In this document: positions 1 to 46,496 of the stretch, piece by piece
Numbering within the stretch: the first letter of the stretch is position 1
How the letters are laid out: every line of letters begins with the position of its first letter
Sequence record: PQ850625.1
Direction: 5' to 3' (one strand)
Source of the DNA: Escherichia phage SandraMuster_Bas78
DNA length: 46,496 nt
Notes under the pieces: model-generated
What the model saw: the letters and a program-made list of their open reading frames with translations, nothing else
The model's database searches: none
Told to the model about the DNA's origin: nothing
Position numbers and translations under genes: made by a program

Positions 1-489
1 ATGTGCAGACGCGAAATGAAAATGCATGGTGCTACACAAAAAATCATACAAATGGTAGATGAAATGAAGCTAACAAAAAAACAACGCGAAGAGCTACGCA
101 TGAAGTTCGGTGGTCGCTGTGCTTATTGTGGGTGTGAGCTACCCGAGAAAGGTTGGCATGCAGACCATGTTGAACCAGTGCTACGTAAATCTGAGCAGTG
201 CATGAAGGCAGCGGCGAAAGGGATTTTCAAGCTGAAGGCAACCGGTGAGCTATATCGACCAGAAGCCGAGCGACTGGAAAACCTTTACCCTGCGTGCGCC
301 CCCTGCAATCTGATGAAAACTTCCTATTCCCTGGAAATGTTCAGGAAGCAGGTATCTCTTCAGGTTGCTCGTGGGCGCAAAAGCAGCATGAATTTCCGCA
401 CTGCAGAGCGTTTCGGTCTTATCGCCGTGGTGGAGAAACCAGTTGTTTTCTGGTTTGAGAAATACCAGGAAGAGAACGAAAAAAAATAA
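1..489 (+). CDS. HNH homing endonuclease (may be 5' truncated at window edge)
   Basis: Translation has CxxC...HxDH...N...CxxCN arrangement (CAYCGCE, HADHVEP, CAPCNLMK) typical of HNH nucleases; sits directly upstream of terminase genes. Confidence 0.65.
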   Translation: MCRREMKMHGATQKIIQMVDEMKLTKKQREELRMKFGGRCAYCGCELPEKGWHADHVEPVLRKSEQCMKAAAKGIFKLKATGELYRPEAERLENLYPACAPCNLMKTSYSLEMFRKQVSLQVARGRKSSMNFRTAERFGLIAVVEKPVVFWFEKYQEENEKK

Positions 490-669
490 ATGTGTTTATG
501 ATGCTCTGTTGGCAAGCGCGATAATGATGGTGTACAATAAACGCATAACCACCATTGCTTTCACTCATATCATCACCCAACCTTTAACCCGCCTTGTGCG
601 GGTTCTTTTTTATCTACGTCTATGTGTTAAAATTAGCGTATGTGAGTTACTCAAAGAACACAAAAAGAC

Positions 670-1113
670 ATGGCGAATCCAAATCCAAAACACAAGTTTT
701 CCTCTACAAATCAACCGCCTCCGCGCGGTAAGAGTTATCGCACAGTGCTGCTTGAGGCGCTTCGTGCTGCAAATACACCGATGAATGAGATTGAATTCGT
801 CACGTATTACATCAATAGGGCCATGACATGCGAAGACGCTCAGGCAACTGGTATGCTTCGAGAGATATTCCTGCGGCTCAACCCAATTCCTAAGCCTGTA
901 GCTCCTCCTGTGGAGTTTGACTTCCCTGCTGACGGAACTCCGGTTCAGAAAATGGATGCAATCATCAAGGGTGTATCCACTGGCGTTGTGCCTGCTGACA
1001 TAGGCAAGATGATGGCTGACATTATCAAGTCTGGCCTTGATATTCAGGAAATCACCGAACTCGCCGCGCGACTTGAGCGACTGGAGAAATTACTGGAGCA
1101 GCAGAATGCGTGA
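670..1113 (+). CDS. putative terminase small subunit
   Basis: 147 aa ORF immediately upstream of large terminase, C-terminal helical/coiled segment; assignment by synteny only. Confidence 0.45.
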   Translation: MANPNPKHKFSSTNQPPPRGKSYRTVLLEALRAANTPMNEIEFVTYYINRAMTCEDAQATGMLREIFLRLNPIPKPVAPPVEFDFPADGTPVQKMDAIIKGVSTGVVPADIGKMMADIIKSGLDIQEITELAARLERLEKLLEQQNA

Positions 1114-1253
1114 TGTTGTTACGTGGTGCTTTGTGGCATCTATCGCTATGAGCATGATCAGCGTCATTACGCCATCGGGAGATTTTGCTGGAAGCATATT
1201 CGGTTTTATGTTCTGGATATCAGGATTGGTTATCGCTTGGGGGCGGATTCGAT

Positions 1254-2678
1254 ATGGCTCGTAAACGACTCTCCGCGCTGGCAATCGAAAAACTTGAACA
1301 GGTAGTTGGCAACTCAACTGCAAAGCCTGAATCAGCAGTTTTTGGGCTTGTAGATAAGTTACTTCAGGATGGTTCTCCCAATGTCGTAAAGCGACTTAAG
1401 ATGACAGCCACTGGGGTATCTGAAACTGATGAAGAGCCAACAATATTAATTCCTGAGCGGATGGAGCTTATCCTTTACCCACGGCGCTTTAAGGTGTTTT
1501 ATGGTGGTAGGGGCAGTTCCAAGAGCCGAACGTGTATATCCTACCTTATCGAAAAGGCAAGGTTCCGCAACAGTCGCGTTGGTTGTTTTCGTGAGATACA
1601 GAACTCAATCAAAGAATCAAGCTATGCAGAGCTGGTCGATGAGATAAACAGGAAGGGGCACGCTCAGGAATATCGTTGCGTTGATGGTGAGATAACGCAC
1701 CACTCAACGAGATCAAAGTTTGTTTTCCGTGGACTGTGGCGAAATATAACCGCCATCAAGGGTATGGCTGGTCTGACTGATGTATTCTGCGAAGAGTCTG
1801 AAAACATCAGTCAGGTGTCATGGGATACGCTGATTCCAACAGTTCGCGCCGCTGGCTCTGAAATTATTATTGTTTTTAACCCAAATAAAGAGACAGACCC
1901 GACGTGGACTAACTTTGTTGAGCCTTACATCGACAAGATGGTTGATGGCATATATCAGGATGATGACATAGTTGTTGTTAATGTTAACTACGTCCACAAC
2001 CCGTGGTTCACGGAAGAACTTAAACAGCATATGAACCAGATGAAGGCGGTGGATTATGACCGCTATCTGTGGGTGTATGAAGGATTATTCAACAAGCGGT
2101 CTGAGGAAGCTGTGCTTGGCGGGAAATGGCAAACGCTGGACTTCGAGCCATCTCCCGAATGGGGAGGGCCATATTATGGCATTGACTTTGGTTTTTCTCA
2201 GGATGCAACCGCAGCAACAGAATCATATGTAGAAGATTTGGGAGATGGGCGCAGAAATCTATATATCTATCGTGACTTTGCAAAGGTTGGCCTTGAGATA
2301 ACTGACACGCCGGAAGCGATGCGCTCAGCATTCCCAAATTCAGAGAAGTACAGGTGGTATGGGGATTGCGCAAGGCCTGAAACAATAAGCCATATACGAC
2401 GATCTGGATTCGATATTCATCCGTGCGCAAAATGGCCGGGTAGCATTGAGGACGGGATTACGTGGCTGCGTGGGTGTGACAGAATTTACGTACACTCAAG
2501 ATGTAAGCACGTCATTGAAGAGATGACAATGTACAGCTACAAGGTGGATAAATTAACAGGAAACATACTCCCTGACATAGTTGATAAGTACAATCACGCG
2601 ATTGATAGCCTACGCTATGGCCTTGGTGACCACATCGTTCAGCGCGGTAGCGGAATGCTAATCCGGCGCAGGCGATAA
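1254..2678 (+). CDS. terminase large subunit
   Basis: ATG at 1254 inside track ORF 1185..2678 (track start is TTG); Walker A-like FYGGRGSSKSRT near N-terminus followed by long nuclease-length C-terminal region, typical TerL layout. Confidence 0.88.
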   Translation: MARKRLSALAIEKLEQVVGNSTAKPESAVFGLVDKLLQDGSPNVVKRLKMTATGVSETDEEPTILIPERMELILYPRRFKVFYGGRGSSKSRTCISYLIEKARFRNSRVGCFREIQNSIKESSYAELVDEINRKGHAQEYRCVDGEITHHSTRSKFVFRGLWRNITAIKGMAGLTDVFCEESENISQVSWDTLIPTVRAAGSEIIIVFNPNKETDPTWTNFVEPYIDKMVDGIYQDDDIVVVNVNYVHNPWFTEELKQHMNQMKAVDYDRYLWVYEGLFNKRSEEAVLGGKWQTLDFEPSPEWGGPYYGIDFGFSQDATAATESYVEDLGDGRRNLYIYRDFAKVGLEITDTPEAMRSAFPNSEKYRWYGDCARPETISHIRRSGFDIHPCAKWPGSIEDGITWLRGCDRIYVHSRCKHVIEEMTMYSYKVDKLTGNILPDIVDKYNHAIDSLRYGLGDHIVQRGSGMLIRRRR

Positions 2679-2754
2679 ATCCGCATAACCACACTTGACC
2701 AATCTACACCGAGCGCATAGTATAATCTACATCATGCTTACCGGAGATATCACT

Positions 2755-2961
2755 ATGCGCAGCTATGCAGGATTCACACAGGAGGAAAAAGAGCAGGTTT
2801 ATTCACTGGCTCGGGCTGGTGTGCCTGATGATGTGATTTGCCGTCGGTATGACATCGACGAGGATTTCCTGCTGCGCGTTTTGGATGACGTTTTCGTTAA
2901 CCTGCAGGAGAAGCGCGGGTACAAGGGTATCTGCTGCAAGAATGATTTTTTGAGAGGGTGA
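2755..2961 (+). CDS. hypothetical protein
   Basis: Internal ATG of track ORF 2695..2961; preceded by TATAAT-containing intergenic region. Confidence 0.35.
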   Translation: MRSYAGFTQEEKEQVYSLARAGVPDDVICRRYDIDEDFLLRVLDDVFVNLQEKRGYKGICCKNDFLRG

Positions 2962-2963
2962 TT

Positions 2964-3167
2964 ATGAGGGGTTTTGTAAGAGATTTCCTGTTTATTGGCA
3001 TTAAGTACACCATTGCACTGGTGATTGCTGTTCCGCTTATCTGGTTGATTAGATGGGAGGAGCCAAGTATTGATGACATTATAAACTGGCAGGTTTTCAG
3101 ACTTGTTATCGGCTTGTGGATTATTTCAGCTATTGCCGCATGGTGGATTAATCATGTTCAGAAATAA
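2964..3167 (+). CDS. small membrane protein (two predicted TM helices)
   Basis: ATG at 2964 preceded by GAGAGGGTG; two hydrophobic stretches in translation. Confidence 0.4.
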   Translation: MRGFVRDFLFIGIKYTIALVIAVPLIWLIRWEEPSIDDIINWQVFRLVIGLWIISAIAAWWINHVQK

Positions 3168-3561
3168 ATTAAAGAAAATAATCCGCGATGCTGCGGATAA
3201 GAAGTACACCAAAAAGATTGACATATCATTTATCGACGGCACTGGACTGTACAATCACGCATGCCACCTGAATGCAGTGAACCGTGCACGGGATGGTAGT
3301 TCGTGCGCAGTGGTTGAGGTGGTTATGATTAATGATGATGGCGCAACAGCGCATTACATCAATATGCAGTCAGACGGCGCATACATCGACTACACGCTTG
3401 GATGGCACTGGTCTGGTGCTGATTACCGGTTTGTGCGGTTTGTTCCGTTTACTGAGTGGCCCGATATCACAGGATCGTTAAGCAAACTGAAAGCTGAACT
3501 GTGTAAGCCAGTGGCTAAATGGCAGAGGTTATTGATGGTAACTGATGGTGAACTTTGTTGA
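3154..3561 (+). CDS. hypothetical protein
   Basis: ATG at 3154 within track ORF 3103..3561. Confidence 0.45.
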   Translation: MFRNKLKKIIRDAADKKYTKKIDISFIDGTGLYNHACHLNAVNRARDGSSCAVVEVVMINDDGATAHYINMQSDGAYIDYTLGWHWSGADYRFVRFVPFTEWPDITGSLSKLKAELCKPVAKWQRLLMVTDGELC

Positions 3562-3569
3562 GGTGAGTG

Positions 3570-3743
3570 ATGAAAATCGAAGGTGATTACGGGCAGCATA
3601 TTATGGTTGATAAGGATTTCAAGTATGGTAACGACCTATTAGTAGTTAGGCAAACTGGTGATGTAATCGTCGTTGCAATTGAGCAAGCAGAGCAGCTTAT
3701 CGAAGTCCTGCAACGCTGGGTTAATGGTGAGGAGATTGAGTGA
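3570..3743 (+). CDS. hypothetical small protein (57 aa)
   Basis: ATG preceded by GAGGTGAGTG; ORF just below the 60 aa track cutoff; stop overlaps next start (ATGA). Confidence 0.35.
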   Translation: MKIEGDYGQHIMVDKDFKYGNDLLVVRQTGDVIVVAIEQAEQLIEVLQRWVNGEEIE

Positions 3744-3928
3744 TGAGCGTTTATTTTATTCATGCTGAAGTGCTTAATGGTGGTGCTATTGTCGCAAAAA
3801 TATGTGCTGTTTCTACTGCATCTGACCCAGAAAGAGCATTTGATATGTTTTTTAATTGCGACAGGGTGAAAGGCCACGAAAGCAAAGGTCGTGATGTTGT
3901 AATTGATAAACTGGAAAAGGTGGAGTGA
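3740..3928 (+). CDS. hypothetical protein
   Basis: Track ORF; start overlaps previous stop, stop overlaps next start. Confidence 0.4.
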   Translation: MMSVYFIHAEVLNGGAIVAKICAVSTASDPERAFDMFFNCDRVKGHESKGRDVVIDKLEKVE

Positions 3929-4089
3929 TGGCACTATTCTGGTCGTTCTGGATTCCACTTAATTTTATGTTCTGGTGGGCTATGGCTGCCGGAGTGAATG
4001 AACCAAGCAGGATACATTTCATGGTTGGCTCATTTTTCGCTGTGGTAACTGGTATTGTGCCATGCTTGTTGTATCAATATTTCAAATAG
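3928..4089 (+). CDS. small hydrophobic membrane protein (53 aa)
   Basis: ATG at 3928 overlapping previous stop; translation MALFWSFWIPLNFMFWWAMAAG... strongly hydrophobic. Confidence 0.3.
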   Translation: MALFWSFWIPLNFMFWWAMAAGVNEPSRIHFMVGSFFAVVTGIVPCLLYQYFK

Positions 4090-4099
4090 AGGTGGAGTG

Positions 4100-4348
4100 A
4101 TGATAGGGATAATTCTTACTCTTATCGTTACGGCGTTCTTTGTTTATATCCTGATAAGACATCAGCTTGTTTATATTGCCAGAGGAAGATTCATAAACTA
4201 CTTCTATACAGAAGACCATAATGGATATGCAGCCGGCAAGATATTCCATGAGTCGCTACCAAGCTACGATGAGATGCTGTGGAAATTCTGGGTGTGGCCT
4301 CTGTCAAAATTCTATCCGGCGTACAGAAATCGAAATCGCAATAAGTGA
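4100..4348 (+). CDS. small membrane protein
   Basis: ATG at 4100 preceded by GAGGTGGAGTG; N-terminal TM helix IGIILTLIVTAFFVYILI. Confidence 0.4.
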   Translation: MIGIILTLIVTAFFVYILIRHQLVYIARGRFINYFYTEDHNGYAAGKIFHESLPSYDEMLWKFWVWPLSKFYPAYRNRNRNK

Positions 4349-4355
4349 CCATGCT

Positions 4356-4386
4356 ATAATCCCTCCATCGTGAGGGATTTTTTATT
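4356..4386 (+). terminator. hairpin plus T-run immediately upstream of portal gene
   Basis: ATCCCTCCATCGTGAGGGAT followed by TTTTTTATT. Confidence 0.4.
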
Positions 4387-4394
4387 GGTGACAT

Positions 4395-5807
4395 ATGTCC
4401 AAAATTGATGCATTAAACGCTTATATACGCGACCGCGTGGCGAACAATAACCGGGCGATTCAGCAGCAAAGGCTTTGTGCTGGCGGGAAGAATCTGGACC
4501 AGAAACGTGAGTTCATGTGGAAGGAGCTTGGCTACCCGCAGGAAATAACCGCCGAGATGTTCCGCTATGCATACGAGCGACATCCAGCCGCAGCCGCTGG
4601 CATTAACCGTATTATCAATAAATGCTGGCAGAAATATCCTGAAGTGGTCGAAGATGGCGAGGATGATAAGAACTCAACGCCGTGGGAGTTGTCCATCAAC
4701 GATATGATGAAGCGTGCCTATCCGTTCATCAAAGAGGCCGACAAGCGCAACGCCATCAACAGATACTCCGCTGTTATCCTGCAAATCCGCGATGGTCGCC
4801 AGTGGAGTGAGCCGGTAGACATCACCAAAACCCGCCGCATTAAAGATAAATCCATTGTTCGCTTTATCCCAGTATGGGAAGAGCAACTCTGCGTCAGCGC
4901 ATGGAATAACGATGAAACAAGTGAAGACTACGGCATGCCTGAGATGTACGAATATCAGGAAAGCGCCGTAGAGGATTTCGATAGCGACGGCAAGCCTGAG
5001 CGTTCCGTGCAGATTCATCCTGATCGCATTATCATTCTGGCAGAGGGTAGCTTCGATGGCAGTATGTTCAGTGGCATCCCGATGCTACGTGCTGGCTACA
5101 ACAGCCTTATCGACATGGCTAAGGTTTCCGGTAGTTCAGCAGAAGGCTTCCTGAAGAATGCCAGCCGTCAACTGGCTGTTAACTACACGAAGGACAACGT
5201 AACGCCAGCAAGCCTTGCACAGTCAATGGGTGTATCTCAGGATGAGCTTATTGACATCATGAATGACAATATCGAGATGCTGAATTCTGGCATTGACGCT
5301 GCACTATTTAGCATGGGCGCCGAGACTCAGGTGTTATCCGTAACGCCAGCTGACCCGAAACCAACATGGGAAGTGGCTGCCAACCAGTTCGCTGCATCAA
5401 TGGCGCTTCCGTTCACCGTCATTTTCGGGCAGCAAACCGGACGCCTTGCGAGTGATGAAGACAAGATGCAGGAGGCGATGACTGCCAAGCAGCGCCGAGA
5501 AACATGGGTGGATTATGTTATCTCAATGTTCGTTGAGCGCATGATTCAGTTCGGCATCGTCGATAAAGCACCGGCAAATGGCTACAAGGTTAAGTGGGAC
5601 GACCTGCTTGCTCCATCAGAGCTGGATAAGGCGGAGTTGCTGTCTAAGCTCGCCACTGCGAACAAGTCGTTCTTTGATGCTGGTCAATCTGCGTTGCTTA
5701 CCGTCGATGAGGCTCGCGGCATGGTTGGTATGGAGCCGATTGAACTTGATGAAAGTTATCGCGAAGACACGCCACCGGAAGATGAAAATGAAGATACTCC
5801 GGTTTAA
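4395..5807 (+). CDS. portal protein
   Basis: 470 aa ORF between terminase and head morphogenesis genes, acidic C-terminal tail ([14 protein letters not shown]); size and synteny typical of siphovirus portal. Confidence 0.75.
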
Positions 5808-6741
5808 CGCAAGACTTCCGCAGCCGCGCATATCGCAGAGCCTGACCGACCCGTTAGGCGCTGCAACCCGCATGTCGAAGATGGACAAGGTGATAACGCG
5901 CAAATATAAGCAACTCAGGACTCGTGCGCTTGAGTTGTTTCGCACCATTCCGCATAGTCAGACTAACGCAGAATCAAGCGGTCTGTATTTCTATGATTTC
6001 AGTAGTGCGCGCGCCGCTACTTTCATGGATGAGTTGCAGGCGCTGATTGACGAGATTCTGCTGGAAGGTGACGACTTCAGTCACGGCAGGATGTGGGCCA
6101 ATGTGTTCATCGGTGATGCGTATCAGGCAGGAACGCAGAAGGCCAACTCTGAACTATCAAGCCTGTCTCCGGTTTATGCCGAGCAAAGGCCTATTGCCGC
6201 GATACTCTACAGTGAGCCATATCTGAATCGGCTGCGGCTTGCGTATACAGCTGGTTACTCGGACTGGCGAGGATTGAGTGATTACTCACGCCAACAACTG
6301 GCATCCGTCATTATGGAAGGCATTGCCCGTGGTGCCAATCCTCGAGATGTTGAGGCTGATATTGTTAAGCGTGTTGACGTGTCACATAGTTACGCGAAGC
6401 AGATAGCGCAGACTGAAATCACCGGAACGCTGCGGCAGGCTAACAGGAGAGAAGTCATTGAGGCTCGCGAGGAATTAGGTATTGAAACGGTGATGCTGTG
6501 GCAATCGGCATTATTGCCTGGTCGAACGAGATTTACTCACGCGGCACGGCACGGGCGGTTTTACGCGCCAGAGGAGATTGACACGTTCTATAGCGAGAAT
6601 GGCAATAGATATAATTGCCACTGTGCACAAGTACCAACATTGATAATGGATGGCAAGCCAGTCATTCTTGAGTCGTCGCAGGAAAGGCTTGATAAGCAGC
6701 GTGAAGCGTGGCAATCAGCCAATAAAAAGCCCTCTAAGTGA
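5782..6741 (+). CDS. head morphogenesis protein (MuF/SPP1 gp7-like minor head protein)
   Basis: ATG at 5782 inside track ORF 5578..6741, whose upstream part overlaps the portal in another frame; position right after portal; stop codon lies inside the terminator hairpin. Confidence 0.55.
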
Positions 6742-6756
6742 GGGCTTGGTTTTATC
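6726..6756 (+). terminator. rho-independent terminator
   Basis: AGCCCTCTAAGTGAGGGCT hairpin followed by TGGTTTTAT. Confidence 0.55.
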
Positions 6757-6824
6757 TTATCAGCATACACAGAACGAATATTATTATCGCATAGCACAAT
6801 ATCTCTACGACGCTGAATATTGTT

Positions 6825-7433
6825 TTAATCATCAAGTTTCACGCCGGGAATTTTGCCTGCTGCGATGGCTTCATAAATTAGCTTAGCCTCATCCTCGCGC
6901 TTGTAATCTTGCGCTACCATTTCTAATACCGCGCAGATAGATTCAAGTACAGCCTCATGCTTCCTTTCTGCTTCTGTGCGAAATGGGATGAAAACATCCT
7001 TATTGGATGGGGTTATTGCGTAGTAAATCTCACCAGATGGTCTGATAACTATTTTTTCGCCATCAAGACCAATAACCTTGACTTTTCCCCATGACGTTCC
7101 GTTGCTGATATACTCACATTCACACCCAACTGGCGGCAGTCCTTCTCCGTTCCATGCTGAATTTTTCGATGCTGCGAGTGCTGCTTTGTATTGCCAATAG
7201 GTTACTATCGACTCCTTATGGTCGGAAGATAATTGCGTAGCCCATTCTTCTCCATACCAGAAATGCACAAGGCTATTTCCTGTGTGATGTTTCCATGAGA
7301 ACCCCTCATAGTGTGGGTCATTTGTGTCCCATGCGCACAGCGAACCGTCATTATCTTGAGTAATTGACAGCGCGTTTTGAGGCCACCCACCACGCTTAGG
7401 CAATTCTTGAACTAACAGGTCGATAAGTTTCAT
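6825..7433 (-). CDS. hypothetical protein (minus-strand island)
   Basis: 202 aa track ORF on opposite strand to flanking structural genes. Confidence 0.5.
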   Translation of the reverse strand: MKLIDLLVQELPKRGGWPQNALSITQDNDGSLCAWDTNDPHYEGFSWKHHTGNSLVHFWYGEEWATQLSSDHKESIVTYWQYKAALAASKNSAWNGEGLPPVGCECEYISNGTSWGKVKVIGLDGEKIVIRPSGEIYYAITPSNKDVFIPFRTEAERKHEAVLESICAVLEMVAQDYKREDEAKLIYEAIAAGKIPGVKLDD

Positions 7434-7445
7434 TTTTGTTCTCCG

Positions 7446-7661
7446 TTAATAATTTGGCTTTACGTCTTTCATTGTTAGTGGCTTCCATCCACTTGCGATT
7501 GCAATATCAATACAATCCTCAAGCGTTTCAGCTTTTATTGGCTCACCAACTTCACTATCATCAAATTTTCTCTGTATTTGATAGCCATCTACGACATAAA
7601 GAATCTCTACAAAACCATGTAGTGTGTGCATCGACTCAAGCCATTGCAGGTGGTAGCTCAT
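7446..7661 (-). CDS. hypothetical protein
   Basis: Track ORF; start overlaps stop of upstream gene. Confidence 0.4.
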   Translation of the reverse strand: MSYHLQWLESMHTLHGFVEILYVVDGYQIQRKFDDSEVGEPIKAETLEDCIDIAIASGWKPLTMKDVKPNY

Positions 7662-7939
7662 TTTGTTCCCCTTAATGCCTTATTAACCGCAGCACGCGCA
7701 TTATCTAGAGCGCGGCGCTTACTTGATGTTGTCCAGACTTTGCCGGAGTGGTCGTCGTAGATTTCCAGTAGTTGCTGGAGTGCTGATAGCATGGCCTTGT
7801 TATTATCGTGGCAATACCCAACAGAAAAGCCATGCCATAATTCATCCTTTTCTCTATCGGTCATGTCGCCAAACCCAACCGAATCAAACCATTCAATAAA
7901 TAATTGGTACACTTCGCGTTGCGTCATTATCAACCTCAC
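7658..7939 (-). CDS. hypothetical protein
   Basis: Track ORF (GTG at 7939; an internal ATG 12 nt downstream preceded by GAGG). Confidence 0.4.
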   Translation of the reverse strand: MRLIMTQREVYQLFIEWFDSVGFGDMTDREKDELWHGFSVGYCHDNNKAMLSALQQLLEIYDDHSGKVWTTSSKRRALDNARAAVNKALRGTK

Positions 7940-8079
7940 TTAATATATTCAATAATCTCAACTTCACGCATCTGCACCAGACTAAATGGCGCAACCACTT
8001 TGCCGCATGGGCGGATTTTGATTTGCTCAAGGCCGAACATTCCGCAGCGTCCGTTTTCTTTGAATTTGACCATTACCAT
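7936..8079 (-). CDS. hypothetical small protein (47 aa)
   Basis: Minus-strand ATG preceded by GAGGAAG; translation MVMVKFKENGRCGMFGLEQIKIRPCGKVVAPFSLVQMREVEIIEYIK; below track cutoff. Confidence 0.3.
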   Translation of the reverse strand: MVMVKFKENGRCGMFGLEQIKIRPCGKVVAPFSLVQMREVEIIEYIK

Positions 8080-8100
8080 AATTTCTTCCTCACTCATCGT

Positions 8101-8140
8101 TTGATGTAGATACTATGCACCACCACTCAATCTACGTCAA
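8101..8140. promoter_or_regulatory. inverted repeat TTGATGTAGAT ... ATCTACGTCAA in divergent intergenic region
   Basis: Two copies of the recurrent AATCTACRYCA motif in inverted orientation about 18 bp apart, between minus-strand island and lysis cassette. Confidence 0.45.
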
Positions 8141-8184
8141 TAGCCATTGTGATAGAATTAATCATTATTTGAACAGGAGGCAGA

Positions 8185-8463
8185 ATGAAACTATCGCAAC
8201 GCGGCATGGAGGTGTTTGGAATTACCGATGCCGTAGATATATCGCCTTACATCACCACTGAGACAACACAGAATCAGTTTGATGCGCTGACAAGCCTTGC
8301 CACCGACATCGGCATTGACTCGTTCCGCAAATCAACGCTTCTGAAGAAACACAATCTCCGCTGCTTCTCATGTGTCGTCGCGCATTTCATCGTGTGGGGT
8401 GAGAAGACTGGCGACAAAGCAAAACGCAAGGCTGAAAAAGAGGTTTACTGGTATGGCTATTAG
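8185..8463 (+). CDS. lysozyme-like protein lacking the N-terminal catalytic region
   Basis: Strong RBS CAGGAGG; segment TQNQFDALTSLATDIG...FIVWGEKTGDK resembles my recollection of the C-terminal half of T4/P22-type (GH24) lysozymes, but the protein is only 92 aa. Confidence 0.4.
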   Translation: MKLSQRGMEVFGITDAVDISPYITTETTQNQFDALTSLATDIGIDSFRKSTLLKKHNLRCFSCVVAHFIVWGEKTGDKAKRKAEKEVYWYGY

Positions 8464-8917
8464 CAAAAACATGAAGGCGTTTCTGGATATGCTGGCGTAC
8501 AGCGAGGGCACTGATAACGGGCGGCAGAAAACCAATAATCATGGTTATGATGTGATTGTTGGCGGCTCACTGTTTACCGACTATTCCGATCACCCGCGCA
8601 AGCTGATTAGCCTGCCTAAGCTGGGCATCAAATCCACTGCCGCCGGGCGCTATCAGGTGCTGGCTAAATTTTATGATGCGTACAAAAAGCAACTGCGCCT
8701 GCCTGACTTCTCCCCCGCGTCACAGGACGCTATCGCAATGCAACTAATCCGTGAATGCAAAGCCACCGCCGATATTGAGACTGGTCGCATTGCTGATGCT
8801 ATCCATAAATGCCGCTCCCGCTGGGCTTCATTACCGGGCGCTGGCTATGGTCAGCATGAGCAGAAGCTGGATAAGTTGATTCAGGTATACAAAGAGGCTG
8901 GCGGAGCTGTGGCATGA
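8453..8917 (+). CDS. endolysin, lambda R-like lytic transglycosylase
   Basis: Translation from internal ATG 8453 (MAISKNMKAFLDMLAYSEGTDNGRQKTNNHGYDVIVGG...WASLPGAGYGQHE) is near-collinear with phage lambda R endolysin as I recall it. Confidence 0.88.
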   Translation: MAISKNMKAFLDMLAYSEGTDNGRQKTNNHGYDVIVGGSLFTDYSDHPRKLISLPKLGIKSTAAGRYQVLAKFYDAYKKQLRLPDFSPASQDAIAMQLIRECKATADIETGRIADAIHKCRSRWASLPGAGYGQHEQKLDKLIQVYKEAGGAVA

Positions 8918-9153
8918 AAAAGCTAAGCAACTGGCTGCTCGGCGCGTGGATTTCATTCTGCTCACTATTGCAGCTATGGCCTGATGCAATGATGCACGTG
9001 TGGGTAATGATGCCGGACGACCTGAAAGCGGCGCTACCGCCAATCGTGGTCAAAGGTGTAAGCTACTCCATCATGCTGGTTGGTATTCTCGGAAAAATGC
9101 ACGGCATGAGGAAGGAGAACCGGAGGCTGCGCAATGATGTCAATTCTCGCTAA
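8914..9153 (+). CDS. putative holin (two TM segments, charged C-terminus)
   Basis: 79 aa with hydrophobic stretches WLLGAWISFCSLLQLW and VSYSIMLVGILG and basic tail; located between endolysin and spanin genes. Confidence 0.4.
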   Translation: MKKLSNWLLGAWISFCSLLQLWPDAMMHVWVMMPDDLKAALPPIVVKGVSYSIMLVGILGKMHGMRKENRRLRNDVNSR

Positions 9154-9625
9154 ATACTGGCGACCACTGGCAATTATTATAATTGTTGTCTCTGGCGCGT
9201 TGTGGGCGCGTAGCGAAATCATCAGCTACGGCGACCAACGATACGCAGAAGGCAAATCCCAAGCAATCGCCGAACAGAAGGCCGCAGACGAACAAGAGGA
9301 GCAACGACGCAATGCAGAACTGCAAAAGATTCAGGCTGACGCACAGCAAAGGATTGACGCTGCGCGCAATGATGCTGTCAATGCTGCTGCTAAGTCTGGC
9401 AGGTTGCAGCAACAGCTCGCAAATATCCGCAAGCAGCTCGTCGGATATTCCACCGCTGAGTCCATTGGCAATCCAGCCGCAGAAACCGGAGTTTTGCTCT
9501 CCGACGTGCTCAGCAAATCTGTCGAAAGAAATCGACAACTGGCAGATTACGCTGACAGGGCAAGAGAAGCAGGATTAGCGTGTGAGGCGCAGTATAATTC
9601 GCTGCGCAATAAAAAAGCCCCGTAA
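9134..9625 (+). CDS. i-spanin (Rz-like)
   Basis: N-terminal TM helix (LAIIIIVVSGALWA) then long charged coiled-coil region; last gene of lysis cassette; embedded lipoprotein ORF in +1 frame. Confidence 0.6.
   Translation: MMSILAKYWRPLAIIIIVVSGALWARSEIISYGDQRYAEGKSQAIAEQKAADEQEEQRRNAELQKIQADAQQRIDAARNDAVNAAAKSGRLQQQLANIRKQLVGYSTAESIGNPAAETGVLLSDVLSKSVERNRQLADYADRAREAGLACEAQYNSLRNKKAP
9369..9578 (+). CDS. o-spanin (Rz1-like lipoprotein) embedded within the Rz-like gene
   Basis: Alternate frame inside Rz ORF encodes MLSMLLLSLAGCS (signal plus lipobox LAGC) followed by Pro/Ser-rich region. Confidence 0.5.
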   Translation: MMLSMLLLSLAGCSNSSQISASSSSDIPPLSPLAIQPQKPEFCSPTCSANLSKEIDNWQITLTGQEKQD

Positions 9626-9638
9626 TGGGGCTTGTGTT
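9611..9638 (+). terminator. rho-independent terminator after lysis cassette
   Basis: AAAAAAGCCCCGTAATGGGGCTTGTGTTT. Confidence 0.6.
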
Positions 9639-9764
9639 TAATTGGCTTGCTCTGAGCTTTCTCTCTGCTTCCACATCTGCTTCAGCTGAAAATAAGCATA
9701 CGCCTCATCACCATCTTTCGCATTGCGCTCCATTTGCTCACACCATGCCGATGGTTTTGGCGGC

Positions 9765-10070
9765 TCACTCTGCTGGCAATGTTGTTGGCTCATTAACAGA
9801 TTCCTCAACCGCAGATTCAACGATGCGCACCAGTGAGCACTCAAGATTCGGTGCATTGTAATTACCAGCCAGAAACAGAACACTGCCGGTGCTGATTAAT
9901 ACCTGCTTTGCGTTCGCCTGTGACAGATTCTGCACGATGAATTGCGCTGTTTCCGTGCCGATTTTTAGCACTGCGCTGCCGTCGCTGTTCAGTGATACCA
10001 GTTGTGCTGAAGTGTCGGTAATATTGGTGTAGCTCGCGTTTCGTTGCGCGATTGTTATGTCTGTGAACAT
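9765..10070 (-). CDS. hypothetical protein
   Basis: Track ORF in minus-strand island. Confidence 0.35.
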   Translation of the reverse strand: MFTDITIAQRNASYTNITDTSAQLVSLNSDGSAVLKIGTETAQFIVQNLSQANAKQVLISTGSVLFLAGNYNAPNLECSLVRIVESAVEESVNEPTTLPAE

Positions 10071-10071
10071 A

Positions 10072-10293
10072 TTAGCCTCTTACGTTTAATTTGATTTTTC
10101 CATCCACGTCGCGTGATGCACACTCAACAGTGATTGTTAACTTGGTGATCTCTTCGACGTCTGCATCAAGAATCAAGCGGACGCAACCACCAACTATTCT
10201 ACCATCCTGATCAACAACGCGAATTTTATCATCGACTCTTTCAACGTGGAGCCAAACCTTTTCTTCATCACAGCCATTATTGAGAATTGACAT
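10072..10293 (-). CDS. hypothetical protein
   Basis: Track ORF, adjacent to upstream gene stop. Confidence 0.4.
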   Translation of the reverse strand: MSILNNGCDEEKVWLHVERVDDKIRVVDQDGRIVGGCVRLILDADVEEITKLTITVECASRDVDGKIKLNVRG

Positions 10294-10724
10294 TATTTAA
10301 TCTCCAGTTCTTTTGCGCGAATTGCGCTGTCAATGATGTCTTGCAAATCCTGTTCGCGCGATTTATGTCCGCGCTCGCCGGCTTGCAACGCCTTCTTGAT
10401 TAAGTGCTGCAATGCTGGGTTGGTGACATTCCACGCCATGAGTACATCGTACACGTCAATAAAAATACCAGGCTTAATCTCGTGCAGGTATTTGTTATCA
10501 GCCTCAGGAGCGCCAATGCAATCATTGAGGTCTTGTTCGTCGGTAATTGGCTCGCGGTATGCAATAACAACATCCCCGCGACCCTCAATCGCTTCAATGC
10601 GATCAGCATAATATTTGCTTAGATAGAAAATCTCACCAGTCCTTTCTGACTTAACTACAAGATAAGCCGCGTTATGGCCAGCAAAATCATCCTCACAACC
10701 TTTCAGATATTTCCACTTTTTCAT
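10293..10724 (-). CDS. hypothetical protein
   Basis: 143 aa track ORF, start overlaps upstream stop. Confidence 0.5.
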   Translation of the reverse strand: MKKWKYLKGCEDDFAGHNAAYLVVKSERTGEIFYLSKYYADRIEAIEGRGDVVIAYREPITDEQDLNDCIGAPEADNKYLHEIKPGIFIDVYDVLMAWNVTNPALQHLIKKALQAGERGHKSREQDLQDIIDSAIRAKELEIK

Positions 10725-10915
10725 TTCATCGTCACCCGATTATTTTCATCAACATTAAAATTCGCACGAATCAAATCATACATGTCATTTTTAGGCATAT
10801 CAGCCAGCGCCACATAGCAACGGGCAAAGTAGCGAACATCACGGAGTGTCAGCGGCTGCCGCTTCTCCACAATGCTGGTGATAATGTCCATCGGCTCGCG
10901 TCGTGGTCTTGGCAT
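10721..10915 (-). CDS. hypothetical protein
   Basis: First gene of minus-strand island, downstream of divergent regulatory region. Confidence 0.45.
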   Translation of the reverse strand: MPRPRREPMDIITSIVEKRQPLTLRDVRYFARCYVALADMPKNDMYDLIRANFNVDENNRVTMK

Positions 10916-10942
10916 ATTTACTACTCCTTCTCGAAAAACATC

Positions 10943-10987
10943 TTGACGTTTCTACATCACTTAGTCAATACTTATTGACGTAGATTG
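10943..10987. promoter_or_regulatory. divergent control region with two copies of the TTGACGT-TCTAC motif
   Basis: TTGACGTTTCTACATCA and TTGACGTAGATTG between divergently transcribed gene blocks. Confidence 0.45.
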
Positions 10988-11014
10988 TACCACAACGGAA
11001 AAGGTGATGTGGAA

Positions 11015-11212
11015 ATGCGATACAAAGAAATAGCAGCGAGATACCAGAAAGAAGTGCGCGAGGTTATGGAAATCCTTAACGTTCGCGAAGATACCATTAA
11101 GTATGTGGAAACTGCCATGTGTTCACTTGCTCTTGAAGCGGAGGTTGCAGGTCGTGAAAAGGCTGACGAACTTATATCTGCGTTGGTTTATAGTTCAACC
11201 AGTAACGGTTGA
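11015..11212 (+). CDS. hypothetical protein
   Basis: ATG at 11015 preceded by AAAGGTGATG; inside track ORF 10985..11212. Confidence 0.4.
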   Translation: MRYKEIAARYQKEVREVMEILNVREDTIKYVETAMCSLALEAEVAGREKADELISALVYSSTSNG

Positions 11213-11272
11213 ATATGAAGGTTATCTGTGCGTTGAGCACGTTGTTATCAAGTTCTACGGGAGAAATTATAA

Positions 11273-11467
11273 ATGGCGCATGACGAGCTGTACGAAGAAT
11301 CGTTAATCCAACGACTGAATGAAGTTGAGCGTACTCGCGAATGGCTGGAGTGCGAATTGCGAGAAGTGCGTAACCGACTGCAACGCAAGCGCAGTCAGCA
11401 GAAGGACGTTATCGACTGGTCAGGCGACGTGCCTAAATTTAACAATCTTGGGGAGTGGTTGAAATGA
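11273..11467 (+). CDS. hypothetical protein (charged, helical)
   Basis: Track ORF. Confidence 0.45.
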   Translation: MAHDELYEESLIQRLNEVERTREWLECELREVRNRLQRKRSQQKDVIDWSGDVPKFNNLGEWLK

Positions 11468-11706
11468 CAGCGCCACATATGCCAATGATGAATGAGGAAG
11501 GTTTGCTGGAGTGTCCGTTTTGCGGTTCGCTTGAGGCTTGCCTGTTCGATGAATTGGTTTTATCTCATGTGTTTTGCTCGTCATGCGATGTGCGCACGGA
11601 TGATTACCTTGATGCTTCTATGGCGGTGAAGGCATGGAATACCAGGGGTGGGTTTGTTTATAGTAATGCTGACTATGAGGATATCAATAATGAAGTGCGA
11701 TCTTAA
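11455..11706 (+). CDS. small zinc-finger protein, possibly Lar-like restriction alleviation family
   Basis: CPFCG...C...CSSC cysteine arrangement in an 83 aa protein, as in the Lar-type small Zn-binding proteins I recall. Confidence 0.35.
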   Translation: MVEMTAPHMPMMNEEGLLECPFCGSLEACLFDELVLSHVFCSSCDVRTDDYLDASMAVKAWNTRGGFVYSNADYEDINNEVRS

Positions 11707-12205
11707 TCATGAGATTGTTTTGTCGTTAATTGATTACAATCCAGAGTCTGGGCAATTCACCAGAAAGAATGGGAAACAATGCGGCACAAAAACAACGAAG
11801 GGTTATATCCATGTGCGACTGCTTGGTAAAAAGCGCCTTGCGCACCGCCTGGCTTGGTTTTATGTTTACGGCGAATGGCCAGAACATGAGATTGATCATA
11901 TTAATGGAGTAAAAGATGACAACAGGATATGCAATCTAAGGAAGGCAACAAGACAACAAAATGAATGGAATAAGCCGCAACCAGGCACCAATACATCTGG
12001 CGTCAAGGGCGTGTGGTTTGCGTCAAACAGAGGGAAATGGCGTGCTGATTGCATGAGAAAAACACTTGGTTACTTTAACACGAAAAAAGATGCTATTAGC
12101 GCATTAATTAAATACAGGAGCGAAAACCAAGGCGAGTTCAAAAATCACGGACACCTGTACACTGCAGAAGACTTCAATCAGGCAGCCGAGGAGCGTGATT
12201 TATGA
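11693..12205 (+). CDS. HNH endonuclease with AP2-type DNA-binding domain
   Basis: HRLAWFYVYGEWPEHEIDHINGVKDDNRICNLR (HNH) followed by SGVKGVWF...KWRA...LGYF (AP2-like); paralogous to gene at 37197..37823. Confidence 0.7.
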   Translation, partial: KCDLNHEIVLSLIDYNPESGQFTRKNGKQCGTKTTKGYIHVRLLGKKRLAHRLAWFYVYGEWPEHEIDHINGVKDDNRICNLRKATRQQNEWNKPQPGTNTSGVKGVWFASNRGKWRADCMRKTLGYFNTKKDAISALIKYRSENQGEFKNHGHLYTAEDFNQAAEERDL

Positions 12206-12501
12206 GTTTTGCGCAATTCATACTGAAGGAGGCTGAAAAGAAACAGAGGAGGCACAAGGAATATACTCATTCAACAGTTCACTCTTTTGAATTTCAGCAA
12301 TTAATGGATGCGTTTTGTGATGCTGAAGTTAGCGATGAGTTTGCGTGGGAGTGGAGGCATACCAATACATTTGGCAATACAAGATTGCGTGACGCTCAGG
12401 TTAACTATGCTTATAAGGTTGCGCACATTTGCGGGGTAAAGATATCAGTAACACCATTAACAAAATACATGAAGATTGTCTATCTCGGCGAGGTGGATTG
12501 A
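12202..12501 (+). CDS. hypothetical protein
   Basis: Track ORF, start overlaps HNH stop. Confidence 0.45.
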   Translation: MSFAQFILKEAEKKQRRHKEYTHSTVHSFEFQQLMDAFCDAEVSDEFAWEWRHTNTFGNTRLRDAQVNYAYKVAHICGVKISVTPLTKYMKIVYLGEVD

Positions 12502-12502
12502 T

Positions 12503-12679
12503 ATGGGAAAATCAAAACGCAAGAAGCAAGAGTATGAACCGCTGCCACCATGCGAAATGTATGGAATTCCGCAGCATGAGGATGTGATTCTAACCGAGGC
12601 AGAGTGGCGAAAGGTAGCAAGAGTGCAAATCATGTTCCGCAAACTTGCTGAGGATGTACTAAATGAGATGGGCTATTAA
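12503..12679 (+). CDS. hypothetical protein
   Basis: ATG at 12503 with GAGGTGG upstream, inside track ORF 12476..12679 (track start TTG). Confidence 0.4.
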   Translation: MGKSKRKKQEYEPLPPCEMYGIPQHEDVILTEAEWRKVARVQIMFRKLAEDVLNEMGY

Positions 12680-13028
12680 GCATAAATCTGGCAGAACTCT
12701 GTTTGTAACATCAGATGAATTTATTGCCAATAACCGCAGAAAGATGGGCTGGATAGTGGAGGAGGTGAAGATGACGAGTAGAGAGCAGTTTGAGGAGTGG
12801 ATTAAGGAAGAAACAGGTTTTGATTTATGGCGCACGGAATACCCAATGACTGAATGGGATGACCAGCAGTACAAGTGCCATCAAACAAACCTTGCATGGA
12901 TGGCGTGGCAGGCATCACGCTTAGCTATTGAGATTCAAGCATGCCCATACCCAAACGACCACGGACCACATGTTGATGACTATTATCGCGAGCAAATTAA
13001 TAACGCAGGCTTAAAGGTGAAAAAATGA
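12663..13028 (+). CDS. hypothetical protein
   Basis: Track ORF. Confidence 0.45.
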   Translation: MRWAIKHKSGRTLFVTSDEFIANNRRKMGWIVEEVKMTSREQFEEWIKEETGFDLWRTEYPMTEWDDQQYKCHQTNLAWMAWQASRLAIEIQACPYPNDHGPHVDDYYREQINNAGLKVKK

Positions 13029-13351
13029 TTATCCAACTAAACGAAATCATGAAAGCAGACATCATTCAGCTTGAAGATTATGACATGCAACTGGCGTTTG
13101 AAATAGAAACTGTTGAGCGTCAACTGCAATATGCTGATAAGAAGAATGATCGCATCTGGCATGAGAAAGCGCTTAAAGCACGGGACCACATGAAGCGCAC
13201 GCGAGCACTTATTAAAACTCGACTTGATAAATTGTATTTTGGCGAGGAAAGGATGATTCATGGAGCTATTCTTGCGCAAATCCGTAAGGAAATGCCAATT
13301 GGCAAGTTTATGTCATACGTTCACCGCGCAAAGCAGGAGGCCGGGTTATGA
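13025..13351 (+). CDS. hypothetical protein
   Basis: Track ORF, ATGA overlap with upstream gene. Confidence 0.45.
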   Translation: MIIQLNEIMKADIIQLEDYDMQLAFEIETVERQLQYADKKNDRIWHEKALKARDHMKRTRALIKTRLDKLYFGEERMIHGAILAQIRKEMPIGKFMSYVHRAKQEAGL

Positions 13352-13536
13352 GCGAACCAAAATTTCCAGAGCTGCCTGTTGAGGTTCAGGTTGCATTGAT
13401 CAATGCGGCAAGTGCAATGGCGACAAAGAAGATTGAGGCAATAGGCAGTGATTACAACAGGAGCATAGACTGGTTTCAGAGGGAGTATCAAAAAATCTGC
13501 GACGCACTATACAAAGAAAACAGGGGTAGATCATGA
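13348..13536 (+). CDS. hypothetical protein
   Basis: Track ORF. Confidence 0.4.
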   Translation: MSEPKFPELPVEVQVALINAASAMATKKIEAIGSDYNRSIDWFQREYQKICDALYKENRGRS

Positions 13537-13679
13537 TTCCATTACTGTGGATATTATCAGCATACGCATTCGCAAGGGTATTTGAGGCTGACACTCTGTA
13601 CCAGATGATTTGCTATGGCGCTCTGTTCTGCCTATCTGGTGCTGCACTTGCATTTATGGATGATGTGATTTCAGACTAA
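13533..13679 (+). CDS. small membrane protein (48 aa)
   Basis: ATG overlapping upstream stop (ATGA); hydrophobic translation MIPLLWILSAYAFARVF... Confidence 0.3.
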   Translation: MIPLLWILSAYAFARVFEADTLYQMICYGALFCLSGAALAFMDDVISD

Positions 13680-13734
13680 CTCCGTATATCTTTTGTTCAT
13701 CATGGGCTGCTATCATTTAATCAGGAGGTAGCCC

Positions 13735-13857
13735 ATGAATATAATCCCTATCACTTACTTTCTCACGCTGTACGCACTCACCAATTCGCCATTGTTTGCA
13801 CTGGCTACCGCCTCATGGTGCTACATCTCCCTGTGTTATAATTCGACCACAAACTAA
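13735..13857 (+). CDS. small hydrophobic protein (40 aa)
   Basis: ATG preceded by AGGAGG; below track cutoff. Confidence 0.3.
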   Translation: MNIIPITYFLTLYALTNSPLFALATASWCYISLCYNSTTN

Positions 13858-13873
13858 CCGTGGAGAGTTAACC

Positions 13874-15753
<1,880 letters not shown>

Positions 15754-15755
15754 TA

Positions 15756-16826
15756 ATGGAAAAGATTATTTTTACCAAAGACCTGGTAGCCAACTCCGCA
15801 GTGGTGGCTGACCAGTGGAAACATCTGACCATCGACCGCAAGGTGTTCTGCAATGCAGAAGCTGAACTGGCGAAAACATACGGTGTTAACGCCACCGCAC
15901 TGGTAACGAAAGATTACTGGCGCGACGTGGATAACGTCACCACCCGCGTTTTCCGCAACGAAGCTGGTCAGGACATGATGGCTGACCTGATGGGCATCGC
16001 GGCAAACATCAACATCGGAAAGACTGTGGCAATCAGCCGCATTGCTTCCGATGCTGGCAAGGTAGTCCGCACTCTGTCTGGTCAGGAGCCGGAAGATTTG
16101 GATAAAACTCGCTACGATTACACTGGCGATGTGATCCCAATCTTCAAAACTGGCTACAGCCGAGAATGGCGCGAGCTGCTGGGTATGCAGTCTGAAGGCT
16201 TCGACCCACTGCTGGACGATCAGGCCAACGTCACCTTTAACCTGCGTTCCGACATGGCGCAGTATCTGCTGACCGGCGACCAGACTCTGAACGTGAACGG
16301 CGTTTACACTGGCTATGGTATCACCAACCACCCGAACACTGTTCAGGTTAACCTGAATGCTTCCGGCGGCCTTAATATCGACCTGCAAACTGCAACGCCA
16401 GACGAAATCGTGACCTTCTTCAATCAGGATTTCCAGGCTATTCTGGATGCGCAGAACGTATTTGAGCAGGTGACTCTGTGGGTTTCTCCGGCAGTGCGTC
16501 GTAGCTTCATGCGTCCGTATTCTGATGCGGCAGGCTTCAAAGGCGGCACTGTTGAGCAGTACATCACGCAGTTTGGCAATGGTCGCATCGGTAAGATTGG
16601 CACCAACTTCCTGCTGACTGGTAACCATTTCGTTGGCTACGTTCGCAACGACATGTACATCCGTCCGCGTGTTGCTCAGCCAGTTTCCACCTACGCGGCA
16701 GCTCGTGCCAACCCGCACGATAACTTTAACTTCCTCGTGTGGTCTGCTTTTGGTTTGCAGATTCGCAAGGACGCCACTGGCAAGTCCAGAGTGTTCAACG
16801 GCTACGGTACGCAAACTCCGGTGTAA
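15756..16826 (+). CDS. major capsid protein
   Basis: 356 aa ORF at the end of the head operon, followed immediately by strong terminator; typical position and size. Confidence 0.65.
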   Translation: MEKIIFTKDLVANSAVVADQWKHLTIDRKVFCNAEAELAKTYGVNATALVTKDYWRDVDNVTTRVFRNEAGQDMMADLMGIAANINIGKTVAISRIASDAGKVVRTLSGQEPEDLDKTRYDYTGDVIPIFKTGYSREWRELLGMQSEGFDPLLDDQANVTFNLRSDMAQYLLTGDQTLNVNGVYTGYGITNHPNTVQVNLNASGGLNIDLQTATPDEIVTFFNQDFQAILDAQNVFEQVTLWVSPAVRRSFMRPYSDAAGFKGGTVEQYITQFGNGRIGKIGTNFLLTGNHFVGYVRNDMYIRPRVAQPVSTYAAARANPHDNFNFLVWSAFGLQIRKDATGKSRVFNGYGTQTPV

Positions 16827-16829
16827 TAA

Positions 16830-16856
16830 AAAAAGGGGCGAAAGCCCCTTTATGAA
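16830..16856 (+). terminator. rho-independent terminator after capsid gene
   Basis: AAAAAAGGGGCGAAAGCCCCTTTAT. Confidence 0.65.
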
Positions 16857-16869
16857 TTTGAGGTGAATA

Positions 16870-17067
16870 ATGGCTAAATACGAAGTGATCGCTCGCGGAA
16901 TCTTTGTTAAAGAGAAGGGCAAGATTCGTGAATTGCAGCTTGGCGAGGTGATTACCGAGCCAGACGAGCATCTGCTACCAAAACTGCGCGTTATGCCAGA
17001 ACTGGAAAAGACTTTCGAAGTCGCAACCCCGCAAGAAAAGACGACAAAGAAAAAGAAAGCAGAGTAA
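16870..17067 (+). CDS. hypothetical small protein with Lys-rich tail
   Basis: Track ORF with AGGTGAATAATG start context. Confidence 0.4.
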   Translation: MAKYEVIARGIFVKEKGKIRELQLGEVITEPDEHLLPKLRVMPELEKTFEVATPQEKTTKKKKAE

Positions 17068-17071
17068 ACTG

Positions 17072-17097
17072 AACCCGCATAATGCGGGTTTTTTATT
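17072..17097 (+). terminator. rho-independent terminator
   Basis: ACCCGCATAATGCGGGTTTTTTATT. Confidence 0.65.
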
Positions 17098-17124
17098 GGG
17101 GATTCCATGGATGCAAAATAAAAG

Positions 17125-17150
17125 AAAAGCCCCATGACGGGGCTTTTGAT
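17125..17150 (-). terminator. bidirectional hairpin terminator ending the minus-strand MTase/clamp operon
   Basis: AAAAGCCCCATGACGGGGCTTTT, A-run and T-run on both sides. Confidence 0.6.
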
Positions 17151-17152
17151 TG

Positions 17153-17692
17153 CTACAGACGCATCGGCATAACAACAATCTTAGCAGTCTCGCCAGATGG
17201 CGCATTAAGACAGCAAACTGCGGCATTTGTGTTTCCATTAAGTTCAAATTTGATACAACTGAATTTAGGATTAAACAGCTTCGCCACTTTCTCAACGTCA
17301 ACCAGATATCCAGCATTGAAGCCAATTTCCTCTGCTGGCAAGGTCTGCTTCGGAATGACGCGATCAATATCAGGGAATCGCCCGTCAATCTCTTCACAGA
17401 TACCAGCACCAACCATAACGCCAGCTTCATCATGATACGTTGCAATTTTCGACTTTGTATCAATGATGGCGTGGTCATAGCGTTTTGTTGGTGACTTGCC
17501 AATCTTGATAATCACATTTTCTGTAAGATTATTATCATGGTTTCCACCAATAAATGCGCGATGACCGTCAGTTGATGCAATACGACCATCAGGCATAAAG
17601 CAAATGCCATTCAGGTAATACCGCACATCGTTGCGCGCCTGAAATATTAATGCTGATTCAAGTAATAGTTTGCCGATTTTTAGTTTCATCAC
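17153..17692 (-). CDS. truncated beta sliding clamp (DnaN) homolog, domains II-III only
   Basis: Translation contains DVRYYLNG, TDGHR, DGRFPD, EIGFN and C-terminal VVMPMRL in the same order as conserved blocks of bacterial DnaN; only 179 aa; start overlaps upstream ORF stop (TGATG). Confidence 0.7.
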   Translation of the reverse strand: MMKLKIGKLLLESALIFQARNDVRYYLNGICFMPDGRIASTDGHRAFIGGNHDNNLTENVIIKIGKSPTKRYDHAIIDTKSKIATYHDEAGVMVGAGICEEIDGRFPDIDRVIPKQTLPAEEIGFNAGYLVDVEKVAKLFNPKFSCIKFELNGNTNAAVCCLNAPSGETAKIVVMPMRL

Positions 17693-17862
17693 TTCACCTT
17701 AATCATATGCTGTTTTGCAACCTTCAGGCACTCCTCAAAAATGCCACCCTTCTTTGCGCTCTGATTGCGCTTGTAATACTGAACTGCCGCATCAATTGCC
17801 ATCTGGTCGATTTCAGGCAGTTTGGTGCGTAGTTGTTTTTCAATGAATTGTTCTGGTGTCAT
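17689..17862 (-). CDS. hypothetical small protein (57 aa), translationally coupled
   Basis: Minus-strand ATG overlaps MTase stop (TAATG) and its stop overlaps the DnaN-like start; below track cutoff. Confidence 0.4.
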   Translation of the reverse strand: MTPEQFIEKQLRTKLPEIDQMAIDAAVQYYKRNQSAKKGGIFEECLKVAKQHMIKVK

Positions 17863-18662
17863 TAAACGGACCTCATGAATGCTTTAATGAATTCTGCTGC
17901 GACTTGTGGAACTATGGCATTGCCATAACCGCGCAATCGTCCCACTCTTGCGGATACCCCATGAGTTGCCTCGCAAAATCCGCCTGGTATGACTCTAGTT
18001 TCCTTATCTGCTCCATGGTTGGGTTTCCATGAATCCCATAAACATGAAGCCACATCTGGCGATAAAGAGTATCGTTCCTGAATTTTCCGTCCTTTCTGTA
18101 AAATGTCTTGCTGAGATCCCCGTAATCCTTCCATCCTCGCGCCGTTGGTGTCGCCCATCCTCGCGCCAAAGATGATTCTTTTCCTTTCCTGTGGAGAGCC
18201 GACGCTGCAAGCTGGCAATACTGACGCCCCGCAGGCGTAGCCTTTGTCTTCCAGGTTAAGGAATACAAAATCGAGCCAGTGCTTCCCAATTGCTGCTGCA
18301 ACCTGCTCTCCAAACAGCAATTCAGGCTTGCACTCTCTGATGAGCCTGAGAAATGCTGGGGCAAGGTGTCGATCGTCGTCAAATCCGAGAGACTTACCGG
18401 CAACGCTAAACGGCTGGCAAGGTGGTGATCCTGTCCAGAGTCGAGTGCTTTCTGGTATTCCTGCCAGCTGGAGTGCAATGGGCCACCCTCCGATTCCGGC
18501 AAAGAAGTGACACTGTGTAAATCCTTCCAGGTCTGAAGGGGTGACTTCGGTGATTGATCGTTCATCGACATATCCGTAAGGAATTAGTTTATTGTTAATT
18601 AATTCACGCAGCCATGCCGCTGCGCCCTTGTCCCACTCATTGTAATAGTGGACCATCATCAC
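17862..18662 (-). CDS. DNA (cytosine-5) methyltransferase
   Basis: C5-MTase motifs FAGIGG (motif I), PPCQPFS (motif IV, catalytic Cys), GEQV (ENV-like), GNAIVPQVA (motif X). Confidence 0.85.
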   Translation of the reverse strand: MMMVHYYNEWDKGAAAWLRELINNKLIPYGYVDERSITEVTPSDLEGFTQCHFFAGIGGWPIALQLAGIPESTRLWTGSPPCQPFSVAGKSLGFDDDRHLAPAFLRLIRECKPELLFGEQVAAAIGKHWLDFVFLNLEDKGYACGASVLPACSVGSPQERKRIIFGARMGDTNGARMEGLRGSQQDILQKGRKIQERYSLSPDVASCLWDSWKPNHGADKETRVIPGGFCEATHGVSARVGRLRGYGNAIVPQVAAEFIKAFMRSV

Positions 18663-19468
18663 ATCTTCTCCAGAATTGCCATCACCTCGTGAATATCAGC
18701 AACAGGAATCTGGATAAACTCCTCATTCTCTGCCACTACATGACCAGCAGGAAGAATAACGTGGTCAGCTGGCTTCAGTAACTCAATCAGTCGGTCTACT
18801 GGCTTAATCTTTTTCGACTTAAGCACCTTCGCCGTTACCTTATCCTTGCCTTGCGCCTTCGCTTCTTCGACTGCCTCGTCGATAACTTTAACCGCATCAT
18901 CGCCATGTTCGCGAGTTACTGCTACGGCATTTGCATAGCTGATTTGCCCTGCACTGATTCGCGCTTTTACTTCGGCTGGCACATCACCCAGTGACAGGTG
19001 CATCTGCACGTCAGAAACTGAGCGCCCTACCTTCTTGGCGATTTCCTCGTTGGTCCAGCCAAAACCCTTCAGTCGCGTGTAAGCCTTTGCGCGTTCAAAC
19101 GGGTCAAGCTGCTTACCCTGACTGGACGACACCATGAAGGCGATTTTATCTGCTTCGCCTCCTGTGAAATCCTTGCACTCAATACGAACAATTGGTGCGC
19201 CACGCTCAATGGCACGCAACGCTCCGAGATAGCGATGCTGACCATCAAGAATGCGGATTCCCTTCTCGTCTGGAATAACTGTTAATGCTGGCAATGGCTG
19301 ACCTGACTCCCAGCACTGCGCGAAATACTCCACATGCTGCTCATCTGCTTCGCGGATGTTGTATCCTGGTTCCAGATAGATTTGCTCAACTGGCACGAGA
19401 TATGTCTTGTTTACCGCGATTCCGTTGCGCGTTTCTTTGTCTGAATAGATTTTGCTGAGTGTTTTCAT
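18659..19468 (-). CDS. ParB-like nuclease-domain protein with HTH
   Basis: ILDGQHRYLGALRA matches the ParB N-terminal domain signature; central HTH-like segment WTNEEIAKKVGRSVSDVQMHL; ATGA overlap with MTase. Confidence 0.7.
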   Translation of the reverse strand: MKTLSKIYSDKETRNGIAVNKTYLVPVEQIYLEPGYNIREADEQHVEYFAQCWESGQPLPALTVIPDEKGIRILDGQHRYLGALRAIERGAPIVRIECKDFTGGEADKIAFMVSSSQGKQLDPFERAKAYTRLKGFGWTNEEIAKKVGRSVSDVQMHLSLGDVPAEVKARISAGQISYANAVAVTREHGDDAVKVIDEAVEEAKAQGKDKVTAKVLKSKKIKPVDRLIELLKPADHVILPAGHVVAENEEFIQIPVADIHEVMAILEKM

Positions 19469-19827
19469 TGTTTCTTTCCTAATGCTTTCTTGATAGATTC
19501 TTCAGCTAACAGCAATTCTTCTGGGTATTGTTCATTCCAGTTTTGTTTGTATGCTTTGTTAAGCATTTTTTGCAGAGCTTCAAGCAACTCAGGTGCCGCC
19601 GCCATTAAATTAAAATCATGCTCAACACTGCCATCAATCTCCCAATGCATCCCGTTGTATTTGGCACCCTTACTAGAGAAGGCGATGTTTCTGTCATCGT
19701 CATAGTGACAACCCGGCGTGTCATCAGCTCTACAAGACGGGTAAACCGCTGCGCAACCACCGCGAATATCTGCAACCCACGGACCGGGCGTGCCTTTAAA
19801 TTCTTTCATCTCCATCACCTCTAACAT
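19465..19827 (-). CDS. hypothetical protein, first gene of ParB/MTase operon
   Basis: Track ORF; stop overlaps ParB-like start. Confidence 0.5.
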   Translation of the reverse strand: MLEVMEMKEFKGTPGPWVADIRGGCAAVYPSCRADDTPGCHYDDDRNIAFSSKGAKYNGMHWEIDGSVEHDFNLMAAAPELLEALQKMLNKAYKQNWNEQYPEELLLAEESIKKALGKKQ

Positions 19828-19836
19828 TTATTGTTG

Positions 19837-19883
19837 TTTCTACGTCACTAACTATAAACGCCTCATCAATCTACGTCAACAGG
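19837..19883 (+). promoter_or_regulatory. regulatory region with two direct copies of the TCTACGTCA motif
   Basis: TTTCTACGTCA and AATCTACGTCAACAGG upstream of plus-strand operon starting 19927. Confidence 0.4.
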
Positions 19884-19926
19884 AATATGCTAAAATCATG
19901 CTAATCAAACAACAGGAGATTTAAAT

Positions 19927-20046
19927 ATGGGTTCAACCAATTCGCCGTCTCGTTCACGCGCCACTGGCAATACAAAAACTGGCGGCAAAGCTGGCGCAGT
20001 GAAGCCAAACGGTTCCACCCGTTCACCATCGCGCGGTAAAAAATAA
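19927..20046 (+). CDS. small basic Ser/Lys/Arg-rich protein (39 aa)
   Basis: ATG preceded by ACAGGAGA; translation MGSTNSPSRSRATGNTKTGGKAGAVKPNGSTRSPSRGKK; stop overlaps next start (TAATG). Confidence 0.3.
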   Translation: MGSTNSPSRSRATGNTKTGGKAGAVKPNGSTRSPSRGKK

Positions 20047-20486
20047 TGTTCTGCGCAGATATTGCCATCATGATCATGTATGTGCTGGGTTTTGCCTGCA
20101 CGGGCATGGTTGCGTTTCTGGTGTTCATTCCGGCAATGGCGATGTCTGTGTATCTTGGATGGGTGCTTGCTGATTCATTTCCCGCCGAATATCTGTATTA
20201 CCTTGCGCAGTCTATGGTCTGGCTATTCCCGGCTATTGCACTGCGCAAAAGTACAAAAATGGCGCTCTGCGTGCTGACGATGAGCCTTTACGAATGGCTG
20301 GTAGCGATAGAGTCATTCGTATGGGAATTTATCACGCCTGTAGAAACGCCGCTTCATGCGCAGTACGCATTTATTATTATCGGCATCCATCTGTTCATCC
20401 TTTCCATCACTTTTAAATGGGGCGGCGAAATTGGACATTATTCTTGGCGTGGTCGCCATTGTTTTTTCGCTGATTCAAGTCTATAA
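20046..20486 (+). CDS. multi-pass membrane protein
   Basis: Four or more hydrophobic segments in 146 aa. Confidence 0.5.
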   Translation: MFCADIAIMIMYVLGFACTGMVAFLVFIPAMAMSVYLGWVLADSFPAEYLYYLAQSMVWLFPAIALRKSTKMALCVLTMSLYEWLVAIESFVWEFITPVETPLHAQYAFIIIGIHLFILSITFKWGGEIGHYSWRGRHCFFADSSL

Positions 20487-20518
20487 GTGCTGGAAACATA
20501 TCATCAGCGAGACACGCA

Positions 20519-20803
20519 ATGAACGAAACACTAAGGCAGGCAGCAGAGCAAGTTATAAGCGGGACGACAGGACAGGTGATTGACAAGGCTGGATATGCCT
20601 CCATTGGTACTGGTATTGGACTGAAAGTTGCAGAGCAAACGCCTGTCACGCAGTCTTATTTTGAGGCTATGATTCCACACAGTCTGACGGAGTGGGCGGC
20701 AGTAGCGTCAATCCTTGGCGCTCTGTCTCTGGTAATAAAGAACCTGTTTGAAATGTGGTGGAAAGTCCGGGAGTCAAAGAGAAATGACAGCACCAACACC
20801 TGA
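20519..20803 (+). CDS. hypothetical protein with C-terminal TM segment
   Basis: Track ORF; hydrophobic stretch WAAVASILGALSLVI. Confidence 0.45.
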   Translation: MNETLRQAAEQVISGTTGQVIDKAGYASIGTGIGLKVAEQTPVTQSYFEAMIPHSLTEWAAVASILGALSLVIKNLFEMWWKVRESKRNDSTNT

Positions 20804-21176
20804 AGAACTGGTCAGCCAAATGGCGAATCGCGGAATGACCATCACCACAACAGATGCGTCTGGCATTCTGTGTCTTGTGGCGTCAATCAGTGAATGCCTT
20901 GAGCTGAACTACCCCAATGATGAATGCCGGCAAAATGCGATCATGCTGTGGGCTTCAATCCTGATTAGCGCAAATACAGCTGGGCGCTACGTCACCAGTC
21001 AGAGTGCACCATCTGGAGCTTCACAGTCATTTTCGTATGGCAGCAAGCCGTGGGTGGCGCTGTACAATCAGATGAAACTACTGGATATAGCTGGATGCAC
21101 TGGCGATTTGGTGGAAGACCCTGACGGAAGCGGTAAGCCGTGGTTTGCGGTTGTGCGTGGGAGTAAGTGCAAATGA
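20784..21176 (+). CDS. putative head-tail connector/adaptor protein
   Basis: ATG at 20784 inside track ORF 20748..21176; position between capsid block and tail genes; synteny only. Confidence 0.35.
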   Translation: MTAPTPEELVSQMANRGMTITTTDASGILCLVASISECLELNYPNDECRQNAIMLWASILISANTAGRYVTSQSAPSGASQSFSYGSKPWVALYNQMKLLDIAGCTGDLVEDPDGSGKPWFAVVRGSKCK

Positions 21177-21514
21177 CTTCGCTGGCTAACTGGAGCTATA
21201 CGCAACCATGCACAATCTGGCATAAGAGCGGCACTGACAAGTACGGCAAGCCAACTTTTGACGCACCAGTAAGCATCATGTGCGATTATGGCTTTAATGA
21301 TGATGTATCAACTGACGCGAAAGGCAATGAGATTGTGCAGAAAAATACCTTCTGGACAGAATACACTGGCGCTAAGGTTGGTGATTACATCATGATTGGA
21401 ACAGTGACAGAAGTCGACCCGCTGGCGGCTGGCGCAAACCAGATTCTGAATGTGATTAATTATGGCAACACGTTCAATCGTGCTGAGCCGCCTGACTTTG
21501 CACTGGTGACATAA
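21167..21514 (+). CDS. putative head-tail joining protein
   Basis: Track ORF, overlapping neighbours; synteny only. Confidence 0.35.
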   Translation: MQMTSLANWSYTQPCTIWHKSGTDKYGKPTFDAPVSIMCDYGFNDDVSTDAKGNEIVQKNTFWTEYTGAKVGDYIMIGTVTEVDPLAAGANQILNVINYGNTFNRAEPPDFALVT

Positions 21515-21978
21515 TGCCAGCGAAATTAAGAGGCATTCAGGAGGCAATTCGCAAAACTGAGCAGATAGCTGGCACTATCACGGCAGAAAAAGCGGTGAGA
21601 GCAATCAAAAGTGCCAACTATATTATTCGCACAGAAGCGGCAACAATAACGCCAATTGATACATCAAACCTTATCAATAGCCAATATGATACGGTGGAAG
21701 TGTCAGGGACGAGGATAACAGGAAAAATAGGATATTCTGCTGATTATGCTCTATATGTTCACCGCGCACCGGGGACACTAAAAGGAAAGCCACGCGCTCA
21801 TTTTGGCAAGACCAATAACCTTTCAGATTTTGGCCCGAAACAGGTTAAGGAATTTGGTGGCGGCTCGCTGACAGGTAACTACTGGGACCCAAATGCCGAG
21901 CCACAATTCCTGACCAAGGCGGCGCAGCGCACAAAAGACCTGGTTGATAGTGTGATTAAGAAGGAGATGAAACTGTGA
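21514..21978 (+). CDS. putative tail completion protein (HK97 gp10-like)
   Basis: Size, position and N-terminal helical region resemble HK97 gp10-family neck proteins; low-confidence similarity. Confidence 0.4.
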   Translation: MPAKLRGIQEAIRKTEQIAGTITAEKAVRAIKSANYIIRTEAATITPIDTSNLINSQYDTVEVSGTRITGKIGYSADYALYVHRAPGTLKGKPRAHFGKTNNLSDFGPKQVKEFGGGSLTGNYWDPNAEPQFLTKAAQRTKDLVDSVIKKEMKL

Positions 21979-22349
21979 ACATGCTTGAGCTGGTTGATGC
22001 ATATCTTCAGGATGCAGGATTGTATGATGGCTGGACTTCGCAGTTGCAGTTCTGGAACGACACCGGAGATGGCAACGAGCAATTTATTGTTCTGCAATCC
22101 AATGGTGGCACGCAGGTGATGGACGGCCTCGGCGGTGACTTCTATTTCTCGCTGTACGTTGTTGGGAAACAAGGCCAGTACAATGTTGCTGATGTCGACG
22201 CTAAAGCCAATGAGATTATCGAATACATCAAGACACATCCGATTGATTCATGCGTGAACTACATCCAGTTGCAGGCTCCTCTAGGACGACCAATGTTGAC
22301 GGAGGAGAAGCGCCCTGTGCATGAGTTGCTTTTGCGGGTTGTGAAATAA
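21975..22349 (+). CDS. putative tail terminator / neck protein
   Basis: Track ORF, last gene before ORF-poor region; synteny only. Confidence 0.35.
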   Translation: MNMLELVDAYLQDAGLYDGWTSQLQFWNDTGDGNEQFIVLQSNGGTQVMDGLGGDFYFSLYVVGKQGQYNVADVDAKANEIIEYIKTHPIDSCVNYIQLQAPLGRPMLTEEKRPVHELLLRVVK

Positions 22350-22352
22350 ATA

Positions 22353-22380
22353 AAGCCGCACGAAGCGGCCTTATTGCTGG
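22353..22380 (+). terminator. weak hairpin terminator
   Basis: AGCCGCACGAAGCGGCCTT followed by ATTGCTGGTTT. Confidence 0.3.
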
Positions 22381-23025
22381 TTTAAGCATTGCCAGCATGC
22401 TTTCTTAATATCCAGCCCCGTAACCCATACATACCCCTACATATGATTGCGATAATGCTGGATATTAAGTGTTGTGGTGGCCGGTGCTGATATCCGGCAT
22501 AAGGCGCTTATTCGGCGGCGTCGAGCTTGCTTATTCGCTTGAGCCATCCTCGTGAGTCAGCCACGTCCCACTGCGCATCAGCCTGCGCATTCACCACAAC
22601 GGAAATAGCACTGGATAACCAAGCGCGCAGACTCTTCACGATTATCTGCTCAATGCTCTTACCTGTTGTGTGCCACGTTTCGTGTGGCTTACGGCAACGA
22701 CATTACCGGATTATTCGCTGCACCCTTGATGGATTTACTAAGGCGACATGCCCGTTGTTACCCACGAATGAGAGCACTATAAGTTACGCTGCCTCGGACG
22801 TACCTACGCTGCCTGTTCTTAAATACTCTCATTGGTGGGTGCCCGTTATTAATCACAGCGGGCCACTGCGCCGAATTTGTTTACAAGGAGTCGGAAGACC
22901 TTGCTGACTTACAGGCTATTACGCCGCCATCAGAACAACATCATCGTTTGCATTTATCTTTGTGGTCAGTTTCTAAAAAGTCCGCAAAGTCGCTCACGAA
23001 AACTATCTGAAATACAATCTACACC

Positions 23026-23060
23026 ACAAAATAATCACTGTCAACACCTGTGATATAATC
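23026..23060 (+). promoter_or_regulatory. extended -10 promoter upstream of major tail gene
   Basis: AATCTACACCA ... TGTCAACACC ... TGATATAAT (TGnTATAAT); near-identical element at 24535..24586. Confidence 0.5.
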
Positions 23061-23095
23061 ATCGCGTTAGCAGCTAACACAATTCGGAGATCGAA

Positions 23096-23812
23096 ATGGC
23101 TATTTGTGCAAATGATAAGGGCGTTCTGGTTGGTCGCATGACCCGCCTGTTCCTTGCTGAAGGGTGCGGCGACGCAGTTCCGGATGCAGAAGACTGGAAA
23201 TATTTAGGCTCAACCACCAGTAAAGGTGTTGACTACTCGCCGCAGACCACCACGTCGGAAGCTGATACCACTGGCGGCTTTGTTTCCACTCTCGTTACCA
23301 GCTCTGATATGACCATCAGTGCAGAGGTTGAAATCCGCAAGAATGACCCGAGCGATGAGTTTGGCTTCCATCGTCTGGTTGAGATTTACGCCACTGAACT
23401 GAAGGCGCGTCGCCAGCCTTCCTTGTGGGTGCGTCAGGTTACTGGTGCAACTATCGTTACCGCGTACTGCAACATTACCAGCATCAGTTACGAAGGTGGT
23501 ACAAACGACATCGTTACTGGCAGCCTTGAGTTTAAGGTTTACGATTCTGACAGCGTTACCGTAGAGAGCCTTGAGCCTCTGGCATTCACTACAGACCTGC
23601 CATCAACTGGCACGGCTGGCAGCCCGTTAACTGTTGCTGTTGAAGGTGGTGTCGCTCCTTACACTTATGTATGGCGCAAAGATGGCGTGGTTGTCGGCAG
23701 CGAATCAGGCGCGTCTCTGGCAATCCCTACCGCTGGCGTGTATACCGTCACGGTGACTGATTCGTCTACTGACCCTGAAATTATTATCAGCACGGCTTGC
23801 ACTGTGTCCTGA
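23096..23812 (+). CDS. major tail protein with C-terminal Ig-like domain
   Basis: 238 aa ORF upstream of chaperone/tape measure; C-terminal segment (TGTAGSPLTVAVEGGVAPYTYVW...VYTVTVTD) looks like a Big_2-type Ig domain as on lambda gpV. Confidence 0.65.
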   Translation: MAICANDKGVLVGRMTRLFLAEGCGDAVPDAEDWKYLGSTTSKGVDYSPQTTTSEADTTGGFVSTLVTSSDMTISAEVEIRKNDPSDEFGFHRLVEIYATELKARRQPSLWVRQVTGATIVTAYCNITSISYEGGTNDIVTGSLEFKVYDSDSVTVESLEPLAFTTDLPSTGTAGSPLTVAVEGGVAPYTYVWRKDGVVVGSESGASLAIPTAGVYTVTVTDSSTDPEIIISTACTVS

Positions 23813-23815
23813 TAA

Positions 23816-23846
23816 ATAAAAAAGCCCCGGAAGGGGCTTTGTTTTA
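23816..23846. terminator. bidirectional terminator between convergent genes
   Basis: AAAAAAGCCCCGGAAGGGGCTTTGTTTTA. Confidence 0.6.
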
Positions 23847-24053
23847 TTCTTGCGGTGGCTCTGGTAGTGGCATCCAGTGTGTTACGTCATCCAAGATATT
23901 TCCTGATAAATACGTGAAAGCCCTATATTTTTTGTAATCAATTGGATTTACAACCCAGTTCCAATATGCGGCTACGATTTCACCTTGACTAAATACCAAT
24001 AACATTTGGGTTTCATCCGGCATCCTTTCACTGCACTTAATCCACTGTCTCAT
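23844..24053 (-). CDS. hypothetical protein
   Basis: Track ORF in minus-strand island within the tail cluster. Confidence 0.45.
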   Translation of the reverse strand: MRQWIKCSERMPDETQMLLVFSQGEIVAAYWNWVVNPIDYKKYRAFTYLSGNILDDVTHWMPLPEPPQE

Positions 24054-24193
24054 ATCACCTTATCCTCATCAAAAATCACACCAATCACACGAAGCAAGTC
24101 TTTCGCCATGCGTTCAGCTTCTTCATAGTCGTAACCCGCATCAACATACAAATCAGTGTAGAAAATCAGGTCAGCTTTTGTTTGTTCGTTCAT
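24050..24193 (-). CDS. hypothetical small acidic protein (47 aa)
   Basis: Minus-strand ATG; stop overlaps next start (ATGA); below track cutoff. Confidence 0.3.
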   Translation of the reverse strand: MNEQTKADLIFYTDLYVDAGYDYEEAERMAKDLLRVIGVIFDEDKVI

Positions 24194-24202
24194 GGGCAAG
24201 CC

Positions 24203-24496
24203 TTACATCCCTTGCTTTTCACACAAAGAAACAGCCACATCACGCAATTGCTCTTTGGTCATATCCTTGCGTGCATAAACCATTTCTACGATAGCAAGGC
24301 CGATTATTTCTGCTGCCTCGTTGTTTTTTGCCGAGCCTTTTACTACCACCTCTGCAAGGTTTTTACTGACGCCATTATCGCGAACTTCAGCCGTGTTTAA
24401 TGCGATGTCGCCAATATTCTTGCACACCTCTGAAGTTGCTACAGCAGAGAAAGAAGAAACCAATAGTGCAGACGCAATCAACATTTTAATTTTCAT
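24203..24496 (-). CDS. small secreted/periplasmic protein
   Basis: N-terminal signal peptide MKIKMLIASALLVSSFSAVA then 77 aa soluble region; RBS GAGGTGAG. Confidence 0.5.
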   Translation of the reverse strand: MKIKMLIASALLVSSFSAVATSEVCKNIGDIALNTAEVRDNGVSKNLAEVVVKGSAKNNEAAEIIGLAIVEMVYARKDMTKEQLRDVAVSLCEKQGM

Positions 24497-24534
24497 AACT
24501 CACCTCATTCATTCATCACTCGTTTCGATGACTT

Positions 24535-24586
24535 GAATCTACATCACCACCTAACAGGTGTCAACACCACTGAGATGATATAATCA
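24535..24586 (+). promoter_or_regulatory. extended -10 promoter upstream of chaperone / tape measure operon
   Basis: AATCTACATCACC ... TGTCAACACC ... TGATATAAT, same architecture as 23026..23060. Confidence 0.5.
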
Positions 24587-24613
24587 ACATCAGTCAAATT
24601 CAGGATGCAAAAC

Positions 24614-25321
24614 ATGAGCAATCGCACGCCACTAACAGAAATCGGAGAGATGCGCATCTCGCTTTCCGACAGGAGTTTTTTCTTTAAGCCATCATTTCGC
24701 GCCATGAATGAAATCGGCACACCAAAGGAAATCGTCGAGGTGTACGCCAGACTCAATGGCATTGATTATGTTTCGCCGTTGCAGCACGTCGAATACCTGC
24801 CATTTGGCGCGCAGATGCAGGTTATGAAAACCATCAGCAAACCTGTGTATGGTCGCCATGTACTGAGTGCGGCCTATATCGTCATGCAGTCATGCTGTGA
24901 AGATAATATTTCTGTGTTGATTGGAGGATGGAAGCCAACGCCGCGTGGCGTGCGATATGTCCCCGGCATCATGCCAGTGAACGACATTATTATTATTGCG
25001 CGCAACCTGATGCAGCATGGCATCATCGGTAAGTCACCACTCAAAGTTCCTGAACGTCTGGAAGAACAGGGCAAGAAAACCACAAACGAGTTTCATGCGT
25101 CTCAATACATCATCTCAGCACGCACGCATTTCGACATGACGCGCGATGAGGCAGAAAACCTGTCTATGACAGAGTTTCAGATGATGATTAAGAATAAATA
25201 TCCAGAGCCGAAAGGGTTAACGAAAGAAGAGCGCGCGGCAGAGTACGATCAGGCTAAAGCAGACCGTGAGCGCATGAAGGCACTGGCTGAACGCAAAGCG
25301 AAAAAAGCGAGGAATACATAA
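24614..25321 (+). CDS. putative tail assembly chaperone
   Basis: ORF immediately upstream of tape measure; ATG at 24614 has AGGA upstream (track start 24605 also ATG); basic C-terminus. Confidence 0.4.
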   Translation: MSNRTPLTEIGEMRISLSDRSFFFKPSFRAMNEIGTPKEIVEVYARLNGIDYVSPLQHVEYLPFGAQMQVMKTISKPVYGRHVLSAAYIVMQSCCEDNISVLIGGWKPTPRGVRYVPGIMPVNDIIIIARNLMQHGIIGKSPLKVPERLEEQGKKTTNEFHASQYIISARTHFDMTRDEAENLSMTEFQMMIKNKYPEPKGLTKEERAAEYDQAKADRERMKALAERKAKKARNT

Positions 25322-27804
25322 TGGCTGAAGAAGTCGGCGGAATTGTCTATGAAGTCGGGATGGATGTATCCGGGCTGACGACTGGCGGGCAAAAGGTAAA
25401 CAAGGTTCTTCAGGAGATTGAGAAGTCAATTGATGAGTCAATTACCGGGATAAATAAACTTGATACCGGATTAAAAAACACCGCATCGACAGCTGAGAAA
25501 TCTGGCAGGAGTTTCTCCAGTTTAAATAACGCCATGAGACAGGGCGGCTACCAGATTCAGGACTTTGTAGTTCAGGTGCAGAGCGGACAATCGGCACTCG
25601 TTGCTTTAAGTCAACAAGGTAGTCAGTTATTAAGCGTCTTTGGTTCTGGAGGCGCAGTTGCCGGTGCATTGCTAACCATCGGTACGGTAATCGTTGGCTC
25701 ATTAATTGCTGGCATGGATAACGCAGCCGTTTCCACAAAGGCGCTCACCGCAGCACAGCAGCGACTTGCTGACATATTCCAGCTTTCTGCTAATGGAGTT
25801 GTAGTTCTCTCTGACAAATTCGCAACACTGGCTAAACAGTCAGAAAACGCCGCCAGAGCACAGTTAACAATGGCTCTGATTGATGCAAACAATATCATCA
25901 AGGCTTCAGTGCAGGGCGTCAATGAGCTTGGCGACGCACTTGGCTCATGGAAAGCGCCACTATCAGCCGCCATCAGCCAGCTTGACACACTGAAAGCAAG
26001 AGGCATTGATGTAAACACAGCACTCAAGAATCTTGGCGGGACATATGAGGGTAATATCCTCGGACTAAACCAGCTTAATCAGGTGGTAAAAAGTCTGGCA
26101 GATGAGTTTGGCATAAGCGCCGAGGATGCTTTGAAGCTGGTTGAAGCTCTGGCGGCGGTGAGAAAAAACGCCAATCCTGAAACAATAGCAGAATTACGTG
26201 ACCTGACTGTTGACCTTAGTCAGAAATATGGATATGCAAACAAGTCGCTATCTGAACTGACTGGCAAGGTTGGCGAATATTCCATTTCAGCAGATCAGGC
26301 AGCAGAATCTACAAAAATGGCTACCGACATGCTTAACGGTCACAAGGTAGCTTCAGAAGAGGATGCGAGAGCAACTGAAGAAAACACGAAAAGGCTTCAG
26401 GCTTACATCCAGTCGATCAAGGAAGAAGGTGAAACCATCGCCTTTACCGCCAGACAAAAGGCTCTGTACAGAGCAGAGCAGCTTGGAGCAAGTGACGCAG
26501 ATAAGCAAACAATCAACTCGTCGTTCGACAAGATAGAGGCTTACAAAGCTGAACTTGCCGCAAAGAAAGAGCAGGAAAGGCAAGATAAAAAACGCATAAC
26601 TGCATCAACAAAACAGGCCAATCTTGAAGAGTCGGTAGCTCAGAAGCTGGAAAAATTACGCCAGCAAACCATGCTCAATGCCACGTCTACCAGCGAACTA
26701 TCACGCGAGCAAGCAATTCTCAACGCGCAGCAATCGCTTGGCAAGGCCGCCACTCAGGAGCAAATAAAACTGGCTGGTGAGTACGCTGCGAAGATTTGGG
26801 ACCAGAAGAATGCATTGAAGGAGCAAGCAGAAGCGGAAAAAGAAAAGCAACGCGTAGAAAAATCATATCAAGGGTTGCGCGCTATTGCATCGCCAACCAC
26901 TGGCATTGACAGTGAATACCAGCAACGTATGGCTGACCTTGACGCCTACGCCGCAGCATATCCGCAGAAAATCACGGAGATTGAGCAGACTCGCGCAGCA
27001 ATTGAAGCACAATACCGCCAACAGCGAATGGACGCTATGTGGGCTGAATGGCAGCAACAAAGCCTCGGTGCGCAACTGTTCGGTACCGCTCTTGATTCAG
27101 CAATGAGTACGGCATCAAACAGCATCACCGGATTGCTTACCGGAACGATGAGCGTTCAGGATGCCATGCGCAGCCTCGGCTCTACGGTGCTGAACTCTCT
27201 GGTAAACAGCTTCATTGAAATGGGTGTGCAGTGGGTTAAATCTGCTGTTATGGGGCAGACTGCACAGGTTGCGGCTACGGCAACCACAACGGCGGCGCAA
27301 ACGGCAGGATTGGCAACCACAACAGCAGCATCTACGGCGGCGGCAGCAACCACTACGGCGGCATGGACTCCGGCAGCAATCGTCGCATCAATCGGCTCAT
27401 TCGGCGGGGCGGCTGCAATTGGGGTAGGTGCCGTTCTCGGAGCGCTGGCGATGGGCATTGCTGGCAAGCGTAAAAATGGTGGCCCTGTTAGTGCCGGAAG
27501 TATGTACGAAGTTGGCGAAAATGGCTTGCCTGAAATATTCCAGGCGTCCAACGGCCGCCAGTATATGATTCCCGGTAACGATGGATCAGTTATCAGCAAC
27601 AAAGACCTTACAGGAGGTGGTAGTGGCGTTGTGGTTTATAATAACGTGATAAATAACAGCTCAGCGCAGGTTAGCAGCAGCGCCAGAGATAACGGTGACG
27701 GCAGCGTGACAATTGAGACTATCGTTAGTGATATTGAGAACAACGGCGCGATAGGGCAGGCTATTTCAAGAAATTACTCAACAAACCGGAGAGCAACAGA
27801 ATAA
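25321..27804 (+). CDS. tail length tape measure protein
   Basis: 827 aa, largest tail ORF, long Ala/Gln/Glu-rich helical regions and C-terminal hydrophobic Ala/Gly-rich segment. Confidence 0.85.
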   Translation: MAEEVGGIVYEVGMDVSGLTTGGQKVNKVLQEIEKSIDESITGINKLDTGLKNTASTAEKSGRSFSSLNNAMRQGGYQIQDFVVQVQSGQSALVALSQQGSQLLSVFGSGGAVAGALLTIGTVIVGSLIAGMDNAAVSTKALTAAQQRLADIFQLSANGVVVLSDKFATLAKQSENAARAQLTMALIDANNIIKASVQGVNELGDALGSWKAPLSAAISQLDTLKARGIDVNTALKNLGGTYEGNILGLNQLNQVVKSLADEFGISAEDALKLVEALAAVRKNANPETIAELRDLTVDLSQKYGYANKSLSELTGKVGEYSISADQAAESTKMATDMLNGHKVASEEDARATEENTKRLQAYIQSIKEEGETIAFTARQKALYRAEQLGASDADKQTINSSFDKIEAYKAELAAKKEQERQDKKRITASTKQANLEESVAQKLEKLRQQTMLNATSTSELSREQAILNAQQSLGKAATQEQIKLAGEYAAKIWDQKNALKEQAEAEKEKQRVEKSYQGLRAIASPTTGIDSEYQQRMADLDAYAAAYPQKITEIEQTRAAIEAQYRQQRMDAMWAEWQQQSLGAQLFGTALDSAMSTASNSITGLLTGTMSVQDAMRSLGSTVLNSLVNSFIEMGVQWVKSAVMGQTAQVAATATTTAAQTAGLATTTAASTAAAATTTAAWTPAAIVASIGSFGGAAAIGVGAVLGALAMGIAGKRKNGGPVSAGSMYEVGENGLPEIFQASNGRQYMIPGNDGSVISNKDLTGGGSGVVVYNNVINNSSAQVSSSARDNGDGSVTIETIVSDIENNGAIGQAISRNYSTNRRATE

Positions 27805-29177
27805 TGGCTATCATCAAATACCCTGACTGGCTTCCACTTGCACAACGCGCCAGTAAAAACCTGACACAGCAAACTCCGTTCCGCAGTGACCAGCCTGCCG
27901 TCGGCGCGCCAATTTTTCAGAAGCTGACAACTGATATTGCGGCGACATGGAGCCTGACGTGGAAGTTTACGCTGGCAGAGGAGCGCGCTTTTATCCAGTG
28001 GTTGCGTAGCCCGAGTTACCTCAACAAAGCAAACAACTGGTTCACCATGATGATTGACCTCGGCGGCAGCGGATTGCAGGAGCAGACGCTGCATTTTACC
28101 GATTATCCGGTGCAAACCAGCATTGATGGCGGCGTGGTCACGTGGACCGGCAATGTTATTGCCAAAAAACTCAATAACACTATGGATGAGTTTGATGATG
28201 TTCTGGTTGAACTGGATTACAGATGGTATAGCTGGCTGGATGAAGTCGTTAATCGCGAACTCCCGCAAGTCTATATGACACCGATACTGCACATGCCAAT
28301 TAACATGTTGTCACCAACGCTTGATAGCCGCATTGTTTACGAGGGGTCACAGATTTACTATATCAACCGAAACGGCAATCTTGTGCAATCAGCCGCAAAT
28401 GAATGGCCTCTTACGTTTATTGACGGAACTGCAGTTGGGCGTGTGCCGCCGGAAAAGGCTGCTACCAATGTGGTAGAACATTCTAACAACTTACTATCTA
28501 CATCATTTTCACGTACCAGAACAACAACCACGGCGAGTTCTTTGGCGTTATTCCAAGAAACTTATGCTGCTAAATTAACCGCAACGTCGGTATCAGGTAA
28601 CCATTATATAAACAAGGCAGAGGCCCCAGAACAAGAAACAAGATACTCTATTAGTGCTATTATAAAAGCAGATGAGTACCAGTCGGCAGCGGTAGCCATC
28701 GGCAACCGAGCCGCTTTAGATAATTTCCAGTATGCCTATGTTGACTTAGCCTCCGGCTATTTGATATCAGGCGACACCTCAAGGTCGTTCGTAAGCAATC
28801 TTGGTGGTGGGTGGTATCACGTTTCAATGTCAGCGGACACTAACGACTCCGGCGGATTGATTTATTCGCAGATAAACATGTTGTCGCCGTCTAACTCCCT
28901 CACCTTCACAGGGGATGATATCAGTGGGTTCATTATAGCCCTAATCCAGATGGAGCCTTCAGAGTTTGCCTCCTCCCCGATAGTGACCGAGGAGTCACCG
29001 GTAACTCGTCCAACGGCATCAGCAAAAGTGGCAATGAACGGCGCGACAAGCATCGACATTACCTATTCCGACGGCTCTGTGGTAAACGTTCTGGCGGCAG
29101 ATGATTACGCAACCATCCCGCAGGCTGATTCCGCGTGGGGTAGCAAGTACATCACAACAATAAAATTCAACGCCTAA
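27804..29177 (+). CDS. minor tail protein (gpM-like N-terminus with C-terminal extension)
   Basis: First gene after tape measure, ATGA overlap; position equivalent to lambda M. Confidence 0.45.
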   Translation: MAIIKYPDWLPLAQRASKNLTQQTPFRSDQPAVGAPIFQKLTTDIAATWSLTWKFTLAEERAFIQWLRSPSYLNKANNWFTMMIDLGGSGLQEQTLHFTDYPVQTSIDGGVVTWTGNVIAKKLNNTMDEFDDVLVELDYRWYSWLDEVVNRELPQVYMTPILHMPINMLSPTLDSRIVYEGSQIYYINRNGNLVQSAANEWPLTFIDGTAVGRVPPEKAATNVVEHSNNLLSTSFSRTRTTTTASSLALFQETYAAKLTATSVSGNHYINKAEAPEQETRYSISAIIKADEYQSAAVAIGNRAALDNFQYAYVDLASGYLISGDTSRSFVSNLGGGWYHVSMSADTNDSGGLIYSQINMLSPSNSLTFTGDDISGFIIALIQMEPSEFASSPIVTEESPVTRPTASAKVAMNGATSIDITYSDGSVVNVLAADDYATIPQADSAWGSKYITTIKFNA

Positions 29178-32524
<3,347 letters not shown>

Positions 32525-32563
32525 TACAATATACATCAAATTCACAAAGGAGCATTTATTATA

Positions 32564-34471
32564 ATGGCTACCACACCAACTAATAAACCAATTCCGTCAG
32601 AAGATCCTCGCGACCTTAAATTTAATGCAGGGAAAATCGACGAGGTGGTAACATCTAACGCGCATTACTACACCGACCGCTTCGGAGTTCGCCGGTTTAC
32701 TATCGCCGGTTTCCAATATACAGCAGAAGAAGCTATCCGTAATTATGGCTATATCACGATGGACAGTTTTGAGGATGGGGCGACACTGACGTTGCCTAAT
32801 CAGGTTCTGCGCTATGAGGCTACTGGCGAATATTACCGCTGGGACGGTGAATTTCCTAAAACTGTTTCTGCCGGCTCAACACCTGAAGCATCTGGCGGTG
32901 TTGGTATTGGTGCATGGGTTAGTGTTGGTGATGCTTCATTGCGCAGTGATTTGGCCCTAAGCACTGGCGCAGGGTTAGTTGGGACAACATCCGGCAGGAC
33001 CGTACAGGCAGAGTTTGACCATTTCAAAATAGGGTATATGACACCCGATGATTTCGGCGCGGTAGGTGATGGTGCCACCGACGACACCACGCCTTTGCAA
33101 CAGGCTATTGACTATTGTTCAAGCAACGGTATCGCGTTAAGAATCCCCGCAAAATCTTATGTTTGGAATGGCGGTATTATAACTTCACCCATAACAATAA
33201 TCGGTGACAGACGTCCAGATTACAATTTTAGCTCCAATTCTATGTCTAACGGGTCTGTCATAATTGGCAATTTAAGATTTTCCGCAAGCCAGGTGATTAT
33301 TAAGTCACTTGGTGTGCGTAGGCCTACAGGCTCCCCCGGAGATTGTCTGGTGTTATCGACCGATAACTATGCTGGTGGGTCTTGTATTGTTCAAGATGTA
33401 GTTGCCGCGGGCCTTTCCGGTTCGGACACGTACCACAGCGTTCTTGTTGAAGGCTACGATTCCGCGCATGTATCTCAAATAACTGGCGGTTATAATCTTT
33501 TTGGCCTCGCGATTAAGTCAAGAAACGTTGTTGCCAGAGGCGTAATAACCGTAAGCTGTGATACTGGCGTTATCATTAAATCTGATAGTGAGTTCAGCAC
33601 GGCAAAAAATGTGGTGCTGGACGGGCACATTAATGTCGGTAATGGTGTTTCTAGTCAAGGTGTTTGGATTTACAGCACAACCGCACAACTTGAGCGTATT
33701 ACCTGCGCAAACTTACAAAGCATCGATTCCGCTATACATATGCGGATTAAGTCCGAAAACGTAGCTAATGACGTGCAAATTGTTGGGGCAAATTATTCAG
33801 GATCTACTTATGCGGATGTGCTCGTCGAAGGCACTTCGGCTGGCACGTTGTACAATGTTAGTTTAGATAGTATAACCGCAGTAAATAGCCAGAAATTTAT
33901 GGCTGCAGGTTTCTGTGAACAACTGATGGTAACAGGATTCTATGGGTCCCTGAAACCTGGCGCTCCCGCCGATACTGCGTTTGAGGTTAGCGCCGCCGTA
34001 GGGCTTTTTAGCGGGTCAAATATCCAACTAGTCCGTCAATACAGCAGTGACCTAATGACAATAAATCTCGGTAACAGTTATCTTAATAATAGATTATCAT
34101 CTGTTAAGGCGAAAGTAATAGGAAACGGCAAACCTAGGCCGGGGTATAAAGAACAGAATCTTAGCGGCGCTGCGGCTACAATGATTGTTGGCGACAGTTT
34201 GGGGCCCTCTGGGGTTGTGTCTGTCACCGCGATATCCGCCGGCAGTTCATTCAGCAGTATTGCTATTAATGACGACCATGGTCAGCCGGTTAAGCCAGGT
34301 TTTCTTCTAATAATCCGAAACGCATCCGCTATCTCGTTCGTTATGAACCATAATCTAGGGCCTGGTGGAATCGCAAATAACGGGGCGGTTGGTAAGACCA
34401 TTGCGGGCGGAGGCACTATAATGTACGTTTTTGACGGGACGAATTGGCGTCAAACTCCATCTATAGCTTAA
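32564..34471 (+). CDS. tail fiber / tailspike with pectate-lyase-type beta-helix domain
   Basis: DFGAVGDGATDDTTPLQQAIDYC motif characteristic of pectate lyase superfamily (right-handed beta-helix) phage tailspikes; last structural gene. Confidence 0.6.
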   Translation: MATTPTNKPIPSEDPRDLKFNAGKIDEVVTSNAHYYTDRFGVRRFTIAGFQYTAEEAIRNYGYITMDSFEDGATLTLPNQVLRYEATGEYYRWDGEFPKTVSAGSTPEASGGVGIGAWVSVGDASLRSDLALSTGAGLVGTTSGRTVQAEFDHFKIGYMTPDDFGAVGDGATDDTTPLQQAIDYCSSNGIALRIPAKSYVWNGGIITSPITIIGDRRPDYNFSSNSMSNGSVIIGNLRFSASQVIIKSLGVRRPTGSPGDCLVLSTDNYAGGSCIVQDVVAAGLSGSDTYHSVLVEGYDSAHVSQITGGYNLFGLAIKSRNVVARGVITVSCDTGVIIKSDSEFSTAKNVVLDGHINVGNGVSSQGVWIYSTTAQLERITCANLQSIDSAIHMRIKSENVANDVQIVGANYSGSTYADVLVEGTSAGTLYNVSLDSITAVNSQKFMAAGFCEQLMVTGFYGSLKPGAPADTAFEVSAAVGLFSGSNIQLVRQYSSDLMTINLGNSYLNNRLSSVKAKVIGNGKPRPGYKEQNLSGAAATMIVGDSLGPSGVVSVTAISAGSSFSSIAINDDHGQPVKPGFLLIIRNASAISFVMNHNLGPGGIANNGAVGKTIAGGGTIMYVFDGTNWRQTPSIA

Positions 34472-34473
34472 AA

Positions 34474-34500
34474 CTAAGGCCCCGAAAGGGGCCTTTTATC
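34474..34500. terminator. bidirectional terminator between tail fiber and SSB genes
   Basis: AAGGCCCCGAAAGGGGCCTTTTATCTTT. Confidence 0.6.
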
Positions 34501-34512
34501 TTTGGTCACCAT

Positions 34513-34998
34513 TTAGAAGGGTATTGAATCATCGAAGTCTATCGGATGCTCATTGCCTCCTTGTATGCTTTGTTGTTTTTGCTGTTGTTGTTGCTGTTGC
34601 GATTGTTGGCCTGATTGCTGTCGTGGTTGCTGCTGACTGGAATCATCACGTTTACCACCAAGCATCTGCATAACGCCGCCCACCTGTGGAATAACAATCT
34701 CAGTGGTGTATCGGTCTACGCCATTGCTGTCAGTCCACTTACGAGTGCGTAGCTGACCTTCGATATAAACCTGCGATCCTTTGCGAAGGTATTCTCCTGC
34801 AACTTCTGCAAGTTTCCCGAAGATGACAACGCGATGCCATTCAGTTTGCTCTTTCTTTTCTCCTGTTTGCTTGTCCTTCCACTGTTCAGATGTTGCAACA
34901 GAAAGATTGGCAATTGCAGAGCCTGATGCTGAATATTTAACTTCAGGGTCGTTGCCGAGAGTGCCGACAATAATTACTTTATTTACGCCGCGTGCCAT
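34513..34998 (-). CDS. ssb: single-stranded DNA-binding protein
   Basis: OB-fold N-terminal region typical of bacterial/phage SSB, Gln-rich linker, acidic C-terminal tip DFDDSIPF. Confidence 0.93.
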
Positions 34999-35001
34999 TT
35001 A

Positions 35002-36057
35002 TTAAAATCCTTCAATTGGAGTTGGTTTGTGTTCTGTTTTTTCTTCCTGCGGTTCTGGCTGCTGTGGTTGCGGTTTAGCCAGTTTTGCAGGATTGAAATT
35101 ATCCTGCGGAGTTATTACCACAGGAGATAATTGCTCATCATTGATAAAAGACTCAATGCGATCATATTCAGCGGCAGAAGCAGCCAGAGAAGGCCAGATT
35201 GCGCGAATTTTATCTTTCAGGTTATCAGGTATTGATTTTGCTTCTTCCTTCAGGCCTTCCATGCCTTTTGCTGCAGAAAGCTGAAGTCTTGAGCGCCATG
35301 ACTCAAACTCTTCGTCAACTTTAACTCCAGAGTCCACCCATTTGATGAGTCCGCGACCATGCGCCTCGCCAATGTATCCATGACGAACACTTTCACGACC
35401 AGACTCAAAGAAGATTGGGCGTAGTTCTTCTGGTAATTTGGTGAACTCCTGGATTTTTCCTCCATCGTGCATCATCATGCTCACGGTCATCTCGAACATG
35501 AAATCTTTCTCGCACACTGGCTGCAAACCAAGAGACACAGGTTCCTTCGGGTTTGCGAAATCAGTTTTCTGACGGGCGCGAAGGCATACAATGATATGCA
35601 TATTGCTTTGCAGCATGGCGTTCATGAACTTCTTGTGTTCAGCTTTGGCGCGCTTCCAGTCAGCCATCTTTTTACCGTTAAGCAGCGGCTTTTCAGCAAT
35701 CTCCGTGCAACTGCCTTCACCTTCCCATTCATGCGAACCTGAATCAATAACAAGAACCTTAACGCCGGCAGCCTGAAACTCTTCAATGGCCTGACGGTAA
35801 CGGGCCGGGCTGAATGGAGCATACATATCAGCGTGCAGGAATTTGCCATCAAGGATGTTTGAGTACAGGCGACCGCGACCGTTTTCAGTATCAAGGAATC
35901 CGATTTCTTCTGGTGAATCAACCATCCCGCGAGCCAGCTTAAGTGCGCTATATGTTTTGCCGCTACCTGACTGGCCTGAAATGCCGATGACCACGCGAGA
36001 ACCTGAACGCTCTGCTGGTTTAATATTGAGAATACCCATTTGCATTACCTCACTCAA
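35002..36057 (-). CDS. RecA-fold ATPase, Sak4-like (AAA_24) recombination protein
   Basis: Walker A GISGQSGSGKT near N-terminus; adjacent to SSB and exonuclease; long Pro/Glu/Gln-rich C-terminal extension. Confidence 0.55.
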   Translation of the reverse strand: MSEVMQMGILNIKPAERSGSRVVIGISGQSGSGKTYSALKLARGMVDSPEEIGFLDTENGRGRLYSNILDGKFLHADMYAPFSPARYRQAIEEFQAAGVKVLVIDSGSHEWEGEGSCTEIAEKPLLNGKKMADWKRAKAEHKKFMNAMLQSNMHIIVCLRARQKTDFANPKEPVSLGLQPVCEKDFMFEMTVSMMMHDGGKIQEFTKLPEELRPIFFESGRESVRHGYIGEAHGRGLIKWVDSGVKVDEEFESWRSRLQLSAAKGMEGLKEEAKSIPDNLKDKIRAIWPSLAASAAEYDRIESFINDEQLSPVVITPQDNFNPAKLAKPQPQQPEPQEEKTEHKPTPIEGF

Positions 36058-36247
36058 ATTCTACAAAATCACCACCAACCATTTCGACGATAATGAATCC
36101 AGATTCATCATCATATGTTGCCTGCCATATAGCTCCAGTTTCGTCGCTTATGTTAAAGGTACCACCAAAAAAGTCAGCGCTATACCACTCATCTTCTTTA
36201 AATCTTTTGCTTGTTGAGCTTGCACAAAATAATTTCATTTGCATCAC
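36050..36247 (-). CDS. hypothetical protein
   Basis: Track ORF between exonuclease and ATPase genes. Confidence 0.4.
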   Translation of the reverse strand: MMQMKLFCASSTSKRFKEDEWYSADFFGGTFNISDETGAIWQATYDDESGFIIVEMVGGDFVEFE

Positions 36248-36255
36248 CTCACTAA

Positions 36256-37200
36256 TTATAAATTAAACTGTTTTTTGAACCATTCAGGCGTTTCCATTTC
36301 TATGACAGGATTACCCATTGAATAACCGGGCCACGAATTGGCTTTTTTGCACGCCTTGTAAATTTCCATAGCGCCATGCAACTGAATTCGACCGATGCGT
36401 AATTGCTCTTCAGTCAAGCGAATTAACGCAGGAATAAATGGTGCTTTCTTTTCCTGAACGAGAAGATTAACAGAGCGTGGCGCATGACCATATGCCGCAA
36501 CAAACATGTCGTGCTGCATCGCCATTTTCATAAAGTACCCAAGTCTCGCAGCATGACGGAAAAACTCTTCTGGCTTGGCGCTCACCGCTGTTTTGTAGTC
36601 GATGATGTCGCCACCTTTGGTAAGGCAGTCAAAGCGAACTTTTGCCTTCTCTCCGTTAAGTTCACCTAGAATTGACACTTCAGCATAAGCACCAGCGAGA
36701 AGACTGCTGTAATAGCTGTTTGCGTGGATTACAGCACGCATTTGCTGAATAGCGTCATAATCACCACCTTCCAGCATTTGCTTTCCTACAGCAGCTTTTT
36801 CAGCCTCTTCACGGATGACATCGTAAATTTTCACTGGCTCGCCAGTCGCCTGGATGATTTTGATCACCTCAGCTTTCGACTTTCCTGAAAGTCCTTTGAT
36901 GCCTCGTTCTTTTGCCCATGAGTTCATATCACTTACAGTAACAAGCAGGTCATCACCAAAATCTTCTTTGGTTGGCATTCGTGCATATTCAGCATCAAAA
37001 CGCTCTGGTTCAAGCAACGCAGTATGGCTACCTGTACCGAATATAAGAGCTTTTGATTGCTCATCCTCTTCGTCTTTGTATCGCCATGCTGCTGGGCATC
37101 TGTCAAGTATATTCCATAATCCAGAACCATTAATGTGCTCTGTGTCAGCATGATAATCCTGATTGCTTAATTCATTGTTGAAATAAACTCTCATCATCAC
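36256..37200 (-). CDS. PD-(D/E)XK family exonuclease (RecB/Cas4/YqaJ-like)
   Basis: C-terminal GGDIIDYKT (D...D/ExK core) and recombination-module context. Confidence 0.55.
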   Translation of the reverse strand: MMMRVYFNNELSNQDYHADTEHINGSGLWNILDRCPAAWRYKDEEDEQSKALIFGTGSHTALLEPERFDAEYARMPTKEDFGDDLLVTVSDMNSWAKERGIKGLSGKSKAEVIKIIQATGEPVKIYDVIREEAEKAAVGKQMLEGGDYDAIQQMRAVIHANSYYSSLLAGAYAEVSILGELNGEKAKVRFDCLTKGGDIIDYKTAVSAKPEEFFRHAARLGYFMKMAMQHDMFVAAYGHAPRSVNLLVQEKKAPFIPALIRLTEEQLRIGRIQLHGAMEIYKACKKANSWPGYSMGNPVIEMETPEWFKKQFNL

Positions 37201-37823
37201 TCTCCGTGGTTACAGAATTCTTTATGCATCTTTTCTCTGAATTTCATCACAGACAACCTCGCTCTCTCAATATCATTGAATAACCCAAGATGGTATCTTT
37301 TCCCGTTAACATCACAGTAAGCCTGCCACTTTTTAACCTGTTTTTGCCAATATACACCTTTAACTCCTGATGTGTTATTTTTTGGTTTTTTAGCGTTATA
37401 CTGGTTCTGCATATTTGTTGCGATTCTTAAGTTGCAAATCCTGTTATCGTCACGCACGCAGTTAATGTGATCAATTTGACCTTCAGGCCAGAAACCATAA
37501 TAAATCAACCATGCCAAGCGATGCGCGTAGTATCTTTTATTATTTATGCTTATCTCTATGTATCCGTTATGTTTTTTCCTGCCAGCGACACTACCCTTTC
37601 TTATACCTCCACCCGTCTTATTTCTAATGAAAACCCCCGTTTCAGGGTTGTAATTTAAGCTATCCAAAACAACATCACGTGGTATTCTTTTTCTTCCTCC
37701 TATGGTGTTTGACTCTGCACTTCCCTGAGCAAAATCTTGCTTTTGCAGTTCCGATAAACTCATTTCCACAAACCTCGCACTTCTTAACGGTGATAGCCAT
37801 TTCTTATCCTCTATTGTAATCAT
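37197..37823 (-). CDS. HNH endonuclease with AP2 domain
   Basis: HRLAWLIYYGFWPEGQIDHINCVRDDNRICNLR and SGVKGVYW...KWQA; paralog of 11693..12205; 5' end lies in 131 bp repeat shared with gene at 40224..40997. Confidence 0.7.
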   Translation of the reverse strand: MITIEDKKWLSPLRSARFVEMSLSELQKQDFAQGSAESNTIGGRKRIPRDVVLDSLNYNPETGVFIRNKTGGGIRKGSVAGRKKHNGYIEISINNKRYYAHRLAWLIYYGFWPEGQIDHINCVRDDNRICNLRIATNMQNQYNAKKPKNNTSGVKGVYWQKQVKKWQAYCDVNGKRYHLGLFNDIERARLSVMKFREKMHKEFCNHGE

Positions 37824-37868
37824 TTACCGTTACATTGCAAGTAACTTTTATTTGTTACTAACGATACA

Positions 37869-38309
37869 TTAATCTACGTCATCCAGCAAGCCAAAATAGA
37901 AAAGTGTGGCTTTTTTTAGTTCATCAAGACCGTAAGCGATGGCTGCATAATGACCAAGCCTGCACATCTCTGTTAGAACTGCTGATTGATCCTTGCTCAC
38001 TCTGCTCTTACTTTTGTCACGGCGCTTTGCCTCAATCATTCCGCAGCAGTGGTTCGCACCCGGAGTCATTATTACGTTATCGCCTATTCCAGGCTTAACC
38101 CCCATCTTCTGGCGCTTCAGTACGAACTGGACGCGGCTGGATGTTCCTGTTTCATTCGGGACGTGAAACCATAGCACATCAGGGAAACAGTGTTGCATCC
38201 ATGTTCCATAACCCATCTGGTCAGTCTCCTCTTTTGGGCATTCGCCGCGATAACCGCTATCAAATACCCATATACCGCTATCAAGCTGCTTCACTTTGTT
38301 CTCCTGCAA
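37869..38309 (-). CDS. VRR-NUC-like nuclease
   Basis: GDNVIMTPG...GMIEAKRRDKSKSRVSKDQ consistent with a D...E.K...Q VRR-NUC core; immediately downstream of helicase, a common pairing. Confidence 0.5.
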   Translation of the reverse strand: MQENKVKQLDSGIWVFDSGYRGECPKEETDQMGYGTWMQHCFPDVLWFHVPNETGTSSRVQFVLKRQKMGVKPGIGDNVIMTPGANHCCGMIEAKRRDKSKSRVSKDQSAVLTEMCRLGHYAAIAYGLDELKKATLFYFGLLDDVD

Positions 38310-40215
38310 AATCTTTTCTATGGATTATGTCGCGACCTTTATCATTAATGCGATGAGTGATGCGTTTTGGCGCTTTAATCAATCCAGCATACATCATGAA
38401 CTGCTTAGCATTCTGGCATTTCAGGATTTTCCCCGCCATTGACTTATCATCAAGGTGAGGAAAAATAGCCTTTGCCTTGAACATGTTTTTCATGTGAGTC
38501 GCACCGCCATATGGGTAGAAAACTTCGTTAGCCCAGCCTTCTTTGCCATCACAACGATTAATCCAGTAGCGATACAAAATACCTTCTCCATCCTTTGTTA
38601 GCTGGACTTTGAAATCAATAACATCAGCCCACTCATTATCGGTATACGCACGCTCATTCAGCGCCGCATTCGGGTCGCGCAACACGTGATCGCAATGCCG
38701 GCAATAACGCGCGGTAGGGTCATTTTTAGTCCCGCAGCCATCATCAAAAATACGGATTCCGTGCTTATCAAAACCGCAACGGATGTAACTGAAAAACTCT
38801 TCGCAACGACCATCTGGAGATAGTGGGTCTTTTCCTATGCAACGGCGCGCATATGGGCTGTTCATTGTTCCGCACTTAGGACACGGAACCTGTTCACCAC
38901 TGCGTTTTGAACGTTGTGCTTCAGCCTCTTCCAGAATCGGGTCTTCATACAGTTGACCAAGCTCAAACATCGTTCCTGAGAAATCAAGGACCAGATGGTC
39001 TTCTTTATGATACCCGGCGTCAATTTGCTCTTTCTTCAGCAGGCGCATACCGCGACCAAGCAACTGAACAAGAAGGGTGAGTGACATTATTTTTCGTAAT
39101 ATCACGCTTGTATCCCAAAGCGGGATATTGACGCCAGTCGTCAAACAACCAATCTGGAAAACATATTTAATCTTGCCAGTGTATGCGTCTTTTAACGCCT
39201 TGCGTCTGGCTTTCTGTCCCATATCCTCGGTGACGATAGCGTAACTTCCTTCGGGTAAATATTTAGATGCCTCCTGACAGTGTTTTTTACCTGCGCATGT
39301 AATTAGTACGCCATTTCTGTTTTTTGTCAGCTCCATAACCTTGAGCATGATTTTCTGCGTGAGTGTCCCTTGCTCAAGTATTTCTTTCTGCATCTGCTTG
39401 AGTTGCTCGGCAGTAAAGTCTTGTGTACCGTCAACATCTGAACCATGGAAGTTATGCAGGTCATATTTCAAATCATCAACATCATGAAGACCAAAGATTG
39501 TTGGCACAACAAAACCGCGATCTACCATGTACTTTGTATCAATGTTTATTATTTCATTTTTCCAGTACGCACCTTTCATTGATTCAGTACCACGGAATGG
39601 GCTGCCGGTGAATCCAATTGTTATCATTTCATGCCCATATCTTGCCTTGCAGCGCCTATTAAGTTCAGTAAGTATTGCGCCATATTGTGTTGTTGGATTA
39701 TCACTAATAATATCCTGCCATGGAGCTTGATGGGACTCATCGATCAGGCAAAATCTTGGGGTAAAATCACTCAATCCACCTTTCTTAACGTCACCGTTTG
39801 ATTCATCTTTTTTATCAAAAAGTGCGTTCGCGATTGTTCCTTCAGTACCGCATATAATAGGGTATGCTGTACTTTTCCTGCCAAGAGATGCGCTATAAAG
39901 AGAATTTTTTACACCGCACTCCCACATCATCTCAGCATTCTGCTCAGCTATCTCCCCCTGTCTTGAAATTACAAGCCCATCCCATCCCATATCCTGAAAT
40001 CTACTGCAAAGCATTGAAATCATCACTGTCTTTCCTGATGAAACCGACGCTGTAACATAGCTTGGCTCAGGTTTCTTTCCAAAATTACGAATAACCTCAG
40101 CGCACTTTGCGTAAACAAGCCATTGGTAATCATATGGCTCTATGGAGCCTAGTTTTATTGATTTCTTTAAGTTACCTATATCAATTTCTGAAATCATCTT
40201 GTCTATTTTGTGCAT
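38281..40215 (-). CDS. DExH-box superfamily 2 DNA helicase with C-terminal zinc ribbons
   Basis: Motif I SSGKT, motif II CLIDESH, and C-terminal CPKCG...CRHCD cysteine pairs. Confidence 0.85.
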   Translation of the reverse strand: MHKIDKMISEIDIGNLKKSIKLGSIEPYDYQWLVYAKCAEVIRNFGKKPEPSYVTASVSSGKTVMISMLCSRFQDMGWDGLVISRQGEIAEQNAEMMWECGVKNSLYSASLGRKSTAYPIICGTEGTIANALFDKKDESNGDVKKGGLSDFTPRFCLIDESHQAPWQDIISDNPTTQYGAILTELNRRCKARYGHEMITIGFTGSPFRGTESMKGAYWKNEIINIDTKYMVDRGFVVPTIFGLHDVDDLKYDLHNFHGSDVDGTQDFTAEQLKQMQKEILEQGTLTQKIMLKVMELTKNRNGVLITCAGKKHCQEASKYLPEGSYAIVTEDMGQKARRKALKDAYTGKIKYVFQIGCLTTGVNIPLWDTSVILRKIMSLTLLVQLLGRGMRLLKKEQIDAGYHKEDHLVLDFSGTMFELGQLYEDPILEEAEAQRSKRSGEQVPCPKCGTMNSPYARRCIGKDPLSPDGRCEEFFSYIRCGFDKHGIRIFDDGCGTKNDPTARYCRHCDHVLRDPNAALNERAYTDNEWADVIDFKVQLTKDGEGILYRYWINRCDGKEGWANEVFYPYGGATHMKNMFKAKAIFPHLDDKSMAGKILKCQNAKQFMMYAGLIKAPKRITHRINDKGRDIIHRKDFAGEQSEAA

Positions 40216-40223
40216 TTCATCAC

Positions 40224-40997
40224 CTATGGCATGTCAGGCCAATAAGAGTTGCTTTTAGATCTGTTTTCACTTGGTGCAAGTAATTGTAAGTTATGCCAGC
40301 AGTGAAGGCCGCAAACCAATTTACTATTTATTGGCACTATGTGATCAACTTGCATACCAAGAACGCCAGCCATCTCATAAACCTTTTCAATTAAAACCCT
40401 TTCATGTTCAAACCATGATGGTATCGCCCGTCTTTTAAGATACTTATATTTACGCTGATGATATCTAACAACACCATTGTTTTTCTGTCTCCACTGTTTT
40501 GACTTCTCGTTGTGCTTTTCCTTGTTTTCATTGTAATACTTCTTTGATTTTGCGTTTATCTTGTTCTTATTTGCTGCGTAATTACCTTTCTTGAACTCTG
40601 ATTGGCACTTCTTACATTCAGGCCTAAGACCATCAAGTGATGATTTGTTTTTATTGAAGTTTTCTTCATTTGCATCAAGAACTGAGTTGCATTTAGAGCA
40701 TACTTTCCTTCCATCAACAAGATATCTCAGCCTTTTACCTTTGTTTCCATCGCATGATTTACAATGAGATTTTAAACCAAGCCTCATCTTCTTATCTGAG
40801 TAGAAGTAATCACTTGTTGCAGGAAGCATTAAATTGCATCTTGAGCATTTCTTTTTTGTCCCTGTGCTTGCGCAACCTGCACTTTCCTGAGCAACATTTT
40901 GCTTTTGCAGTTCCGATAAACTCATTTCCGCAAACCTCGCACTTCTTAACGGTGATAGCCATTTCTTGTCCTCTATTGTAACGATTAATTGTTTCAT
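40224..40997 (-). CDS. HNH endonuclease with N-terminal zinc-ribbon repeats
   Basis: C-terminal QVDHIVPI...CGLHCWHNLQLLAPSEN (HNH) and multiple CxxC pairs upstream; N-terminus shares repeat with 37197..37823. Confidence 0.65.
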   Translation of the reverse strand: MKQLIVTIEDKKWLSPLRSARFAEMSLSELQKQNVAQESAGCASTGTKKKCSRCNLMLPATSDYFYSDKKMRLGLKSHCKSCDGNKGKRLRYLVDGRKVCSKCNSVLDANEENFNKNKSSLDGLRPECKKCQSEFKKGNYAANKNKINAKSKKYYNENKEKHNEKSKQWRQKNNGVVRYHQRKYKYLKRRAIPSWFEHERVLIEKVYEMAGVLGMQVDHIVPINSKLVCGLHCWHNLQLLAPSENRSKSNSYWPDMP

Positions 40998-41069
40998 TGC
41001 AAGTAACGATTGATTGTTTCATGTGAGTAAATTACAATGATTCTACATCATCGTCAACAGGAAGATTTT

Positions 41070-42023
41070 ATGAGATACGACTGGAAAGATATTGAGCCAA
41101 AAATGCTTGGCAATTGGCAAGCTGCCATCATGTCTATCGTCAATGTGGATAGCAGAGTTTTCAATGGCAAGCACCAGCCATGCCCTCATTGCATGGGGGT
41201 TGACCGGTTCCGTTGGGATAATCACTTCGAAACAAAAGGCGATGGCGGCGCAATCTGCAATCAGTGCGGTTCCGGCAGCGGCATGAATTGGCTGATGAAA
41301 CTCTCCGGAATGAGCTTTCCTGAAGCGCTGGAGGCACTTGGTGGATTCCTGAATATGCACCCGCGTGAAAAGCTGGAGGCAATCAGGAAAGAGCTACCGA
41401 AGATAAATCACAGCGATGACTTCATCACCGAGCAGGAAGTCGCAGCAATCATGGCTAAAACGACTCGTGTCGCGATGAATGAGTGGACTTTGATAAATGG
41501 TATTGGTTGCGACGTTAACGTCACCAGAGGCAAATCTGGAGAACTTATTGCGGTTGAGATGATGCGAGCTGACACAATGAAACTGTGCAACGTGGCATTC
41601 ATTGGCATGGATGGTGATTCAATCAGAACGTTTTTCCGCGCAGGATACAACAAGGACTCAGCCATCAACGGCAAACTCACGCGCGGCGCGATAAGCCCAA
41701 TCGGAGAAGACAACGGGAAGTTCATTTACCTGGTATCTGATTATGCCGATGCGTGGAAGTGCCATTACTTCACTGGCGCGCATGTCTGGTGCTGCTGGTC
41801 GCCGGAAAACATGTGGGAAGTGGTGCGCTCTGTTAGCAATGAGATGAAGTCACGGTTACGCTGCATAGTTAATTATAAATTTGACGAACTTTGCGCTGCG
41901 GAAAACGCAGGGATTCCGGTGATGCTTCCTGATGATGCCGACACTATCAGGATGGCAAAGAGAATCAGGAGAAAGATTTATGACGCTGGCGAGTTGATAG
42001 AGAAAATGTCAGTTAGAAGATAA
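41070..42023 (+). CDS. putative DNA primase (zinc-ribbon plus Toprim-like region)
   Basis: ATG at 41070 with CAGGAAG RBS inside track ORF 41037..42023; CPHCMGVDRFRWD...CNQCGSGSGM resembles the zinc-binding domain of P4/T7-type primases. Confidence 0.5.
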   Translation: MRYDWKDIEPKMLGNWQAAIMSIVNVDSRVFNGKHQPCPHCMGVDRFRWDNHFETKGDGGAICNQCGSGSGMNWLMKLSGMSFPEALEALGGFLNMHPREKLEAIRKELPKINHSDDFITEQEVAAIMAKTTRVAMNEWTLINGIGCDVNVTRGKSGELIAVEMMRADTMKLCNVAFIGMDGDSIRTFFRAGYNKDSAINGKLTRGAISPIGEDNGKFIYLVSDYADAWKCHYFTGAHVWCCWSPENMWEVVRSVSNEMKSRLRCIVNYKFDELCAAENAGIPVMLPDDADTIRMAKRIRRKIYDAGELIEKMSVRR

Positions 42024-42025
42024 AA

Positions 42026-42052
42026 GAAACCCTCCGACTGGAGGGTTTTTGT
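42026..42052. terminator. bidirectional terminator
   Basis: AAACCCTCCGACTGGAGGGTTTTTGTT. Confidence 0.6.
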
Positions 42053-42357
42053 TATGCTTTGATGTTAACTTTTATTGCGAACACTTCCACCGGGTCAGGA
42101 CCGAAATGTGGGTGGGTGATGGTCTTAACCGTCCATCCATCGTATGGGATATCAATACGCCTGGATTTATCGTCCTTCTTTGGATATCCTTTTGTGATAA
42201 TTAACCTTTCGTACTTCCTTCCAATCTGTCCGCTATCTTTAAAGTTAATAAGGCGCTTCTTCCAGTAGTCATTAAAAAGGCGATACTCTTCCGTTTTATC
42301 TCCGCGAATCATGGCATCGAAGTATTCACCTTTGACGGCAAGTTGCAGGTTAGCCAT
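42052..42357 (-). CDS. possible ASCH/PUA-like domain protein
   Basis: Internal ATG (MANLQLAVKGEYFDAMIRGDKTEEYRL) of track ORF 42052..42390; pattern resembles ASCH domain N-terminus; low confidence. Confidence 0.35.
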   Translation of the reverse strand: MANLQLAVKGEYFDAMIRGDKTEEYRLFNDYWKKRLINFKDSGQIGRKYERLIITKGYPKKDDKSRRIDIPYDGWTVKTITHPHFGPDPVEVFAIKVNIKA

Positions 42358-42613
42358 TATTTCCCTCCAGAATCCAAACTGAATTACCAATACGACTGTT
42401 ATTTAAATCCTTTGACACGCGGCCATCCTTACAAAGAGAAATCAGAACCTTCCGTAACTTCGCTGCTGTCCATTCATCATCAGGAAATTCATTCACCATT
42501 GATAGACGCAAACTCCACGTAGCCACTGAGAACTTACGAAAAATTCCAAGTTTCTCCTCCTCAATGGATTTTCTCTTTCTCATCACATATAAAACCTTAT
42601 CCTTCACATCCAT
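42350..42613 (-). CDS. hypothetical protein
   Basis: Track ORF. Confidence 0.4.
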   Translation of the reverse strand: MDVKDKVLYVMRKRKSIEEEKLGIFRKFSVATWSLRLSMVNEFPDDEWTAAKLRKVLISLCKDGRVSKDLNNSRIGNSVWILEGNNG

Positions 42614-42623
42614 TTCCTTACCC

Positions 42624-42815
42624 TCACTTAATCATCATCTTTGAAATATCAACGTGACCAACACAAAATCTGTGCCAGTAATCATCAAGCATGTGGTAAT
42701 TAGAGCGAATCCATACTTTGTTAATCCGGCTCCAGAAAAACCACGTCGAATAACCATGCGGCCTGAAATGCCATAAACCTTCTGAGCGACAAATTTCGCC
42801 TGATATTGTTCTCAT
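42624..42815 (-). CDS. hypothetical protein
   Basis: Track ORF, start overlaps upstream stop. Confidence 0.35.
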   Translation of the reverse strand: MRTISGEICRSEGLWHFRPHGYSTWFFWSRINKVWIRSNYHMLDDYWHRFCVGHVDISKMMIK

Positions 42816-44368
42816 TTCAACCTCGGATTTATGTGAACAGTATTCCCGATAAATACGCAGTAACCATCCTCTTCCAGAGATGGCAATACACTTGACCTGA
42901 GTCGGTCATAAATTTTAGGTATCCCTTTGAATGGTCGTACGTTTTTAAGTGAATCATAAAGCCACTTCACCGTTACGTTTGTTTTTCCTTTCTGAGCGGC
43001 AGAGCGTAGCTTTTCGGCAACAACATCAAATTCAGAACGCTCACCAGCATATCCATTTGATTCCACGGCGTCGGTGAATGTTTTTGTTAGTGCGTCATAA
43101 ACACTGATGGCGCGACTAATTTCATTTTCACCGATAATCTTTGATTGCTTTCCTCCATCACACCAGTTTTCAGCAGCGTGAAATATTGCTGCCAGACGGA
43201 TTATTTGCTTATCAGCTTTACCCATCGCGCCACGAAGAAGGACGTGATCCCACTTACCGCCGGGAAGGAAGTTTTTCTCCCACTGATTTCGTAACAGGCC
43301 AATCATTCTTGCTGAGTCATTGTGAAGCGTCAGTTTTGTTTTTTCTGCTGACACAACATTATGTATAAATCTTGCATATTCCGACCTCAAGCTATCTGGC
43401 ATTGGCTTGCTTACAGGGCAATCATTAACCATGTCCCAGTGTTCGCGATAGCCAAGCATTGATTGCTCTCGCAACATCAGGAAACGTTCAGAAAGACCGT
43501 TCCCCCTGTCGCCAGCGGCAAGAATGGCATCAATACTTTCATCCTGCGCAATCACACTTATGTTTCCAAGCACGTAACCAGATGAAACGCCACGACCAAC
43601 ACGAGCAGAACCAATGAATCCGCCATCCCAGCCCTTCAGGATGACTTCGGCGTTTGCCTTTCCACCTTCTTTTCCGTAAGAGAGGCCAAGACATGTGTTA
43701 AGGACGCTTGCCTCGTCACTTATCAGATTAAAAAAACCACCTTCATGAATGGCCTGATGCTGGACAGCCTCCGGAGTTGCGTCCGTCAGTGGATATGTGA
43801 TCGTATAAAGCTCCTCCAGCTTCTCCTTTTCGCGAGCAATATCATCGCCGATTAGTGCCTTTGCATTCTGATTACTGGCCTCTTTGTATGCCTTCATCAA
43901 CTCTTCAATGCGAAGATTTATTTTTATGATCTGCTTTTCCATCTTTTTGGAAAGGTTGTCATATTCAATCTTCACCGGATTCATGTGCATTGAGTTGATG
44001 GCAGTTTTCCCTGCTGATGGAGGCTGAGAAGTAACCACGTAAAGAGAAACTGGAAGCTCTGAATGGTAATACTCAACGCTAAAGTTTCTCGTCATTGCGC
44101 TGGCAACGCACCCAAGTAAATGCATGAACGATGTATTTATTGGGAACTGAACAGCACGAGCTGCAGCGATTGCATAACGAGACAGCAAATCTGTTCTGTG
44201 CTCACTGGTCAGTTCTGTTTCTGAGTACGTTACATCACGCTCCTTACCTTCCTTGATATCCAGCCACATATTTGAGCTTGGTGTCATGCCATGATGGAAG
44301 GCGACGCGAGCAGGAGATACTTTCAATTCCCTTGCTTCGTTGAAGATATCTTGAGCTGTGATCATCAT
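42812..44368 (-). CDS. P-loop NTPase replication protein (possible replicative helicase / primase-associated)
   Basis: Walker A-like TSQPPSAGKT in a 518 aa protein next to primase candidate and origin-like region. Confidence 0.5.
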   Translation of the reverse strand: MMITAQDIFNEARELKVSPARVAFHHGMTPSSNMWLDIKEGKERDVTYSETELTSEHRTDLLSRYAIAAARAVQFPINTSFMHLLGCVASAMTRNFSVEYYHSELPVSLYVVTSQPPSAGKTAINSMHMNPVKIEYDNLSKKMEKQIIKINLRIEELMKAYKEASNQNAKALIGDDIAREKEKLEELYTITYPLTDATPEAVQHQAIHEGGFFNLISDEASVLNTCLGLSYGKEGGKANAEVILKGWDGGFIGSARVGRGVSSGYVLGNISVIAQDESIDAILAAGDRGNGLSERFLMLREQSMLGYREHWDMVNDCPVSKPMPDSLRSEYARFIHNVVSAEKTKLTLHNDSARMIGLLRNQWEKNFLPGGKWDHVLLRGAMGKADKQIIRLAAIFHAAENWCDGGKQSKIIGENEISRAISVYDALTKTFTDAVESNGYAGERSEFDVVAEKLRSAAQKGKTNVTVKWLYDSLKNVRPFKGIPKIYDRLRSSVLPSLEEDGYCVFIGNTVHINPRLK

Positions 44369-44604
44369 GAAATCCTTTTTACGTAAACCATATCTTTGTC
44401 AGGGTATCCAACCTTTGTTGAGAATTTCATGCCTTCATTCCTGCGCATGAAATAGTTTAATGCGTTCCTCAGGCTTGCAATACCTCCAAACCTCTTCGAG
44501 TCAATCATCACAGTCTCCCCTACTGAAACCGCCGACAACCCAGAAAGAGCTGCATTCTTTTTGCCATACTTATCAAGTTTCACAAAATCCTCCAACAGCA
44601 ACAA
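44365..44604 (-). CDS. hypothetical protein, first gene of replication operon
   Basis: Track ORF; stop overlaps start of P-loop protein gene. Confidence 0.45.
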   Translation of the reverse strand: MLLLEDFVKLDKYGKKNAALSGLSAVSVGETVMIDSKRFGGIASLRNALNYFMRRNEGMKFSTKVGYPDKDMVYVKRIS

Positions 44605-45048
44605 ATTATGATTGAATCATATCATAAGTATTGAATCATGCAACATCAAATACGACTCACGTGGGTAACGTGGGGCAGCCGTGGGGAACATCACCTTCCC
44701 CACGAACTTTTACTCTAAGTATATGTAATATAATATAATTATTATTATTTGGGTTAATGGGTAATATTATTATTCATATTATAGATAGTAATTAACATAA
44801 TATTAACAAATGGATTATTTGAATATATTTATAAGGGGATGGGTATGAAATCTGCCCCTTTTTACCCACGAAAAATAAAAACATTCAAATCAATAATTTA
44901 CGATGAAAAACGTGGGGCAACCAACCTTCCCCACGACCTGCCCCACGAGCAAAAATTTACCCCACGGGCACGTTTTTAACGCATCCCTGTTGACGTAGAA
45001 TCATCGTTGATGTAGATTGAACTCATCGAAACAAACGAGGGTGAAGAG
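44605..45048. repeat. origin-like non-coding region: CGTGGGG/CCCCACG iterons flanking an AT-rich core
   Basis: About nine copies of the CGTGGG(G) core in both orientations around an approx. 130 bp strongly AT-rich stretch (44710..44845); ATTGAATCAT direct repeat; two TTGAYGTAGA motif copies at 3' edge. Confidence 0.5.
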
Positions 45049-45234
45049 ATGAACAAAGAAAGCACGTACAGCATCGACCAGATGAAGTTGTTCAGCGATA
45101 TATGCATGGCATTGTCACAACAGGTTCCAAGTCTACCTGCTGATATGCGCTCAAATGCCATCATTGATGCGGCAAACATGATTTGTGAGGCATATGCTAT
45201 GACTGAAGATGAATATAAGGCATCGAAGAAATGA
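45049..45234 (+). CDS. hypothetical protein
   Basis: Track ORF with GAGGGTGAAGAG upstream. Confidence 0.45.
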   Translation: MNKESTYSIDQMKLFSDICMALSQQVPSLPADMRSNAIIDAANMICEAYAMTEDEYKASKK

Positions 45235-45326
45235 CAGGAGCAGCATTCGAGCTTATCTCCAGTCTGGTTATCGTGGCATTCATCATTATCGCAGTGGCGG
45301 TTTCTAAATCAGGGTATAAGGAGTAA
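45231..45326 (+). CDS. small membrane peptide (31 aa)
   Basis: ATG overlapping upstream stop; hydrophobic LISSLVIVAFIIIAVAV. Confidence 0.25.
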   Translation: MTGAAFELISSLVIVAFIIIAVAVSKSGYKE

Positions 45327-45329
45327 CAA

Positions 45330-45512
45330 ATGGCAAAGACTATCTATCGTCGCGAGAAACTGGAGCCTGAACTCGGTCACGTTGGCGCGCAAAACTTTAT
45401 GAGCAAGCAGGCACGCAATGCAATGGAATCTATACGCGTGAATCGCGTTGTGCGCGTGTTTAACGGTGAAGGTAAGCGAAGAGTAATGGATGAACTGATT
45501 ATCGTATTTTGA
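45330..45512 (+). CDS. hypothetical protein
   Basis: Track ORF with AAGGAG RBS. Confidence 0.45.
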   Translation: MAKTIYRREKLEPELGHVGAQNFMSKQARNAMESIRVNRVVRVFNGEGKRRVMDELIIVF

Positions 45513-45548
45513 CATCGATTCAGCAGGCTTATTTCTAATGGTGATGAT

Positions 45549-45776
45549 ATGGAAAAAGTAAAAACATACGAGTTCTGGTTTGTGCAGAACAAAATGTATG
45601 CAAGCAGGACAATCAAGAGAGTCAGCTGGTGGAATAAGTGGTTAATCCTCTCCTGCTGCATCGTGCTGGCAAAGTGCAAATTCAAAGCGATTGACATCAC
45701 TGATGAAAACGCACTCAAAATCGCAAAGATTGTGTTTGAAGAGGATGGCTATTACGAAGAAATTATGGGGGGTTAG
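45549..45776 (+). CDS. hypothetical protein
   Basis: Track ORF. Confidence 0.45.
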   Translation: MEKVKTYEFWFVQNKMYASRTIKRVSWWNKWLILSCCIVLAKCKFKAIDITDENALKIAKIVFEEDGYYEEIMGG

Positions 45777-45779
45777 GGT

Positions 45780-46061
45780 ATGAGTGAAGCTAAAACGTAT
45801 GCAGTAAACTGCAACGACGCGTGGCTTAATACAGATGGTGATGACATCTCTGGCTCATATGTTAAGTATGCTGATTACGCAGCTCTTCAAGCTAAATGCG
45901 ATGAGCTACTTAAAGAAATTAAAAACATGCAGGACCAAGCCCTTGATGATGTATGCCGAATTACAGAGCTTGAAGAAGCCTTGCAAGATAAGCAGGCACT
46001 AATTCCTGATGAGCACGACACCACCGCTCTGCAATTCGAAAGCCTGGCTAAAAGTGAATAG
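45780..46061 (+). CDS. hypothetical acidic coiled-coil protein
   Basis: Track ORF. Confidence 0.45.
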   Translation: MSEAKTYAVNCNDAWLNTDGDDISGSYVKYADYAALQAKCDELLKEIKNMQDQALDDVCRITELEEALQDKQALIPDEHDTTALQFESLAKSE

Positions 46062-46124
46062 CCACCCATTCATATTAATTATCAGTGCGCTCTATGTGGC
46101 GCACGCTTTAGTGGAGGAATACAT

Positions 46125-46232
46125 ATGACCAGACACCAACGACGAAAGCACACCACTGGCGCTAAAATATTTCTTGCTGTTTATGTGCTGGCATTGGTAG
46201 CAGCTATCGCAGGAGTAGTGCATTATGTTTAA
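46125..46232 (+). CDS. small membrane peptide (35 aa)
   Basis: ATG preceded by GGAGGA; basic N-terminus then hydrophobic helix. Confidence 0.3.
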   Translation: MTRHQRRKHTTGAKIFLAVYVLALVAAIAGVVHYV

Positions 46233-46404
46233 CGATATCAGTGACGCAATGCAAAACATGTGGGAACGATACTGGAACAGCATGAAGACGTGTCACTACA
46301 TGATGGTACAGATAGGTAATTACATTGAGGTTGTGCCTGATACTGGTGTTCACAACATTAAGTGCATGTGTTCTACGAGGGCTTTTGCGAATGCAAACAA
46401 CTAA
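46225..46404 (+). CDS. hypothetical protein (59 aa)
   Basis: ATG overlapping upstream stop; below track cutoff. Confidence 0.3.
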   Translation: MFNDISDAMQNMWERYWNSMKTCHYMMVQIGNYIEVVPDTGVHNIKCMCSTRAFANANN

Positions 46405-46496
46405 GCATAAAGTCTGGCAACTCGCCAAACAACACGAATTAGACGATTTCATCGCGAAGGTTGCAAAGACATTCCCTGACGCGCTTGAAGTCGTTC
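46391..46496 (+). CDS. hypothetical protein, 3' truncated at window end
   Basis: ATG at 46391, open to the end of the window. Confidence 0.25.
   Translation, partial: MQTTKHKVWQLAKQHELDDFIAKVAKTFPDALEVV

Follow-up and report, generated by a model that had tools for sequence, protein, structure and literature searches.

What does a short motif that recurs at the operon boundaries of a phage genome mark: a class of promoters, or the binding sites of a regulator? The question is raised by the window analysed here (46,496 nucleotides), which is the complete genome of a lytic E. coli siphovirus, a BASEL 'Skatevirus' phage with 97% identity to Bas77. A preliminary description listed the 11 bp motif AATCTACRYCA, hereafter the box, at 14 sites, and took it for a promoter class or the operator set of one DNA-binding regulator.

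All 14 sites were found, although the copy placed at 23027 truly starts at 23016, 11 bp away. The proposed consensus is exact in eight of them, the departures in the other six being confined to positions 1-2 or 11 (TTTCTAC.., TATCTAC.., ATTCTAC.. and ..ACCG). Counting against shuffled sequence, a check which the preliminary description had itself proposed, places the box far above chance in both forms. The exact form occurs eight times in the whole window where 0.08 are expected, and none of 100 shuffles reached eight; the relaxed form WWTCTACRYCR occurs at 15 sites, whereas 200 second-order Markov simulations gave 0.43 on average and never more than three. The copies had been described as almost all non-coding, and indeed 12 of the 15 relaxed-form sites lie wholly in non-coding DNA, which makes up 6.2% of the genome (binomial p about 1e-12). 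Among the exceptions, the box at 37871 reaches into the final codons of a gene, that at 23016 lies within a doubtful small ORF, and a site at 28495, inside a tail gene, is probably a chance copy. Information is limited to the 11 bp; the flanks are flat, hence no fixed partner element stands beside the box. The box is asymmetric, with no second half-site hidden in the flanks, and its reverse complement, TTGACGTAGATT, can supply -35 or -10 hexamers by itself. The sites, together with one degenerate copy, are as follows.

2701-2711, + strand: AATCTACACCG, in the spacer directly 3' of the -35 TTGACC of the promoter at 2695-2723; kept in Vi II-E1.
2724-2734, + strand: AATCTACATCA, fused to the -10 (TATAAT running into CTACATCA) and covering +1; the gene at 2755-2961 starts 20 bp downstream.
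8102-8112, - strand: TATCTACATCA, at -10/+1 of the leftward promoter of the 8097-6825 operon; K1M has the same design.
8129-8139, + strand: AATCTACGTCA, whose reverse complement forms the -35 TTGACG of that leftward promoter (8140 to 8112); the lysis operon's extended -10, TGATAGAAT, follows 13 bp downstream.
10949-10959, + strand: TTTCTACATCA, in the spacer 3' of the -35 TTGACG of the rightward promoter at 10943-10972.
10976-10986, - strand: AATCTACGTCA, at +1 of the rightward promoter and fused to the leftward TGGTACAAT.
19837-19847, + strand: TTTCTACGTCA, at +1 of the promoter from which the ParB-like operon is read leftward.
19868-19878, + strand: AATCTACGTCA, whose reverse complement forms the -35 of TTGACG-17-TATAGT (19879 to 19851); the extended -10 TGCTAAAAT follows 12 bp downstream, and both promoters are conserved in Klebsiella phage 6991.
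23016-23026, + strand: AATCTACACCA, whose reverse complement forms the -10 TAGATT of a leftward TTGACA-17-TAGATT; also 27 bp upstream of TGATATAAT, major tail gene.
24536-24546, + strand: AATCTACATCA, whose reverse complement forms the -10 of a leftward TTGACA-17-TAGATT (24564 to 24536); also 31 bp upstream of TGATATAAT, tail operon.
37871-37881, + strand: AATCTACGTCA, within the leftward replication/recombination operon and opposing its transcription, upstream of HNH and exonuclease genes; retained in Bas80 and Bas81, both of which are without the HNH gene.
41040-41050, + strand: ATTCTACATCA, at the +1 position of the TTGATT-17-TACAAT promoter of primase; read in reverse complement it gives TAGAAT, facing the leftward gene 40224-40997.
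44991-45001, - strand: ATTCTACGTCA, read on the + strand as the -35 TTGACG of the promoter at 44990-45018.
45008-45018, - strand: AATCTACATCA, read on the + strand as the -10 TAGATT of the same promoter.
32528-32538, + strand: degenerate copy AATATACATCA, directly 3' of the conserved extended -10 TGATACAAT of a tail-fibre gene.

The earlier placement of the motif at strand switches and operon starts can be sharpened. Boxes stand at all six divergent junctions and in four internal promoter regions, whereas none of the six convergent junctions, which hold bidirectional terminators, has one. In a promoter scan, each box overlapped a predicted sigma-70-like -35/-10 core, and eight box-associated matches with hexamers 16-18 bp apart scored 9-10/12 (2695, 8140, 10943, 19879, 23044, 24564, 41010 and 44990); as such scans overall gave no more sites than shuffled sequence, the individual promoter calls are weak. 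Where the box sits within the promoter varies between -35, spacer, -10 and +1, and both orientations are used. Paired copies are 17, 23, 27 or 31 bp apart in the window and 20-30 bp apart in relatives, with inverted pairs of both kinds, pointing apart at 8102/8129 and towards each other at 10949/10976. A fixed distance to TATAAT-like hexamers had also been proposed; it describes the 8129 and 19868 boxes (13 and 12 bp) but not those at 23016 and 24536 (27 and 31 bp), whose distance to the -10 shifts in relatives. The late operons have eight extended -10 promoters, four of which (625, 4352, 13834 and 32522) carry no box, hence the box is not an obligatory activator site.

Vi II-E1, Klebsiella phage 6991, pIS4-A and Citrobacter phage K1M carry the box at the same junctions. 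When the window is compared with the distant relatives 6991 and pIS4-A, identity is 85% in box columns and 62% in other non-coding columns (Fisher p 3e-7). At 19868 and 44991, GTAGAWT is kept beside the -35 TTGACG while the remaining spacer is randomised, so that the half of the box which the promoter can dispense with is still conserved. This is not the pattern of a plain sigma-70 constraint, which would cover hexamers and TG only, as the full 11 bp are conserved whichever half serves as the hexamer. The box also persists where relatives have rebuilt the layout around it, at the primase junction (Bas77, seszw), at the lysis junction (seszw) and in contig L138.

Judged from the sequence, these patterns speak for a set of operators rather than for a fixed class of promoter, because position, orientation and pair spacing all vary. 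The link to promoters proposed in the preliminary description stands, while a promoter class defined by the box is unsupported, given this variable placement, the flat flanks and the four extended -10 promoters without a box. We consider it about an even call that the boxes are recognition sites of one sequence-specific DNA-binding protein, lying over promoter cores and excluding host RNA polymerase. The protein would most likely be phage-encoded and may act as a monomer or flexible dimer on copies placed, singly or in pairs, over the -35, spacer, -10 or +1 of sigma-70-type -35/-10 promoters. An occupied box would exclude host RNA polymerase. Expression of the early and middle operons, with their small host-takeover genes, the ParB operon, the genes of recombination and replication, and primase, would thereby limit itself or cease, while the late structural and lysis operons, with extended -10 and no -35, would keep firing. 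That binding would repress rather than activate is something we infer solely from the position of the boxes. Part of the box conservation is nevertheless attributable to plain promoter function, as the box-derived TTGACG and TAGATT can be replaced by ordinary hexamers in relatives.

Three genes encode candidate regulators, whose promoters bear two boxes each, as expected under autoregulation.

10721-10915, - strand: 64-aa basic protein, a candidate binder with a predicted winged helix and an N-terminal PRPRR arm.
18659-19468, - strand: ParB/KorB-like helix-turn-helix protein, a candidate binder in the operon of the double-box promoter at 19879.
2755-2961, + strand: small acidic three-helix protein resembling sigma-70 region 4, a candidate.

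The gene for the 64-aa protein is the first beside the 10949/10976 double box. It and the ParB/KorB-like protein are conserved across the whole phage group. Structural neighbours include the MotA N-terminal domain for the predicted winged helix, a weak resemblance, and ArdK and KorA for the 68-aa product of 2755-2961, all Foldseek matches of the candidates being weak (E about 0.4 or above). This 68-aa product is more likely to be an RNA polymerase partner than a DNA binder. The ParB-like protein matches Pfam HTH_ParB (2.5e-11) and KorB (4.5e-6), and in the PDB Spo0J (6e-13) and KorB (3e-3); its helix-turn-helix is identical in the window and 6991, the GERR motif of ParB reads GQHR, and a viable seszw mutant has a truncated copy of the gene. 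Among the proteins scanned there was no Pfam match to a repressor family, within the sensitivity of Pfam. A doubtful extension is that the box halves double as -35 and -10 while the whole box is the site of the small winged-helix protein, which with the sigma-region-4-like protein would form a compact early-to-late switch; box-covered, -35-dependent promoters would close, and box-free or box-adjacent extended -10 promoters would stay open.

A possible, though in our view improbable, alternative is that the box is itself a promoter element, TGAYGTAGATT supplying the -35 (TTGACG) or -10 (TAGATT) for host sigma-70, possibly with a phage factor that prefers the box version, the copies having arisen from duplicated promoter cassettes. 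The three best intergenic consensus matches, each 10/12, do use the box as a hexamer (TTGACG-17-TATAGT at 19879, TTGACA-17-TAGATT at 24564 and 23044), further 10/12 matches inside genes numbering three in one scan and one in another; TTGACG-17-TAGATT at 44990 is likewise built from the box. In pIS4-A the -10 copy matching 45008 is replaced by an ordinary TATAGT with the 17 bp spacing unchanged, at 10976 drift affects the TGACG half but spares TAGATT, and GCATAGTAT, common to the promoters at 2701/2724 and 8102/8129, suggests duplication. However, the box occupies four promoter positions, including the spacer and +1 where sigma-70 reads nothing, and conservation extends to the half that does not serve as a hexamer. 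At the 8100 and 10950 junctions the box points in opposite directions with respect to the neighbouring genes, and of the copies read as a -10, most have no -35 16-18 bp away. A T4 MotA-type activator site, at which a phage protein at about -30 replaces the -35 and recruits host polymerase to -10-only middle or late promoters, is unlikely. The boxes at 8129, 19868 and 44991(-) do end 11-13 bp upstream of TAnnnT, usually preceded by TG, a MotA-box geometry conserved in 6991 and pIS4-A, and the MotA-like neighbour of the winged helix would suit such a role. Yet this geometry is found in just three of about 15 boxes, the others lying 6-9 bp or 27-31 bp upstream or else downstream of the -10, and relatives depart by 4 bp or more from the distances seen at 23016 and 24536; the unboxed late promoters again argue against it, and no MotA or AsiA homologue was found by Pfam in about 50 proteins scanned.

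A host transcription factor common to E. coli, Salmonella, Klebsiella and Citrobacter, through which the phage would sense host state, could account for a box unchanged over phages of several enterobacterial hosts whose proteins fall to 50-80% identity. We regard this as quite unlikely, since no E. coli factor that recognises such a sequence is known to us and the candidate phage proteins are equally conserved, as in the ParB-like helix-turn-helix. Very unlikely, finally, is that the boxes serve for loading the ParB-like protein in the manner of parS, or for replication or packaging, rather than as transcription signals. The phage does encode a ParB/Spo0J-family protein with a KorB-type helix-turn-helix, and two boxes flank an origin-like repeat region at 44620-44990, but the sites are asymmetric and non-palindromic and each coincides with a promoter core. 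The altered GERR motif and the viable truncation also count against it, as do ParB-like homologues of lambdoid phages and Jilinvirus which come without boxes; none was found near the homologues in OS31, Mulock, AH07 and EhrS_59. ep3 has a single copy, which is not retained in its relative Arya.

Skatevirus, Macdonaldcampvirus, Roufvirus and their relatives are common in sewage, are used in typing and have been suggested as therapeutic agents against Salmonella, E. coli and Klebsiella; seszw, one of them, is a chassis for genome reduction. A conserved box at promoter junctions offers a direct handle on the hitherto undescribed gene regulation of this group; it predicts transcription units, narrows the candidate regulators to a small set and shows genome engineers which short intergenic stretches not to remove or duplicate.

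We found no published description of the box in the literature. In Kagunavirus genomes, conserved intergenic 'phage promoter' repeats were reported by PHIRE, with a palindromic motif (AATAGTAC..TATT) assigned to a phage polymerase not encoded there (PMC7203180, PMC9825357). These too are recurrent intergenic motifs found by repeat counting in small enterobacterial siphoviruses, but the phages are unrelated (Guernseyvirinae) and the motif sequence is different. In T4 middle promoters, an asymmetric MotA box of 9-11 bp replaces the -35 and lies 12 +/- 1 bp upstream of a sigma-70 -10, with AsiA involved. Three boxes here share this geometry and a sigma-region-4-like small protein is encoded, but most boxes lie elsewhere and the late promoters are extended -10 with or without a box; the proposed switch would resemble that of AsiA/MotA in outcome but would be of independent origin. 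The RK2 (KorA/KorB) and R388 (ArdK and others) regulons likewise repeat operators at many, often divergent, operons under one small autoregulated regulator, and the phage encodes a ParB/KorB-like helix-turn-helix protein; the KorB operator, however, is a palindrome of 13 bp, unlike the asymmetric box, and seszw can do without the ParB-like gene.

The stoperators of mycobacteriophage L5 gp71 are 13 bp and asymmetric, with about 30 copies in short intergenic regions genome-wide, set in one orientation relative to transcription, mostly off promoters, and block elongation. Although the boxes are also short, asymmetric, intergenic and spread over the genome, they occur in both orientations with each copy on a promoter core. 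L5-type stoperators were rejected on orientation, as the 37871 box runs against the direction of its operon and both kinds of inverted pair are present. The operators of P1 C1 are 17 bp, asymmetric and dispersed genome-wide in many copies at the promoters of separate operons, single or paired in either relative orientation and overlapping promoter elements; P1 is temperate and C1 maintains lysogeny. The boxes share with them asymmetry, dispersal over many promoters and single or paired occurrence. They differ in sequence and length from the 17 bp P1 operator ATTGCTCTAATAAATTT, no C1-like protein was recognised here, and the phage group is described as lytic. The dispersed asymmetric operator, already known from P1, L5 and broad-host-range plasmids, would be extended to a lytic group, a known principle being widened rather than overturned.

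The preliminary description of this complete, 46.5 kb phage genome had listed 14 sites of an 11-bp box, AATCTACRYCA, and counting against chance puts the box far above expectation. The exact box occurs eight times in the window against 0.08 expected and, with one mismatch allowed, 15 times against 3.2. The relaxed form WWTCTACRYCR, which covers the listed sites, gives 15 copies against 0.43 (maximum 3) in second-order Markov simulations. All 14 sites are present, one of them with a corrected position, as the copy placed at 23027 starts at 23016. Their non-coding placement also holds, with 12 of the 15 boxes wholly within the 6.2% of the genome that is non-coding (p ~1e-12); a copy at 28495, within a tail gene, is probably there by chance. 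Tallied by position, 68 distinct sites drawn from five genomes hold information only in the 11 bp of the box, with flat flanks.

ORFs, the Bas77 annotation and a terminator scan divide the genome into twelve alternating transcription units. The boxes had been described as marking strand switches, and all six divergent junctions indeed carry one or two of them, with further copies in internal promoter regions. None occurs at any of the six convergent junctions (~6730, 9620, 17071-17147, 23830, 34480 and 42030), every one of which has a strong bidirectional intrinsic terminator.

Boxes (start positions) and intrinsic terminators in the window
8102 and 8129, divergent junction
10949 and 10976, divergent junction
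19837 and 19868, divergent junction
24536, divergent junction
41040, divergent junction
44991 and 45008, divergent junction
2701 and 2724, internal promoter region after the terminase gene
23016, internal promoter region before the major tail gene
37871, internal promoter region inside the leftward replication operon
32528, degenerate copy before the tail-fibre gene
6727-6747, bidirectional terminator
9615-9633, bidirectional terminator
17071-17147, bidirectional terminator
23821-23840, bidirectional terminator
34476-34495, bidirectional terminator
42025-42050, bidirectional terminator
586-604, unidirectional terminator splitting the long rightward unit
4358-4379, unidirectional terminator splitting the same unit

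A cluster of CCCCACG/CGTGGGG repeats (44620-44990), including the hairpin CGTGGGGAACATCACCTTCCCCACG at 44680-44704, separates boxes 44991/45008 from the start of the leftward helicase operon. The matching sequence in Salmonella phage Vi II-E1 is annotated as repeats, and the cluster resembles an origin of replication or a field of iterons.

Escherichia phage ClaudiaMuster_Bas77 is 97% identical to the window and the BASEL phages Bas79 and Bas80 are also close, the cluster holding Bas77-81 being named Skatevirus in the BASEL paper. At rising distance follow Vi II-E1 (Macdonaldcampvirus) and seszw, then Citrobacter phage K1M, then Klebsiella phage 6991 and Aeromonas phage pIS4-A (Roufvirus, capsid identity ~79% to the window). 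The box is found at the same junctions in Bas77, Bas79, Bas80, Bas81, Vi II-E1, seszw, K1M, 6991 and pIS4-A, each genome having some 11-18 matches according to how strictly the pattern is set. Across five junctions compared between the window and 6991 or pIS4-A, identity was 85% in box columns against 62% in other non-coding columns (Fisher p 3e-7, a value weakened by 6991 and pIS4-A not being mutually independent). The box is real and conserved. Jersey and K1G (Kagunavirus), taken from the first BLAST lists, were rejected as relatives, sharing neither gene order nor the box set; each has three loose matches, with no clustering at junctions seen, and the Kagunavirus motif from PHIRE (PMC7203180, PMC9825357) is unrelated to the box. 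HNH homing-endonuclease genes (HNH_3, one with AP2) at 11717-12205, 37197-37823 and 40224-40997 vary in presence among close relatives. The gene at 11717-12205 occupies the place of a tandem winged-helix regulator gene in Bas77, 6991 and K1M, and the other two have the leader GTTACTTGCAATG in common.

Layouts differ among the relatives. At the primase junction, the single box of the window is matched in Bas77 and seszw by two boxes 25 bp apart, and in a divergent metagenomic relative (contig L138) the 10950-type junction holds a direct pair with a spacing of 20 bp. The seszw lysis junction (35220-35260) has inverted boxes 10 bp apart rather than 27 (TTGATGTAGATACTATACGTCAAC) in all seszw records; the idea that the 8129-type box had been experimentally deleted in a reduced seszw mutant was dropped, the arrangement being the natural seszw sequence, and as natural variation it shows that pair geometry is not fixed. 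The region 22960-23053 is nearly identical to 6991 and pIS4-A despite divergence of the surrounding genes. It adjoins a perfect leftward TTGACA-17-TAGATT promoter (23044 to 23016), for which the window has no leftward gene, and in Bas80, Bas81 and pIS4-A the region holds minus-strand tRNA genes; Rfam and tRNA scans of the window gave no Rfam match and no tRNA.

The reverse complement of the box, TGAYGTAGATT, together with the preceding T reads TTGACGTAGATT, in which a -35-like hexamer directly adjoins a -10-like one. In a consensus scan, boxes were involved in every intergenic sigma-70-like match facing an operon start.

Predicted -35/-10 promoters associated with boxes (the scan overall yields no more matches than shuffled sequence)
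19879, minus strand, TTGACG-17-TATAGT, -35 from one box and a second box at +1
24564, minus strand, TTGACA-17-TAGATT, -10 from box
23044, minus strand, TTGACA-17-TAGATT, -10 from box
44990, plus strand, TTGACG-17-TAGATT, both hexamers from two boxes 17 bp apart
41010, plus strand, TTGATT-17-TACAAT, box at +1
2695, plus strand, TTGACC-17-TAGTAT, spacer filled by one box, second fused to -10
10943, plus strand, TTGACG-18-AATACT, two-box design as in 2695
8140, minus strand, TTGACG-17-CATAGT, -35 from box, box 8102 at -10/+1

Comparison with relatives shows some of these predicted hexamers in use as such. The match at 19879 is retained in 6991 despite spacer divergence, and pIS4-A has an ordinary TATAGT in place of the -10 copy 45008, with spacing unchanged. 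GTCAAC(A) was discarded as a second motif, being the -35 (TTGACA) of leftward promoters with the box as -10.

Every late operon is preceded by a nine-base extended -10 site (TGnTAnnnT) without a -35, and early-type operons have -35/-10 promoters where the late ones (packaging, head, lysis, tail) have the extended -10.

Extended -10 sites of the late operons
625, small and large terminase
4352, portal
8150, lysis
13834, capsid
19888, head-tail
23051, major tail
24576, tail
32522, fibre

Half of these eight sites have a box 12-31 bp upstream, in each case beside a leftward -35/-10 promoter, and the others (625, 4352, 13834 and 32522) have no box upstream; the box thus goes with the -35/-10 class, not with the late one. 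This argues against an obligatory MotA-like activator site, although the box may have a secondary activating role, since three copies (8129, 19868 and 44991) show the geometry of a MotA box. An AsiA-like anti-sigma switch would exploit just such a two-class promoter design.

A plain promoter element would supply hexamers, as the box does at some sites, but we consider it unlikely that the box is only this. The half that the promoter does not need is still conserved, and boxes also sit in the spacer and at +1, positions unread by sigma-70. Direction and place vary too: inverted pairs are oppositely arranged relative to their flanking operons (<- -> at 8100, -> <- at 10950), box 37871 runs against its operon while 2701/2724, 23016 and 32528 run along theirs, and paired boxes are spaced 17 to 31 bp apart. 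Place and direction would be fixed in a promoter element, whereas such variability fits a protein site overlapping the polymerase footprint. From this anatomy, which is observed directly, we infer both protein binding and the sign of its effect, and we hold with evenly balanced confidence that the boxes are operators of one sequence-specific protein over early and middle -35/-10 promoter cores, limiting those operons. One protein would cover these cores, its binding would limit or shut off the box-covered operons, and the extended -10 late promoters would keep firing meanwhile. Many promoters, including those of the candidate regulator genes themselves, have two box copies. The operator and promoter-element readings are not exclusive, because of the hexamers supplied at some sites.

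The first candidate binder, on circumstantial grounds, is a 64-aa basic protein (10721-10915, minus strand) with a predicted winged helix (pLDDT 86), an invariant N-terminal PRPRR arm and forkhead, MarR, Rok and H1 domains as structural neighbours, since a monomeric winged helix would suit an asymmetric 11-bp site. All genomes of the group conserve it, minimal seszw included, and its gene is the first beside the most conserved double-box junction, likewise in L138. Directly after boxes 2701/2724, a conserved 68-aa acidic protein (2755-2961, plus strand) is encoded in all relatives and retained in the minimal seszw genome; its predicted fold is a three-helix HTH (pLDDT 80) whose structural neighbours all bind DNA through an HTH, and the K1M orthologue carries the annotation 'sigma-70 region 4'. 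Because the putative recognition helix is acidic, the protein is a poor candidate for DNA binding; action on RNA polymerase seems likelier, perhaps as a mimic of sigma region 4.

The only Pfam-recognised DNA-binding protein conserved group-wide is a ParB/Spo0J-family protein with a KorB-type helix-turn-helix (18659-19468, minus strand), in which the GERR motif reads GQHR. A co-occurrence test found no boxes by its homologues in lambdoid phages and Jilinvirus, and the case for it from ep3, where an exact box lies in the parB-like operon promoter, was rejected as the related phage Arya does not keep this box. The gene appears dispensable in the laboratory because it is disrupted in the seszw mutants MZ375335 and MZ375305, matching over half its length in one (viable, genome-reduced) and carrying an internal deletion in the other. 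Bas77, 6991 and K1M also carry a tandem winged-helix 'MarR/ArsR-like' gene, which was excluded because the window and minimal seszw lack it yet keep the boxes.

A double-box scan of IMG/VR yielded chiefly contigs of this same phage group and tandem repeats inside genes. On one contig not related to the window, L126, three to four copies of AATCTACGTCA and further ACGTCAA repeats occupy a 230-bp stretch (600-830) just upstream of a small-terminase-like gene; they may mark a packaging site, or the word may serve an unrelated purpose there. In the searchable literature we found no description of the box, for which the box sequence retrieved only primers, and no transcriptome paper for the phage group; an earlier mention in the original Vi II-E1 paper is possible.

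In working principle, the closest analogues include the dispersed, asymmetric sites bound by the C1 repressor of phage P1 and the global plasmid operator sets of RK2 (KorA/KorB) and R388 (ArdK), with L5 stoperators and T4 MotA boxes more distant. The box belongs to none of these systems, differing in sequence and length, and when tested it neither keeps to one orientation as L5 stoperators do, nor is palindromic like KorB operators, nor has a fixed geometry as MotA boxes have; no homologous regulator of the compared systems was recognised except the ParB-like protein. Dispersed operator sets are a known kind of arrangement in phages and plasmids, what is new here would be their occurrence in a phage group with unstudied regulation, and the finding would gain interest if the box were the pivot of an AsiA-like early-to-late switch.

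Follow-up and report, generated by a model that had tools for sequence, protein, structure and literature searches.

The lysis cassette of Escherichia phage SandraMuster_Bas78 (sequence record PQ850625.1; the whole stretch of 46,496 nucleotides analysed is referred to here as the window) begins with a 92-codon gene whose product resembles only a part of a lysozyme, and which is followed by a complete endolysin gene of another type. This arrangement raises the question of what the small protein is, how it arose, and why the phage has kept it.

Organization of the lysis cassette

The source phage is a virulent siphophage of the Skatevirus type, with 98.9% identity to Escherichia phage Bas79. The cassette is an isolated operon on the + strand with leftward genes on both sides, and every open reading frame of the original prediction was confirmed at its coordinates. 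The following features were assigned:

8098..8184, + strand: divergent intergenic region with cassette expression signals, an extended -10-like TGATAGAAT at 8150-8158 (by eye) and an AGGAGG Shine-Dalgarno sequence at 8175-8180
8185..8463, + strand: mini-lysozyme, 92 aa; GH24 protein without the N-terminal catalytic subdomain, made up of helix A and the C-terminal subdomain; tail Y-x-YGY
8453..8917, + strand: endolysin, 154 aa, soluble lambda-R-type (GH104) lytic transglycosylase; 3d3d/1am7, E 4e-62; phrog_90, E 4e-57
8914..9153, + strand: predicted holin, 79 aa, class II-type; DUF7940, E 1.1e-9; phrog_13249 'holin', E 3.3e-52
9134..9625, + strand: i-spanin (Rz-like), 163 aa, with N-terminal TMD; DUF2514, E 2.1e-31; phrog_312, E 8.5e-50
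9312..9578, + strand: o-spanin (Rz1-like) lipoprotein, 88 aa; phrog_11621, E 1.9e-36; lipobox LSLAGC
9615..9633, both strands: bidirectional intrinsic terminator at the end of the cassette, with a G+C-rich stem of 8 bp and a T-run on either strand, followed by a gene in - orientation

The original prediction had recognized an endolysin close to lambda R, a holin candidate and an Rz gene with embedded Rz1, and all three assignments were borne out. Alignment of the endolysin with lambda lysozyme (3d3d/1am7; E 4.3e-62 for 3d3d) paired residues 3-153 with residues 4-153 of the chain, 102 of the 149 aligned residues being identical, and the catalytic Glu motif SEGTD is conserved (AYSEGTD opposite AWSEGTD). 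The enzyme is soluble (maximum KD19 0.38), with no TMD, signal or SAR segment, and must therefore depend on a holin. The product of 8914..9153 has a weak hydrophobic segment at 4-22 (KD 1.15), a stronger one at 41-59 (KD 1.73) and the basic C-tail RKENRRLRNDVNSR; being small, with two TMDs, a charged C-tail and a place in a lysis cassette, it is predicted to be a class II holin, which is also the annotation of the equivalent gene in phage Skate. The swi2 holin produced as a TF fusion had no lytic effect, a result uninformative on native function (PMC8185280). The TMD of Rz is at 12-30 (KD 1.97); Rz1 lies entirely within Rz in the +1 frame, at coordinates matching the O-spanin CDS annotated in Skate, so that the two make up an embedded two-component spanin.

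The last 11 nt of the mini-lysozyme gene also belong to the endolysin gene, the endolysin Shine-Dalgarno sequence lies inside the mini-lysozyme 3' end, and the holin start overlaps the endolysin stop (ATGA). The mini-lysozyme gene has the strong ribosome binding site noted originally (AGGAGG, 4 nt 5' of the ATG), and its product has no TM helix (maximum KD19 0.94). Because a consensus scan of 8098..8184 gave no canonical + strand promoter, the sequence at 8150-8158 is proposed here as a candidate promoter for the mini-lysozyme gene. A terminator is annotated at the equivalent site of the Skate genome.

The cassette had been described as atypical, a view that could not be upheld: the layout is the same in Skate and LPST10 and typical of a large phage group, the short gene being present in 134 GenBank phage records, already under the name 'endolysin' or 'lysozyme'. 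No copy of the gene was found in E. coli genomes, as fits a virulent phage.

The mini-lysozyme is a GH24 protein without its catalytic subdomain

The 92-residue protein scored 40.7 bits against Pfam PF00959 (gathering cut-off 22.3; E 3.6e-10), the match being limited to profile positions 55-114 of 125, and a phmmer search of the PDB gave E 3e-9 and a match to residues 71-126 of P22 lysozyme. The likeness to GH24 enzymes, which might have been merely compositional, is thus far above chance. The SpmX muramidase domain was among the top structural and NCBIfam matches.

In alignments with the intact enzymes of Klebsiella phage 6991 and Salmonella phage S.Kent 1-2-1 and with other full-length enzymes, a gap of about 50 residues covers the EG...D/C...TIGYG region. 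The original prediction was right in seeing a C-terminal GH24 half without the catalytic region, but the N-terminal truncation that it assumed is in fact an in-frame internal deletion, since homology to the intact gene of the relatives persists in the promoter/RBS region and over the initial ~10 residues (MKLSQRG...). The two-lobe GH24 fold with its N-terminal beta-sheet subdomain is absent; models are all-helical or nearly so, and 88-90 of the 92 residues in the predicted model can be superposed on GH24 enzymes of full length. The AF2 model was confident when full-length homologues were in the alignment, and had a pLDDT of 56 with short forms only. The C-terminal subdomain of T4 lysozyme, residues 75-164 plus 1-12, folds autonomously (bioRxiv 10.1101/353649), so that a stable half-lysozyme could plausibly exist in nature.

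A split lysozyme with its N lobe encoded elsewhere was also considered and rejected, as N-lobe queries gave no tblastn match below E 0.05 in the window. Nor is the CxxC motif (C60/C63) a new acquisition, because the intact GH24 of both relatives already has it.

Replacement of the ancestral endolysin

S.Kent 1-2-1 and phage 6991 have the same flanks, the DUF7940 holin and Rz. In both, a single intact GH24 gene of 144-145 codons is followed by the holin, in the same position directly after the lysozyme, and then by the spanin, with no R-type gene. DNA homology to S.Kent 1-2-1 ends about nine codons into the lysozyme gene (window position 8210) and returns exactly with the start of the holin gene (8910); over 8098..8184 plus these first ~9 codons the identity is 78%, and in S.Kent 1-2-1 this region drives the intact GH24 gene. 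Taken together, these comparisons show that the mini-lysozyme is what remains of the original GH24 endolysin of the phage group after in-frame deletion of the N lobe. The deletion took out the whole N-terminal catalytic subdomain, with the Glu/Asp-or-Cys/Thr triad, and joined helix A to the C-terminal subdomain, and a foreign endolysin gene now lies between the remnant and the holin. The proposal that the endolysin had been replaced by module exchange, with the lysozyme as a leftover, is thus supported, because syntenic relatives have an intact GH24 and no R gene. The holin does lie downstream of the endolysin, opposite to the lambda order, as originally pointed out; this is the ancestral order of the phage group, however, and so no sign of disturbance. 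Since these relatives manage without a mini-lysozyme gene, its function must be inessential to this type of cassette.

Active-site residues of the mini-lysozyme

The catalytic Glu-x8-Asp/Cys-x5-Thr triad is not found at its conserved positions, which align with gaps in every short form. Where full-length enzymes have the cleft motif YN(I/V)G, the short forms have T[DSA]IG or A[AS]IG. Acidic residue 18 is kept in all short subtypes but absent from full-length enzymes, and could be a rebuilt catalytic residue, as judged from its conservation.

GenBank annotations and two papers assume that the 92-residue protein is a muralytic second endolysin; it would then need to have formed its active site anew, for instance around acid 18, which is conserved and lies close to where helix A ends. 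Counterparts in swi2 ('lysin2') and, according to reviews, in LPST10 ('LysWL60') have been reported as active, and an 'Ex5Dx8T motif' is noted in the Skate record. The window sequence does contain E9-x8-D18-x5-T24, of which the acid at 18 is common to all short subtypes. Such a motif was rejected as proof of activity because it is unconserved across subtypes: E9 and T24 are conserved in neither subtype B nor C, position 9 being K and position 24 S or R in subtype B, and D15 varies even inside subtype A. The YN of the cleft is lost, and the beta-sheet subdomain, which provides both the cleft wall and the triad, is wholly absent.

The assays behind the reported activity are weak. As a trigger-factor fusion, swi2 lysin2 gave about 1 log of killing, and a CD search in the same paper gave no domain (PMC8185280); LysWL60 was active on chloroform-treated cells according to reviews. 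The muramidase claims are indirect, coming from turbidity and CFU assays, and the reported effects, small in size (1 log, 0.01<P<0.05), were seen either with the protein fused to a 52-kDa partner or on chloroform-treated cells. The swi2 paper and the reviews of the LPST10 work mention neither a catalytic mutant nor an analysis of muropeptides, and the Skate genome paper names the transglycosylase alone as the endolysin. We therefore regard a second endolysin as unlikely. The broader possibility, that the half-lysozyme is a cell-wall-degrading or envelope-disrupting agent, a minimal enzyme rebuilt on the C-terminal subdomain, e.g. around acid 18, appears similarly improbable; if true, it would explain the activity of swi2 lysin2 and LPST10 LysWL60 as well as the strong purifying selection described below. 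Conversely, a non-catalytic reading would be wrong if the effects of these two proteins were enzymatic.

Selection on the mini-lysozyme gene

Across 37 close loci the pooled pN/pS of the mini-lysozyme was 0.145, and the same comparison gave 0.047 for the endolysin, 0.178 for the holin and 0.339 for Rz. Values within subtypes were 0.142, 0.078, 0.074 and 0.049. Synonymous changes are scattered along the ORF, the core (residues 29-92) is nearly invariant, and the frame is open in all of about 78 loci save one (L099), a fused contig of 2.5x coverage. In Skatevirus seszw the gene was kept in 70 of 70 records (the wild type and 69 reduced mutants), in a study whose authors did not target presumed essential genes, so that this retention says nothing about whether the gene is dispensable.

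At least three deeply diverged mini-lysozyme subtypes could be distinguished, with identities down to about 35%, one architecture and the Y-x-YGY end common to all. At 35-54% identity, 25 positions, the tail included, are invariant across subtypes, even where the downstream gene differs. The mini-lysozyme comes first in the cassette, and always overlaps the start of the next gene, by 4-14 nt. That gene encodes GH108+PG_binding_3 in two loci (L044 and L103), a SAR-like full GH24 with an N-terminal hydrophobic segment in one (L095), and GH104 in the rest. Subtype B remnants, at 54% identity, adjoin R genes 95-97% identical to the window's.

The substitution pattern indicates that the mini-lysozyme gene is under purifying selection and is no pseudogene. 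The original suggestion that the remnant has been kept for another role agrees with the pN/pS values of 0.05-0.145 and with its persistence upstream of three endolysin classes.

Part of this pattern could also arise if the ORF had no protein function. It would then be a translated leader that supplies promoter, RBS and translational coupling to whichever endolysin gene comes next, would offer recombination a stretch of homology to anchor on, and would be selected only for openness and harmlessness. The constant overlap with the next gene and the endolysin Shine-Dalgarno sequence within the mini-lysozyme 3' end (see above) are in line with this, as are two metagenomic variants (P0029 and P0033) that switch frame internally and restore the YWYGY end, and the relatives with intact GH24, which do without such a gene. 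However, openness alone predicts a pN/pS near 1, whereas 0.05-0.15 was seen over the whole ORF with synonymous sites free; the 25 invariant positions, Y-x-YGY among them, hold whatever gene lies downstream; and a dispensable ORF of 279 nt would be expected to be lost from a headful or size-limited virulent phage. A purely leader function has, in our estimate, a small chance of being correct.

Neither an extended R isoform that begins at GTG 8372 nor a remnant-R frameshift fusion was accepted: the upstream R frame is interrupted in two loci (L021 and L030), and the sole fused ORF is that of the low-coverage contig L099. In a search of 1.8 billion proteins, many of the short GH24-like matches inspected resemble fragments or adapter artefacts, and among those inspected only P0064 and P0136 look like possible independent cases; the matches were therefore not counted as a sign that such proteins have arisen repeatedly.

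Proposed role of the mini-lysozyme

We estimate a probability of roughly two in three that the GH24 remnant has been kept by selection as a folded, non-glycosidase accessory protein of lysis. As suggested by family membership, the two-TMD DUF7940 holin would permeabilise the inner membrane, the soluble lambda-R-type transglycosylase would exit and cut the glycan strands, and the Rz/Rz1 spanin pair would then disrupt the outer membrane. The mini-lysozyme would be made in quantity from the shared mRNA and released through the holin lesion alongside the endolysin. It would act on a component of the host envelope and not on any particular endolysin, either by using the half of the cleft that is left to bind peptidoglycan or by perturbing the envelope non-enzymatically, and in this way tune or assist lysis. 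The accessory role is our best guess, drawn from gene position, co-transcription and selection.

Recruitment to a task outside lysis proper, exerted in the cytoplasm before holin triggering on peptidoglycan precursors, host defence or a competing phage, seems quite unlikely. Having neither signal nor TMD, the protein should stay cytoplasmic until triggering; its presence is independent of endolysin type, and there are precedents for lysozyme folds in non-enzymatic jobs, the SpmX muramidase domain being among its best matches. Against this, the lysis operon always begins with this gene, which is coupled to that of the endolysin, and searches of Pfam, PHROG and NCBIfam gave no match to defence or anti-defence families.

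More than 130 deposited genomes contain the gene, labelled endolysin or lysozyme in every inspected record; as the protein lacks the catalytic subdomain, these labels, and enzyme engineering derived from them, are probably wrong. The locus offers a clean natural example of module exchange among lysis genes: the enzyme that was displaced shrank to a unit able to fold by itself, and this unit was retained. Its retention across at least three partner endolysins suggests that lysis by Gram-negative phages has an accessory component so far unrecognised. Bas77 and Bas79 grow on E. coli K-12, which makes the role of the mini-lysozyme directly testable.

Comparison with known systems

The closest counterparts, S.Kent 1-2-1 (OR850885; L005) and Klebsiella phage 6991 (NC_071156; L004), are like the window in gene position, upstream region and first ~9 codons, in the DUF7940 holin and Rz/Rz1, and in the order endolysin-holin-spanin. 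Their GH24 also has the KHN...CxxC signature in common with the window's remnant. They differ in having one intact GH24 of 144-145 aa and no second enzyme; its place is taken in the window by the 92-aa protein without an N lobe, together with a GH104 gene.

Phage lambda R is a close homologue of the window endolysin (68% identity), both being soluble and in need of a hole-forming holin, and lambda Rz1 is likewise embedded in Rz. In contrast, the lambda holin gene precedes the endolysin gene and encodes a three-TMD S105/S107 pair, unrelated to the two-TMD DUF7940 protein that follows the endolysin in the window, and the lambda S-R-Rz/Rz1 cassette is without the extra first gene.

Sister phages swi2 (L033) and LPST10 (L003/L016) have the same two genes (lysin2 in swi2; LysWL59/LysWL60 in LPST10), with remnants 90-93% identical. 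Both studies regard the 92-aa protein as another active muramidase, and loss of the domain, the selection pattern and swapping of partner enzymes go unmentioned in the swi2 paper (PMC8185280) and in the reviews of the LPST10 work.

Compared with GH24 lysozymes of the T4/P22 type (T4 gpe, P22 gp19 and the FAHEc1 endolysin, 7m5i), the mini-lysozyme lacks about 50 residues comprising the beta-sheet subdomain and the triad, lacks the conserved YN of the cleft and has gained the Y-x-YGY tail. In alpha-lactalbumin a lysozyme fold has been recruited to a non-enzymatic role. Like the mini-lysozyme, this protein and the SpmX muramidase domain are lysozyme-derived and selected for something other than bulk wall hydrolysis, but they retain the full two-lobe fold, whereas in the mini-lysozyme one subdomain is wholly gone. 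The same parts of the fold are present in the engineered T4 lysozyme fragment (75-164 + 1-12), of which the mini-lysozyme, as a C-terminal subdomain like that used in folding studies, is a natural counterpart; the T4 fragment is circularly permuted, whereas the phage protein has the native order, with helix A first and a short linker, and has been shaped by selection.

Organization of the lysis cassette

The five genes of the cassette lie at the originally predicted positions, and their identities were established by database matches:

8185-8463, + strand: mini-lysozyme, 92 aa; AGGAGG Shine-Dalgarno sequence in front; partial match to Pfam PF00959
8453-8917, + strand: endolysin (R), 154 aa; match to lambda lysozyme (3d3d/1am7), E 4e-62
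8914-9153, + strand: holin, 79 aa; DUF7940; PHROG 13249 'holin'; two hydrophobic segments and a basic tail
9134-9625, + strand: Rz-like i-spanin; DUF2514
9312-9578, + strand: o-spanin within the i-spanin gene, +1 frame; lipobox LSLAGC
9615-9633, both strands: bidirectional terminator at the cassette end

R is identical to lambda lysozyme at 102/149 positions and keeps the catalytic-Glu motif SEGTD; its closeness to lambda R had been recognized correctly, as had the embedded Rz1 and, for the first gene, the strong ribosome-binding site and the lack of a transmembrane helix. A hydropathy scan detected no transmembrane domain in R and no hydrophobic segment in the 92-residue protein. Because the neighbouring genes on both sides lie on the opposite strand, the cassette is a self-contained operon. 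Over the surrounding 2 kb, identity is 98.9% with Escherichia phage SusanneMuster_Bas79; many siphophages of the Skatevirus cluster from Salmonella, Shigella and Escherichia, among them Skate, LPST10, swi2 and seszw, match at 89-93%. An E. coli genome search found the region in none of the chromosomes. The cassette had been considered atypical; it is in fact a common type, whose five genes are already annotated in these relatives as endolysin/lysozyme, endolysin/lysin, holin, i-spanin and o-spanin.

An extended -10-like sequence, TGATAGAAT (8150-8158), stands ~27 nt 5' of the first ATG and was absent from the output of a consensus promoter scan. Outside the cassette, two small predicted membrane proteins are encoded on the + strand, one of 97 aa with a single strong transmembrane domain (4055-4348, phrog_25285, unknown function) and one of 69 aa (2958-3167), which has two hydrophobic segments and lacks a PHROG match. 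In LPST10 an HNH homing endonuclease gene (L003:1638-2117, - strand) lies directly upstream of the cassette; an HNH gene is also near the cassette in L044 and L045, and none is at this site in the window.

The 92-residue protein corresponds to a lysozyme lacking one subdomain

Homology identifies the 92-residue protein as derived from a lysozyme. PF00959 matched with 40.7 bits (cut-off 22.3) over profile positions 55-114 of 125 only, in agreement with the proposed likeness to the C-terminal half of GH24 enzymes. The relationship to lysozyme folds was also detected by phmmer against the PDB, which returned GH24 lysozymes exclusively (best E 3e-9) and aligned residues 19-74 with residues 71-126 of P22 lysozyme. 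In the alignment with intact relatives, residues 1-~10 (MKLSQRGMEV) match the N-terminal helix, MKLSQRG being identical in Salmonella phage S.Kent 1-2-1 (L005). There follows a ~50-residue gap over the EG...D/C...TIGYG region, the site of the catalytic triad, which was thus rightly predicted to be missing. The alignment rejoins from ~residue 26; a second gap, of 5 residues, lies close to the C terminus, and a YGY tail is added. Nearly all residues superpose on enzymes 146-160 residues long, so that the protein amounts to a GH24 enzyme less one contiguous block. In T4 lysozyme the N-terminal subdomain comprises residues 13-74, and its C-terminal counterpart (75-164 plus the N-terminal helix 1-12) folds autonomously (bioRxiv 10.1101/353649). 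Compared with these boundaries, the alignment shows that the natural deletion cut out a single structural subdomain, the second staying whole. A search with N-lobe queries found no N lobe coded elsewhere within the window.

The AlphaFold model had a pLDDT of 96 and helices throughout with full-length homologues in the alignment; from short forms alone the helices were the same and the pLDDT was 56, so the confidence mirrors homology and is no independent proof of lone folding.

The GenBank entry of the short Skate gene states 'has Ex5Dx8T motif', and E9-x8-D18-x5-T24 is present in the window's protein. As a catalytic triad these residues were rejected: they lie outside the triad columns, and divergent short forms have K at 9 and S or R at 24. 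Position 15 differs (D/N/I) even between close relatives. Full-length enzymes have YN(I/V)G as their cleft motif (AYNIG in L005 and in Klebsiella phage 6991, L004); in its place short forms carry T[DSA]IG or A[AS]IG. The acid at position 18 is kept in every short subtype, not in full-length enzymes, and may have a structural or a functional role.

Two GH24-like proteins from unrelated metagenomic contigs, P0064 (L043:120-425, 101 aa) and P0136 (L046:3001-3333, 110 aa, preceded by a 1722-aa ORF), pass from the N-terminal helix to the C lobe with hardly anything between, possibly representing independent N-lobe losses.

Replacement of the ancestral endolysin

L005 and L004 are syntenic with the window, share its leftward upstream genes, and contain one intact GH24 gene (144-145 aa), a DUF7940 holin whose ATGA overlap is also that of the window, and Rz/Rz1; their cassettes have no R-type gene. 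At the DNA level, homology of the window to L005 extends from 8088 to 8210 (the intergenic region and ~9 codons) and restarts at 8910, four bases 5' of the holin ATG. Judging from these breakpoints, the block 8211-8909 (remnant body and R) occupies the place of the GH24 gene body of L005. The C lobe of the remnant shares 45-51% identity and the unusual KHN..C..C signature with the intact GH24 of L004/L005, and so derives from the phage group's own lysozyme. Synteny and breakpoints thus show the endolysin replacement by module exchange that had been proposed. The holin does follow the endolysin, as predicted, but this order is no by-product of the exchange: relatives with an intact GH24 share it, which makes it ancestral in this group.

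A constant first gene before an exchangeable enzyme

Short forms fall into the window's subtype A and subtypes B (93-96 aa, ~54% identity) and C (85-98 aa, ~35-45% identity), as found by homology searches. The next gene is GH104 in all subtype A and most subtype B loci; in L006-L008 it is 95-97% identical to the window's, whereas the remnant is just 54% identical. Subtype C remnants precede GH104 (L101, L102) or a 171-aa GH108+PG_binding_3 endolysin (L044, L103), and the subtype B remnant of L095 precedes a full GH24 of 183 aa whose N terminus bears a hydrophobic, SAR-like segment. Downstream, every locus of sufficient length has a DUF7940 holin and an Rz-like spanin. The remnant therefore persists across three endolysin classes as the constant first gene before an exchangeable slot, which argues against dedicated pairing with one endolysin and against mere debris from the latest swap.

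Some relatives have an extra small ORF between holin and Rz (L007:3950-4120, 56 aa, no transmembrane domain, no PHROG match), absent from the window; in such loci (e.g. L011, L012, L019, L038-L041) Rz starts ~810-860 nt past the remnant stop codon versus 671.

Substitution patterns show purifying selection on the remnant. Pooled pN/pS in 37 close loci was 0.145 (R 0.047, holin 0.178, and Rz 0.339, a sequence that also codes for Rz1). Within subtypes, where dS is unsaturated, omega was 0.142 (L095/L096), 0.078, 0.074 and 0.049 (L101-L103). The three subtypes have the same architecture, with 25 invariant positions in a seven-member alignment, among them C60, C63 and the Y-x-YGY at the C terminus. 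Synonymous differences are scattered all along the ORF and replacements are concentrated in residues 2-28. That the ORF serves as a leader only is unlikely beside such protein-level constraint; the suggestion that an older lysozyme was retained agrees with the selection.

Of the ~78 loci examined, all keep the ORF open except L099, where a subtype B remnant is joined in frame to an R-type endolysin (L099:646-1377, 243 aa); contig coverage is 2.5x, and the fusion probably arose from misassembly. On another poor contig, L086, the R gene is damaged. The metagenomic relatives P0029 and P0033 have an internal stretch in the endolysin's frame (…VRRLTTRQNAK…) and still end in VYWYGY, a pattern due either to sequencing errors in pairs or to frameshifts that compensate each other. 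Most subtype A loci keep the endolysin frame open for 36 codons 5' of its ATG (8345-8452). Being broken in L021 and L030, this stretch is probably non-coding.

Proposed function and earlier reports

From family knowledge, the holin would let the soluble transglycosylase out and the spanins would complete the outer-membrane step. We infer that the mini-lysozyme is a putative non-glycosidase accessory protein of lysis, which would be released alongside the endolysin and act on the envelope. A role outside lysis, for a protein encoded within this operon, seems quite improbable. The short gene was retained in 69/69 genome-reduced seszw mutants, in a reduction that did not target presumed essential genes, so its retention carries little weight.

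Sui et al. described swi2 as 'harboring two lysins' (PMC8185280). Its lysin2, assayed as a 62-kDa trigger-factor fusion and hence ~10 kDa alone, is the same protein as the window's remnant; a domain search on it found no domain, and either lysin lowered E. coli counts by ~1 log, without synergy from EDTA (PMC8185280). The LPST10 locus tags 00059 and 00060 agree with the names that Liu et al. 2019 gave their lysins, LysWL59 and LysWL60; according to reviews of that work, both were active on chloroform-treated Gram-negative cells, LysWL59 being the one carried further. Residual or rebuilt enzymatic activity would fit these assays and, with the triad region missing, has only a small chance of being correct. 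Neither muropeptide analysis nor catalytic mutants are reported in the swi2 and Skate papers or the LysWL59/LysWL60 reviews. What appears to have gone unrecognised is the nature of the 'second endolysin': a half-lysozyme that is kept under selection and outlasts its partner enzymes.

Follow-up and report, generated by a model that had tools for sequence, protein, structure and literature searches.

The window analysed here, a stretch of 46,496 nucleotides, is the complete genome (~46.5 kb) of a siphophage, Escherichia phage SandraMuster_Bas78 (PQ850625.1). On its minus strand, an open reading frame spanning positions 17153..17692 encodes a clamp-cleft fragment, a short relative of the bacterial β sliding clamp (DnaN) that is called the clamp fragment below. 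In the 4-kb stretch around this gene, identity to Bas77, Bas79 and Bas80, three Escherichia phages from the BASEL collection, is 95–99%, and the collection paper assigns these phages to a cluster composed mainly of the genus Skatevirus (PMC11990801).

Counted from a GTG codon at 17692, the gene comprises 179 codons and ends with a stop codon at positions 17153-17155. This GTG immediately precedes an ATG at 17689, which is probably the true start and would yield a protein of 178 aa. The ATG overlaps the TGA stop codon of the upstream 57-aa gene by one base (TGATG), and 178 aa is also the length annotated in Bas77 (Bas77_0042, 537 nt) and in most close homologs. Residue numbering for the clamp fragment nevertheless follows the 179-aa form throughout. 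In-frame stop codons are present four codons upstream of the reading frame and further out, and so the short length of the protein is not the result of a truncated annotation, as a preliminary description of this locus had already argued.

The clamp fragment is the last of five genes on the minus strand, and the four genes upstream of it span 17689..19827. The first gene of this operon encodes a 120-aa protein (phrog_1273; 19465-19827), and it is followed by genes for a ParB-like HTH protein (18659-19468), a C5 cytosine DNA methyltransferase (17862-18662) and a 57-aa protein (phrog_4439; 17689-17862) that adjoins the clamp fragment on its upstream side. A putative sigma-70-like promoter (TTGACG-17-TATAGT) on the same strand at 19851..19879 agrees with the consensus at 10 of 12 positions and is a consensus match only, given that such sites in the region do not occur above shuffle expectation. 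Six nucleotides past the stop codon of the clamp fragment lies a hairpin followed by a run of T nucleotides (17125..17147, minus strand) that resembles an intrinsic terminator, and that faces the convergent terminator of the capsid operon on the plus strand (17071-17091). Transcription from this host-type sigma-70 promoter appears to run through the operon and to reach the clamp fragment last.

Among the replication and recombination genes of this phage are those for two helicases, a primase, an SSB and a Sak4-like ATPase (annealase), and its nucleases include a PD-(D/E)XK exonuclease and an endonuclease VII-like protein. No DNA polymerase gene was found in the window, and no clamp-loader gene was seen there. 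Because it encodes no DNA polymerase, the phage must use the polymerase of its host. A PADLOC search yielded no match to a defence system.

Relatives of the gene reside in a variety of settings in the annotated phage genomes that were compared. Three of the four sampled lineages that carry a clamp fragment encode a family-A polymerase (Pol A), namely Kagunavirus fBC-Eco01, Dhillonvirus ‘rolling’ and Burkholderia phage Bcep781. In all three, the gene stands alone or nearly so within the head-morphogenesis module, on the opposite strand, and the fBC-Eco01 entry carries predicted promoter and terminator signals next to the gene. In Serratia phage Eta, the gene is positioned between a ParB-like gene and a helicase gene, close to the primase. 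The ParB-like protein was rejected as an obligate partner because it neighbors the clamp fragment in Bas77-type phages and in Serratia phage Eta but is absent at the other loci examined, and no conserved phage partner of the clamp fragment was found.

Homology to DnaN and domain architecture

The homology of the clamp fragment to DnaN is solid. A phmmer search against all PDB sequences matched E. coli-type β clamps at E values of 1e-11 to 1e-10, and E. coli DnaN scores 8.7e-34 against an HMM built from 138 members of the phage family. The sole NCBIfam match is dnaN (TIGR00663) at 36.9 bits versus a cut-off of 137.65, and the Pfam matches are to the C-terminal (PF02768, 17.2) and central (PF02767, 15.3) domains of DnaN, both under the cut-off of 27. 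The N-terminal domain of DnaN (PF00712) was not found in the clamp fragment by the Pfam search. Thus, the family HMM, NCBIfam, Pfam and phmmer searches all point to the homology that the preliminary description had proposed, and the motif blocks quoted there all align at their expected DnaN positions.

An AlphaFold2 (AF2) model of the monomer, computed on an alignment of 138 sequences, has a pLDDT of 96.8 and a pTM of 0.91, and structure comparison identifies the predicted fold as that of a β clamp. The protein is therefore a homolog of the β sliding clamp by both sequence and fold. However, with 179 aa it does not possess the three complete domains (~366 aa) of a bona fide DnaN, nor does it score above the curated DnaN cut-offs.

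This difference in size is not explained merely by the loss of one domain, as evident by the fact that domains II and III of E. coli β alone comprise ~244 residues. Residues 1–115 of the phage protein align with DnaN 129–250, which corresponds to domain II plus the linker, and residues 122–179 align with DnaN 316–366, which is the second half of domain III. When residues 122–179 are compared with each DnaN half-domain, the second half of domain III gives a BLOSUM62 local score of 68, the first half gives 27, and the remaining half-domains give about 20. The same second-half assignment is obtained from the family HMM, whose domain 2 aligns with DnaN 313–365.

Three segments can be distinguished in the protein. 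The domain II-like region (residues 2–102; 17387..17689, minus strand), delimited by alignment to DnaN 129–237 and by AF2 secondary structure, is predicted to form a strand, a helix (residues 8–17) and then seven strands, and it includes the pocket residues R24, L27, T41, G43, H44 and R45. The interdomain linker (residues 103–121, DGRFPDIDRVIPK; 17330..17386, minus strand) is equivalent to DnaN 238–250, is of the DGRFPDxxRVxPK type and carries the pocket residues P107, R111 and V112. It runs straight into the last half-domain, and this junction is the site of a deletion of ~58 residues. The final segment is a beta-alpha-beta-beta-beta unit (residues 122–179; 17156..17329, minus strand) that is equivalent to DnaN 316–366 according to BLOSUM62 scores, the HMM and the AF2 model. 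This C-terminal unit is predicted to contain a helix (residues 127–140) and strands at residues 158–163 and 169–174, carries the pocket residues N126, Y129, V173, M175, P176, M177 and R178, and ends with VVMPMRL.

Missing from the protein are domain I and the ~58 residues equivalent to DnaN ~255–312, which make up one complete half-domain (the first half of domain III). A search for domain I or early domain III sequence elsewhere in the window found neither. In addition, a nine-residue loop, GKSPTKRYD (residues 65–73), takes the place of the second domain II helix (E. coli RKGVIELMRMLD). The AF2 model accordingly contains no more than two long helices (residues 8–17 and 127–140), rather than the two channel-lining helices per domain of DnaN. 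The clamp fragment is composed of domain II minus its second helix, the linker, and half of domain III, or about 1.5 clamp domains. The protein had initially been described as consisting of DnaN domains II and III only; the absence of domain I and the classification as an N-terminally truncated homolog stand, but half of domain III is missing as well.

The same architecture is shared by a large, stable family of phage proteins of 170–215 aa. The segment that replaces helix alpha2 is 9–10 residues long in 116 of the 138 family members, and nearly all of the 138 have 65–80 residues after the equivalent of P242, versus 124 in E. coli. A HMMER scan of 1.84 billion representative proteins returned 1796 matches at E < 1e-3, and the best 150 of these are almost all 170–215 aa in length and match end-to-end. 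These lengths and end-to-end matches are shared by over 130 cluster representatives (50% identity), which supports the earlier judgment that the gene is not a pseudogene. Matches to the protein were identified in 279 phage records by tblastn, and the host genera represented include Salmonella, Escherichia, Klebsiella, Shigella, Serratia, Yersinia and Morganella, as well as Proteus, Vibrio, Shewanella, Pseudoalteromonas, Acinetobacter, Pseudomonas and Burkholderia. Similarly, a Foldseek search against BFVD found many viral relatives of 163–250 aa, and the query-normalised TM-scores of the 15 best are mostly 0.65–0.89.

Members of this family have been noticed before. Residues 2–179 of the window protein match positions 1–186 of the 190 in the PHROG 3007 profile (E 5.8e-61), and this end-to-end match, the phage origin and a length within 170–215 aa make it a short phage polIII-beta homolog. 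Existing labels for such proteins include ‘DNA polymerase III beta subunit’, ‘putative beta-clamp protein’ (Serratia phage Eta) and ‘DNA Pol III b subunit fragment’ (Bcep781 gp15, which is 32% identical to the window protein). A survey published in 2011 described short phage polIII-beta homologs as containing ‘the second and third domains’ and passed over them as probable products of horizontal transfer that replication can do without (Kazlauskas & Venclovas, NAR 39:8291; PMC3201878). The suggestion that such a protein had escaped earlier notice is therefore not borne out, since clamp-type labels are already present in many of the 279 matching phage records and in that survey. By length, phage origin and homology, the window protein looks like the same kind of protein as these short homologs. 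It differs from their published description in that the third domain is only half present and in that the parts retained are those that form the pocket. Our literature search found no functional study of this phage clamp family and no binding or phenotype data for any member. Thus, the existence of short phage clamps is already on record, and what is new is the ‘pocket-only’ anatomy of a minimal clamp and the testable hypothesis that it suggests.

Pocket and interface residues across the family

The residues that form the docking pocket and the dimer interface of the E. coli clamp were taken from a 2024 review (PMC11139829). Subsite I of the pocket is made up of R152, L155, T172, G174, H175, R176, L177, P242, R246, V247, V360 and M362, and subsite II of H175, N320, Y323, V344, M362, P363, M364 and R365 (PMC11139829). 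The dimer interface involves I78, R103 and F106 of domain I and I272, L273, E298 and E304 of domain III (PMC11139829).

The phage protein has the same residue as E. coli DnaN at 17 of the 19 distinct pocket positions, and the two exceptions are L177, which is replaced by A46, and V344, which is replaced by T155. The hydrophobic cleft between domains II and III that receives the clamp-binding motif (CBM) of partner proteins is therefore retained at the level of sequence, as the preliminary description had proposed, and peptide binding by this cleft is predicted. By contrast, the interface residues all fall within segments that the phage protein lacks, both on the domain I side and in domain III (I272, L273 and E298-E304), and the head-to-tail dimer interface is absent. 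Because the parts that close the ring have been lost, the phage protein cannot form the canonical head-to-tail ring.

This pattern extends across the 138 family members, even though these share only ~27–50% identity with the window protein. Twelve positions are at least 90% conserved (D22, R24, Y26, L27, G29, T41, G43, H44, P107, Y129, M175 and P176), and pocket residues account for nine of them (hypergeometric P = 4e-8). The remaining three are located in the same loop (150–157 in E. coli DnaN numbering), and most other positions are less than 50% conserved across the family. Because bacterial DnaN, too, is most conserved in its pocket, part of the conservation signal in the phage family is inherited. 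Across the family, the predicted CBM-binding surface is kept and what closes the ring is discarded.

Candidate ligands for the pocket were also sought among the products of the phage itself. A regular-expression scan of all window ORFs for CBM-like motifs gave three candidates, none of which is a convincing phage-encoded CBM. The sequence QMKLF occurs at the start of ORF 36050-36247, where Shine-Dalgarno spacing and the Bas77 annotation put the start codon at MKLF, such that the Q is untranslated. The same sequence occurs at residue 11 of a 61-aa ORF (45049-45234), whose protein is present in just 13 phage records and is not a conserved partner. The third candidate, QMHLSL in the ParB-like protein, lies within the HTH domain and is probably part of the recognition helix. 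A role for the clamp fragment as the processivity factor of a phage Pol A was likewise rejected, given that the window is devoid of a polymerase and that the Pol A enzymes of the carriers fBC-Eco01, rolling and Bcep781 have no CBM-like motif. The occurrence of homologs both in phages with a Pol A and in the polymerase-less window phage argues for a host-directed target.

Possible functions and comparison with known systems

In bacteria, the β clamp is the hub that gives polymerases, repair enzymes and replication regulators access to DNA, and its docking pocket is an antibiotic target. We tentatively favor the hypothesis that the clamp fragment is a soluble, non-ring CBM receptor that would compete with the host β2 ring as a decoy, and assign it a probability of roughly 0.4. 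The protein would provide a stand-alone client-binding cleft, expressed early during infection, that binds CBM-bearing host proteins off the ring. Candidate clients are Pol II, Pol IV, Pol V, Hda, MutS, MutL, the delta subunit, and the alpha and epsilon subunits of Pol III. Capture of such clients would establish competition with host β2 and might rewire clamp traffic in the infected cell. A decoy role had been raised in the preliminary description, and it fits the pocket-focused conservation seen across the family, with binding itself being predicted from sequence. Indeed, we infer all of the key steps, namely that the protein binds peptides, does not form a ring, competes with host β and benefits the phage.

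Two observations weigh against a decoy. First, a sponge that took up CBMs without discrimination would capture Pol III alpha and epsilon too. Because the phage depends on the host polymerase, we infer that a decoy would need selectivity for the weaker clients. It might strip mainly those that are weakly bound, such as the translesion polymerases, MutS/MutL and Hda, and leave the Pol III holoenzyme, which binds avidly, in place. Second, the isoelectric point of the family is shifted in the basic direction (median pI of 8.26, with 7.63 for the window protein and 5.25 for E. coli β), and lysines are conserved on the retained helix (K135 in 78% and K138 in 58% of the family). These features hint at DNA binding and favor a role as a tether or adaptor.

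An adaptor function of this type, the main rival of the decoy, is possible, if somewhat doubtful. In this arrangement, the pocket would bind the CBM of a host replisome protein (Pol III alpha or epsilon, the clamp-loader delta subunit, Pol I or ligase), and another surface would bind phage DNA or the helicase-primase, such that a ring-free, loader-independent stand-in for the clamp would take host enzymes to phage forks. A phage without a polymerase has to capture that of its host, and the clamp fragment is the only phage protein with a recognizable Pol III interface. The location of the gene in Serratia phage Eta, near helicase and primase genes, is also suggestive. Moreover, the basic shift and the lysine-bearing helix resemble a trend reported for clamp homologs that function without a clamp loader (PMC3201878). 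However, family conservation does not reveal a second conserved surface, the window protein is near neutral (pI 7.6), and the gene usually resides far from replication genes, alone in the head module. Homologs are present also in phages that have their own Pol A, which carries no CBM-like motif. Furthermore, lambda, P4 and similar phages use the host Pol III holoenzyme and are not known to have any such adaptor. The more specific proposal, in which a ring-free stand-in located on phage DNA or the helicase-primase captures host Pol III or other CBM proteins on behalf of a polymerase-less phage, is slightly more doubtful still.

It is improbable that the protein is a self-assembling clamp of new stoichiometry that serves as a processivity factor. 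A clamp domain consists of two topologically identical halves, and so, judging from the fold, three units in each of four copies would supply the 12 units of the β2 ring. The orphan half-domains of two copies could pair on a true two-fold axis and so restore a complete clamp domain. Two such dimers could then close a 12-unit D2 tetramer, which would present docking pockets on both faces, or the dimer by itself could be an open arc. Consistent with unpaired half-domains, EEIGFN, the first strand of the C-terminal unit, is barely a strand in the predicted monomer, and the family-A polymerases of three of the four sampled lineages could make use of a processivity factor. However, the helix face that would pack on the missing helix (L325 and L328 in E. 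coli) is now small or polar family-wide and has conserved lysines, and therefore looks solvent-exposed rather than buried. Moreover, only two channel helices remain of an expected three, a clamp-loader gene is lacking, and the window phage has no polymerase to be served. The monomer is also predicted with full confidence on its own (pLDDT 96.8).

Assembly through canonical head-to-tail interfaces, whether as a PCNA-like trimer or as mixed, poisoned rings with host β, is less probable still. Both arrangements had been proposed in the preliminary description, and the retention of the cleft and the C-terminus would be compatible with them, as would β*, a short form of E. coli DnaN that is reported to act as a clamp. 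Yet both halves of the interface are gone, specifically domain I and the domain III helix and strand that include I272, L273 and E298-E304. Mixed rings and a trimer are thus disfavored, also because the protein has ~1.5 domains rather than two.

That the gene is a functionless remnant of a horizontally acquired host dnaN, in keeping with the survey conclusion that such homologs are probably horizontal and dispensable (PMC3201878), is scarcely credible, because the same truncated architecture persists down to ~26–30% identity in phages of many host genera and the pocket residues are near-invariant throughout these divergent relatives. Finally, a RusA-like Holliday junction resolvase, the name that PHROG 3007 (E 5.8e-61 for the window protein) carries and that recurs in RefSeq and Pharokka-style annotation of Bas77, Bcep781 and other phages, is refuted by fold and sequence, in that Pfam reports only the DnaN central and C-terminal domains and no RusA family even at E values up to 10, the single NCBIfam match is dnaN, the fold is that of a β clamp, and Bcep781 has a separate, true RusA (gp22) in addition to gp15, whose note reads ‘DNA Pol III b subunit fragment’. 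The resolvase name that is now spreading in phage annotation for this family is a propagated error and is wrong.

If the protein is a soluble decoy or an adaptor, it would show that viruses rewire the host clamp network, either by soaking up its clients or by borrowing the pocket for recruitment. A widespread family that reduces the clamp to little beyond its pocket would represent a natural minimal pocket. The question can be addressed directly, since Bas77–80 are closely related BASEL phages that infect E. coli K-12, the protein is small and confidently predicted, and mutants of the pocket are obvious to design.

Among known clamps, E. coli β (PDB 1MMI/2POL) shares with the phage protein domain II, the C-terminal motifs of domain III and 17 of 19 pocket residues. 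However, the E. coli protein has 366 aa whereas the phage protein has 179 aa and lacks domain I, the first half of domain III and the second helix of domain II. PCNA and T4 gp45 have two complete domains (~230–260 aa) and head-to-tail trimer interfaces, neither of which is present in the phage protein. A further comparison can be made with β*, a UV-inducible short DnaN of approximately domains II–III that Skaliter, Paz-Elizur and Livneh reportedly described in 1996 as a working clamp. Like the phage protein, β* is said to be N-terminally truncated, to begin near the start of domain II and to keep the cleft. However, it reportedly keeps a complete domain III, whereas the phage protein lacks half of this domain and one helix, and therefore the assembly mode of β* is not available to it.

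The herpesvirus proteins UL42, UL44 and BMRF1 have a clamp fold and act as non-ring, loader-free processivity factors, and the median pI of the phage family is shifted in the basic direction that has been reported for such factors. These factors serve a cognate virus polymerase, whereas the window encodes none and the Pol A enzymes of other carriers have no CBM-like motif. Phage proteins that target the host β clamp include Gp168 of Staphylococcus phage Twort (PDB 7EVP) and MuC of phage Mu (PMC12867686). Their sequences are unrelated to the clamp fragment and they bind the clamp itself, whereas the clamp fragment duplicates the binding site of the clamp and would bind its clients, as a mirror image of proteins such as Gp168.

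Dependence on the host polymerase and additional open reading frames

The replication genes of the phage occupy positions 34513-44368 and include those for an SSB, a Sak4-like AAA_24 ATPase, a PD-(D/E)XK exonuclease, a primase, an endonuclease VII-like protein and two helicases (phrog_16 and DUF3987/phrog_2373). No DNA polymerase gene is encoded anywhere in the window, and therefore replication must make use of a host polymerase.

A 61-aa ORF on the plus strand (45049-45234) carries QMKLF, which resembles a clamp-binding motif, at residues 11-15. Its product could be a small binder of the host clamp, but this ORF and the clamp-fragment family do not occur together. We found the ORF in only 13 phage records, and it exhibits weak similarity to the gp42 region of phage N15. 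A second ORF of 461 codons (15750-17135, minus strand) runs antisense to the entire major capsid gene (15756-16826, plus strand) and to the small gene that follows it. This ORF is not annotated in the close relative Bas77, and it is probably a chance ORF, though an unusually long one.

Annotation and size classes of the clamp-fragment family

PHROG 3007, the family matched by these short DnaN homologs, is named 'RusA-like Holliday junction resolvase', and this name has been taken over by RefSeq and Pharokka-style annotations. The genes concerned include those of the window (17153-17692, minus strand), of Burkholderia phage Bcep781 (3977-4558) and of a further phage locus, L001 (20004-20540). 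The Bcep781 product, gp15, is labelled RusA-like even though the note attached to it says 'DNA Pol III b subunit fragment' and a separate gene of this phage, gp22, encodes a true RusA.

Matches in the viral structure set BFVD reveal that DnaN-like phage proteins form graded sizes, with full-length proteins of 345-392 aa, intermediates of ~237-266 aa, and a class of 163-215 aa to which the clamp fragment of the window belongs. The intermediates, exemplified by proteins from Rhodococcus phage REQ2 (266 aa), Escherichia phage Seurat (246 aa) and BcepNazgul (237 aa), are possibly true two-domain forms.

Genomic placement of the clamp-fragment unit

In the window, the clamp-fragment gene shares one operon with genes for a ParB-like HTH protein (HTH_ParB and KorB matches) and, directly following it, a C5 cytosine methyltransferase (17862-19468, minus strand). 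In Serratia phage Eta, the gene directly upstream of the fragment is the ParB-like one. Both phages are lytic.

The capsid and clamp-fragment operons are kept apart by two strong, convergent intrinsic-terminator hairpins with a spacing of 34 nt (17071-17091, plus strand; 17125-17147, minus strand). As a small opposite-strand transcription unit, the clamp-fragment gene recurs in very distant phages, embedded in the head-morphogenesis cluster and flanked by portal, protease, head-morphogenesis or capsid genes, as evident from the window (17153-19879), the kagunavirus fBC-Eco01 (19962-20483), Bcep781 (3977-4558) and the dhillonvirus rolling (4007-4519). This placement looks like a conserved insertion of the moron type.

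What the first reader, a model, noticed from the sequence alone, without database searches (positions are those of the whole stretch)
17153..19827. Tightly coupled minus-strand operon: hypothetical - ParB-like - C5 cytosine methyltransferase - small ORF - DnaN-like
Five genes are chained by overlapping stop/start codons (ATGA, TAATG, TGATG) and closed by a bidirectional terminator, inserted between the capsid and head-tail genes on the opposite strand. A ParB-N nuclease-fold protein next to a DNA methyltransferase is a recurring phage pairing, often interpreted as self-DNA protection against restriction. Adding a clamp mimic suggests one host-takeover/anti-defence cassette acting on host DNA metabolism.
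Basis: partly seen in the sequence, partly recalled or inferred. Interest (0 to 1): 0.6.

Follow-up and report, generated by a model that had tools for sequence, protein, structure and literature searches.

The report
Phage accessory operon hiding a nested gene
The five-gene minus-strand operon is real, but it holds a sixth gene nested in another reading frame of the DNA methyltransferase gene (a rare two-chain enzyme design), and its "DnaN-like" gene is a cut-down sliding clamp that keeps only the partner-binding pocket.

Summary
Five minus-strand ORFs (19827/19809..17153) are chained by ATGA, TGATG, TAATG and TGATG overlaps. A sigma-70-like promoter precedes them and a hairpin terminator follows. 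They sit between the capsid and head-tail genes of a Skatevirus-like siphophage (97-99% identical to Bas77-80).

The labels are right but incomplete.
- The C5-methyltransferase gene (frame A) contains a nested +1-frame ORF, B (18565..17912). ORF length, synonymous-codon shuffles, a conserved SD+ATG and substitution classes all show purifying selection on frame A in codons 1-165 and 241-265. In codons ~166-195 and 226-240 the signature favours frame B; codons 196-225 are mixed.
- This matches the architecture published for M.EcoHK31I, where the beta chain is encoded inside the alpha gene. No database annotates it here.
- Motifs II-III precede motif I in the A chain.
- The "DnaN-like" protein is beta-clamp domain II plus the C-terminal half of domain III. 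It keeps the clamp-binding-motif pocket and lacks domain I and the stretch holding I272/L273, which I recall as the ring-forming interface. PHROGs misnames it RusA-like.
- ParB plus the 57-aa gene form the constant backbone. The methyltransferase and the mini-clamp are facultative.

The "single anti-defence cassette" reading is only partly supported: BASEL reports these phages as markedly sensitive to restriction-modification systems.

The parts
19851..19879 (-). Sigma-70-like promoter of the operon (-35 TTGACG, 17 nt, -10 TATAGT). The -35 lies inside the 13-mer TTGACGTAGATTG.
   Evidence: 10 of 12 matches; the 13-mer occurs exactly three times in the window (8128-8140 -, 10975-10987 +, 19867-19879 -). 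With up to 2 mismatches there are 7 matches against 1.4 expected.
19465..19809 (-). ORF1, 114 aa (120 aa if started at 19827). Function unknown. This 5' slot is variable between relatives.
   Evidence: phrog_1273, E 1e-18. Homologues carry PF27050 Phage_P22_Y8K6 in precomputed hits. The slot holds an 'anti-restriction protein' plus a hypothetical protein in Bas77 and EaC in ST1UNAM.
18659..19468 (-). ParB/Spo0J/KorB-type protein, 269 aa: N-terminal ParB domain with DGQHRYLGA in place of GERRxRA, a ParB HTH, and a C-terminal region.
   Evidence: PF17762 HTH_ParB E 2.5e-11 and KorB domain E 4.5e-6. phrog_1033 E 3e-90. PDB 1vz0 Spo0J E 6e-13 over residues 40-202. Present in nearly all relatives of the operon.
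17862..18659 (-). C5-cytosine methyltransferase, alpha-type chain (frame A), 265 aa. Motif order is II-III, I, IV, VI, VIII, an unconstrained linker (about residues 166-240), then X.
   Evidence: PF00145 77.4 bits. M.HhaI E 8e-12. Putting residues 1-35 back after residue 68 raises the hhalign score against M.HhaI from 120 to 152 and closes the gap. Substitution classes show frame A constrained in codons 1-165 and 241-265.
17912..18565 (-). Nested +1-frame ORF 'B' (beta-type chain), 217 aa from ATG 18565 (an alternative ATG lies at 18571). Its N-terminal ~100 aa are unconstrained. A helix plus hairpin (SILYSLTWKTKATPAGRQY), a WATPTA motif and LMGYPQEW (motif IX-like) are conserved.
   Evidence: The frame is open in ~75 homologues against an expected 2-9 stops, and it has a conserved SD+ATG. 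NS exceeds SN in codons 166-195 and 226-240 (Fisher p 2e-8 against the A-only parts). hhalign places the C-terminal block on M.HhaI motif IX. Published precedent: M.EcoHK31I.
17689..17862 (-). 57-aa helical protein of unknown function. It travels with ParB in 33 of 35 ParB-bearing relatives.
   Evidence: phrog_4439 E 4e-23. Co-occurrence. No Pfam or NCBIfam match.
17153..17689 (-). Truncated beta-clamp ('mini-beta'), 178 aa: E. coli DnaN residues ~133-255 (domain II) joined to ~316-366 (C-terminal half of domain III).
   Evidence: PDB beta clamps E 1e-11, with two matched stretches, 136-302 and 316-366. The alignment shows a clean deletion of residues 256-315. Pocket residues R152 Y153 Y154 L155 T172 G174 H175 R176 P242 R246 V247 N320 Y323 V360-R365 are largely kept, with a few substitutions in the most distant members at 27-38% identity. 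279 phage records carry it.
17125..17147 (-). Intrinsic terminator closing the operon (AAAAGCCCCGTCATGGGGCTTTT followed by CTTTTATTTT).
   Evidence: It belongs to a family of four similar hairpins in the window (family D2).
17071..17091 (+). Convergent terminator of the neighbouring + strand 65-aa ORF.

Best explanation
This is an accessory transcription unit in a Skatevirus-like siphophage, driven by its own host-type promoter. It encodes six proteins, not five.

(a) The cytosine-5 methyltransferase is a two-chain enzyme of the M.EcoHK31I type.
- Frame A gives the large catalytic domain: motifs II-III, I, IV-VIII, and after an unconstrained bypass loop, motif X.
- A nested +1 frame gives a second chain. 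Its conserved C-terminal half occupies the place of the target-recognition region and motif IX.
- The two chains are inferred to assemble into the active enzyme, which methylates phage DNA at one specific site. That would protect only against restriction enzymes sharing that site.

(b) The ParB-like protein plus the 57-aa protein are the constant backbone. I infer a KorB/ParB-like DNA-binding switch or regulator acting on phage DNA.

(c) The last gene is a truncated beta clamp. It keeps the pocket that binds clamp-binding motifs but lacks domain I and the I272/L273 stretch that close the ring. No DNA polymerase was found among the replication-module ORFs. I therefore infer that it captures or recruits host clamp-binding proteins, Pol III first of all.

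Shown: gene structure, selection on both frames, homologies, pocket conservation and the modularity of the operon.
Inferred: translation of B, assembly of the A and B chains, the methylation target, and what ParB and the mini-clamp bind.
For: Operon anatomy.

Nested frame:
- The +1 frame is open for 223 of 266 codons here. Other genes of the window typically show 45-90. The only comparable case is the Rz/Rz1 spanin pair, a known nested gene.
- The +1 frame is open for most of the gene (about 70-98%) in ~75 IMG/VR homologues of 40-75% identity, whereas +2 is open for only 40-100 codons.
- Synonymous shuffles of frame A expect 2-9 stops in the B range. The probability of none is 0-0.07 per gene.
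- Similarity in the +1 frame is z = 3-14 above shuffles and exceeds +2.
- A conserved ATG lies inside A's V-D-E motif, with GGAG/AGGAG 6-8 nt upstream. That Asp codon is GAT in 38 of 45 sequences against 46% overall.
- Substitution classes against six close relatives: codons 1-165 and 241-265 have SN much greater than NS. Codons 166-195 and 226-240 have NS greater than SN. Fisher p = 2e-8 and 2e-4.
- Across 46 homologues B is more conserved than A in codons 131-140, 161-180 and 231-240.
- A chimera of A(1-166), B and A(motif X) aligns to M.HhaI residues 1-307 without a break (score 120). A alone stops at motif VIII (score 105). The B core alone lands on motif IX, P 0.024.
- The same two-frame layout appears under distant called B genes in L113 and L115.

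Published precedent with biochemistry: M.EcoHK31I (PMC2836561).

Mini-clamp. No polymerase in the replication module.

Modularity.
Against: - There is no direct evidence that B is translated. No proteomics or ribosome profiling was available.
- AlphaFold2 gave low confidence for B (mean pLDDT 55; only the hairpin reaches 75-86) and an unusable model for A (pLDDT 34, shallow alignment).
- A profile of B finds nothing in PDB sequences.
- A-B-A chimeras do not raise the Pfam PF00145 score, so assigning motif IX to B rests on hhalign and on position.
- The B-bias of substitutions in codons 166-240 (about 1.4:1 overall, 2.6:1 in its best parts) is weaker than the A-bias elsewhere (8:1).
- I could not test sequence homology to M.EcoHK31I itself because no sequence was available.
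- No convincing clamp-binding motif was found in phage proteins. No partner of the mini-clamp or of ParB was identified.
- Bas77-81 are sensitive to the RM systems tested.
Confidence: 0.6

Rival explanations
1. One reading: five genes form one dedicated host-takeover or anti-defence cassette. ParB and the methyltransferase work as a pair to protect phage DNA from restriction, and the clamp mimic disables host DNA metabolism.
For: All genes share one promoter and terminator and are translationally coupled. The 5' slot holds a gene annotated 'anti-restriction protein' in Bas77. The locus is a variable accessory region.
Against: The genes assort independently. The MTase is absent from many relatives that keep ParB, the 57-aa gene and the mini-clamp. 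The mini-clamp is absent or split in others. In 58 of the 79 IMG/VR MTase loci no ParB or mini-clamp relative was detected nearby. The closest phages are markedly RM-sensitive.
Confidence: 0.2
2. The nested +1 ORF is not expressed. The methyltransferase is a single A-frame polypeptide with a short, fast-evolving target-recognition region, and the open +1 frame is a by-product of sequence composition.
For: Gene callers and RefSeq annotate only frame A. The B model has low confidence and B has no PDB or Pfam relatives.
Against: Codon shuffles that keep the A protein predict 2-9 stops where none is found, in dozens of diverged genes. Substitutions in codons 166-195 and 226-240 are preferentially silent in B, not in A. 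The start codon and SD are conserved. The DnaN-like gene's +1 run is not conserved in relatives, which serves as a negative control. For M.EcoHK31I the nested chain is required for activity.
Confidence: 0.08
3. One polypeptide is made by two programmed frameshifts (+1 after motif VIII, -1 before motif X), giving a canonical methyltransferase.
For: The mosaic of selection (A, then B, then A) and the hhalign result for the chimera are collinear with a canonical enzyme.
Against: This model would not need frame A open through codons 166-240 or frame B open through codons 31-165, yet both are open in essentially all homologues, even across 270-390-codon linkers. I saw no slippery site on reading the window's junctions; no systematic motif search was run. 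B is conserved upstream of the supposed shift site.
Confidence: 0.05
4. The mini-clamp is a structural part of the phage replisome or of a ParB-based complex, for example oligomerising into a ring or binding a phage protein, rather than a decoy for host clamp partners.
For: It sits next to ParB-like genes in two lineages (this phage and Serratia phage Eta) and next to an Nmad5 gene in Dhillonvirus. It is next to a helicase gene in Eta.
Against: Domain I and the stretch holding I272/L273 are missing; that these form the dimer interface is my recollection. No phage protein has a convincing terminal clamp-binding motif. In Bcep43 it stands alone among head genes.
Confidence: 0.2

Closest known systems
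M.EcoHK31I (heterodimeric C5-methyltransferase of E. coli HK31; Lee, Kam and Shaw 1995, as summarised in PMC2836561)
   Same: The alpha chain carries motifs I-VIII and X. [quoted passage not shown] The N-terminal part of beta is dispensable. Both chains are needed for activity. All the architectural points are matched here.
   Different: Homology to M.EcoHK31I could not be tested because no sequence was available. [quoted passage not shown] Here motifs II-III precede motif I. The gene is phage-borne with no restriction partner.
M.AquI (natural alpha/beta split C5-methyltransferase)
   Same: [quoted passage not shown]
   Different: As I recall, in M.AquI the two ORFs are consecutive with a short overlap and motif X is on beta. 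Here beta is fully nested and motif X stays on alpha.
M.HhaI and canonical single-chain C5-methyltransferases (PF00145)
   Same: Motifs I (FAGIGG), IV (PPCQPFS), VI (GEQV for ENV), VIII (PQERKR) and X (GNAIVP) are present. hhalign probability is 99.5% after de-permutation.
   Different: N-terminal permutation (II-III before I). The small domain is in another frame. Pfam matches only profile positions 58-164.
E. coli beta sliding clamp DnaN
   Same: Clear sequence homology. The residues I recall from the E. coli beta-clamp literature as forming the clamp-binding-motif pocket are conserved, down to the C-terminal VVMPMRL.
   Different: Only about 1.5 of 3 domains remain. Domain I and residues 256-315 (which include I272/L273) are absent. 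It scores 36.9 bits against the NCBIfam cut-off of 137.65.
ParB/Spo0J/Noc/KorB CTP-dependent DNA clamps
   Same: An N-terminal ParB domain plus a ParB HTH. E 6e-13 to Spo0J, with weaker matches to Noc and KorB.
   Different: DGQHRYLGA stands where GERRxRA should be. There is no ParA partner and no recognisable parS-type repeat in the window. The phage is virulent-type, so partition is unlikely.
Rz/Rz1 embedded spanin genes
   Same: A same-strand +1 gene nested in another gene. A genuine example lies in this very window at 9134-9625.
   Different: The function is unrelated. Rz1 is short, while B spans 82% of its host gene.

Membership tests
C5-cytosine DNA methyltransferase (PF00145) | Score above Pfam's gathering threshold | tested here: met
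   77.4 bits against a cut-off of 22, but only profile positions 58-164 are matched.
C5-cytosine DNA methyltransferase (PF00145) | Catalytic motif IV with Pro-Cys, motif VI (ENV), motif VIII (QxRxR), motif I (FxGxG) and motif X (GNxV) | tested here: met
   PPCQPFS, GEQV (a variant of ENV), PQERKR, FAGIGG and GNAIVP, read from the translation and aligned to M.HhaI.
C5-cytosine DNA methyltransferase (PF00145) | Canonical linear order of motifs I to X on one polypeptide | tested here: not met
   Motifs II-III precede motif I; de-permutation raises the hhalign score from 120 to 152. The motif IX-like block lies in the +1 frame.
M.EcoHK31I-type nested heterodimeric C5-methyltransferase | Second chain encoded entirely within the first chain's gene in another frame | tested here: met
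   B (18565..17912) lies inside A (18659..17862) in the +1 frame. It is maintained in ~75 homologues with its own SD and ATG.
M.EcoHK31I-type nested heterodimeric C5-methyltransferase | Alpha carries motifs I-VIII and X; beta carries motif IX | tested here: inconclusive
   The alpha motifs are met. For beta, hhalign places LNPxxSRWLMGxPxEW on M.HhaI residues 262-289 (P 0.024), and the chimera aligns through motifs IX and X. However, Pfam and PDB profile searches give no independent hit.
M.EcoHK31I-type nested heterodimeric C5-methyltransferase | Both chains required for methylation | not testable with these tools
   This needs expression of alpha with the beta starts silenced, with and without beta in trans.
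M.EcoHK31I-type nested heterodimeric C5-methyltransferase | Sequence homology to M.EcoHK31I alpha and beta | not tested
   No M.EcoHK31I sequence was available. The original paper (PMC306636) is not held and the supplement of PMC2836561 is not held.
ParB/Spo0J family | ParB HTH DNA-binding domain | tested here: met
   PF17762 at 44.1 bits against a cut-off of 22.6. PDB 1vz0 E 6e-13.
ParB/Spo0J family | N-terminal CTP-binding box GERRxRA | tested here: not met
   The aligned segment reads DGQHRYLGA. There is a weak hit to the DGQHR domain TIGR03187, E 0.01, below its cut-off.
ParB/Spo0J family | Partner ParA ATPase and parS sites (partition system) | tested here: not met
   No ParA-like ORF in the operon. 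No repeated palindrome of parS type among the window's repeats.
Beta sliding clamp (DnaN) | Three homologous domains forming a head-to-tail dimeric ring | tested here: not met
   Only residues ~133-255 and ~316-366 are represented. TIGR00663 gives 36.9 bits against 137.65.
Beta sliding clamp (DnaN) | Hydrophobic clamp-binding-motif pocket between domains II and III | tested here: met
   19 pocket residues are conserved in the window protein and largely kept, with a few substitutions, in homologues at 27-38% identity. The residue list comes from my own knowledge of the E. coli beta-clamp literature.
RusA Holliday junction resolvase (the PHROG and RefSeq name for the last gene) | Similarity to RusA | tested here: not met
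   No RusA Pfam hit down to E = 1. All significant PDB hits are beta clamps. The name of phrog_3007 looks like a misannotation.

The most novel reading that the evidence does not exclude
The window's methyltransferase would be a representative of a very large class of phage and prophage C5-methyltransferases that is essentially unannotated. A profile of the beta C-terminus finds about 18,000 cluster representatives. In this class the whole small domain (variable recognition region plus motif IX) is a separate chain, nested in the +1 frame of a permuted large-domain gene. Recognition modules would then evolve under double-frame constraint.

Separately, the ParB, 57-aa and mini-clamp backbone would be a device by which siphophages that lack a polymerase hook host Pol III or other clamp-binding proteins onto phage DNA.
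Probability: 0.3. Interest if true: 0.8.

Novelty: new member of a known kind. Interest (0 to 1): 0.55.

Why it matters
- If the nested beta chain is real, current annotation of thousands of phage and prophage "DNA cytosine methyltransferase" genes is incomplete. RefSeq, PHROGs and Pharokka either miss a required subunit or file it under separate, unexplained families. Anyone cloning only the annotated ORF with altered codons, for example after codon optimisation, would destroy the enzyme.
- It also gives a natural, highly diversified set of two-chain methyltransferases of the kind already used to build targeted methylation tools from M.EcoHK31I.
- The mini-clamp is a compact, widespread phage protein that keeps only the partner-binding pocket of the host clamp. 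It is a testable candidate for how phages without their own polymerase engage or disturb the host replisome.
- The operon as a whole is an ordinary variable accessory region.

Tried and rejected
- AlphaFold2 on B (54-sequence alignment) gave mean pLDDT 55. On A (43 close sequences) it gave pLDDT 34. Neither model is fit for fold search, so no fold search was run.
- Pfam scan of the B frame: no family. Pfam on A-B-A chimeras: no gain in score or coverage.
- Profile of the B family against all PDB sequences: no hit even at E = 10.
- HMMER profiles of chimeras against PDB gave a higher score than A alone (72 against 61 bits), but the two alignments differ in depth, so I do not count this.
- Looked for in-frame canonical methyltransferases with a B-like recognition region among the top hits of the exhaustive search. 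Ten of ten long hits have no PF00145, so they are B-frame ORFs.
- P0039 and L082, where A-like and B-like parts are in one frame, break inside the catalytic domain. They look like indels or assembly errors.
- Regex scan for clamp-binding motifs in all window proteins: only internal, unconvincing matches.
- Search for parS-like repeats: none.
- The long +1 run in the DnaN-like gene is not conserved in relatives, so it is chance.
- Literature: 'Mte8' gave nothing relevant. No paper in the held library links overlapping genes with phage cytosine methyltransferases. Lee et al. 1995 is not held.
- My first guess that the phage was a Kagunavirus was wrong. It belongs to the Skatevirus cluster.
Full report
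**Identity of the window.** The region is 97-99% identical to Escherichia phages Bas80, Bas79 and Bas77. The BASEL paper places Bas77-81 in a Skatevirus cluster of 46-48 kb O-antigen-dependent siphoviruses. [quoted passage not shown]

**The observation.**
- Five minus-strand ORFs lie at the stated coordinates.
- The junctions are as described: ATGA, (G)TGATG, TAATG and (G)TGATG.
- A sigma-70-like promoter (TTGACG, 17 nt, TATAGT) lies at 19879..19851. A hairpin terminator lies at 17147..17125.
- The -35 lies inside a 13-mer, TTGACGTAGATTG. It occurs exactly three times in the window, at 8128-8140 (-), 10975-10987 (+) and 19867-19879 (-). Allowing 2 mismatches there are 7 matches against 1.4 expected. 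The operon therefore uses one of the phage's standard host-type promoters.
- The 'bidirectional terminator' is two convergent terminators placed back to back.
- The flanking + strand genes are head decoration, major capsid and a 65-aa ORF on one side, and membrane and head-tail genes on the other.

**The methyltransferase gene encodes two frames.**
- Frame A (18659..17862) passes Pfam PF00145 at 77 bits, but only over motifs IV-VIII.
- A 219-codon ORF in the +1 frame (18571..17912) hits a different PHROG that is also called 'DNA methyltransferase' (phrog_1008, E 1e-19).
- tblastn with this B frame finds 175 phage records at 30-60% identity over its full length. Under every listed match that carries an annotation, the feature is a methylase (a few listed records have none or are unannotated). 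In all three loci checked at that stage the match is +1 relative to frame A.
- The K1H GenBank record annotates both frames, as 'C-specific methylase' and 'Mte8-like protein'.

**Tests of selection on the nested frame.**
- In ~75 IMG/VR homologues of 40-75% identity, the +1 frame is open for most of the gene (about 70-98%). The +2 frame is open for only 40-100 codons.
- Synonymous-codon shuffles that keep each A protein expect 2-9 stops in the B range. The probability of none is 0-0.07 per gene.
- B-frame similarity exceeds the shuffle expectation by z = 3-14 and exceeds the +2 frame.
- The B start is a conserved ATG formed by the GAT-GAx of A's V-D-E motif. GGAG or AGGAG lies 6-8 nt upstream in many lineages. 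That Asp codon is GAT in 38 of 45 sequences, against 46% for Asp overall.
- Within the window this gene has the longest +1 run, 223 of 266 codons. The only comparable case is the Rz-like spanin gene. Its +1 ORF carries a lipobox (LLSLAGC), which marks the classical embedded Rz1. That is a positive control.
- The long +1 run of the DnaN-like gene is not conserved in relatives. That is a negative control.

**Which frame is constrained, and where.**
- Across 46 homologues A is conserved in codons 1-165 and 241-265. B is more conserved than A, and than the +2 frame, in codons 131-140, 161-180 and 231-240.
- I classed substitutions against six close relatives as silent or replacing in each frame.
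  - Codons 1-165 and 241-265 are dominated by changes silent in A.
  - Codons 166-195 and 226-240 are dominated by changes silent in B.
  - The counts of silent-in-A to silent-in-B changes are 40:5 in the A-only parts and 48:68 in codons 131-240, Fisher p = 2e-8. Against codons 31-130 the p value is 2e-4.
- The switch points fall just after motif VIII and just before motif X.
- As I recall the M.HhaI structure, its large domain is residues 1-193 plus 304-327, and its small domain and hinge are residues 194-303. On that basis frame A encodes the large domain and frame B sits where the small domain should be.
- hhalign agrees. A chimera of A(1-166), B and A(motif X) aligns to M.HhaI residues 1-307 without a break (score 120). 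A alone stops at motif VIII (score 105). The B core alone lands on motif IX, P = 0.024.
Residues 3-174 are corroborated.
- The N-terminus of A is permuted. Moving residues 1-35 after residue 68 raises the score to 152 and restores motifs I, II, III and IV in order.

**One chain or two.** Both frames stay open over their unconstrained parts. This holds even across 270- and 390-codon linkers in distant relatives where gene callers chose B (L113 and L115). B is also conserved upstream of the A-to-B switch. AlphaFold's only confident element, a hairpin with pLDDT 75-86, lies there. Two programmed frameshifts would need neither property. Two separate chains need both.

[quoted passage not shown] Both are required, and the first 42 residues of beta are dispensable (PMC2836561). 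[quoted passage not shown] I therefore file the gene as a new member of that known kind, with three caveats:
- Homology to M.EcoHK31I was not testable.
- Translation of B is inferred, not shown.
- The structure predictions were poor and the Pfam and PDB profile tests on B were negative.

**How widespread the design is.**
- A profile of the B C-terminus finds 17,923 cluster representatives. Ten of ten long ones lack PF00145.
- RefSeq E. coli prophage copies carry only the A annotation.
- I found no paper in the held library describing this for phage methyltransferases.

**The DnaN-like protein.**
- It matches E. coli beta clamp in two stretches.
- An alignment with distant family members shows beta residues ~133-255 joined to ~316-366, with a clean deletion of residues 256-315 and no domain I. 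Those members are Serratia phage Eta, a Dhillonvirus, Burkholderia phage Bcep43 gp15 and a Vibrio phage.
- The conserved blocks are DVRYYLNG, TDGHR, DGRFPDxxRVxP, IGFNxxYL and VVMPMRL. By my knowledge of the E. coli clamp, these are the residues that form the clamp-binding-motif pocket. The interface residues I272/L273 are deleted.
- The family occurs in 279 phage records. PHROGs and RefSeq wrongly name it 'RusA-like Holliday junction resolvase'.
- The replication module encodes two helicases, a primase, SSB, an exonuclease VIII and a Sak4-like protein, but no polymerase. The remaining large ORFs lie in the structural module and were not all profiled.
- I infer a soluble pocket module that captures or recruits host clamp-binding proteins. 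No partner was identified.

**ParB and the other genes.**
- The ParB-like protein aligns to Spo0J, ParB, Noc and KorB structures over its N-terminal domain and HTH. It has DGQHRYLGA where the CTP box GERRxRA should be.
- No ParA gene and no parS-like repeat was found.
- The 57-aa protein and ORF1 have no assignable function. ORF1 relatives carry PF27050.

**Modularity.**
- Across relatives, ParB and the 57-aa gene are the constant pair.
- The methyltransferase slot can be empty, with ParB abutting the 57-aa gene (L091). From gap sizes and record-level annotations, other small genes seem to fill it in some relatives.
- The mini-clamp is absent in L110 and L111 and split in Bas80.
- The 5' slot holds ORF1, EaC, or an 'anti-restriction protein'.
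- The B-frame product of the window's MTase gene is 100% identical in the Kagunavirus Bas71. In 58 of the 79 IMG/VR MTase loci no ParB or mini-clamp relative was detected nearby.
- The mini-clamp sits next to a ParB-like gene in phage Eta, next to an Nmad5 gene in a Dhillonvirus, and alone among head genes in Bcep43. Nmad5 is the reported trigger of Tmn defence (PMC11846954).

**Verdict.** 'One anti-defence cassette built on a ParB-methyltransferase pair' is only partly supported. What is really there is a variable accessory operon. Its most interesting content is (i) an M.EcoHK31I-type two-frame methyltransferase that nobody annotates, and (ii) a widespread truncated clamp that keeps only the partner-binding pocket. 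Both are testable with simple experiments.

Noticed in passing
window 9134-9625 (+) and 9183-9578 (+): An Rz-like spanin gene (phrog_312) holds an embedded +1 ORF carrying a lipoprotein signal, MMLSMLLLSLAGC. This is a classical Rz/Rz1 nested pair. It is the only other gene in the window with a +1 run comparable to the methyltransferase's.
   Followed up: partly
window 8128-8140 (-), 10975-10987 (+), 19867-19879 (-); near copies at 44990 (+), 45007 (+), 37870 (-): The 13-mer TTGACGTAGATTG, which contains a -35 hexamer, recurs at several likely promoters (7 matches with up to 2 mismatches against 1.4 expected). It could be a shared promoter class or an operator for a phage regulator.
   Followed up: partly
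window 37715-37856 and 40877-41018: A 142-nt direct repeat at 89% identity, in or next to two HNH/endonuclease VII-type genes (37197-37823 and 40224-40997, minus strand).
   Followed up: no
window 34513-44368: The replication module holds SSB, a Sak4-like protein, exonuclease VIII, an HNH endonuclease, two helicases, an endonuclease VII-like protein and a primase, but no DNA polymerase. The phage presumably depends on host Pol III.
   Followed up: partly
PHROG families phrog_3007, phrog_1008, phrog_31772, phrog_27243: phrog_3007 ('RusA-like Holliday junction resolvase') is really the truncated DnaN family. phrog_1008, phrog_31772 and phrog_27243 match the B (+1) frame translations tested here, not frame A.
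   Followed up: partly
L001 (Bas80) 3100-3636; L110, L111: In Bas80 the mini-clamp gene is split into two annotated CDS although tblastn still reads it at 88% identity. In two metagenomic relatives it is absent. The gene is therefore dispensable, at least in some hosts.
   Followed up: partly
PQ850615.1 (Bas71, Kagunavirus) 25584-26240: The B-frame product of the window's methyltransferase gene is 100% identical in a phage of another genus. This suggests recent horizontal transfer of the methyltransferase module.
   Followed up: no
L106 (Dhillonvirus vB_EcoS-101114BS4) 2176-3510: An Nmad5 gene (PF18757, E 1e-54) sits directly upstream of a mini-clamp homologue. Both are on the opposite strand among head genes, the same kind of placement as in this window. 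Nmad5 is the reported trigger of the Tmn defence system.
   Followed up: partly
L082 3001-3702; protein P0039: These are rare variants in which the A-type N-terminus continues in frame into B-type sequence. The frame changes inside the catalytic domain, so they are probably indels or assembly errors, not natural fusions.
   Followed up: partly
window 9608-9638, 17120-17150, 23815-23845, 34470-34500: A family of four similar GC-rich hairpins (AAAAAGCCCCnnnnGGGGCTTT) that look like the phage's standard intrinsic terminators.
   Followed up: no

Follow-up and report, generated by a model that had tools for sequence, protein, structure and literature searches.

A gap in the tail gene cluster of Escherichia phage SandraMuster_Bas78 (PQ850625.1) probably holds a non-coding RNA operon of ~660 nt on the minus strand, with its own sigma-70 promoter and an intrinsic terminator, in which the 5′ module is a homologue of tmRNA that lacks the tRNA-like domain. 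The gap (746 bp, positions 22350–23095 of the window, meaning the whole stretch of 46,496 nucleotides that was analysed) lies between a neck/tail-completion gene (21975–22349, plus strand, phrog_782) and the major tail gene (23096–23812, plus strand, phrog_853). The gap is mosaic and rich in indels; close relatives gain and lose whole modules here.

A probable minus-strand transcription unit in the tail gene cluster

An earlier note on this DNA had seen no credible gene in the region, and this holds for the whole gap. On inspection its sole long open reading frame (ORF), at 22527–22907 on the plus strand (126 aa), indeed begins with TTG. Pfam gave no matches for this ORF or for five other gap ORFs on both strands, and the same six were without PHROG matches apart from one weak hit (phrog_26260, E = 0.005) on a 58-aa ORF antisense to the tag described below. 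The proposal of a decayed protein gene thus has nothing in its favour, and comparison with related genomes revealed no intact protein gene aligning with frameshifts.

The structural observations of the earlier note fared better. Both inverted repeats are real, pairing at 13 of 13 positions (22404–22416 with 22457–22469) and at 14 of 15 (22760–22774 with 22826–22840); they lie where they had been placed, except that the second arms were ~4 and 11 nt off, and the direct repeat TACGCTGCCT occurs at 22785 and 22805. The description as GC-rich is marginal, the G+C fraction being 0.487 at 22380–23020 against 0.464 in the whole window, with local maxima of 0.517. The region folds better than dinucleotide shuffles (only 20 per strand) on both strands, with z = −4.0 on the minus strand and z = −7.3 on the plus strand. 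The idea of a structured non-coding RNA has strong support, yet this RNA lies on the other strand than the genes around it and has a definite identity that the note had not seen. Its suggestion of an indel or recombination hot spot was right in that relatives differ by whole modules and inserted tRNA genes, whereas an intron remnant found no support, as no Rfam family, intron families included, reached its curated gathering score anywhere in the window.

A sigma-70-type promoter (23016–23044, minus strand) consists of TTGACA (23044–23039), a 17-nt spacer and TAGATT (23021–23016), matches the consensus at 10 of 12 positions in a promoter scan and is invariant in six relatives; transcription would start near position 23009. 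The copy of the element in phage Michonne is preceded by an equivalent promoter, TTGACA-17-TAAGAT. At the other end, an intrinsic terminator (22344–22369, minus strand) is formed by the G+C-rich hairpin GCCGC-UUCGU-GCGGC followed by the U-run UUUAUUUAUUU. The hairpin is usable in both directions and was scored on the plus strand by the terminator scan, but it is the minus strand that has the better U-run; in relatives the loop changes while the stem stays intact. Back to back with the minus-strand promoter lies a putative extended −10 element of the major tail gene, TGATATAAT (23051–23059, plus strand), which the promoter scan did not report because no −35 hexamer matches.

Several features of the sequence indicate that the minus strand is the RNA strand. 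Besides the promoter and the better U-run, these are real tRNA genes that relatives carry in the same gap and in the same orientation as the RNA unit, the GC skew, which goes negative across the gap and fits minus-strand genes, and the G-U pairs described below.

The tag RNA, its reading frame and its fold

The first part of the unit is a predicted ~170-nt RNA (22839–23011, minus strand), delimited by nhmmer matches and resembling the mRNA-like domain and pseudoknot ring of tmRNA without the tRNA-like domain; we refer to it as the tag RNA. It would begin directly after the promoter, ~6 nt before the first of two motifs conserved among copies (22982–23003, minus strand), GUUUUCG (23003–22997) and GCGACUUUGCGG (22993–22982). 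Both are similar to a stretch of Escherichia coli tmRNA close to its 5′ end, GGAUUCGAC..GAUUUGCG.

Downstream of these motifs lies the tag frame GCA AAC GAU GAU GUU GUU CUG AUG GCG GCG UAA (22919–22951, minus strand), encoding ANDDVVLMAA*, compared with ANDENYALAA for the E. coli SsrA tag. The frame has the properties of a tmRNA tag: it lacks a start codon, opens with an alanine resume codon and has a hydrophobic end followed by a stop. An in-frame UAG stands eight codons upstream of GCA, and no AUG, GUG or UUG occurs in frame between the two. The preceding AUAAAU places U at −5 and A at −4, a frame-setting context as in tmRNA. In tmRNA the equivalent U85 and A86 are highly conserved, and the role of A86 has been shown (PMC2481249).

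We compared 71 distinct copies of the element, which comprise 27 nucleotide versions and 19 peptides, all retaining the ten sense codons and the stop. None of the 71 copies departs from U(−5) and A(−4), positions −6 to −1 reading AUAAAU, GUAAAU, AUAAUC, AUAACU or AUAUCU. Variation falls mainly at third codon positions: positional entropies are 0, 0 and 0.38 in codon 1, 0, 0 and 0.73 in codon 2, and 0, 0 and 0.61 in codon 3, and codon 10 is GCG, GCC or GCU. This pattern argues strongly that the tag is conserved at the peptide level, with the qualification that codons 7 to 10 overlap the helix-5-like element, hence part of their conservation could be structural.

Covariation supports the predicted fold of the tag RNA. 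The helix-5-like element (22904–22933, minus strand) pairs CUGAU with GUCAG around the hairpin GGC-GUAAUA-GCC, in which the UAA stop of the tag frame sits in the loop; its helices 1 and 3 are paired in 90% and 83% of cells, with compensatory changes of CG to UA and GC to AU. It is followed, as is the equivalent hairpin in tmRNA, by pseudoknots, here two of the H-type. Pseudoknot A (22871–22903, minus strand) has stem S1 CAAGG/CCUUG and stem S2 formed by CCGA, in the loop, with UCGG (helices 4 and 5, 97% and 93% paired), with both-sided changes in seven of nine pairs. Pseudoknot B (22841–22870, minus strand) combines S1 CGCAG/CUGUG and S2 GCCC/GGGC with a conserved A/U-rich loop, AUUAAUAA, its helices 6 and 7 being paired in 96% and in 66% of cells, the latter value lowered by unequal stem lengths. 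A G-U pair of pseudoknot B is present in 22 of 24 sequences and would be A-C on the other strand, which identifies the minus strand as the RNA strand.

Over the helix-5-like element and the two pseudoknots, 87.3% of cells are paired, compared with 35–43% when the partners are slid, and 16 of 26 pairs show compensatory changes. The number of compensatory cells (78) was not reached in any of 500 shuffles (26.4 ± 4.7). A pairing like that of PK1, the pseudoknot that stands just before the resume codon in tmRNA, can be drawn (GUUUU/GAAAC with CUUUG/CAAAG), with covariation no higher than in shuffles.

Below the gathering scores, the Rfam matches point in the same direction. In the window, tmRNA_permuted (RF04321) scored 27.3 bits against a gathering score of 47, and beta_tmRNA (RF01850) 17.2 bits against 84; both match the tag here and, independently, in 13 other loci, and no other Rfam family scored higher for any copy tested. 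Together, the sequence comparisons provide firm grounds for regarding the tag region as homologous to tmRNA.

Downstream modules and the search for a tRNA domain

The remainder of the unit consists of five structured modules, C to G, which may be accessory structured RNAs or processing signals. Module C (22761–22839, minus strand) is a long hairpin, CCCACCAAUGAGAGUAUU...AGUGCUCUCAUUCGUGGG, that corresponds to the second inverted repeat, holds the TACGCUGCC direct repeat in its loop and has a stem paralogous to that of module D. It is present in Bas77, Bas79, Bas81 and Sashavirus-type phages and absent from St11Ph5, P1, ASO78B and STGO-35-1. Module D (22595–22670, minus strand) is likewise a long hairpin, CACAACAGGUAAGAGCAUUG ... 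CCAGUGCUAUUUCCGUUGUG, whose apical insert varies; many phages have the same stem at cassette boundaries, and in P1 it shows compensatory changes (GGGCGCUG/CAGCGUCC, as read from the sequence). The 3′ strand of module D overlaps the 5′ acceptor strand of module E.

Module E (22473–22598, minus strand) is a tRNA-like scaffold, as judged from its sequence and from compensatory changes in relatives. A 7-bp acceptor-like stem, UGUGGUG/CACCACA, is followed by AA, the D-arm reads GCGC-AGGCUGAU-GCGC, and a T-like arm, GCCGG-(9 nt)-CCGGC, abuts the 3′ acceptor strand and changes in compensatory fashion to GCUGG/CCAGC in Bas81 and GCAGG/CCUGC in locus L023. The position of the anticodon arm is taken by a hypervariable insert (74 nt here, 33–102 nt across copies). 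The module lacks CCA and has U3-A70 in place of G3-U70, and neither ARAGORN nor the Rfam tRNA model (RF00005) called it. On these sequence features we class it as tRNA-like and not as a tRNA, since it has acceptor-, D- and T-like elements and no anticodon arm. The copy in CECAV_048 has a canonical GGTTCGATTCC T loop, and that record annotates a 58-nt tRNA-Ser.

Module F (22404–22469, minus strand), the first inverted repeat, has a perfect 13-bp stem and a 40-nt G-rich loop (..GUAGGGGUAUGUAUGGGUUACGGG), is nearly invariant in six relatives and has a loop similar to a motif in St11Ph5, GGGGUAUGUAGGGGCUACG. The string GGGGCUG at its base (22420–22414, minus strand) is identical to the 7 nt with which E. 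coli ssrA starts; we regard this as coincidence, the string belonging to the hairpin and being without a CCA partner. Module G (22376–22401, minus strand), read by eye, is a candidate H-type pseudoknot, AGCAU-GCUGG-CA-AUGCU-UAAA-CCAGC, directly 3′ of which relatives insert tRNA-Ser(GCU), tRNA-Arg(UCU) or tRNA-Met(CAU).

Searches for the missing tRNA domain returned no convincing candidate. ARAGORN detected its control, E. coli ssrA, but no tmRNA in the window and none in the 137 sequences scanned, and Rfam scans by E-value of 14 related loci yielded only true tRNAs and matches to the tag. The T-loop pattern GGTTCRANTCC, with up to one mismatch, is absent from the gap. The sole T-like hairpin, that of module E, has a 9-nt loop in place of the canonical GGUUCGAAUCC type. 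Neither a tmRNA acceptor stem with G3-U70 and an (A)CCA end nor the union of acceptor stem and helix 2 that joins two-piece tmRNAs was found. Two tRNA-like RNAs next to other copies, one read by hand upstream of the ST-3 copy (GGGUGAU...AUCACUC-G-CCA) and one with G3-U70 downstream of the L071 copy, were set aside because one G-U among 17 candidates is the chance expectation and Rfam supported neither.

Direct pairing of the tag RNA with a partner was also rejected. A tether to the insert of module E was no better for cognate (−4.68) than for non-cognate pairs (−4.58), and a 16-nt match from the repeat search (I4) was at chance level. Pairing of GCGACUUUGCGG as an antisense to the resume-codon region of host tmRNA is absent in ST-3 and different in Michonne, and whole-RNA duplexes of the tag RNA with E. 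coli tmRNA have the same energies as shuffled controls (z from −1.6 to +1.5).

Distribution, possible roles and known systems

The tag element is spread across unrelated enterobacterial phages and is co-oriented with tRNA genes. It matches 533 phage records, including P1, lambdoid prophages, Ackermannviridae, Gamaleyavirus, Ounavirinae, Sashavirus, Skatevirus and others, and is kept in at least ten unrelated lineages at 70–99% identity. It also occurs, always unannotated, in 656 of 5426 complete E. coli genomes (~12%), and in only four of 185,579 species-representative genomes. Copies are always situated within or next to a tRNA island and never on the opposite strand only, or else, in lambdoid prophages, in the Q-to-holin late leader. 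No earlier description of the element was found in the literature searched, tmRNA database papers included.

How such an RNA might act can be outlined from its features. It would be made as part of a minus-strand precursor and may be cut out at the flanking hairpins or tRNA-like elements by RNase P, RNase III or RNase E. Its frame would be read by ribosomes rescued via the host SmpB-dependent trans-translation machinery, the alanyl-acceptor function coming from a separate RNA, either host tmRNA or a phage tRNA-like RNA, and stalled products in infected cells would gain a phage-specified degron, (A)ANDDVVLMAA. We put forward only tentatively this natural, untethered and split form of trans-translation, in which a free tmRNA template without a tRNA domain is loaded after rescue by a separate acceptor RNA and SmpB. 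To our knowledge, no natural or engineered untethered template works in trans-translation.

The complete absence of a tRNA-like domain would also suit a decoy, an untranslated tag RNA that titrates factors binding the mRNA-like part or the pseudoknots and so damps host trans-translation during infection; candidate targets are ribosomal protein S1, the SmpB tail, RNase R and possibly SspB-independent factors. Conservation of the pseudoknots and of the U(−5)A(−4) context, relevant to both S1 and SmpB, fits this role, which would mirror the tRNA-domain-only RNA of phage DS6A, a precedent for tmRNA inhibition (PMC4131195). We consider it rather unlikely, as a decoy needs neither a constant 10-codon frame nor a stop kept in 71 of 71 copies, and it leaves unneeded both the hydrophobic ..AA or ..VA end and the confinement of variation to third positions in the unpaired Ala, Asn and Asp codons. 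Alternatively the tag, hairpin D and module E could be one molecule, a complete but unconventional tmRNA in which a tRNA-like body is extended at its 5′ end by the template and is charged once its 3′ end has been processed and CCA added. Many unrelated loci have the same order of tag, hairpin and E, with E never upstream of the tag; E resembles the tRNA domain of tmRNA in its acceptor, D and T elements and in the replacement of the anticodon arm by an insert, and RNase P cleavage could be impeded where it overlaps the 3′ strand of D. On the other hand, E in the window has U3-A70, its T loop is 9 nt long and CCA is not encoded, E is missing from many loci with the tag (P1, Michonne, CBA120), and CECAV_048 has E and no tag, which together make a single molecule improbable.

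The mosaic, indel-rich gap invites the view that it is a recombination-prone dump for captured tmRNA and tRNA fragments, passively carried and non-functional. Module E resembles a damaged tRNA, as do several neighbours in other phages, and CECAV_048 has wholly lost the tag element while keeping module E. This too is improbable, given retention of the element across so many lineages at the identities above, its compensatory base-pair changes, a frame intact in 71 copies and a conserved promoter of its own in two unrelated contexts. Least of all do we expect small proteins encoded on the plus strand. The record of the closest relative, Bas79, lists three hypothetical coding sequences wholly within the gap, and automated annotation places coding sequences here in Bas77 and Bas81 too, to which the weak phrog_26260 match can be added. 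That match, being antisense to the conserved tag, is most simply explained as a family built from the same mis-called ORF. The 126-aa ORF, with its TTG start, had no Shine-Dalgarno sequence according to the earlier note, Pfam gave no matches, the ORFs annotated in Bas79 are not conserved, other relatives deleting or replacing those stretches, and most other records leave the region unannotated, so that a protein-coding role appears very improbable.

What defines tmRNA is that a tRNA part and an mRNA part are physically joined. A template that is conserved, widespread and apparently translated, and yet has no tRNA part, would, if true, mean either that the two functions are separable or that phages interfere with ribosome rescue in a new way; under split trans-translation, the phage would pick the degron for stalled host or phage proteins during infection. 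The finding would also give a name to an element that is conserved but unannotated in model phages (P1, CBA120, Felix O1 relatives, lambdoid and STEC prophages) and in ~12% of complete E. coli genomes, and would put right the spurious “hypothetical protein” calls made there. It further shows that phage tRNA islands contain tRNA-like RNAs, in families, which current tRNA and tmRNA finders miss.

Among known systems the closest is tmRNA itself (SsrA, 10Sa RNA, RF00023). Shared with it are a start-codon-less frame opening with a GCA or GCU alanine resume codon, an upstream U(−5)A(−4) equivalent to U85/A86 of E. coli, a tag of ten residues of the form AN(D/E)....(A/V)A, which comes near to ANDENYALAA, a helix-5-like hairpin with the stop in its loop, and H-type pseudoknots downstream, with an A/U-rich pseudoknot loop like the UUAAAACUUAAU stretch in the pseudoknot region of E. 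coli tmRNA. In contrast, the phage RNA is without acceptor stem, G3-U70, T arm, CCA end and helix 2, has two proven pseudoknots only, is ~170 nt long compared with ~360 nt, and is carried by phages and prophages and not as a single-copy chromosomal gene.

In two-piece tmRNAs, whose acceptor and coding pieces come from one precursor, the coding piece reportedly has the 5′ acceptor strand at its start, and acceptor stem and helix 2 keep it bound to the acceptor piece (Keiler, Shapiro and Williams 2000). As in these, the template of the tag RNA does not share a molecule with the 3′ acceptor end, and the Rfam models of such tmRNAs match its UAAAUGC ahead of the tag, the tag itself and the hairpin after it, but it has no flanking acceptor strands and no partner was found. 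Permuted forms of the tmRNA gene have been described (PMC11915505).

YrlA (RF02553), a group of Y-RNA-like RNAs of bacteria and phages that have a tRNA-like module, resembles module E and the mini tRNA-like units in carrying acceptor-, D- and T-like mimicry on a long stem; it is unmatched in the window region even at E = 10, and its only match in other loci (25.6 bits) overlaps two genuine tRNAs of P1. The unit also recalls phage tRNA islands such as that of T4, in which a single precursor holds co-oriented tRNAs and small structured RNAs and is processed by tRNA enzymes, with homing-endonuclease genes in the vicinity and a content that turns over fast, although ARAGORN found no canonical tRNA in the window itself. 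The T4 cluster includes species 1 and 2 RNAs, which are unassigned stable RNAs. Mycobacteriophage DS6A offers the nearest counterpart of a phage-borne half of a tmRNA. It encodes a tRNA-domain-only form, and strong inhibition of tmRNA is described for a molecule of this kind, perhaps through titration of SmpB (PMC4131195). DS6A carries the opposite half, a tRNA-like domain without a tag, whereas the element described here has a tag without a tRNA-like domain.

The stretch between the neck and major tail genes

The phage is a small siphovirus of the Skatevirus cluster, its nearest record being Escherichia phage SusanneMuster_Bas79 with 95% identity across the region (taxonomy of Bas77-81 in PMC11990801). 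The last neck gene (21975..22349, plus strand, phrog_782) and the major tail gene (23096..23812, plus strand, phrog_853) are 746 bp apart. The inverted repeats that the earlier note had seen in this gap were recovered at 22404-22416/22457-22469 (13/13) and 22760-22774/22826-22840 (14/15), together with two copies of its direct repeat, TACGCTGCCT, and folding was better than that of shuffles on both strands; the GC richness it described is marginal (0.487 versus 0.464). The ORF it had discounted, 22527..22907, does exist (TTG start, 126 aa); searched together with five more ORFs from both strands of the gap, it had no Pfam match, and nor did they. PHROGs gave no match for the six with one weak exception (E = 0.005), a 58-aa ORF at 22877-23053 (plus strand) matching phrog_26260, a family of unknown function, and this ORF is antisense to a conserved tmRNA-like RNA (the tag element, 23011-22839, minus strand). 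‘Hypothetical proteins’ annotated over this element in several other phages' records look like systematic mis-annotations. As explanations of the gap, plus-strand protein genes and junk DNA are both poorly supported.

A promoter scan placed TTGACA-17-TAGATT on the minus strand at 23044-23016, in a region unchanged in six relatives, and a minus-strand terminator hairpin followed by UUUAUUUAUUU lies at 22369-22344. GC skew goes negative across the gap, and the tRNAs that relatives carry there, tRNA-Ser(GCU) with tRNA-Arg(UCU) or tRNA-Met(CAU), are all on the minus strand, directly upstream of the terminator. Together, these features indicate that the gap is a tRNA-island slot which reads against the structural genes. 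A putative extended -10 for the major tail gene, TGATATAAT, lies at 23051-23059 (plus strand), and the gene seems to restart transcription past the bidirectional terminator at 22344-22369. The minus-strand promoter and this extended -10 overlap back to back in 23016-23059.

Downstream of the major tail gene, a low-GC block of small ORFs at 23844-24496 (minus strand, GC 0.40-0.43) forms a second reverse-oriented insert within the structural module; among the genes of its Bas79 counterpart is one labelled superinfection immunity protein (a moron). In the major tail protein (23096-23812, plus strand), the C-terminal third matches Hoc-like, Ig-like decoration domains (phrog_2973, phrog_4069).

A tmRNA-like ring with a tag frame

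An Rfam E-value scan of the minus strand gave two sub-threshold matches centred on AUAAAUGCAAACGAUGAUGUUGUUCUGAUGGCGGCGUAA, tmRNA_permuted (27.3 bits, E = 0.0019) and beta_tmRNA (17.2 bits); no family reached its curated score in the window. Read from GCA, this sequence encodes ANDDVVLMAA and then a stop, compared with ANDENYALAA in E. coli SsrA, the ribosome-rescue tmRNA. An in-frame start codon is absent, and eight codons upstream the frame is closed by UAG. The 71 distinct copies comprise 27 nucleotide versions and 19 peptides (including ANDDLMMVAA, ANDEQFLAVA, ANEEMYLAVA, ANDNTFLAVA and ANDSEMRMVA), all 71 with 10 sense codons followed by UAA/UAG, and indels are frequent in the element outside this frame. 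Codons 1-3, an unpaired stretch, change at the third position only, and codon 10 is GCG/GCC/GCU. Judged by sequence comparison, the tag is demonstrably under coding-type constraint. In the SsrA tag, SspB and ClpX use the N-terminal A-N-D and the C-terminal ..AA/..VA. Upstream of the tag, U at -5 and A at -4 are unchanged in the 71 copies and are the counterparts of E. coli tmRNA U85 and A86, both highly conserved and the latter essential (PMC2481249).

The structure was derived from an alignment of 24 diverse copies, for which RNAalifold recovered the fold in part. Pairing was counted in all 24 on a hand-curated structure consisting of helix 5, whose loop contains the stop codon, and two pseudoknots, A (CAAGG/CCUUG plus CCGA/UCGG) and B (CGCAG/CUGUG plus GCCC/GGGC), the latter having the conserved loop AUUAAUAA. 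Paired cells reached 87.3%, versus 35-43% with partners slid by 1-3 columns, both-sided changes occurred in 16/26 pairs, and 78 compensatory cells were observed versus 26.4 +/- 4.7 in shuffled data, with 0/500 shuffles reaching 78. A G-U pair in 22/24 sequences identifies the minus strand as the RNA strand. A pairing like PK1, the tmRNA pseudoknot before the resume codon, can be drawn upstream of that codon and showed no covariation.

The element has no acceptor stem, T arm or CCA, and the T-loop consensus was not found in the gap; ARAGORN, which detected the E. coli ssrA control, called no tmRNA in the window or 137 scanned sequences. In the window and in phage Michonne, conserved sequence starts a few nucleotides past the -10 hexamer, so near that a 5′ acceptor strand could not fit. 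The tag element is a tmRNA ring, made up of the mRNA-like domain, helix 5 and two pseudoknots, that lacks helix 2 and the tRNA-like domain. Taken strictly, it does not qualify as a member of the tmRNA family, while it is clearly homologous to the central part of tmRNA.

Phage distribution and accompanying RNA modules

A 161-nt query around the tag sequence matched 533 phage records from unrelated groups, including P1, Ackermannviridae (CBA120, Vi01, Kevin), Gamaleyavirus (St11Ph5, IME11), Pylasvirus, Ounavirinae (Michonne, ST-3), Sashavirus, Chaseviridae (Faunus), Drexlerviridae (ESP2949-1) and 46-48 kb Klebsiella phages, almost always in unannotated stretches. Among complete E. coli genomes 656/5426 carry it, with 554 placements on plasmids, taken to be mostly P1-like, and 150 on chromosomes; PGAP annotates no RNA at these copies, and now and then a hypothetical protein. 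Only 4 of 185,579 species-representative genomes possess it, hence the element belongs to mobile phage DNA rather than host chromosomes.

Every copy sits in one of three settings: an island of co-oriented tRNAs, the Q-to-holin late leader of lambdoid prophages, or a dedicated promoter, as in the window. The P1 copy is flanked on one side by the P1ban promoter and its “dicF-like region” and on the other by tRNA-Asn/Thr, the Michonne copy has tRNA-Ile on one side, tRNA-Arg on the other and its own promoter (TTGACA-17-TAAGAT), and those of CBA120 and St11Ph5 sit in similar tRNA islands. A same-strand tRNA occurs within 1.5 kb of 44/83 copies, and tRNAs on the opposite strand only at 0/83. In P1 (68791-68892; 2585-2686 of locus L004) the element begins directly past the terminator of the dicF-like region, inside the C1-controlled ban operon leader, which would thus carry at least two small RNAs ahead of the tRNAs. 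In Serratia phage Kevin, a 90-nt ‘tRNA-Cys’ annotated upstream of the element (L133 932-1019) is enlarged by a long insertion around the anticodon arm and scores 44.8 bits with the Rfam tRNA model.

From comparison with relatives and other loci, the predicted minus-strand transcript 3′ of the tag RNA divides into separable modules, labelled C-G. Modules C (22839-22761) and D (22670-22595) both form long hairpins whose tips vary and whose stems are paralogous (consensus CACAACAGGUAAGAGCAUUG / CAGUGCUCUUUCCGUUGUG); these stems also flank cassettes in many phages, and in some loci (L046) a mini tRNA-like unit bearing a canonical T arm has its acceptor stem lengthened by them. At the apex of hairpin D, the insert CAGAUAAUCGUGAAGAGUCUGCGCGC (22615-22650, minus strand) resembles the tag RNA 5′ leader, CAGAUAGUUUUCGUGAGCGACUUUGCGG, as though the stem had once enclosed a tag element, since deleted. 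Module E (22598-22473) is a tRNA-like scaffold with acceptor UGUGGUG/CACCACA, AA, D-arm GCGC-AGGCUGAU-GCGC and a T-like arm adjoining the 3′ acceptor strand; ~26 nt at its 5′ and 3′ ends are kept in 16 distinct copies, and its interior, at the anticodon-arm position, is hypervariable (33-102 nt). In CECAV_048, where module E has a canonical T loop and is annotated as a 58-nt “tRNA-Ser”, the tag element is gone and modules D to G are retained, so the modules are independent. Module F (22469-22404), the perfect 13-bp hairpin of the first inverted repeat, has a 40-nt loop with G tracts (GGGG..GGG..GGGG), and module G (22401-22376) is a candidate pseudoknot; both are almost unchanged among relatives. 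Across loci, the elements most often run in the order hairpin-tag-hairpin-E. The 3′ arm of hairpin F opens with GGGGCUG, the same 7 nt with which E. coli ssrA starts; a UAUGUAGGGG unit is doubled in DS8, and the St11Ph5 RNA island contains GGGGUAUGUAGGGGCUACG.

RNA islands of CBA120, St11Ph5, ST-3 and others also contain tRNA-like RNAs that have an acceptor stem, a T arm and a CCA encoded in the DNA, in which a hairpin or 60-150 nt insert replaces the D and anticodon arms (all minus strand; L005 ~2440-2350 and ~2880-2765, L006 ~2300-2230 and 2240-2100, L132 ~1040-860, L071). ARAGORN and Rfam missed them. In the CBA120 unit that directly follows the tag element, G3-A70 is mismatched, and one L071 RNA has G3-U70.

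Possible use of the tag RNA and comparison with known tmRNAs

With the identity, structure, strand and distribution of the tag RNA established, the most economical reading of these sequences is that it would serve in SmpB-dependent trans-translation while a different RNA provides the acceptor function, because the tag has no start codon and the frame-setting context of tmRNA is kept. The flanking hairpins and tRNA-like units would mark where the tag RNA is cut out of its precursor, and the tag frame would be translated. As acceptor partner, module E is without alanine identity, and no cognate complementarity was found between the tag RNA and the module E insert, nor any with host tmRNA. The main rival is that the tag RNA may act as a decoy titrating factors that bind the tmRNA ring. 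This would account for the absent tRNA domain and would mirror the tRNA-domain-only RNA of mycobacteriophage DS6A (PMC4131195), but leaves the peptide-level conservation of the tag unexplained.

Full-text literature searches found no tag-bearing, tRNA-domain-less element of enterobacterial phages; a passing mention in the P1 genome paper is possible. Phage tmRNAs were listed in 2014 only from mycobacteriophages, including DS6A, and Bacillus phage G (PMC4131195), and the 2025 database update holds 79 unique bacteriophage sequences (PMC11915505). The tag element, which resides in well-studied phages, bears on the defining architecture of tmRNA.

What the first reader, a model, noticed from the sequence alone, without database searches (positions are those of the whole stretch)
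23026..24586. Two near-identical extended -10 promoters driving the tail operons
At 23026..23060 and 24535..24586 the same architecture recurs: AATCTACAYCA, then TGTCAACACC, then TGATATAAT (TGn-extended -10), about 35-45 bp upstream of the major tail gene and the chaperone/tape-measure gene. The TGTCAAC element is too close to the -10 to be a normal -35, suggesting an extended -10 promoter with an upstream factor-binding site, possibly late-gene activation.
Basis: seen in the sequence. Interest (0 to 1): 0.5.

Follow-up and report, generated by a model that had tools for sequence, protein, structure and literature searches.

The report
Back-to-back promoters flanking tail genes
The two repeated blocks are most likely pairs of back-to-back host-type promoters: one fires rightward into tail genes, the other fires leftward into inserted accessory cargo, which at one site is an unannotated tmRNA-like RNA shared by many enterobacterial phages.

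Summary
AATCTACAYCA, TGTCAACACC and TGATATAAT occur in that order at 23016-23059 and 24536-24584, and the last two are found nowhere else in the window. TGATATAAT is a credible TGn-extended -10 promoter without a -35, one of about 10 such elements that sit 12-40 nt upstream of the structural and lysis operons. The two upstream blocks are not an activator site. On the minus strand they read TTGACA-17 nt-TAGATT, a near-consensus sigma-70 promoter pointing the other way. In 34 relatives both hexamers are invariant while the spacer varies. Homology to the left breaks exactly at the leftward -10. The gap between TGTCAA and the rightward TG varies (0, 2, 6, 11 nt). At site 2 the leftward promoter faces a three-gene accessory cassette that ends at a bidirectional terminator. 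At site 1 it starts at the conserved 5' edge of a structured non-coding RNA. That RNA carries a tmRNA-type 10-codon tag frame (ANDDVVLMAA), a stop codon in a hairpin and two covarying pseudoknots, but no tRNA-like domain. It occurs in Ackermannviridae, FelixO1-like, G7C-like, P1 and lambdoid phages and in 12% of complete E. coli genomes, with no RNA annotation under any match listed. All evidence is computational.

The parts
23039..23044 (-).
   Evidence: 6 of 6 match to consensus, 17 nt from TAGATT. One variable column among 33 sequences. Kept in the distant Klebsiella phage KpV2811 although the spacer differs.
23016..23021 (-).
   Evidence: Invariant in 32 of 34 relatives. Homology to the left breaks exactly here, with at least 4 unrelated flanks. 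The -10 ends 14 nt before the module's TTTCGT in 12 loci, and an unrelated promoter in L119 (TTGACA-17-TATTGT) ends at the same distance.
23051..23059 (+). Site 1 rightward extended -10 promoter TGATATAAT, with no -35, for the major tail gene.
   Evidence: Perfect TGnTATAAT; best -35 is 3 of 6. No variable columns; retained in L034/L035, which lack the upstream blocks.
23096..23812 (+). Major tail protein gene: its own transcription unit between the 23051 promoter and the 23821-23840 terminator.
   Evidence: phrog_853 major tail protein, E = 7.6e-87; annotation of relatives.
22841..23006 (-). tmRNA-like RNA module, the first cargo of the site 1 leftward promoter. Tag frame 22951-22922 (GCA AAC GAT GAT GTT GTT CTG ATG GCG GCG = ANDDVVLMAA), stops TAA TAG at 22921-22916. 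Helix-5-like CUGA 22933-22930 / UCAG 22907-22904. Hairpin CAAGG 22903-22899 / CCUUG 22888-22884, whose loop CCGA 22894-22891 pairs with UCGG 22874-22871. Hairpin CAGU 22868-22865 / GCUG 22859-22856, whose loop GCCC 22863-22860 pairs with GGGC 22844-22841.
   Evidence: Sub-threshold Rfam tmRNA hits centred on the tag. ARAGORN reads the same frame as a tmRNA tag in Moogle. 126 copies all have 10 codons plus a stop, with an in-frame UAG 8 codons upstream and no start codon between. Covariation: 91.8% of cells paired against 33-50% when slid, 17 of 22 pairs with double changes, 0 of 500 shuffles.
22345..23009 (-). Whole predicted leftward transcript of site 1: the tmRNA-like module, two long conserved-stem hairpin units (about 22843-22757 and 22676-22593), a 13-bp stem (22469-22457 / 22416-22404), then the terminator hairpin 22369-22355 followed by UUUAUUUAUUU.
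   Evidence: No credible ORF. MFE z = -4.0. Sequence read. Relatives carry tRNA-Met/Ile/Ser/Arg on this strand in the same slot. No tRNA and no T-arm in the window.
24559..24564 (-). Site 2 leftward promoter, -35 hexamer TTGACA.
   Evidence: 10 of 12, spacer 17. No variable columns among 33 sequences, while 11 of 17 spacer columns vary.
24536..24541 (-). Site 2 leftward promoter, -10 hexamer TAGATT.
   Evidence: No variable columns. 40 nt upstream of the orf97 start, with a GAGGTGAG Shine-Dalgarno. The -10 and leader resemble the 44990(+) promoter (TAGATTgaactcatcgaaac against TAGATTcaagtcatcgaaac).
23844..24496 (-). Site 2 leftward cargo: three accessory genes (97-aa secreted-looking protein 24496-24203; 49 aa 24199-24050; 69-aa DUF551 24053-23844).
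   Evidence: ORFs. phrog_2315, phrog_17424 and DUF551. Gene content differs among relatives: Bas77 and Sf11 also have an Imm gene here.
23821..23840 (.). Bidirectional intrinsic terminator that ends both the major tail transcript and the leftward cassette.
   Evidence: Found on both strands, 8-bp stem with T runs.
24576..24584 (+). Site 2 rightward extended -10 promoter TGATATAAT, with no -35, for the DUF6246 gene (tail-chaperone position) and the tape measure gene.
   Evidence: Best -35 is 1 of 6. No variable columns. Downstream gene is DUF6246, E = 5.9e-73; tape measure annotation.

Best explanation
Each site is a compact bidirectional promoter module of about 70 bp, read by the host sigma-70 RNA polymerase. 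The rightward half is a TGn-extended -10 promoter (TGATATAAT, no -35). It restarts transcription of a tail unit after an upstream terminator, and it is one member of a genome-wide class that heads the structural and lysis operons. The leftward half is a near-consensus -35/-10 promoter (TTGACA, 17 nt, TAGATT). At site 2 the cargo is three small accessory genes. At site 1 it is a non-coding RNA cassette of about 660 nt whose first 165 nt are a tmRNA-like RNA; relatives also carry tRNAs in this slot. Shown by sequence analysis: the elements, their geometry, their conservation pattern, the cargo and the terminators. Inferred: that they are active; the start sites (about 23009 and 24529 leftward, about 23066 and 24591 rightward); that the promoters with a -35 are early or accessory and the extended -10 ones are late; and that the two halves, whose start sites lie only 51-62 bp apart, compete for polymerase.
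For: (1) Both sites are the top sigma-70 matches in 20-28 kb on the minus strand: TTGACA-17-TAGATT, 10 of 12.
(2) Footprint across 33 sequences at site 2, as variable columns: 0 of 6 (-10 leftward), 11 of 17 (spacer), 0 of 6 (-35 leftward), 5 of 11 (gap), 0 of 9 (TGnTATAAT).
(3) The leftward spacer stays at 16-18 nt in all variants, while the TGTCAA-to-TG gap is 0 (L004/L027), 2 (KpV2811), 6 (site 1) or 11 nt (site 2).
(4) At site 1, homology among relatives breaks exactly at the leftward -10, with at least 4 different cargo flanks.
(5) The leftward cargo is on the right strand and ends at terminators.
(6) The site 1 -10 ends 14 nt before the module's TTTCGT. Sequence conservation of the RNA module begins there in about 100 copies from unrelated phages that lack this promoter. 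L119 has a different sigma-70 promoter ending at the same 14 nt.
(7) Extended -10 elements: 10 of 38 lie 10-45 nt upstream of same-strand starts, against 1.24 expected (P = 2.7e-7). Promoters with a -35: 7 of 38 (P = 2e-4). These face small accessory, early-looking or DNA-metabolism genes.
(8) No open reading frame other than the tape measure and a tail protein exceeds 800 aa, and nothing is annotated as a polymerase or sigma factor, so host polymerase is expected.
Against: There are no transcript data for this phage group, so every promoter is a prediction. TAGATT matches TATAAT at only 4 of 6 positions. Genome-wide counts of both promoter patterns are not above random (38 against 35.7 and 26.7 in Markov controls); the signal lies only in their placement. 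Conservation around the leftward -10 extends beyond the hexamer (GAATCTACATCAC is invariant), and AATCTACRYCA is dispersed in both orientations relative to promoters. The -10 reading alone does not explain this. At site 1 the window's cargo has no protein gene or tRNA, so a function for that transcript rests on the RNA analysis.
Confidence: 0.75

Rival explanations
1. One reading: AATCTACA and TGTCAAC are binding sites for a phage or host activator that switches on the extended -10 tail promoters late in infection.
For: The blocks are conserved and lie just upstream of promoters that lack a -35. Conservation at AATCTACATCAC exceeds a bare hexamer.
Against: The distance from TGTCAA to the TG is 0, 2, 6 or 11 nt, while its distance to TAGATT is fixed at 16-18 nt. 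The other roughly 8 extended -10 promoters lack TGTCAACACC. L034 and L035 keep the promoter and leader without TGTCAAC. The blocks are a 10-of-12 sigma-70 promoter on the other strand with cargo behind it.
Confidence: 0.08
2. AATCTACRYCA (TGRYGTAGATT) is also an operator for a phage-encoded regulator. It overlaps the -10 or sits next to the -35 of the promoters that have a -35. Binding would shut those promoters off and, by relieving competition, favour the overlapping extended -10 promoters. This can hold together with the main explanation.
For: 14 copies against 2.1 expected. 8 of 13 core 7-mers lie in 6% of the genome. Copies often come in pairs, direct or inverted, 17-31 bp apart inside promoter regions (8102/8129, 10949/10976, 19837/19868, 2701/2724, 44991/45008). 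The conserved block is longer than a hexamer.
Against: No regulator was identified. The motif appears in several registers relative to the hexamers. Part of its excess has a simpler explanation: TATAATCTA reads as a -10 in both directions (TATAAT rightward, TAGATT leftward). Several copies lie inside genes.
Confidence: 0.2
3. The shared blocks are non-functional remnants of a duplication or of recombination at the edges of inserted cassettes.
For: Homology breakpoints coincide with the left edge of the block at site 1. The two sites flank mobile-looking cargo.
Against: Neutral remnants would not keep exactly the two hexamers and the TGnTATAAT invariant while 11 of 17 spacer columns vary. They would not keep 16-18 nt spacing across Escherichia, Salmonella and Klebsiella phages.
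Confidence: 0.04

Closest known systems
Morons of lambdoid and HK97-like phages: a promoter, gene(s) and terminator inserted between late genes (from my own knowledge of Juhala/Hendrix; not checked in a paper here).
   Same: The leftward units are a sigma-70 promoter, variable cargo and a terminator wedged between conserved tail genes, and cargo content differs among close relatives.
   Different: The units are antisense to the late genes. They are fused back-to-back with the promoter that restarts the late operon. One carries RNA genes (a tmRNA-like RNA, and tRNAs in relatives) instead of a protein.
Extended -10 (TGn) promoters that need no -35. Phages use this class for middle or late genes while blocking -35 recognition, for example Thermus phage P23-45 gp39/gp76 and T4 AsiA (from my own knowledge; a lead, not tested).
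   Same: Perfect TGnTATAAT, no -35, placed ahead of structural and lysis operons, while accessory or early-looking genes have promoters with a -35.
   Different: No anti-sigma or appropriator protein was identified in this phage, and the timing of either class is unknown.
Two-piece (permuted) tmRNA coding piece, and phage-borne tmRNAs of mycobacteriophages and Bacillus phage G, including the domain-only RNA of DS6A (PMC4131195).
   Same: Resume-type context AUAAAU-GCA, a 10-codon AN[DE]...A tag frame, a stop codon in a hairpin, then two pseudoknots. Weak hits to Rfam tmRNA models. ARAGORN reads the tag in Moogle.
   Different: No tRNA-like domain in the window. All Rfam scores are below gathering (at most 33.4 against 47). 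Tags end in MAA, VAA or AVA, not LAA. The hosts are Enterobacterales phages, where no phage tmRNA is listed in PMC4131195.

Membership tests
Sigma-70 -35/-10 promoter (leftward halves) | TTGACA-like -35 and TATAAT-like -10 (A at position 2, T at position 6), spaced 17 +/- 1 nt | tested here: met
   TTGACA (6 of 6), 17 nt, TAGATT (4 of 6) at both sites. Spacing is 16-18 nt in all relatives.
Sigma-70 -35/-10 promoter (leftward halves) | Hexamers conserved and spacer free to vary among relatives | tested here: met
   Site 2: 0 of 6 and 0 of 6 variable columns in the hexamers against 11 of 17 in the spacer. KpV2811 and L082 keep the hexamers with different spacers.
Sigma-70 -35/-10 promoter (leftward halves) | A same-strand transcription unit immediately downstream | tested here: met
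   orf97 starts 40 nt downstream at site 2. The conserved 5' edge of the RNA module lies 14 nt after the -10 at site 1.
Sigma-70 -35/-10 promoter (leftward halves) | Mapped transcription start and dependence on the hexamers | not testable with these tools
   No transcript data were found for the group.
Extended -10 (TGn) promoter (rightward halves) | TG at -15/-14 directly upstream of a strong -10, with no -35 | tested here: met
   TGATATAAT at both sites; best -35 is 3 of 6 and 1 of 6.
Extended -10 (TGn) promoter (rightward halves) | Placement upstream of genes beyond chance | tested here: met
   10 of 38 such elements lie 10-45 nt upstream of same-strand starts against 1.24 expected, P = 2.7e-7.
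Activator-dependent late promoter | Activator site at a fixed distance from the -10 and shared by the regulon | tested here: not met
   The gap is 0, 2, 6 or 11 nt. TGTCAACACC is absent from the other extended -10 promoters. L034 and L035 lack it.
Moron | Own promoter and terminator around cargo that varies among otherwise collinear relatives | tested here: met
   Promoters. Terminators at 23821-23840 and 22369-22355 followed by a U run. Variable cargo.
tmRNA | Tag reading frame entered without a start codon and ending at a stop, with a C-terminal Ala-rich tag | tested here: met
   126 of 126 copies have 10 codons plus a stop, an in-frame UAG 8 codons upstream and no AUG, GUG or UUG between. 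17 peptides from 32 DNA versions. Third codon positions vary most.
tmRNA | Stop codon in helix 5, followed by pseudoknots | tested here: met
   6 helices, 91.8% of cells paired against 33-50% when slid, 17 of 22 pairs with compensatory changes.
tmRNA | PK1 immediately upstream of the resume codon | tested here: inconclusive
   CUUUG/CAAAG can pair in most copies, but the ECBP1-type copies pair in a different register.
tmRNA | tRNA-like domain: acceptor stem with G3-U70, T-arm and a CCA end | tested here: not met
   ARAGORN finds none in the window. There is no GGTTCGANTCC in the cassette. In KpS110 an upstream T-arm aligns but both acceptor strands are deleted. ARAGORN's domain in Moogle borrows parts of neighbouring tRNAs.
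tmRNA | Reaches Rfam's curated score | tested here: not met
   Best scores are 27.3 (window) and 33.4 (ECBP1) bits against a gathering score of 47.
tmRNA | Alanylation, SmpB binding and tagging of proteins | not testable with these tools
   These need experiments.

The most novel reading that the evidence does not exclude
The site 1 leftward promoter expresses a previously undescribed class of phage RNA. It has a tmRNA body (tag frame, helix 5, pseudoknots) without its own acceptor domain, and it is spread by horizontal transfer among unrelated Enterobacterales phages, P1-type plasmids and lambdoid prophages. If the tag frame is really decoded, for example with an acceptor part supplied in trans by a tRNA-like unit of the same RNA islands or by the host, phages would be re-tagging rescued host or phage proteins with ...MAA, ...VAA or ...AVA ends in place of the host's ...LAA end. 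A second reading that is not excluded: AATCTACRYCA is the operator of a phage timing regulator.
Probability: 0.25. Interest if true: 0.85.

Novelty: new member of a known kind. Interest (0 to 1): 0.45.

Why it matters
For the promoters: the analysis gives a testable transcription map for an uncharacterised but common group of E. coli, Salmonella and Klebsiella siphoviruses (the Skatevirus/Cedarrivervirus cluster, which is used in phage collections and in engineering). The map has two promoter classes that separate accessory or early-looking genes from structural and lysis genes, and overlapping divergent pairs that could act as a simple early/late competition switch. It also corrects the annotation: the 'hypothetical proteins' placed over 22389-22907 are most likely not genes. 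For the cargo: a structured RNA with a tmRNA-type tag frame, present in 656 of 5426 complete E. coli genomes and in at least five unrelated phage lineages, with no RNA annotation under any match listed. It deserves direct study whether or not it proves to act in ribosome rescue.

Tried and rejected
1. I read TGTCAAC as a misplaced -35 or activator box for the + strand. Rejected because of the variable spacing and the minus-strand reading.
2. I looked for tRNA or tmRNA genes in the window with ARAGORN and with Rfam at gathering threshold. Neither found anything.
3. I treated the 126-aa ORF 22527-22907(+), annotated as a hypothetical protein in Bas77, as a gene. Rejected: the sequence is Cys/Arg-rich and junk-like, and the region is a conserved structured RNA on the other strand.
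4. I searched for a long-range partner of the invariant GCGACUUUGCGG and for T-arm/CCA ends, to find an acceptor piece. No consistent partner turned up. T-arms occur near the module in some phages but not in the window.
5. ARAGORN's permuted tmRNA in Moogle: the tag call is credible, but its tRNA-like domain is assembled from neighbouring tRNAs, so I did not use it as evidence for a complete tmRNA.
6. A PK1-like helix just before the resume codon: the apparent covariation needs a register shift, so I do not claim it.
7. DnaA-box, IHF and CRP readings of the blocks, by eye: poor matches, dropped.
8. Literature searches for Cedarrivervirus, Skatevirus promoters and phage tmRNA-like RNAs gave no relevant description. 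The 'tmRNA' hits in Ackermannviridae papers were only ARAGORN citations. The P1 genome paper is not held.
9. Genome-wide counts of the promoter patterns are not above random. Only their placement is.
Full report
OBSERVATION. AATCTACACCA is at 23016-23026, TGTCAACACC at 23039-23048 and TGATATAAT at 23051-23059, ahead of the major tail ATG at 23096. AATCTACATCA is at 24536-24546, TGTCAACACC at 24559-24568 and TGATATAAT at 24576-24584, ahead of the next rightward gene. That gene most likely starts at 24614, which has an AGGA Shine-Dalgarno and matches the Bas77 annotation, not at the first ATG at 24605. Exact TGTCAACACC and exact TGATATAAT occur only at these two places in the window. AATCTACRYCA is different: it has 14 copies with at most 1 mismatch against 2.1 expected.

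IDENTITY OF THE WINDOW. The window is collinear over its whole length with Escherichia phage Bas77, and the tail region is about 94% identical. It belongs to the Skatevirus/Cedarrivervirus cluster of E. coli, Shigella and Salmonella siphoviruses (PMC11990801). I found no promoter or transcript data for this group. No gene is annotated as an RNA polymerase or sigma factor. Only the tape measure and a tail protein exceed 800 aa, so transcription by the host polymerase is the working assumption.

THE UPSTREAM BLOCKS ARE A PROMOTER ON THE OTHER STRAND. TGTCAA is the reverse complement of TTGACA, and AATCTA of TAGATT. On the minus strand both sites read TTGACA, 17 nt, TAGATT. These are the two best sigma-70 matches (10 of 12) in 20-28 kb. 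I collected 34 relatives through the major tail protein.

At site 2, the 33 sequences that can be aligned without gaps show no variable columns in either leftward hexamer, 11 of 17 in the spacer between them, 5 of 11 in the stretch up to the rightward TG, and none in TGATATAAT. That is the footprint expected of two divergent promoters.

At site 1 the close relatives vary less, but homology to the left stops exactly at AATCTA, with at least four unrelated flanks. More distant Klebsiella phages keep TTGACA and TAGATT with a different spacer of 16-17 nt.

The distance from TGTCAA to the rightward TG is 0 nt (L004/L027), 2 nt (KpV2811), 6 nt (site 1) or 11 nt (site 2). An element that worked for the rightward promoter would be expected to hold its distance to that promoter. 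This one holds its distance to TAGATT instead.

L034 and L035 lack TGTCAAC and keep TGTGATATAAT with its leader. They have a different leftward protein gene whose own TATCTACATCA-type -10 lies about 40 bp further left.

WHAT THE LEFTWARD PROMOTERS FACE. At site 2 the -10 lies 40 nt upstream of a minus-strand cassette of three small genes: a 97-aa secreted-looking protein, a 49-aa protein and a 69-aa DUF551 protein. The cassette ends at a bidirectional terminator at 23821-23840. Relatives carry different gene sets here, including an Imm superinfection-immunity gene that the window lacks.

At site 1 the 650 nt to the left have no credible ORF, and they end at a hairpin (22369-22355) followed by UUUAUUUAUUU on the minus strand. 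Most relatives have tRNA-Met, Ile, Ser or Arg on that strand in this slot. The window has none. Both leftward units therefore have the anatomy of morons: promoter, variable cargo, terminator.

THE RIGHTWARD PROMOTERS. TGATATAAT is a perfect TGnTATAAT with no -35 (best 3 of 6 and 1 of 6). It is not special to the tail. TGn plus a -10 matching at 5 or more of 6 positions occurs 12-40 nt upstream of the genes at 670 (terminase operon), 4395 (portal), 8185 (lysis), 13735 and 13874 (head), 19927 (connector operon), 23096, 24614, 32564 (tail fibre) and 44604 (minus strand). Ten of 38 such elements lie 10-45 nt upstream of a same-strand start against 1.24 expected (P = 2.7e-7). A further element (TGGTACAAT, 10984-10992 on the minus strand) sits 69 nt upstream of the 10915 start, outside that zone.

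Intergenic promoters that do have a good -35 face small accessory, early-looking or DNA-metabolism genes: 2695(+), 8140(-), 10943(+), 19879(-), 44990(+) and the two leftward tail promoters. The split into a -35-dependent class and an extended -10 class is a sequence observation. Calling them early and late is inference from gene content.

At 8.1, 19.9, 23.0 and 24.5 kb the two classes are fused back to back, with predicted start sites only 51-62 bp apart. The two polymerases would then overlap. I infer competition. From general knowledge, factors that block -35 recognition (T4 AsiA, P23-45 gp39) spare extended -10 promoters, so this is a plausible way to switch classes. No such factor was identified here.

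THE DISPERSED MOTIF. AATCTACRYCA is concentrated in promoter regions. Eight of the 13 core 7-mers lie in the 6.2% of the genome that is intergenic (P about 7e-7). It appears in several registers:
- as spacer end plus -10 (TGAYG-TAGATT: 23021, 24541, 45012);
- directly after a -35 (TTGAC-GTAGATT: 8140, 19879);
- in the opposite orientation after a -35 (2695, 10943);
- directly after a rightward -10 (TAYAAT-CTACRTCA: 2724, 10976, 24582, 32528).

Part of the excess follows from TATAATCTA being a -10 in both directions. The rest is not explained, including the invariant GAATCTACATCAC at site 2. A regulator site remains possible.

THE CARGO AT SITE 1. The predicted transcript folds well below shuffled controls (z = -4.0). 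The only Rfam hits in 22300-23100 with E below 0.01 are two sub-threshold tmRNA matches, centred on AUAAAU GCA AAC GAU GAU GUU GUU CUG AUG GCG GCG UAA UAG.

The first 165 nt or so, starting at the predicted start site, recur in unrelated phages:
- Ackermannviridae (Marshall, KpS110);
- FelixO1-like phages (Moogle);
- G7C-like phages (ECBP1);
- P1, between the Pban/dicF-like region and trnA;
- lambdoid phages, between PR'/qut and the holin gene;
- a phage of the family Grimontviridae (pSal-SNUABM-01).

The module is also in 656 of 5426 complete E. coli genomes, and no RNA annotation lies under any of the listed matches. Only 4 of 185,579 species-representative genomes hold the exact search pattern, three of them Enterobacterales.

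All 126 copies examined have exactly 10 codons and a stop, an in-frame UAG 8 codons upstream, and no AUG, GUG or UUG in between. Thirty-two DNA versions encode 17 peptides of the form AN[DE][DEN]xx[LMR]xxA. ANDDVVLMAA alone is encoded in eight ways, and third codon positions vary most. ARAGORN reads the Moogle copy as a tmRNA tag, ANDNVFLAVA**.

On an alignment of 45 diverse copies (A1) I tested six helices: a helix around the stop codon, and two hairpins whose loops pair downstream. They are 91.8% paired against 33-50% when partners are slid. Seventeen of 22 pairs have compensatory changes, and 0 of 500 shuffles reach the observed values. This is the layout of a tmRNA body.

The defining tRNA-like domain is missing, however. 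The window has no T-arm and no acceptor. In KpS110 an upstream T-arm aligns to the permuted-tmRNA model with both acceptor strands deleted. All Rfam scores are below gathering. I therefore do not file it as a tmRNA. It works like one on paper only as far as the tag frame and the pseudoknots go.

Phage tmRNAs listed in the literature I could reach are from mycobacteriophages and Bacillus phage G (PMC4131195). I found no description of this module, but my library is incomplete.

HOW THE RNA BEARS ON THE FINDING. In the roughly 100 copies without a promoter directly upstream, sequence conservation begins at (GAU)AGUUUUCGU. In the 12 Skatevirus-like loci the TAGATT ends 14 nt before TTTCGT. In L119 an unrelated TTGACA-17-TATTGT also ends 14 nt before it. 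A promoter placed to start at the conserved 5' edge of an RNA gene, twice independently, is the strongest comparative argument that the leftward promoter is real.

VERDICT. The extended -10 promoters are plausible and form a genome-wide class. The 'upstream factor site' is better explained as a divergent sigma-70 promoter for inserted cargo. The promoter architecture is an ordinary kind of thing in a phage group where it had not been described. The RNA it drives at site 1 is the unusual part and needs experiments.

Noticed in passing
window 22841-23006 (-): A tmRNA-like RNA module. It has a 10-codon tag frame (ANDDVVLMAA, stops at 22921-22916), a stop codon in a covarying hairpin and two covarying pseudoknots, but no tRNA-like domain. 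It occurs in Ackermannviridae, FelixO1-like, G7C-like, P1/P7 and lambdoid phages and in 656 of 5426 E. coli genomes, with no RNA annotation under any match listed.
   Followed up: yes
window about 22843-22757 and 22676-22593 (-); also L038 (P1), L042, L045, L070 and others: Long hairpin units bounded by conserved strands (GGTAAGAGCATTG ... CAGTGCTCTTTCC). They recur next to the tmRNA-like module in many phages. In some phages the insert holds a T-arm and an extra arm, forming a tRNA-like unit without a D-arm. In the GGGCATTGG variant a G-U pair could fall at acceptor position 3:70. In the window the inserts have no T-arm. Function unknown: possibly processing sites or stand-alone acceptor-like RNAs.
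   Followed up: partly
window 611, 2701, 2724, 8102, 8129, 10949, 10976, 19837, 19868, 23016, 24536, 24582, 28495, 32528, 37871, 41040, 44991, 45008: The dispersed motif AATCTACRYCA is concentrated in promoter regions, in both orientations and often in pairs 17-31 bp apart. The sequence TATAATCTA reads as a -10 in both directions. Conservation beyond the hexamers is unexplained and may mark a regulator site.
   Followed up: partly
window 625, 4352, 8150, 13708, 13834, 19888, 32522 (+); 10992, 44624 (-): The other members of the extended -10 promoter class (TGnTAnnAT, no -35) sit ahead of the terminase, portal, lysis, head, connector and tail-fibre operons and two minus-strand units. At 8.1 and 19.9 kb they are fused back to back with TTGACG-17-(C/T)ATAGT promoters, like the two tail sites.
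   Followed up: partly
window 22389-22490 (+) and 22527-22907 (+): Bas77 annotates hypothetical proteins over the equivalents of these ORFs. The translations look non-protein-like, and the DNA is a conserved structured RNA on the opposite strand, so these are probably mis-annotations.
   Followed up: partly
window 22469-22457 / 22416-22404 (-): A perfect 13-bp stem (CUUAAUAUCCAGC / GCUGGAUAUUAAG) encloses about 40 nt near the 3' end of the RNA cassette, in the position where relatives carry tRNA genes.
   Followed up: no
L038 (P1, NC_005856 68899-68976): In P1 the module lies between the annotated 'dicF-like region' downstream of the C1-controlled Pban promoters and trnA/trnT. It would therefore be under lysogenic repressor control there and co-transcribed with tRNAs.
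   Followed up: no
L043 2202-2415 (Klebsiella phage KpS110): An Rfam STnc100 sRNA hit above gathering (48.7 against 47 bits) lies about 900 nt downstream of the tmRNA-like module in an Ackermannviridae phage.
   Followed up: no
window 44990-45048 (+) compared with 24529-24497 (-): The 44990(+) promoter and the site 2 leftward promoter share not only TAGATT but also the leader (TCATCGAAAC...). This suggests the promoter-plus-leader unit was duplicated or moved between an early-looking region and the tail region.
   Followed up: no
L034 and L035, about 60-200 nt upstream of the major tail gene: These two relatives replace the RNA cargo and its TTGACA/TAGATT promoter with a minus-strand protein gene. 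That gene has its own TATCTACATCA-type -10 and a hairpin (GCAAGCAAGGTTGCTTG) abutting TGTGATATAAT.
   Followed up: partly
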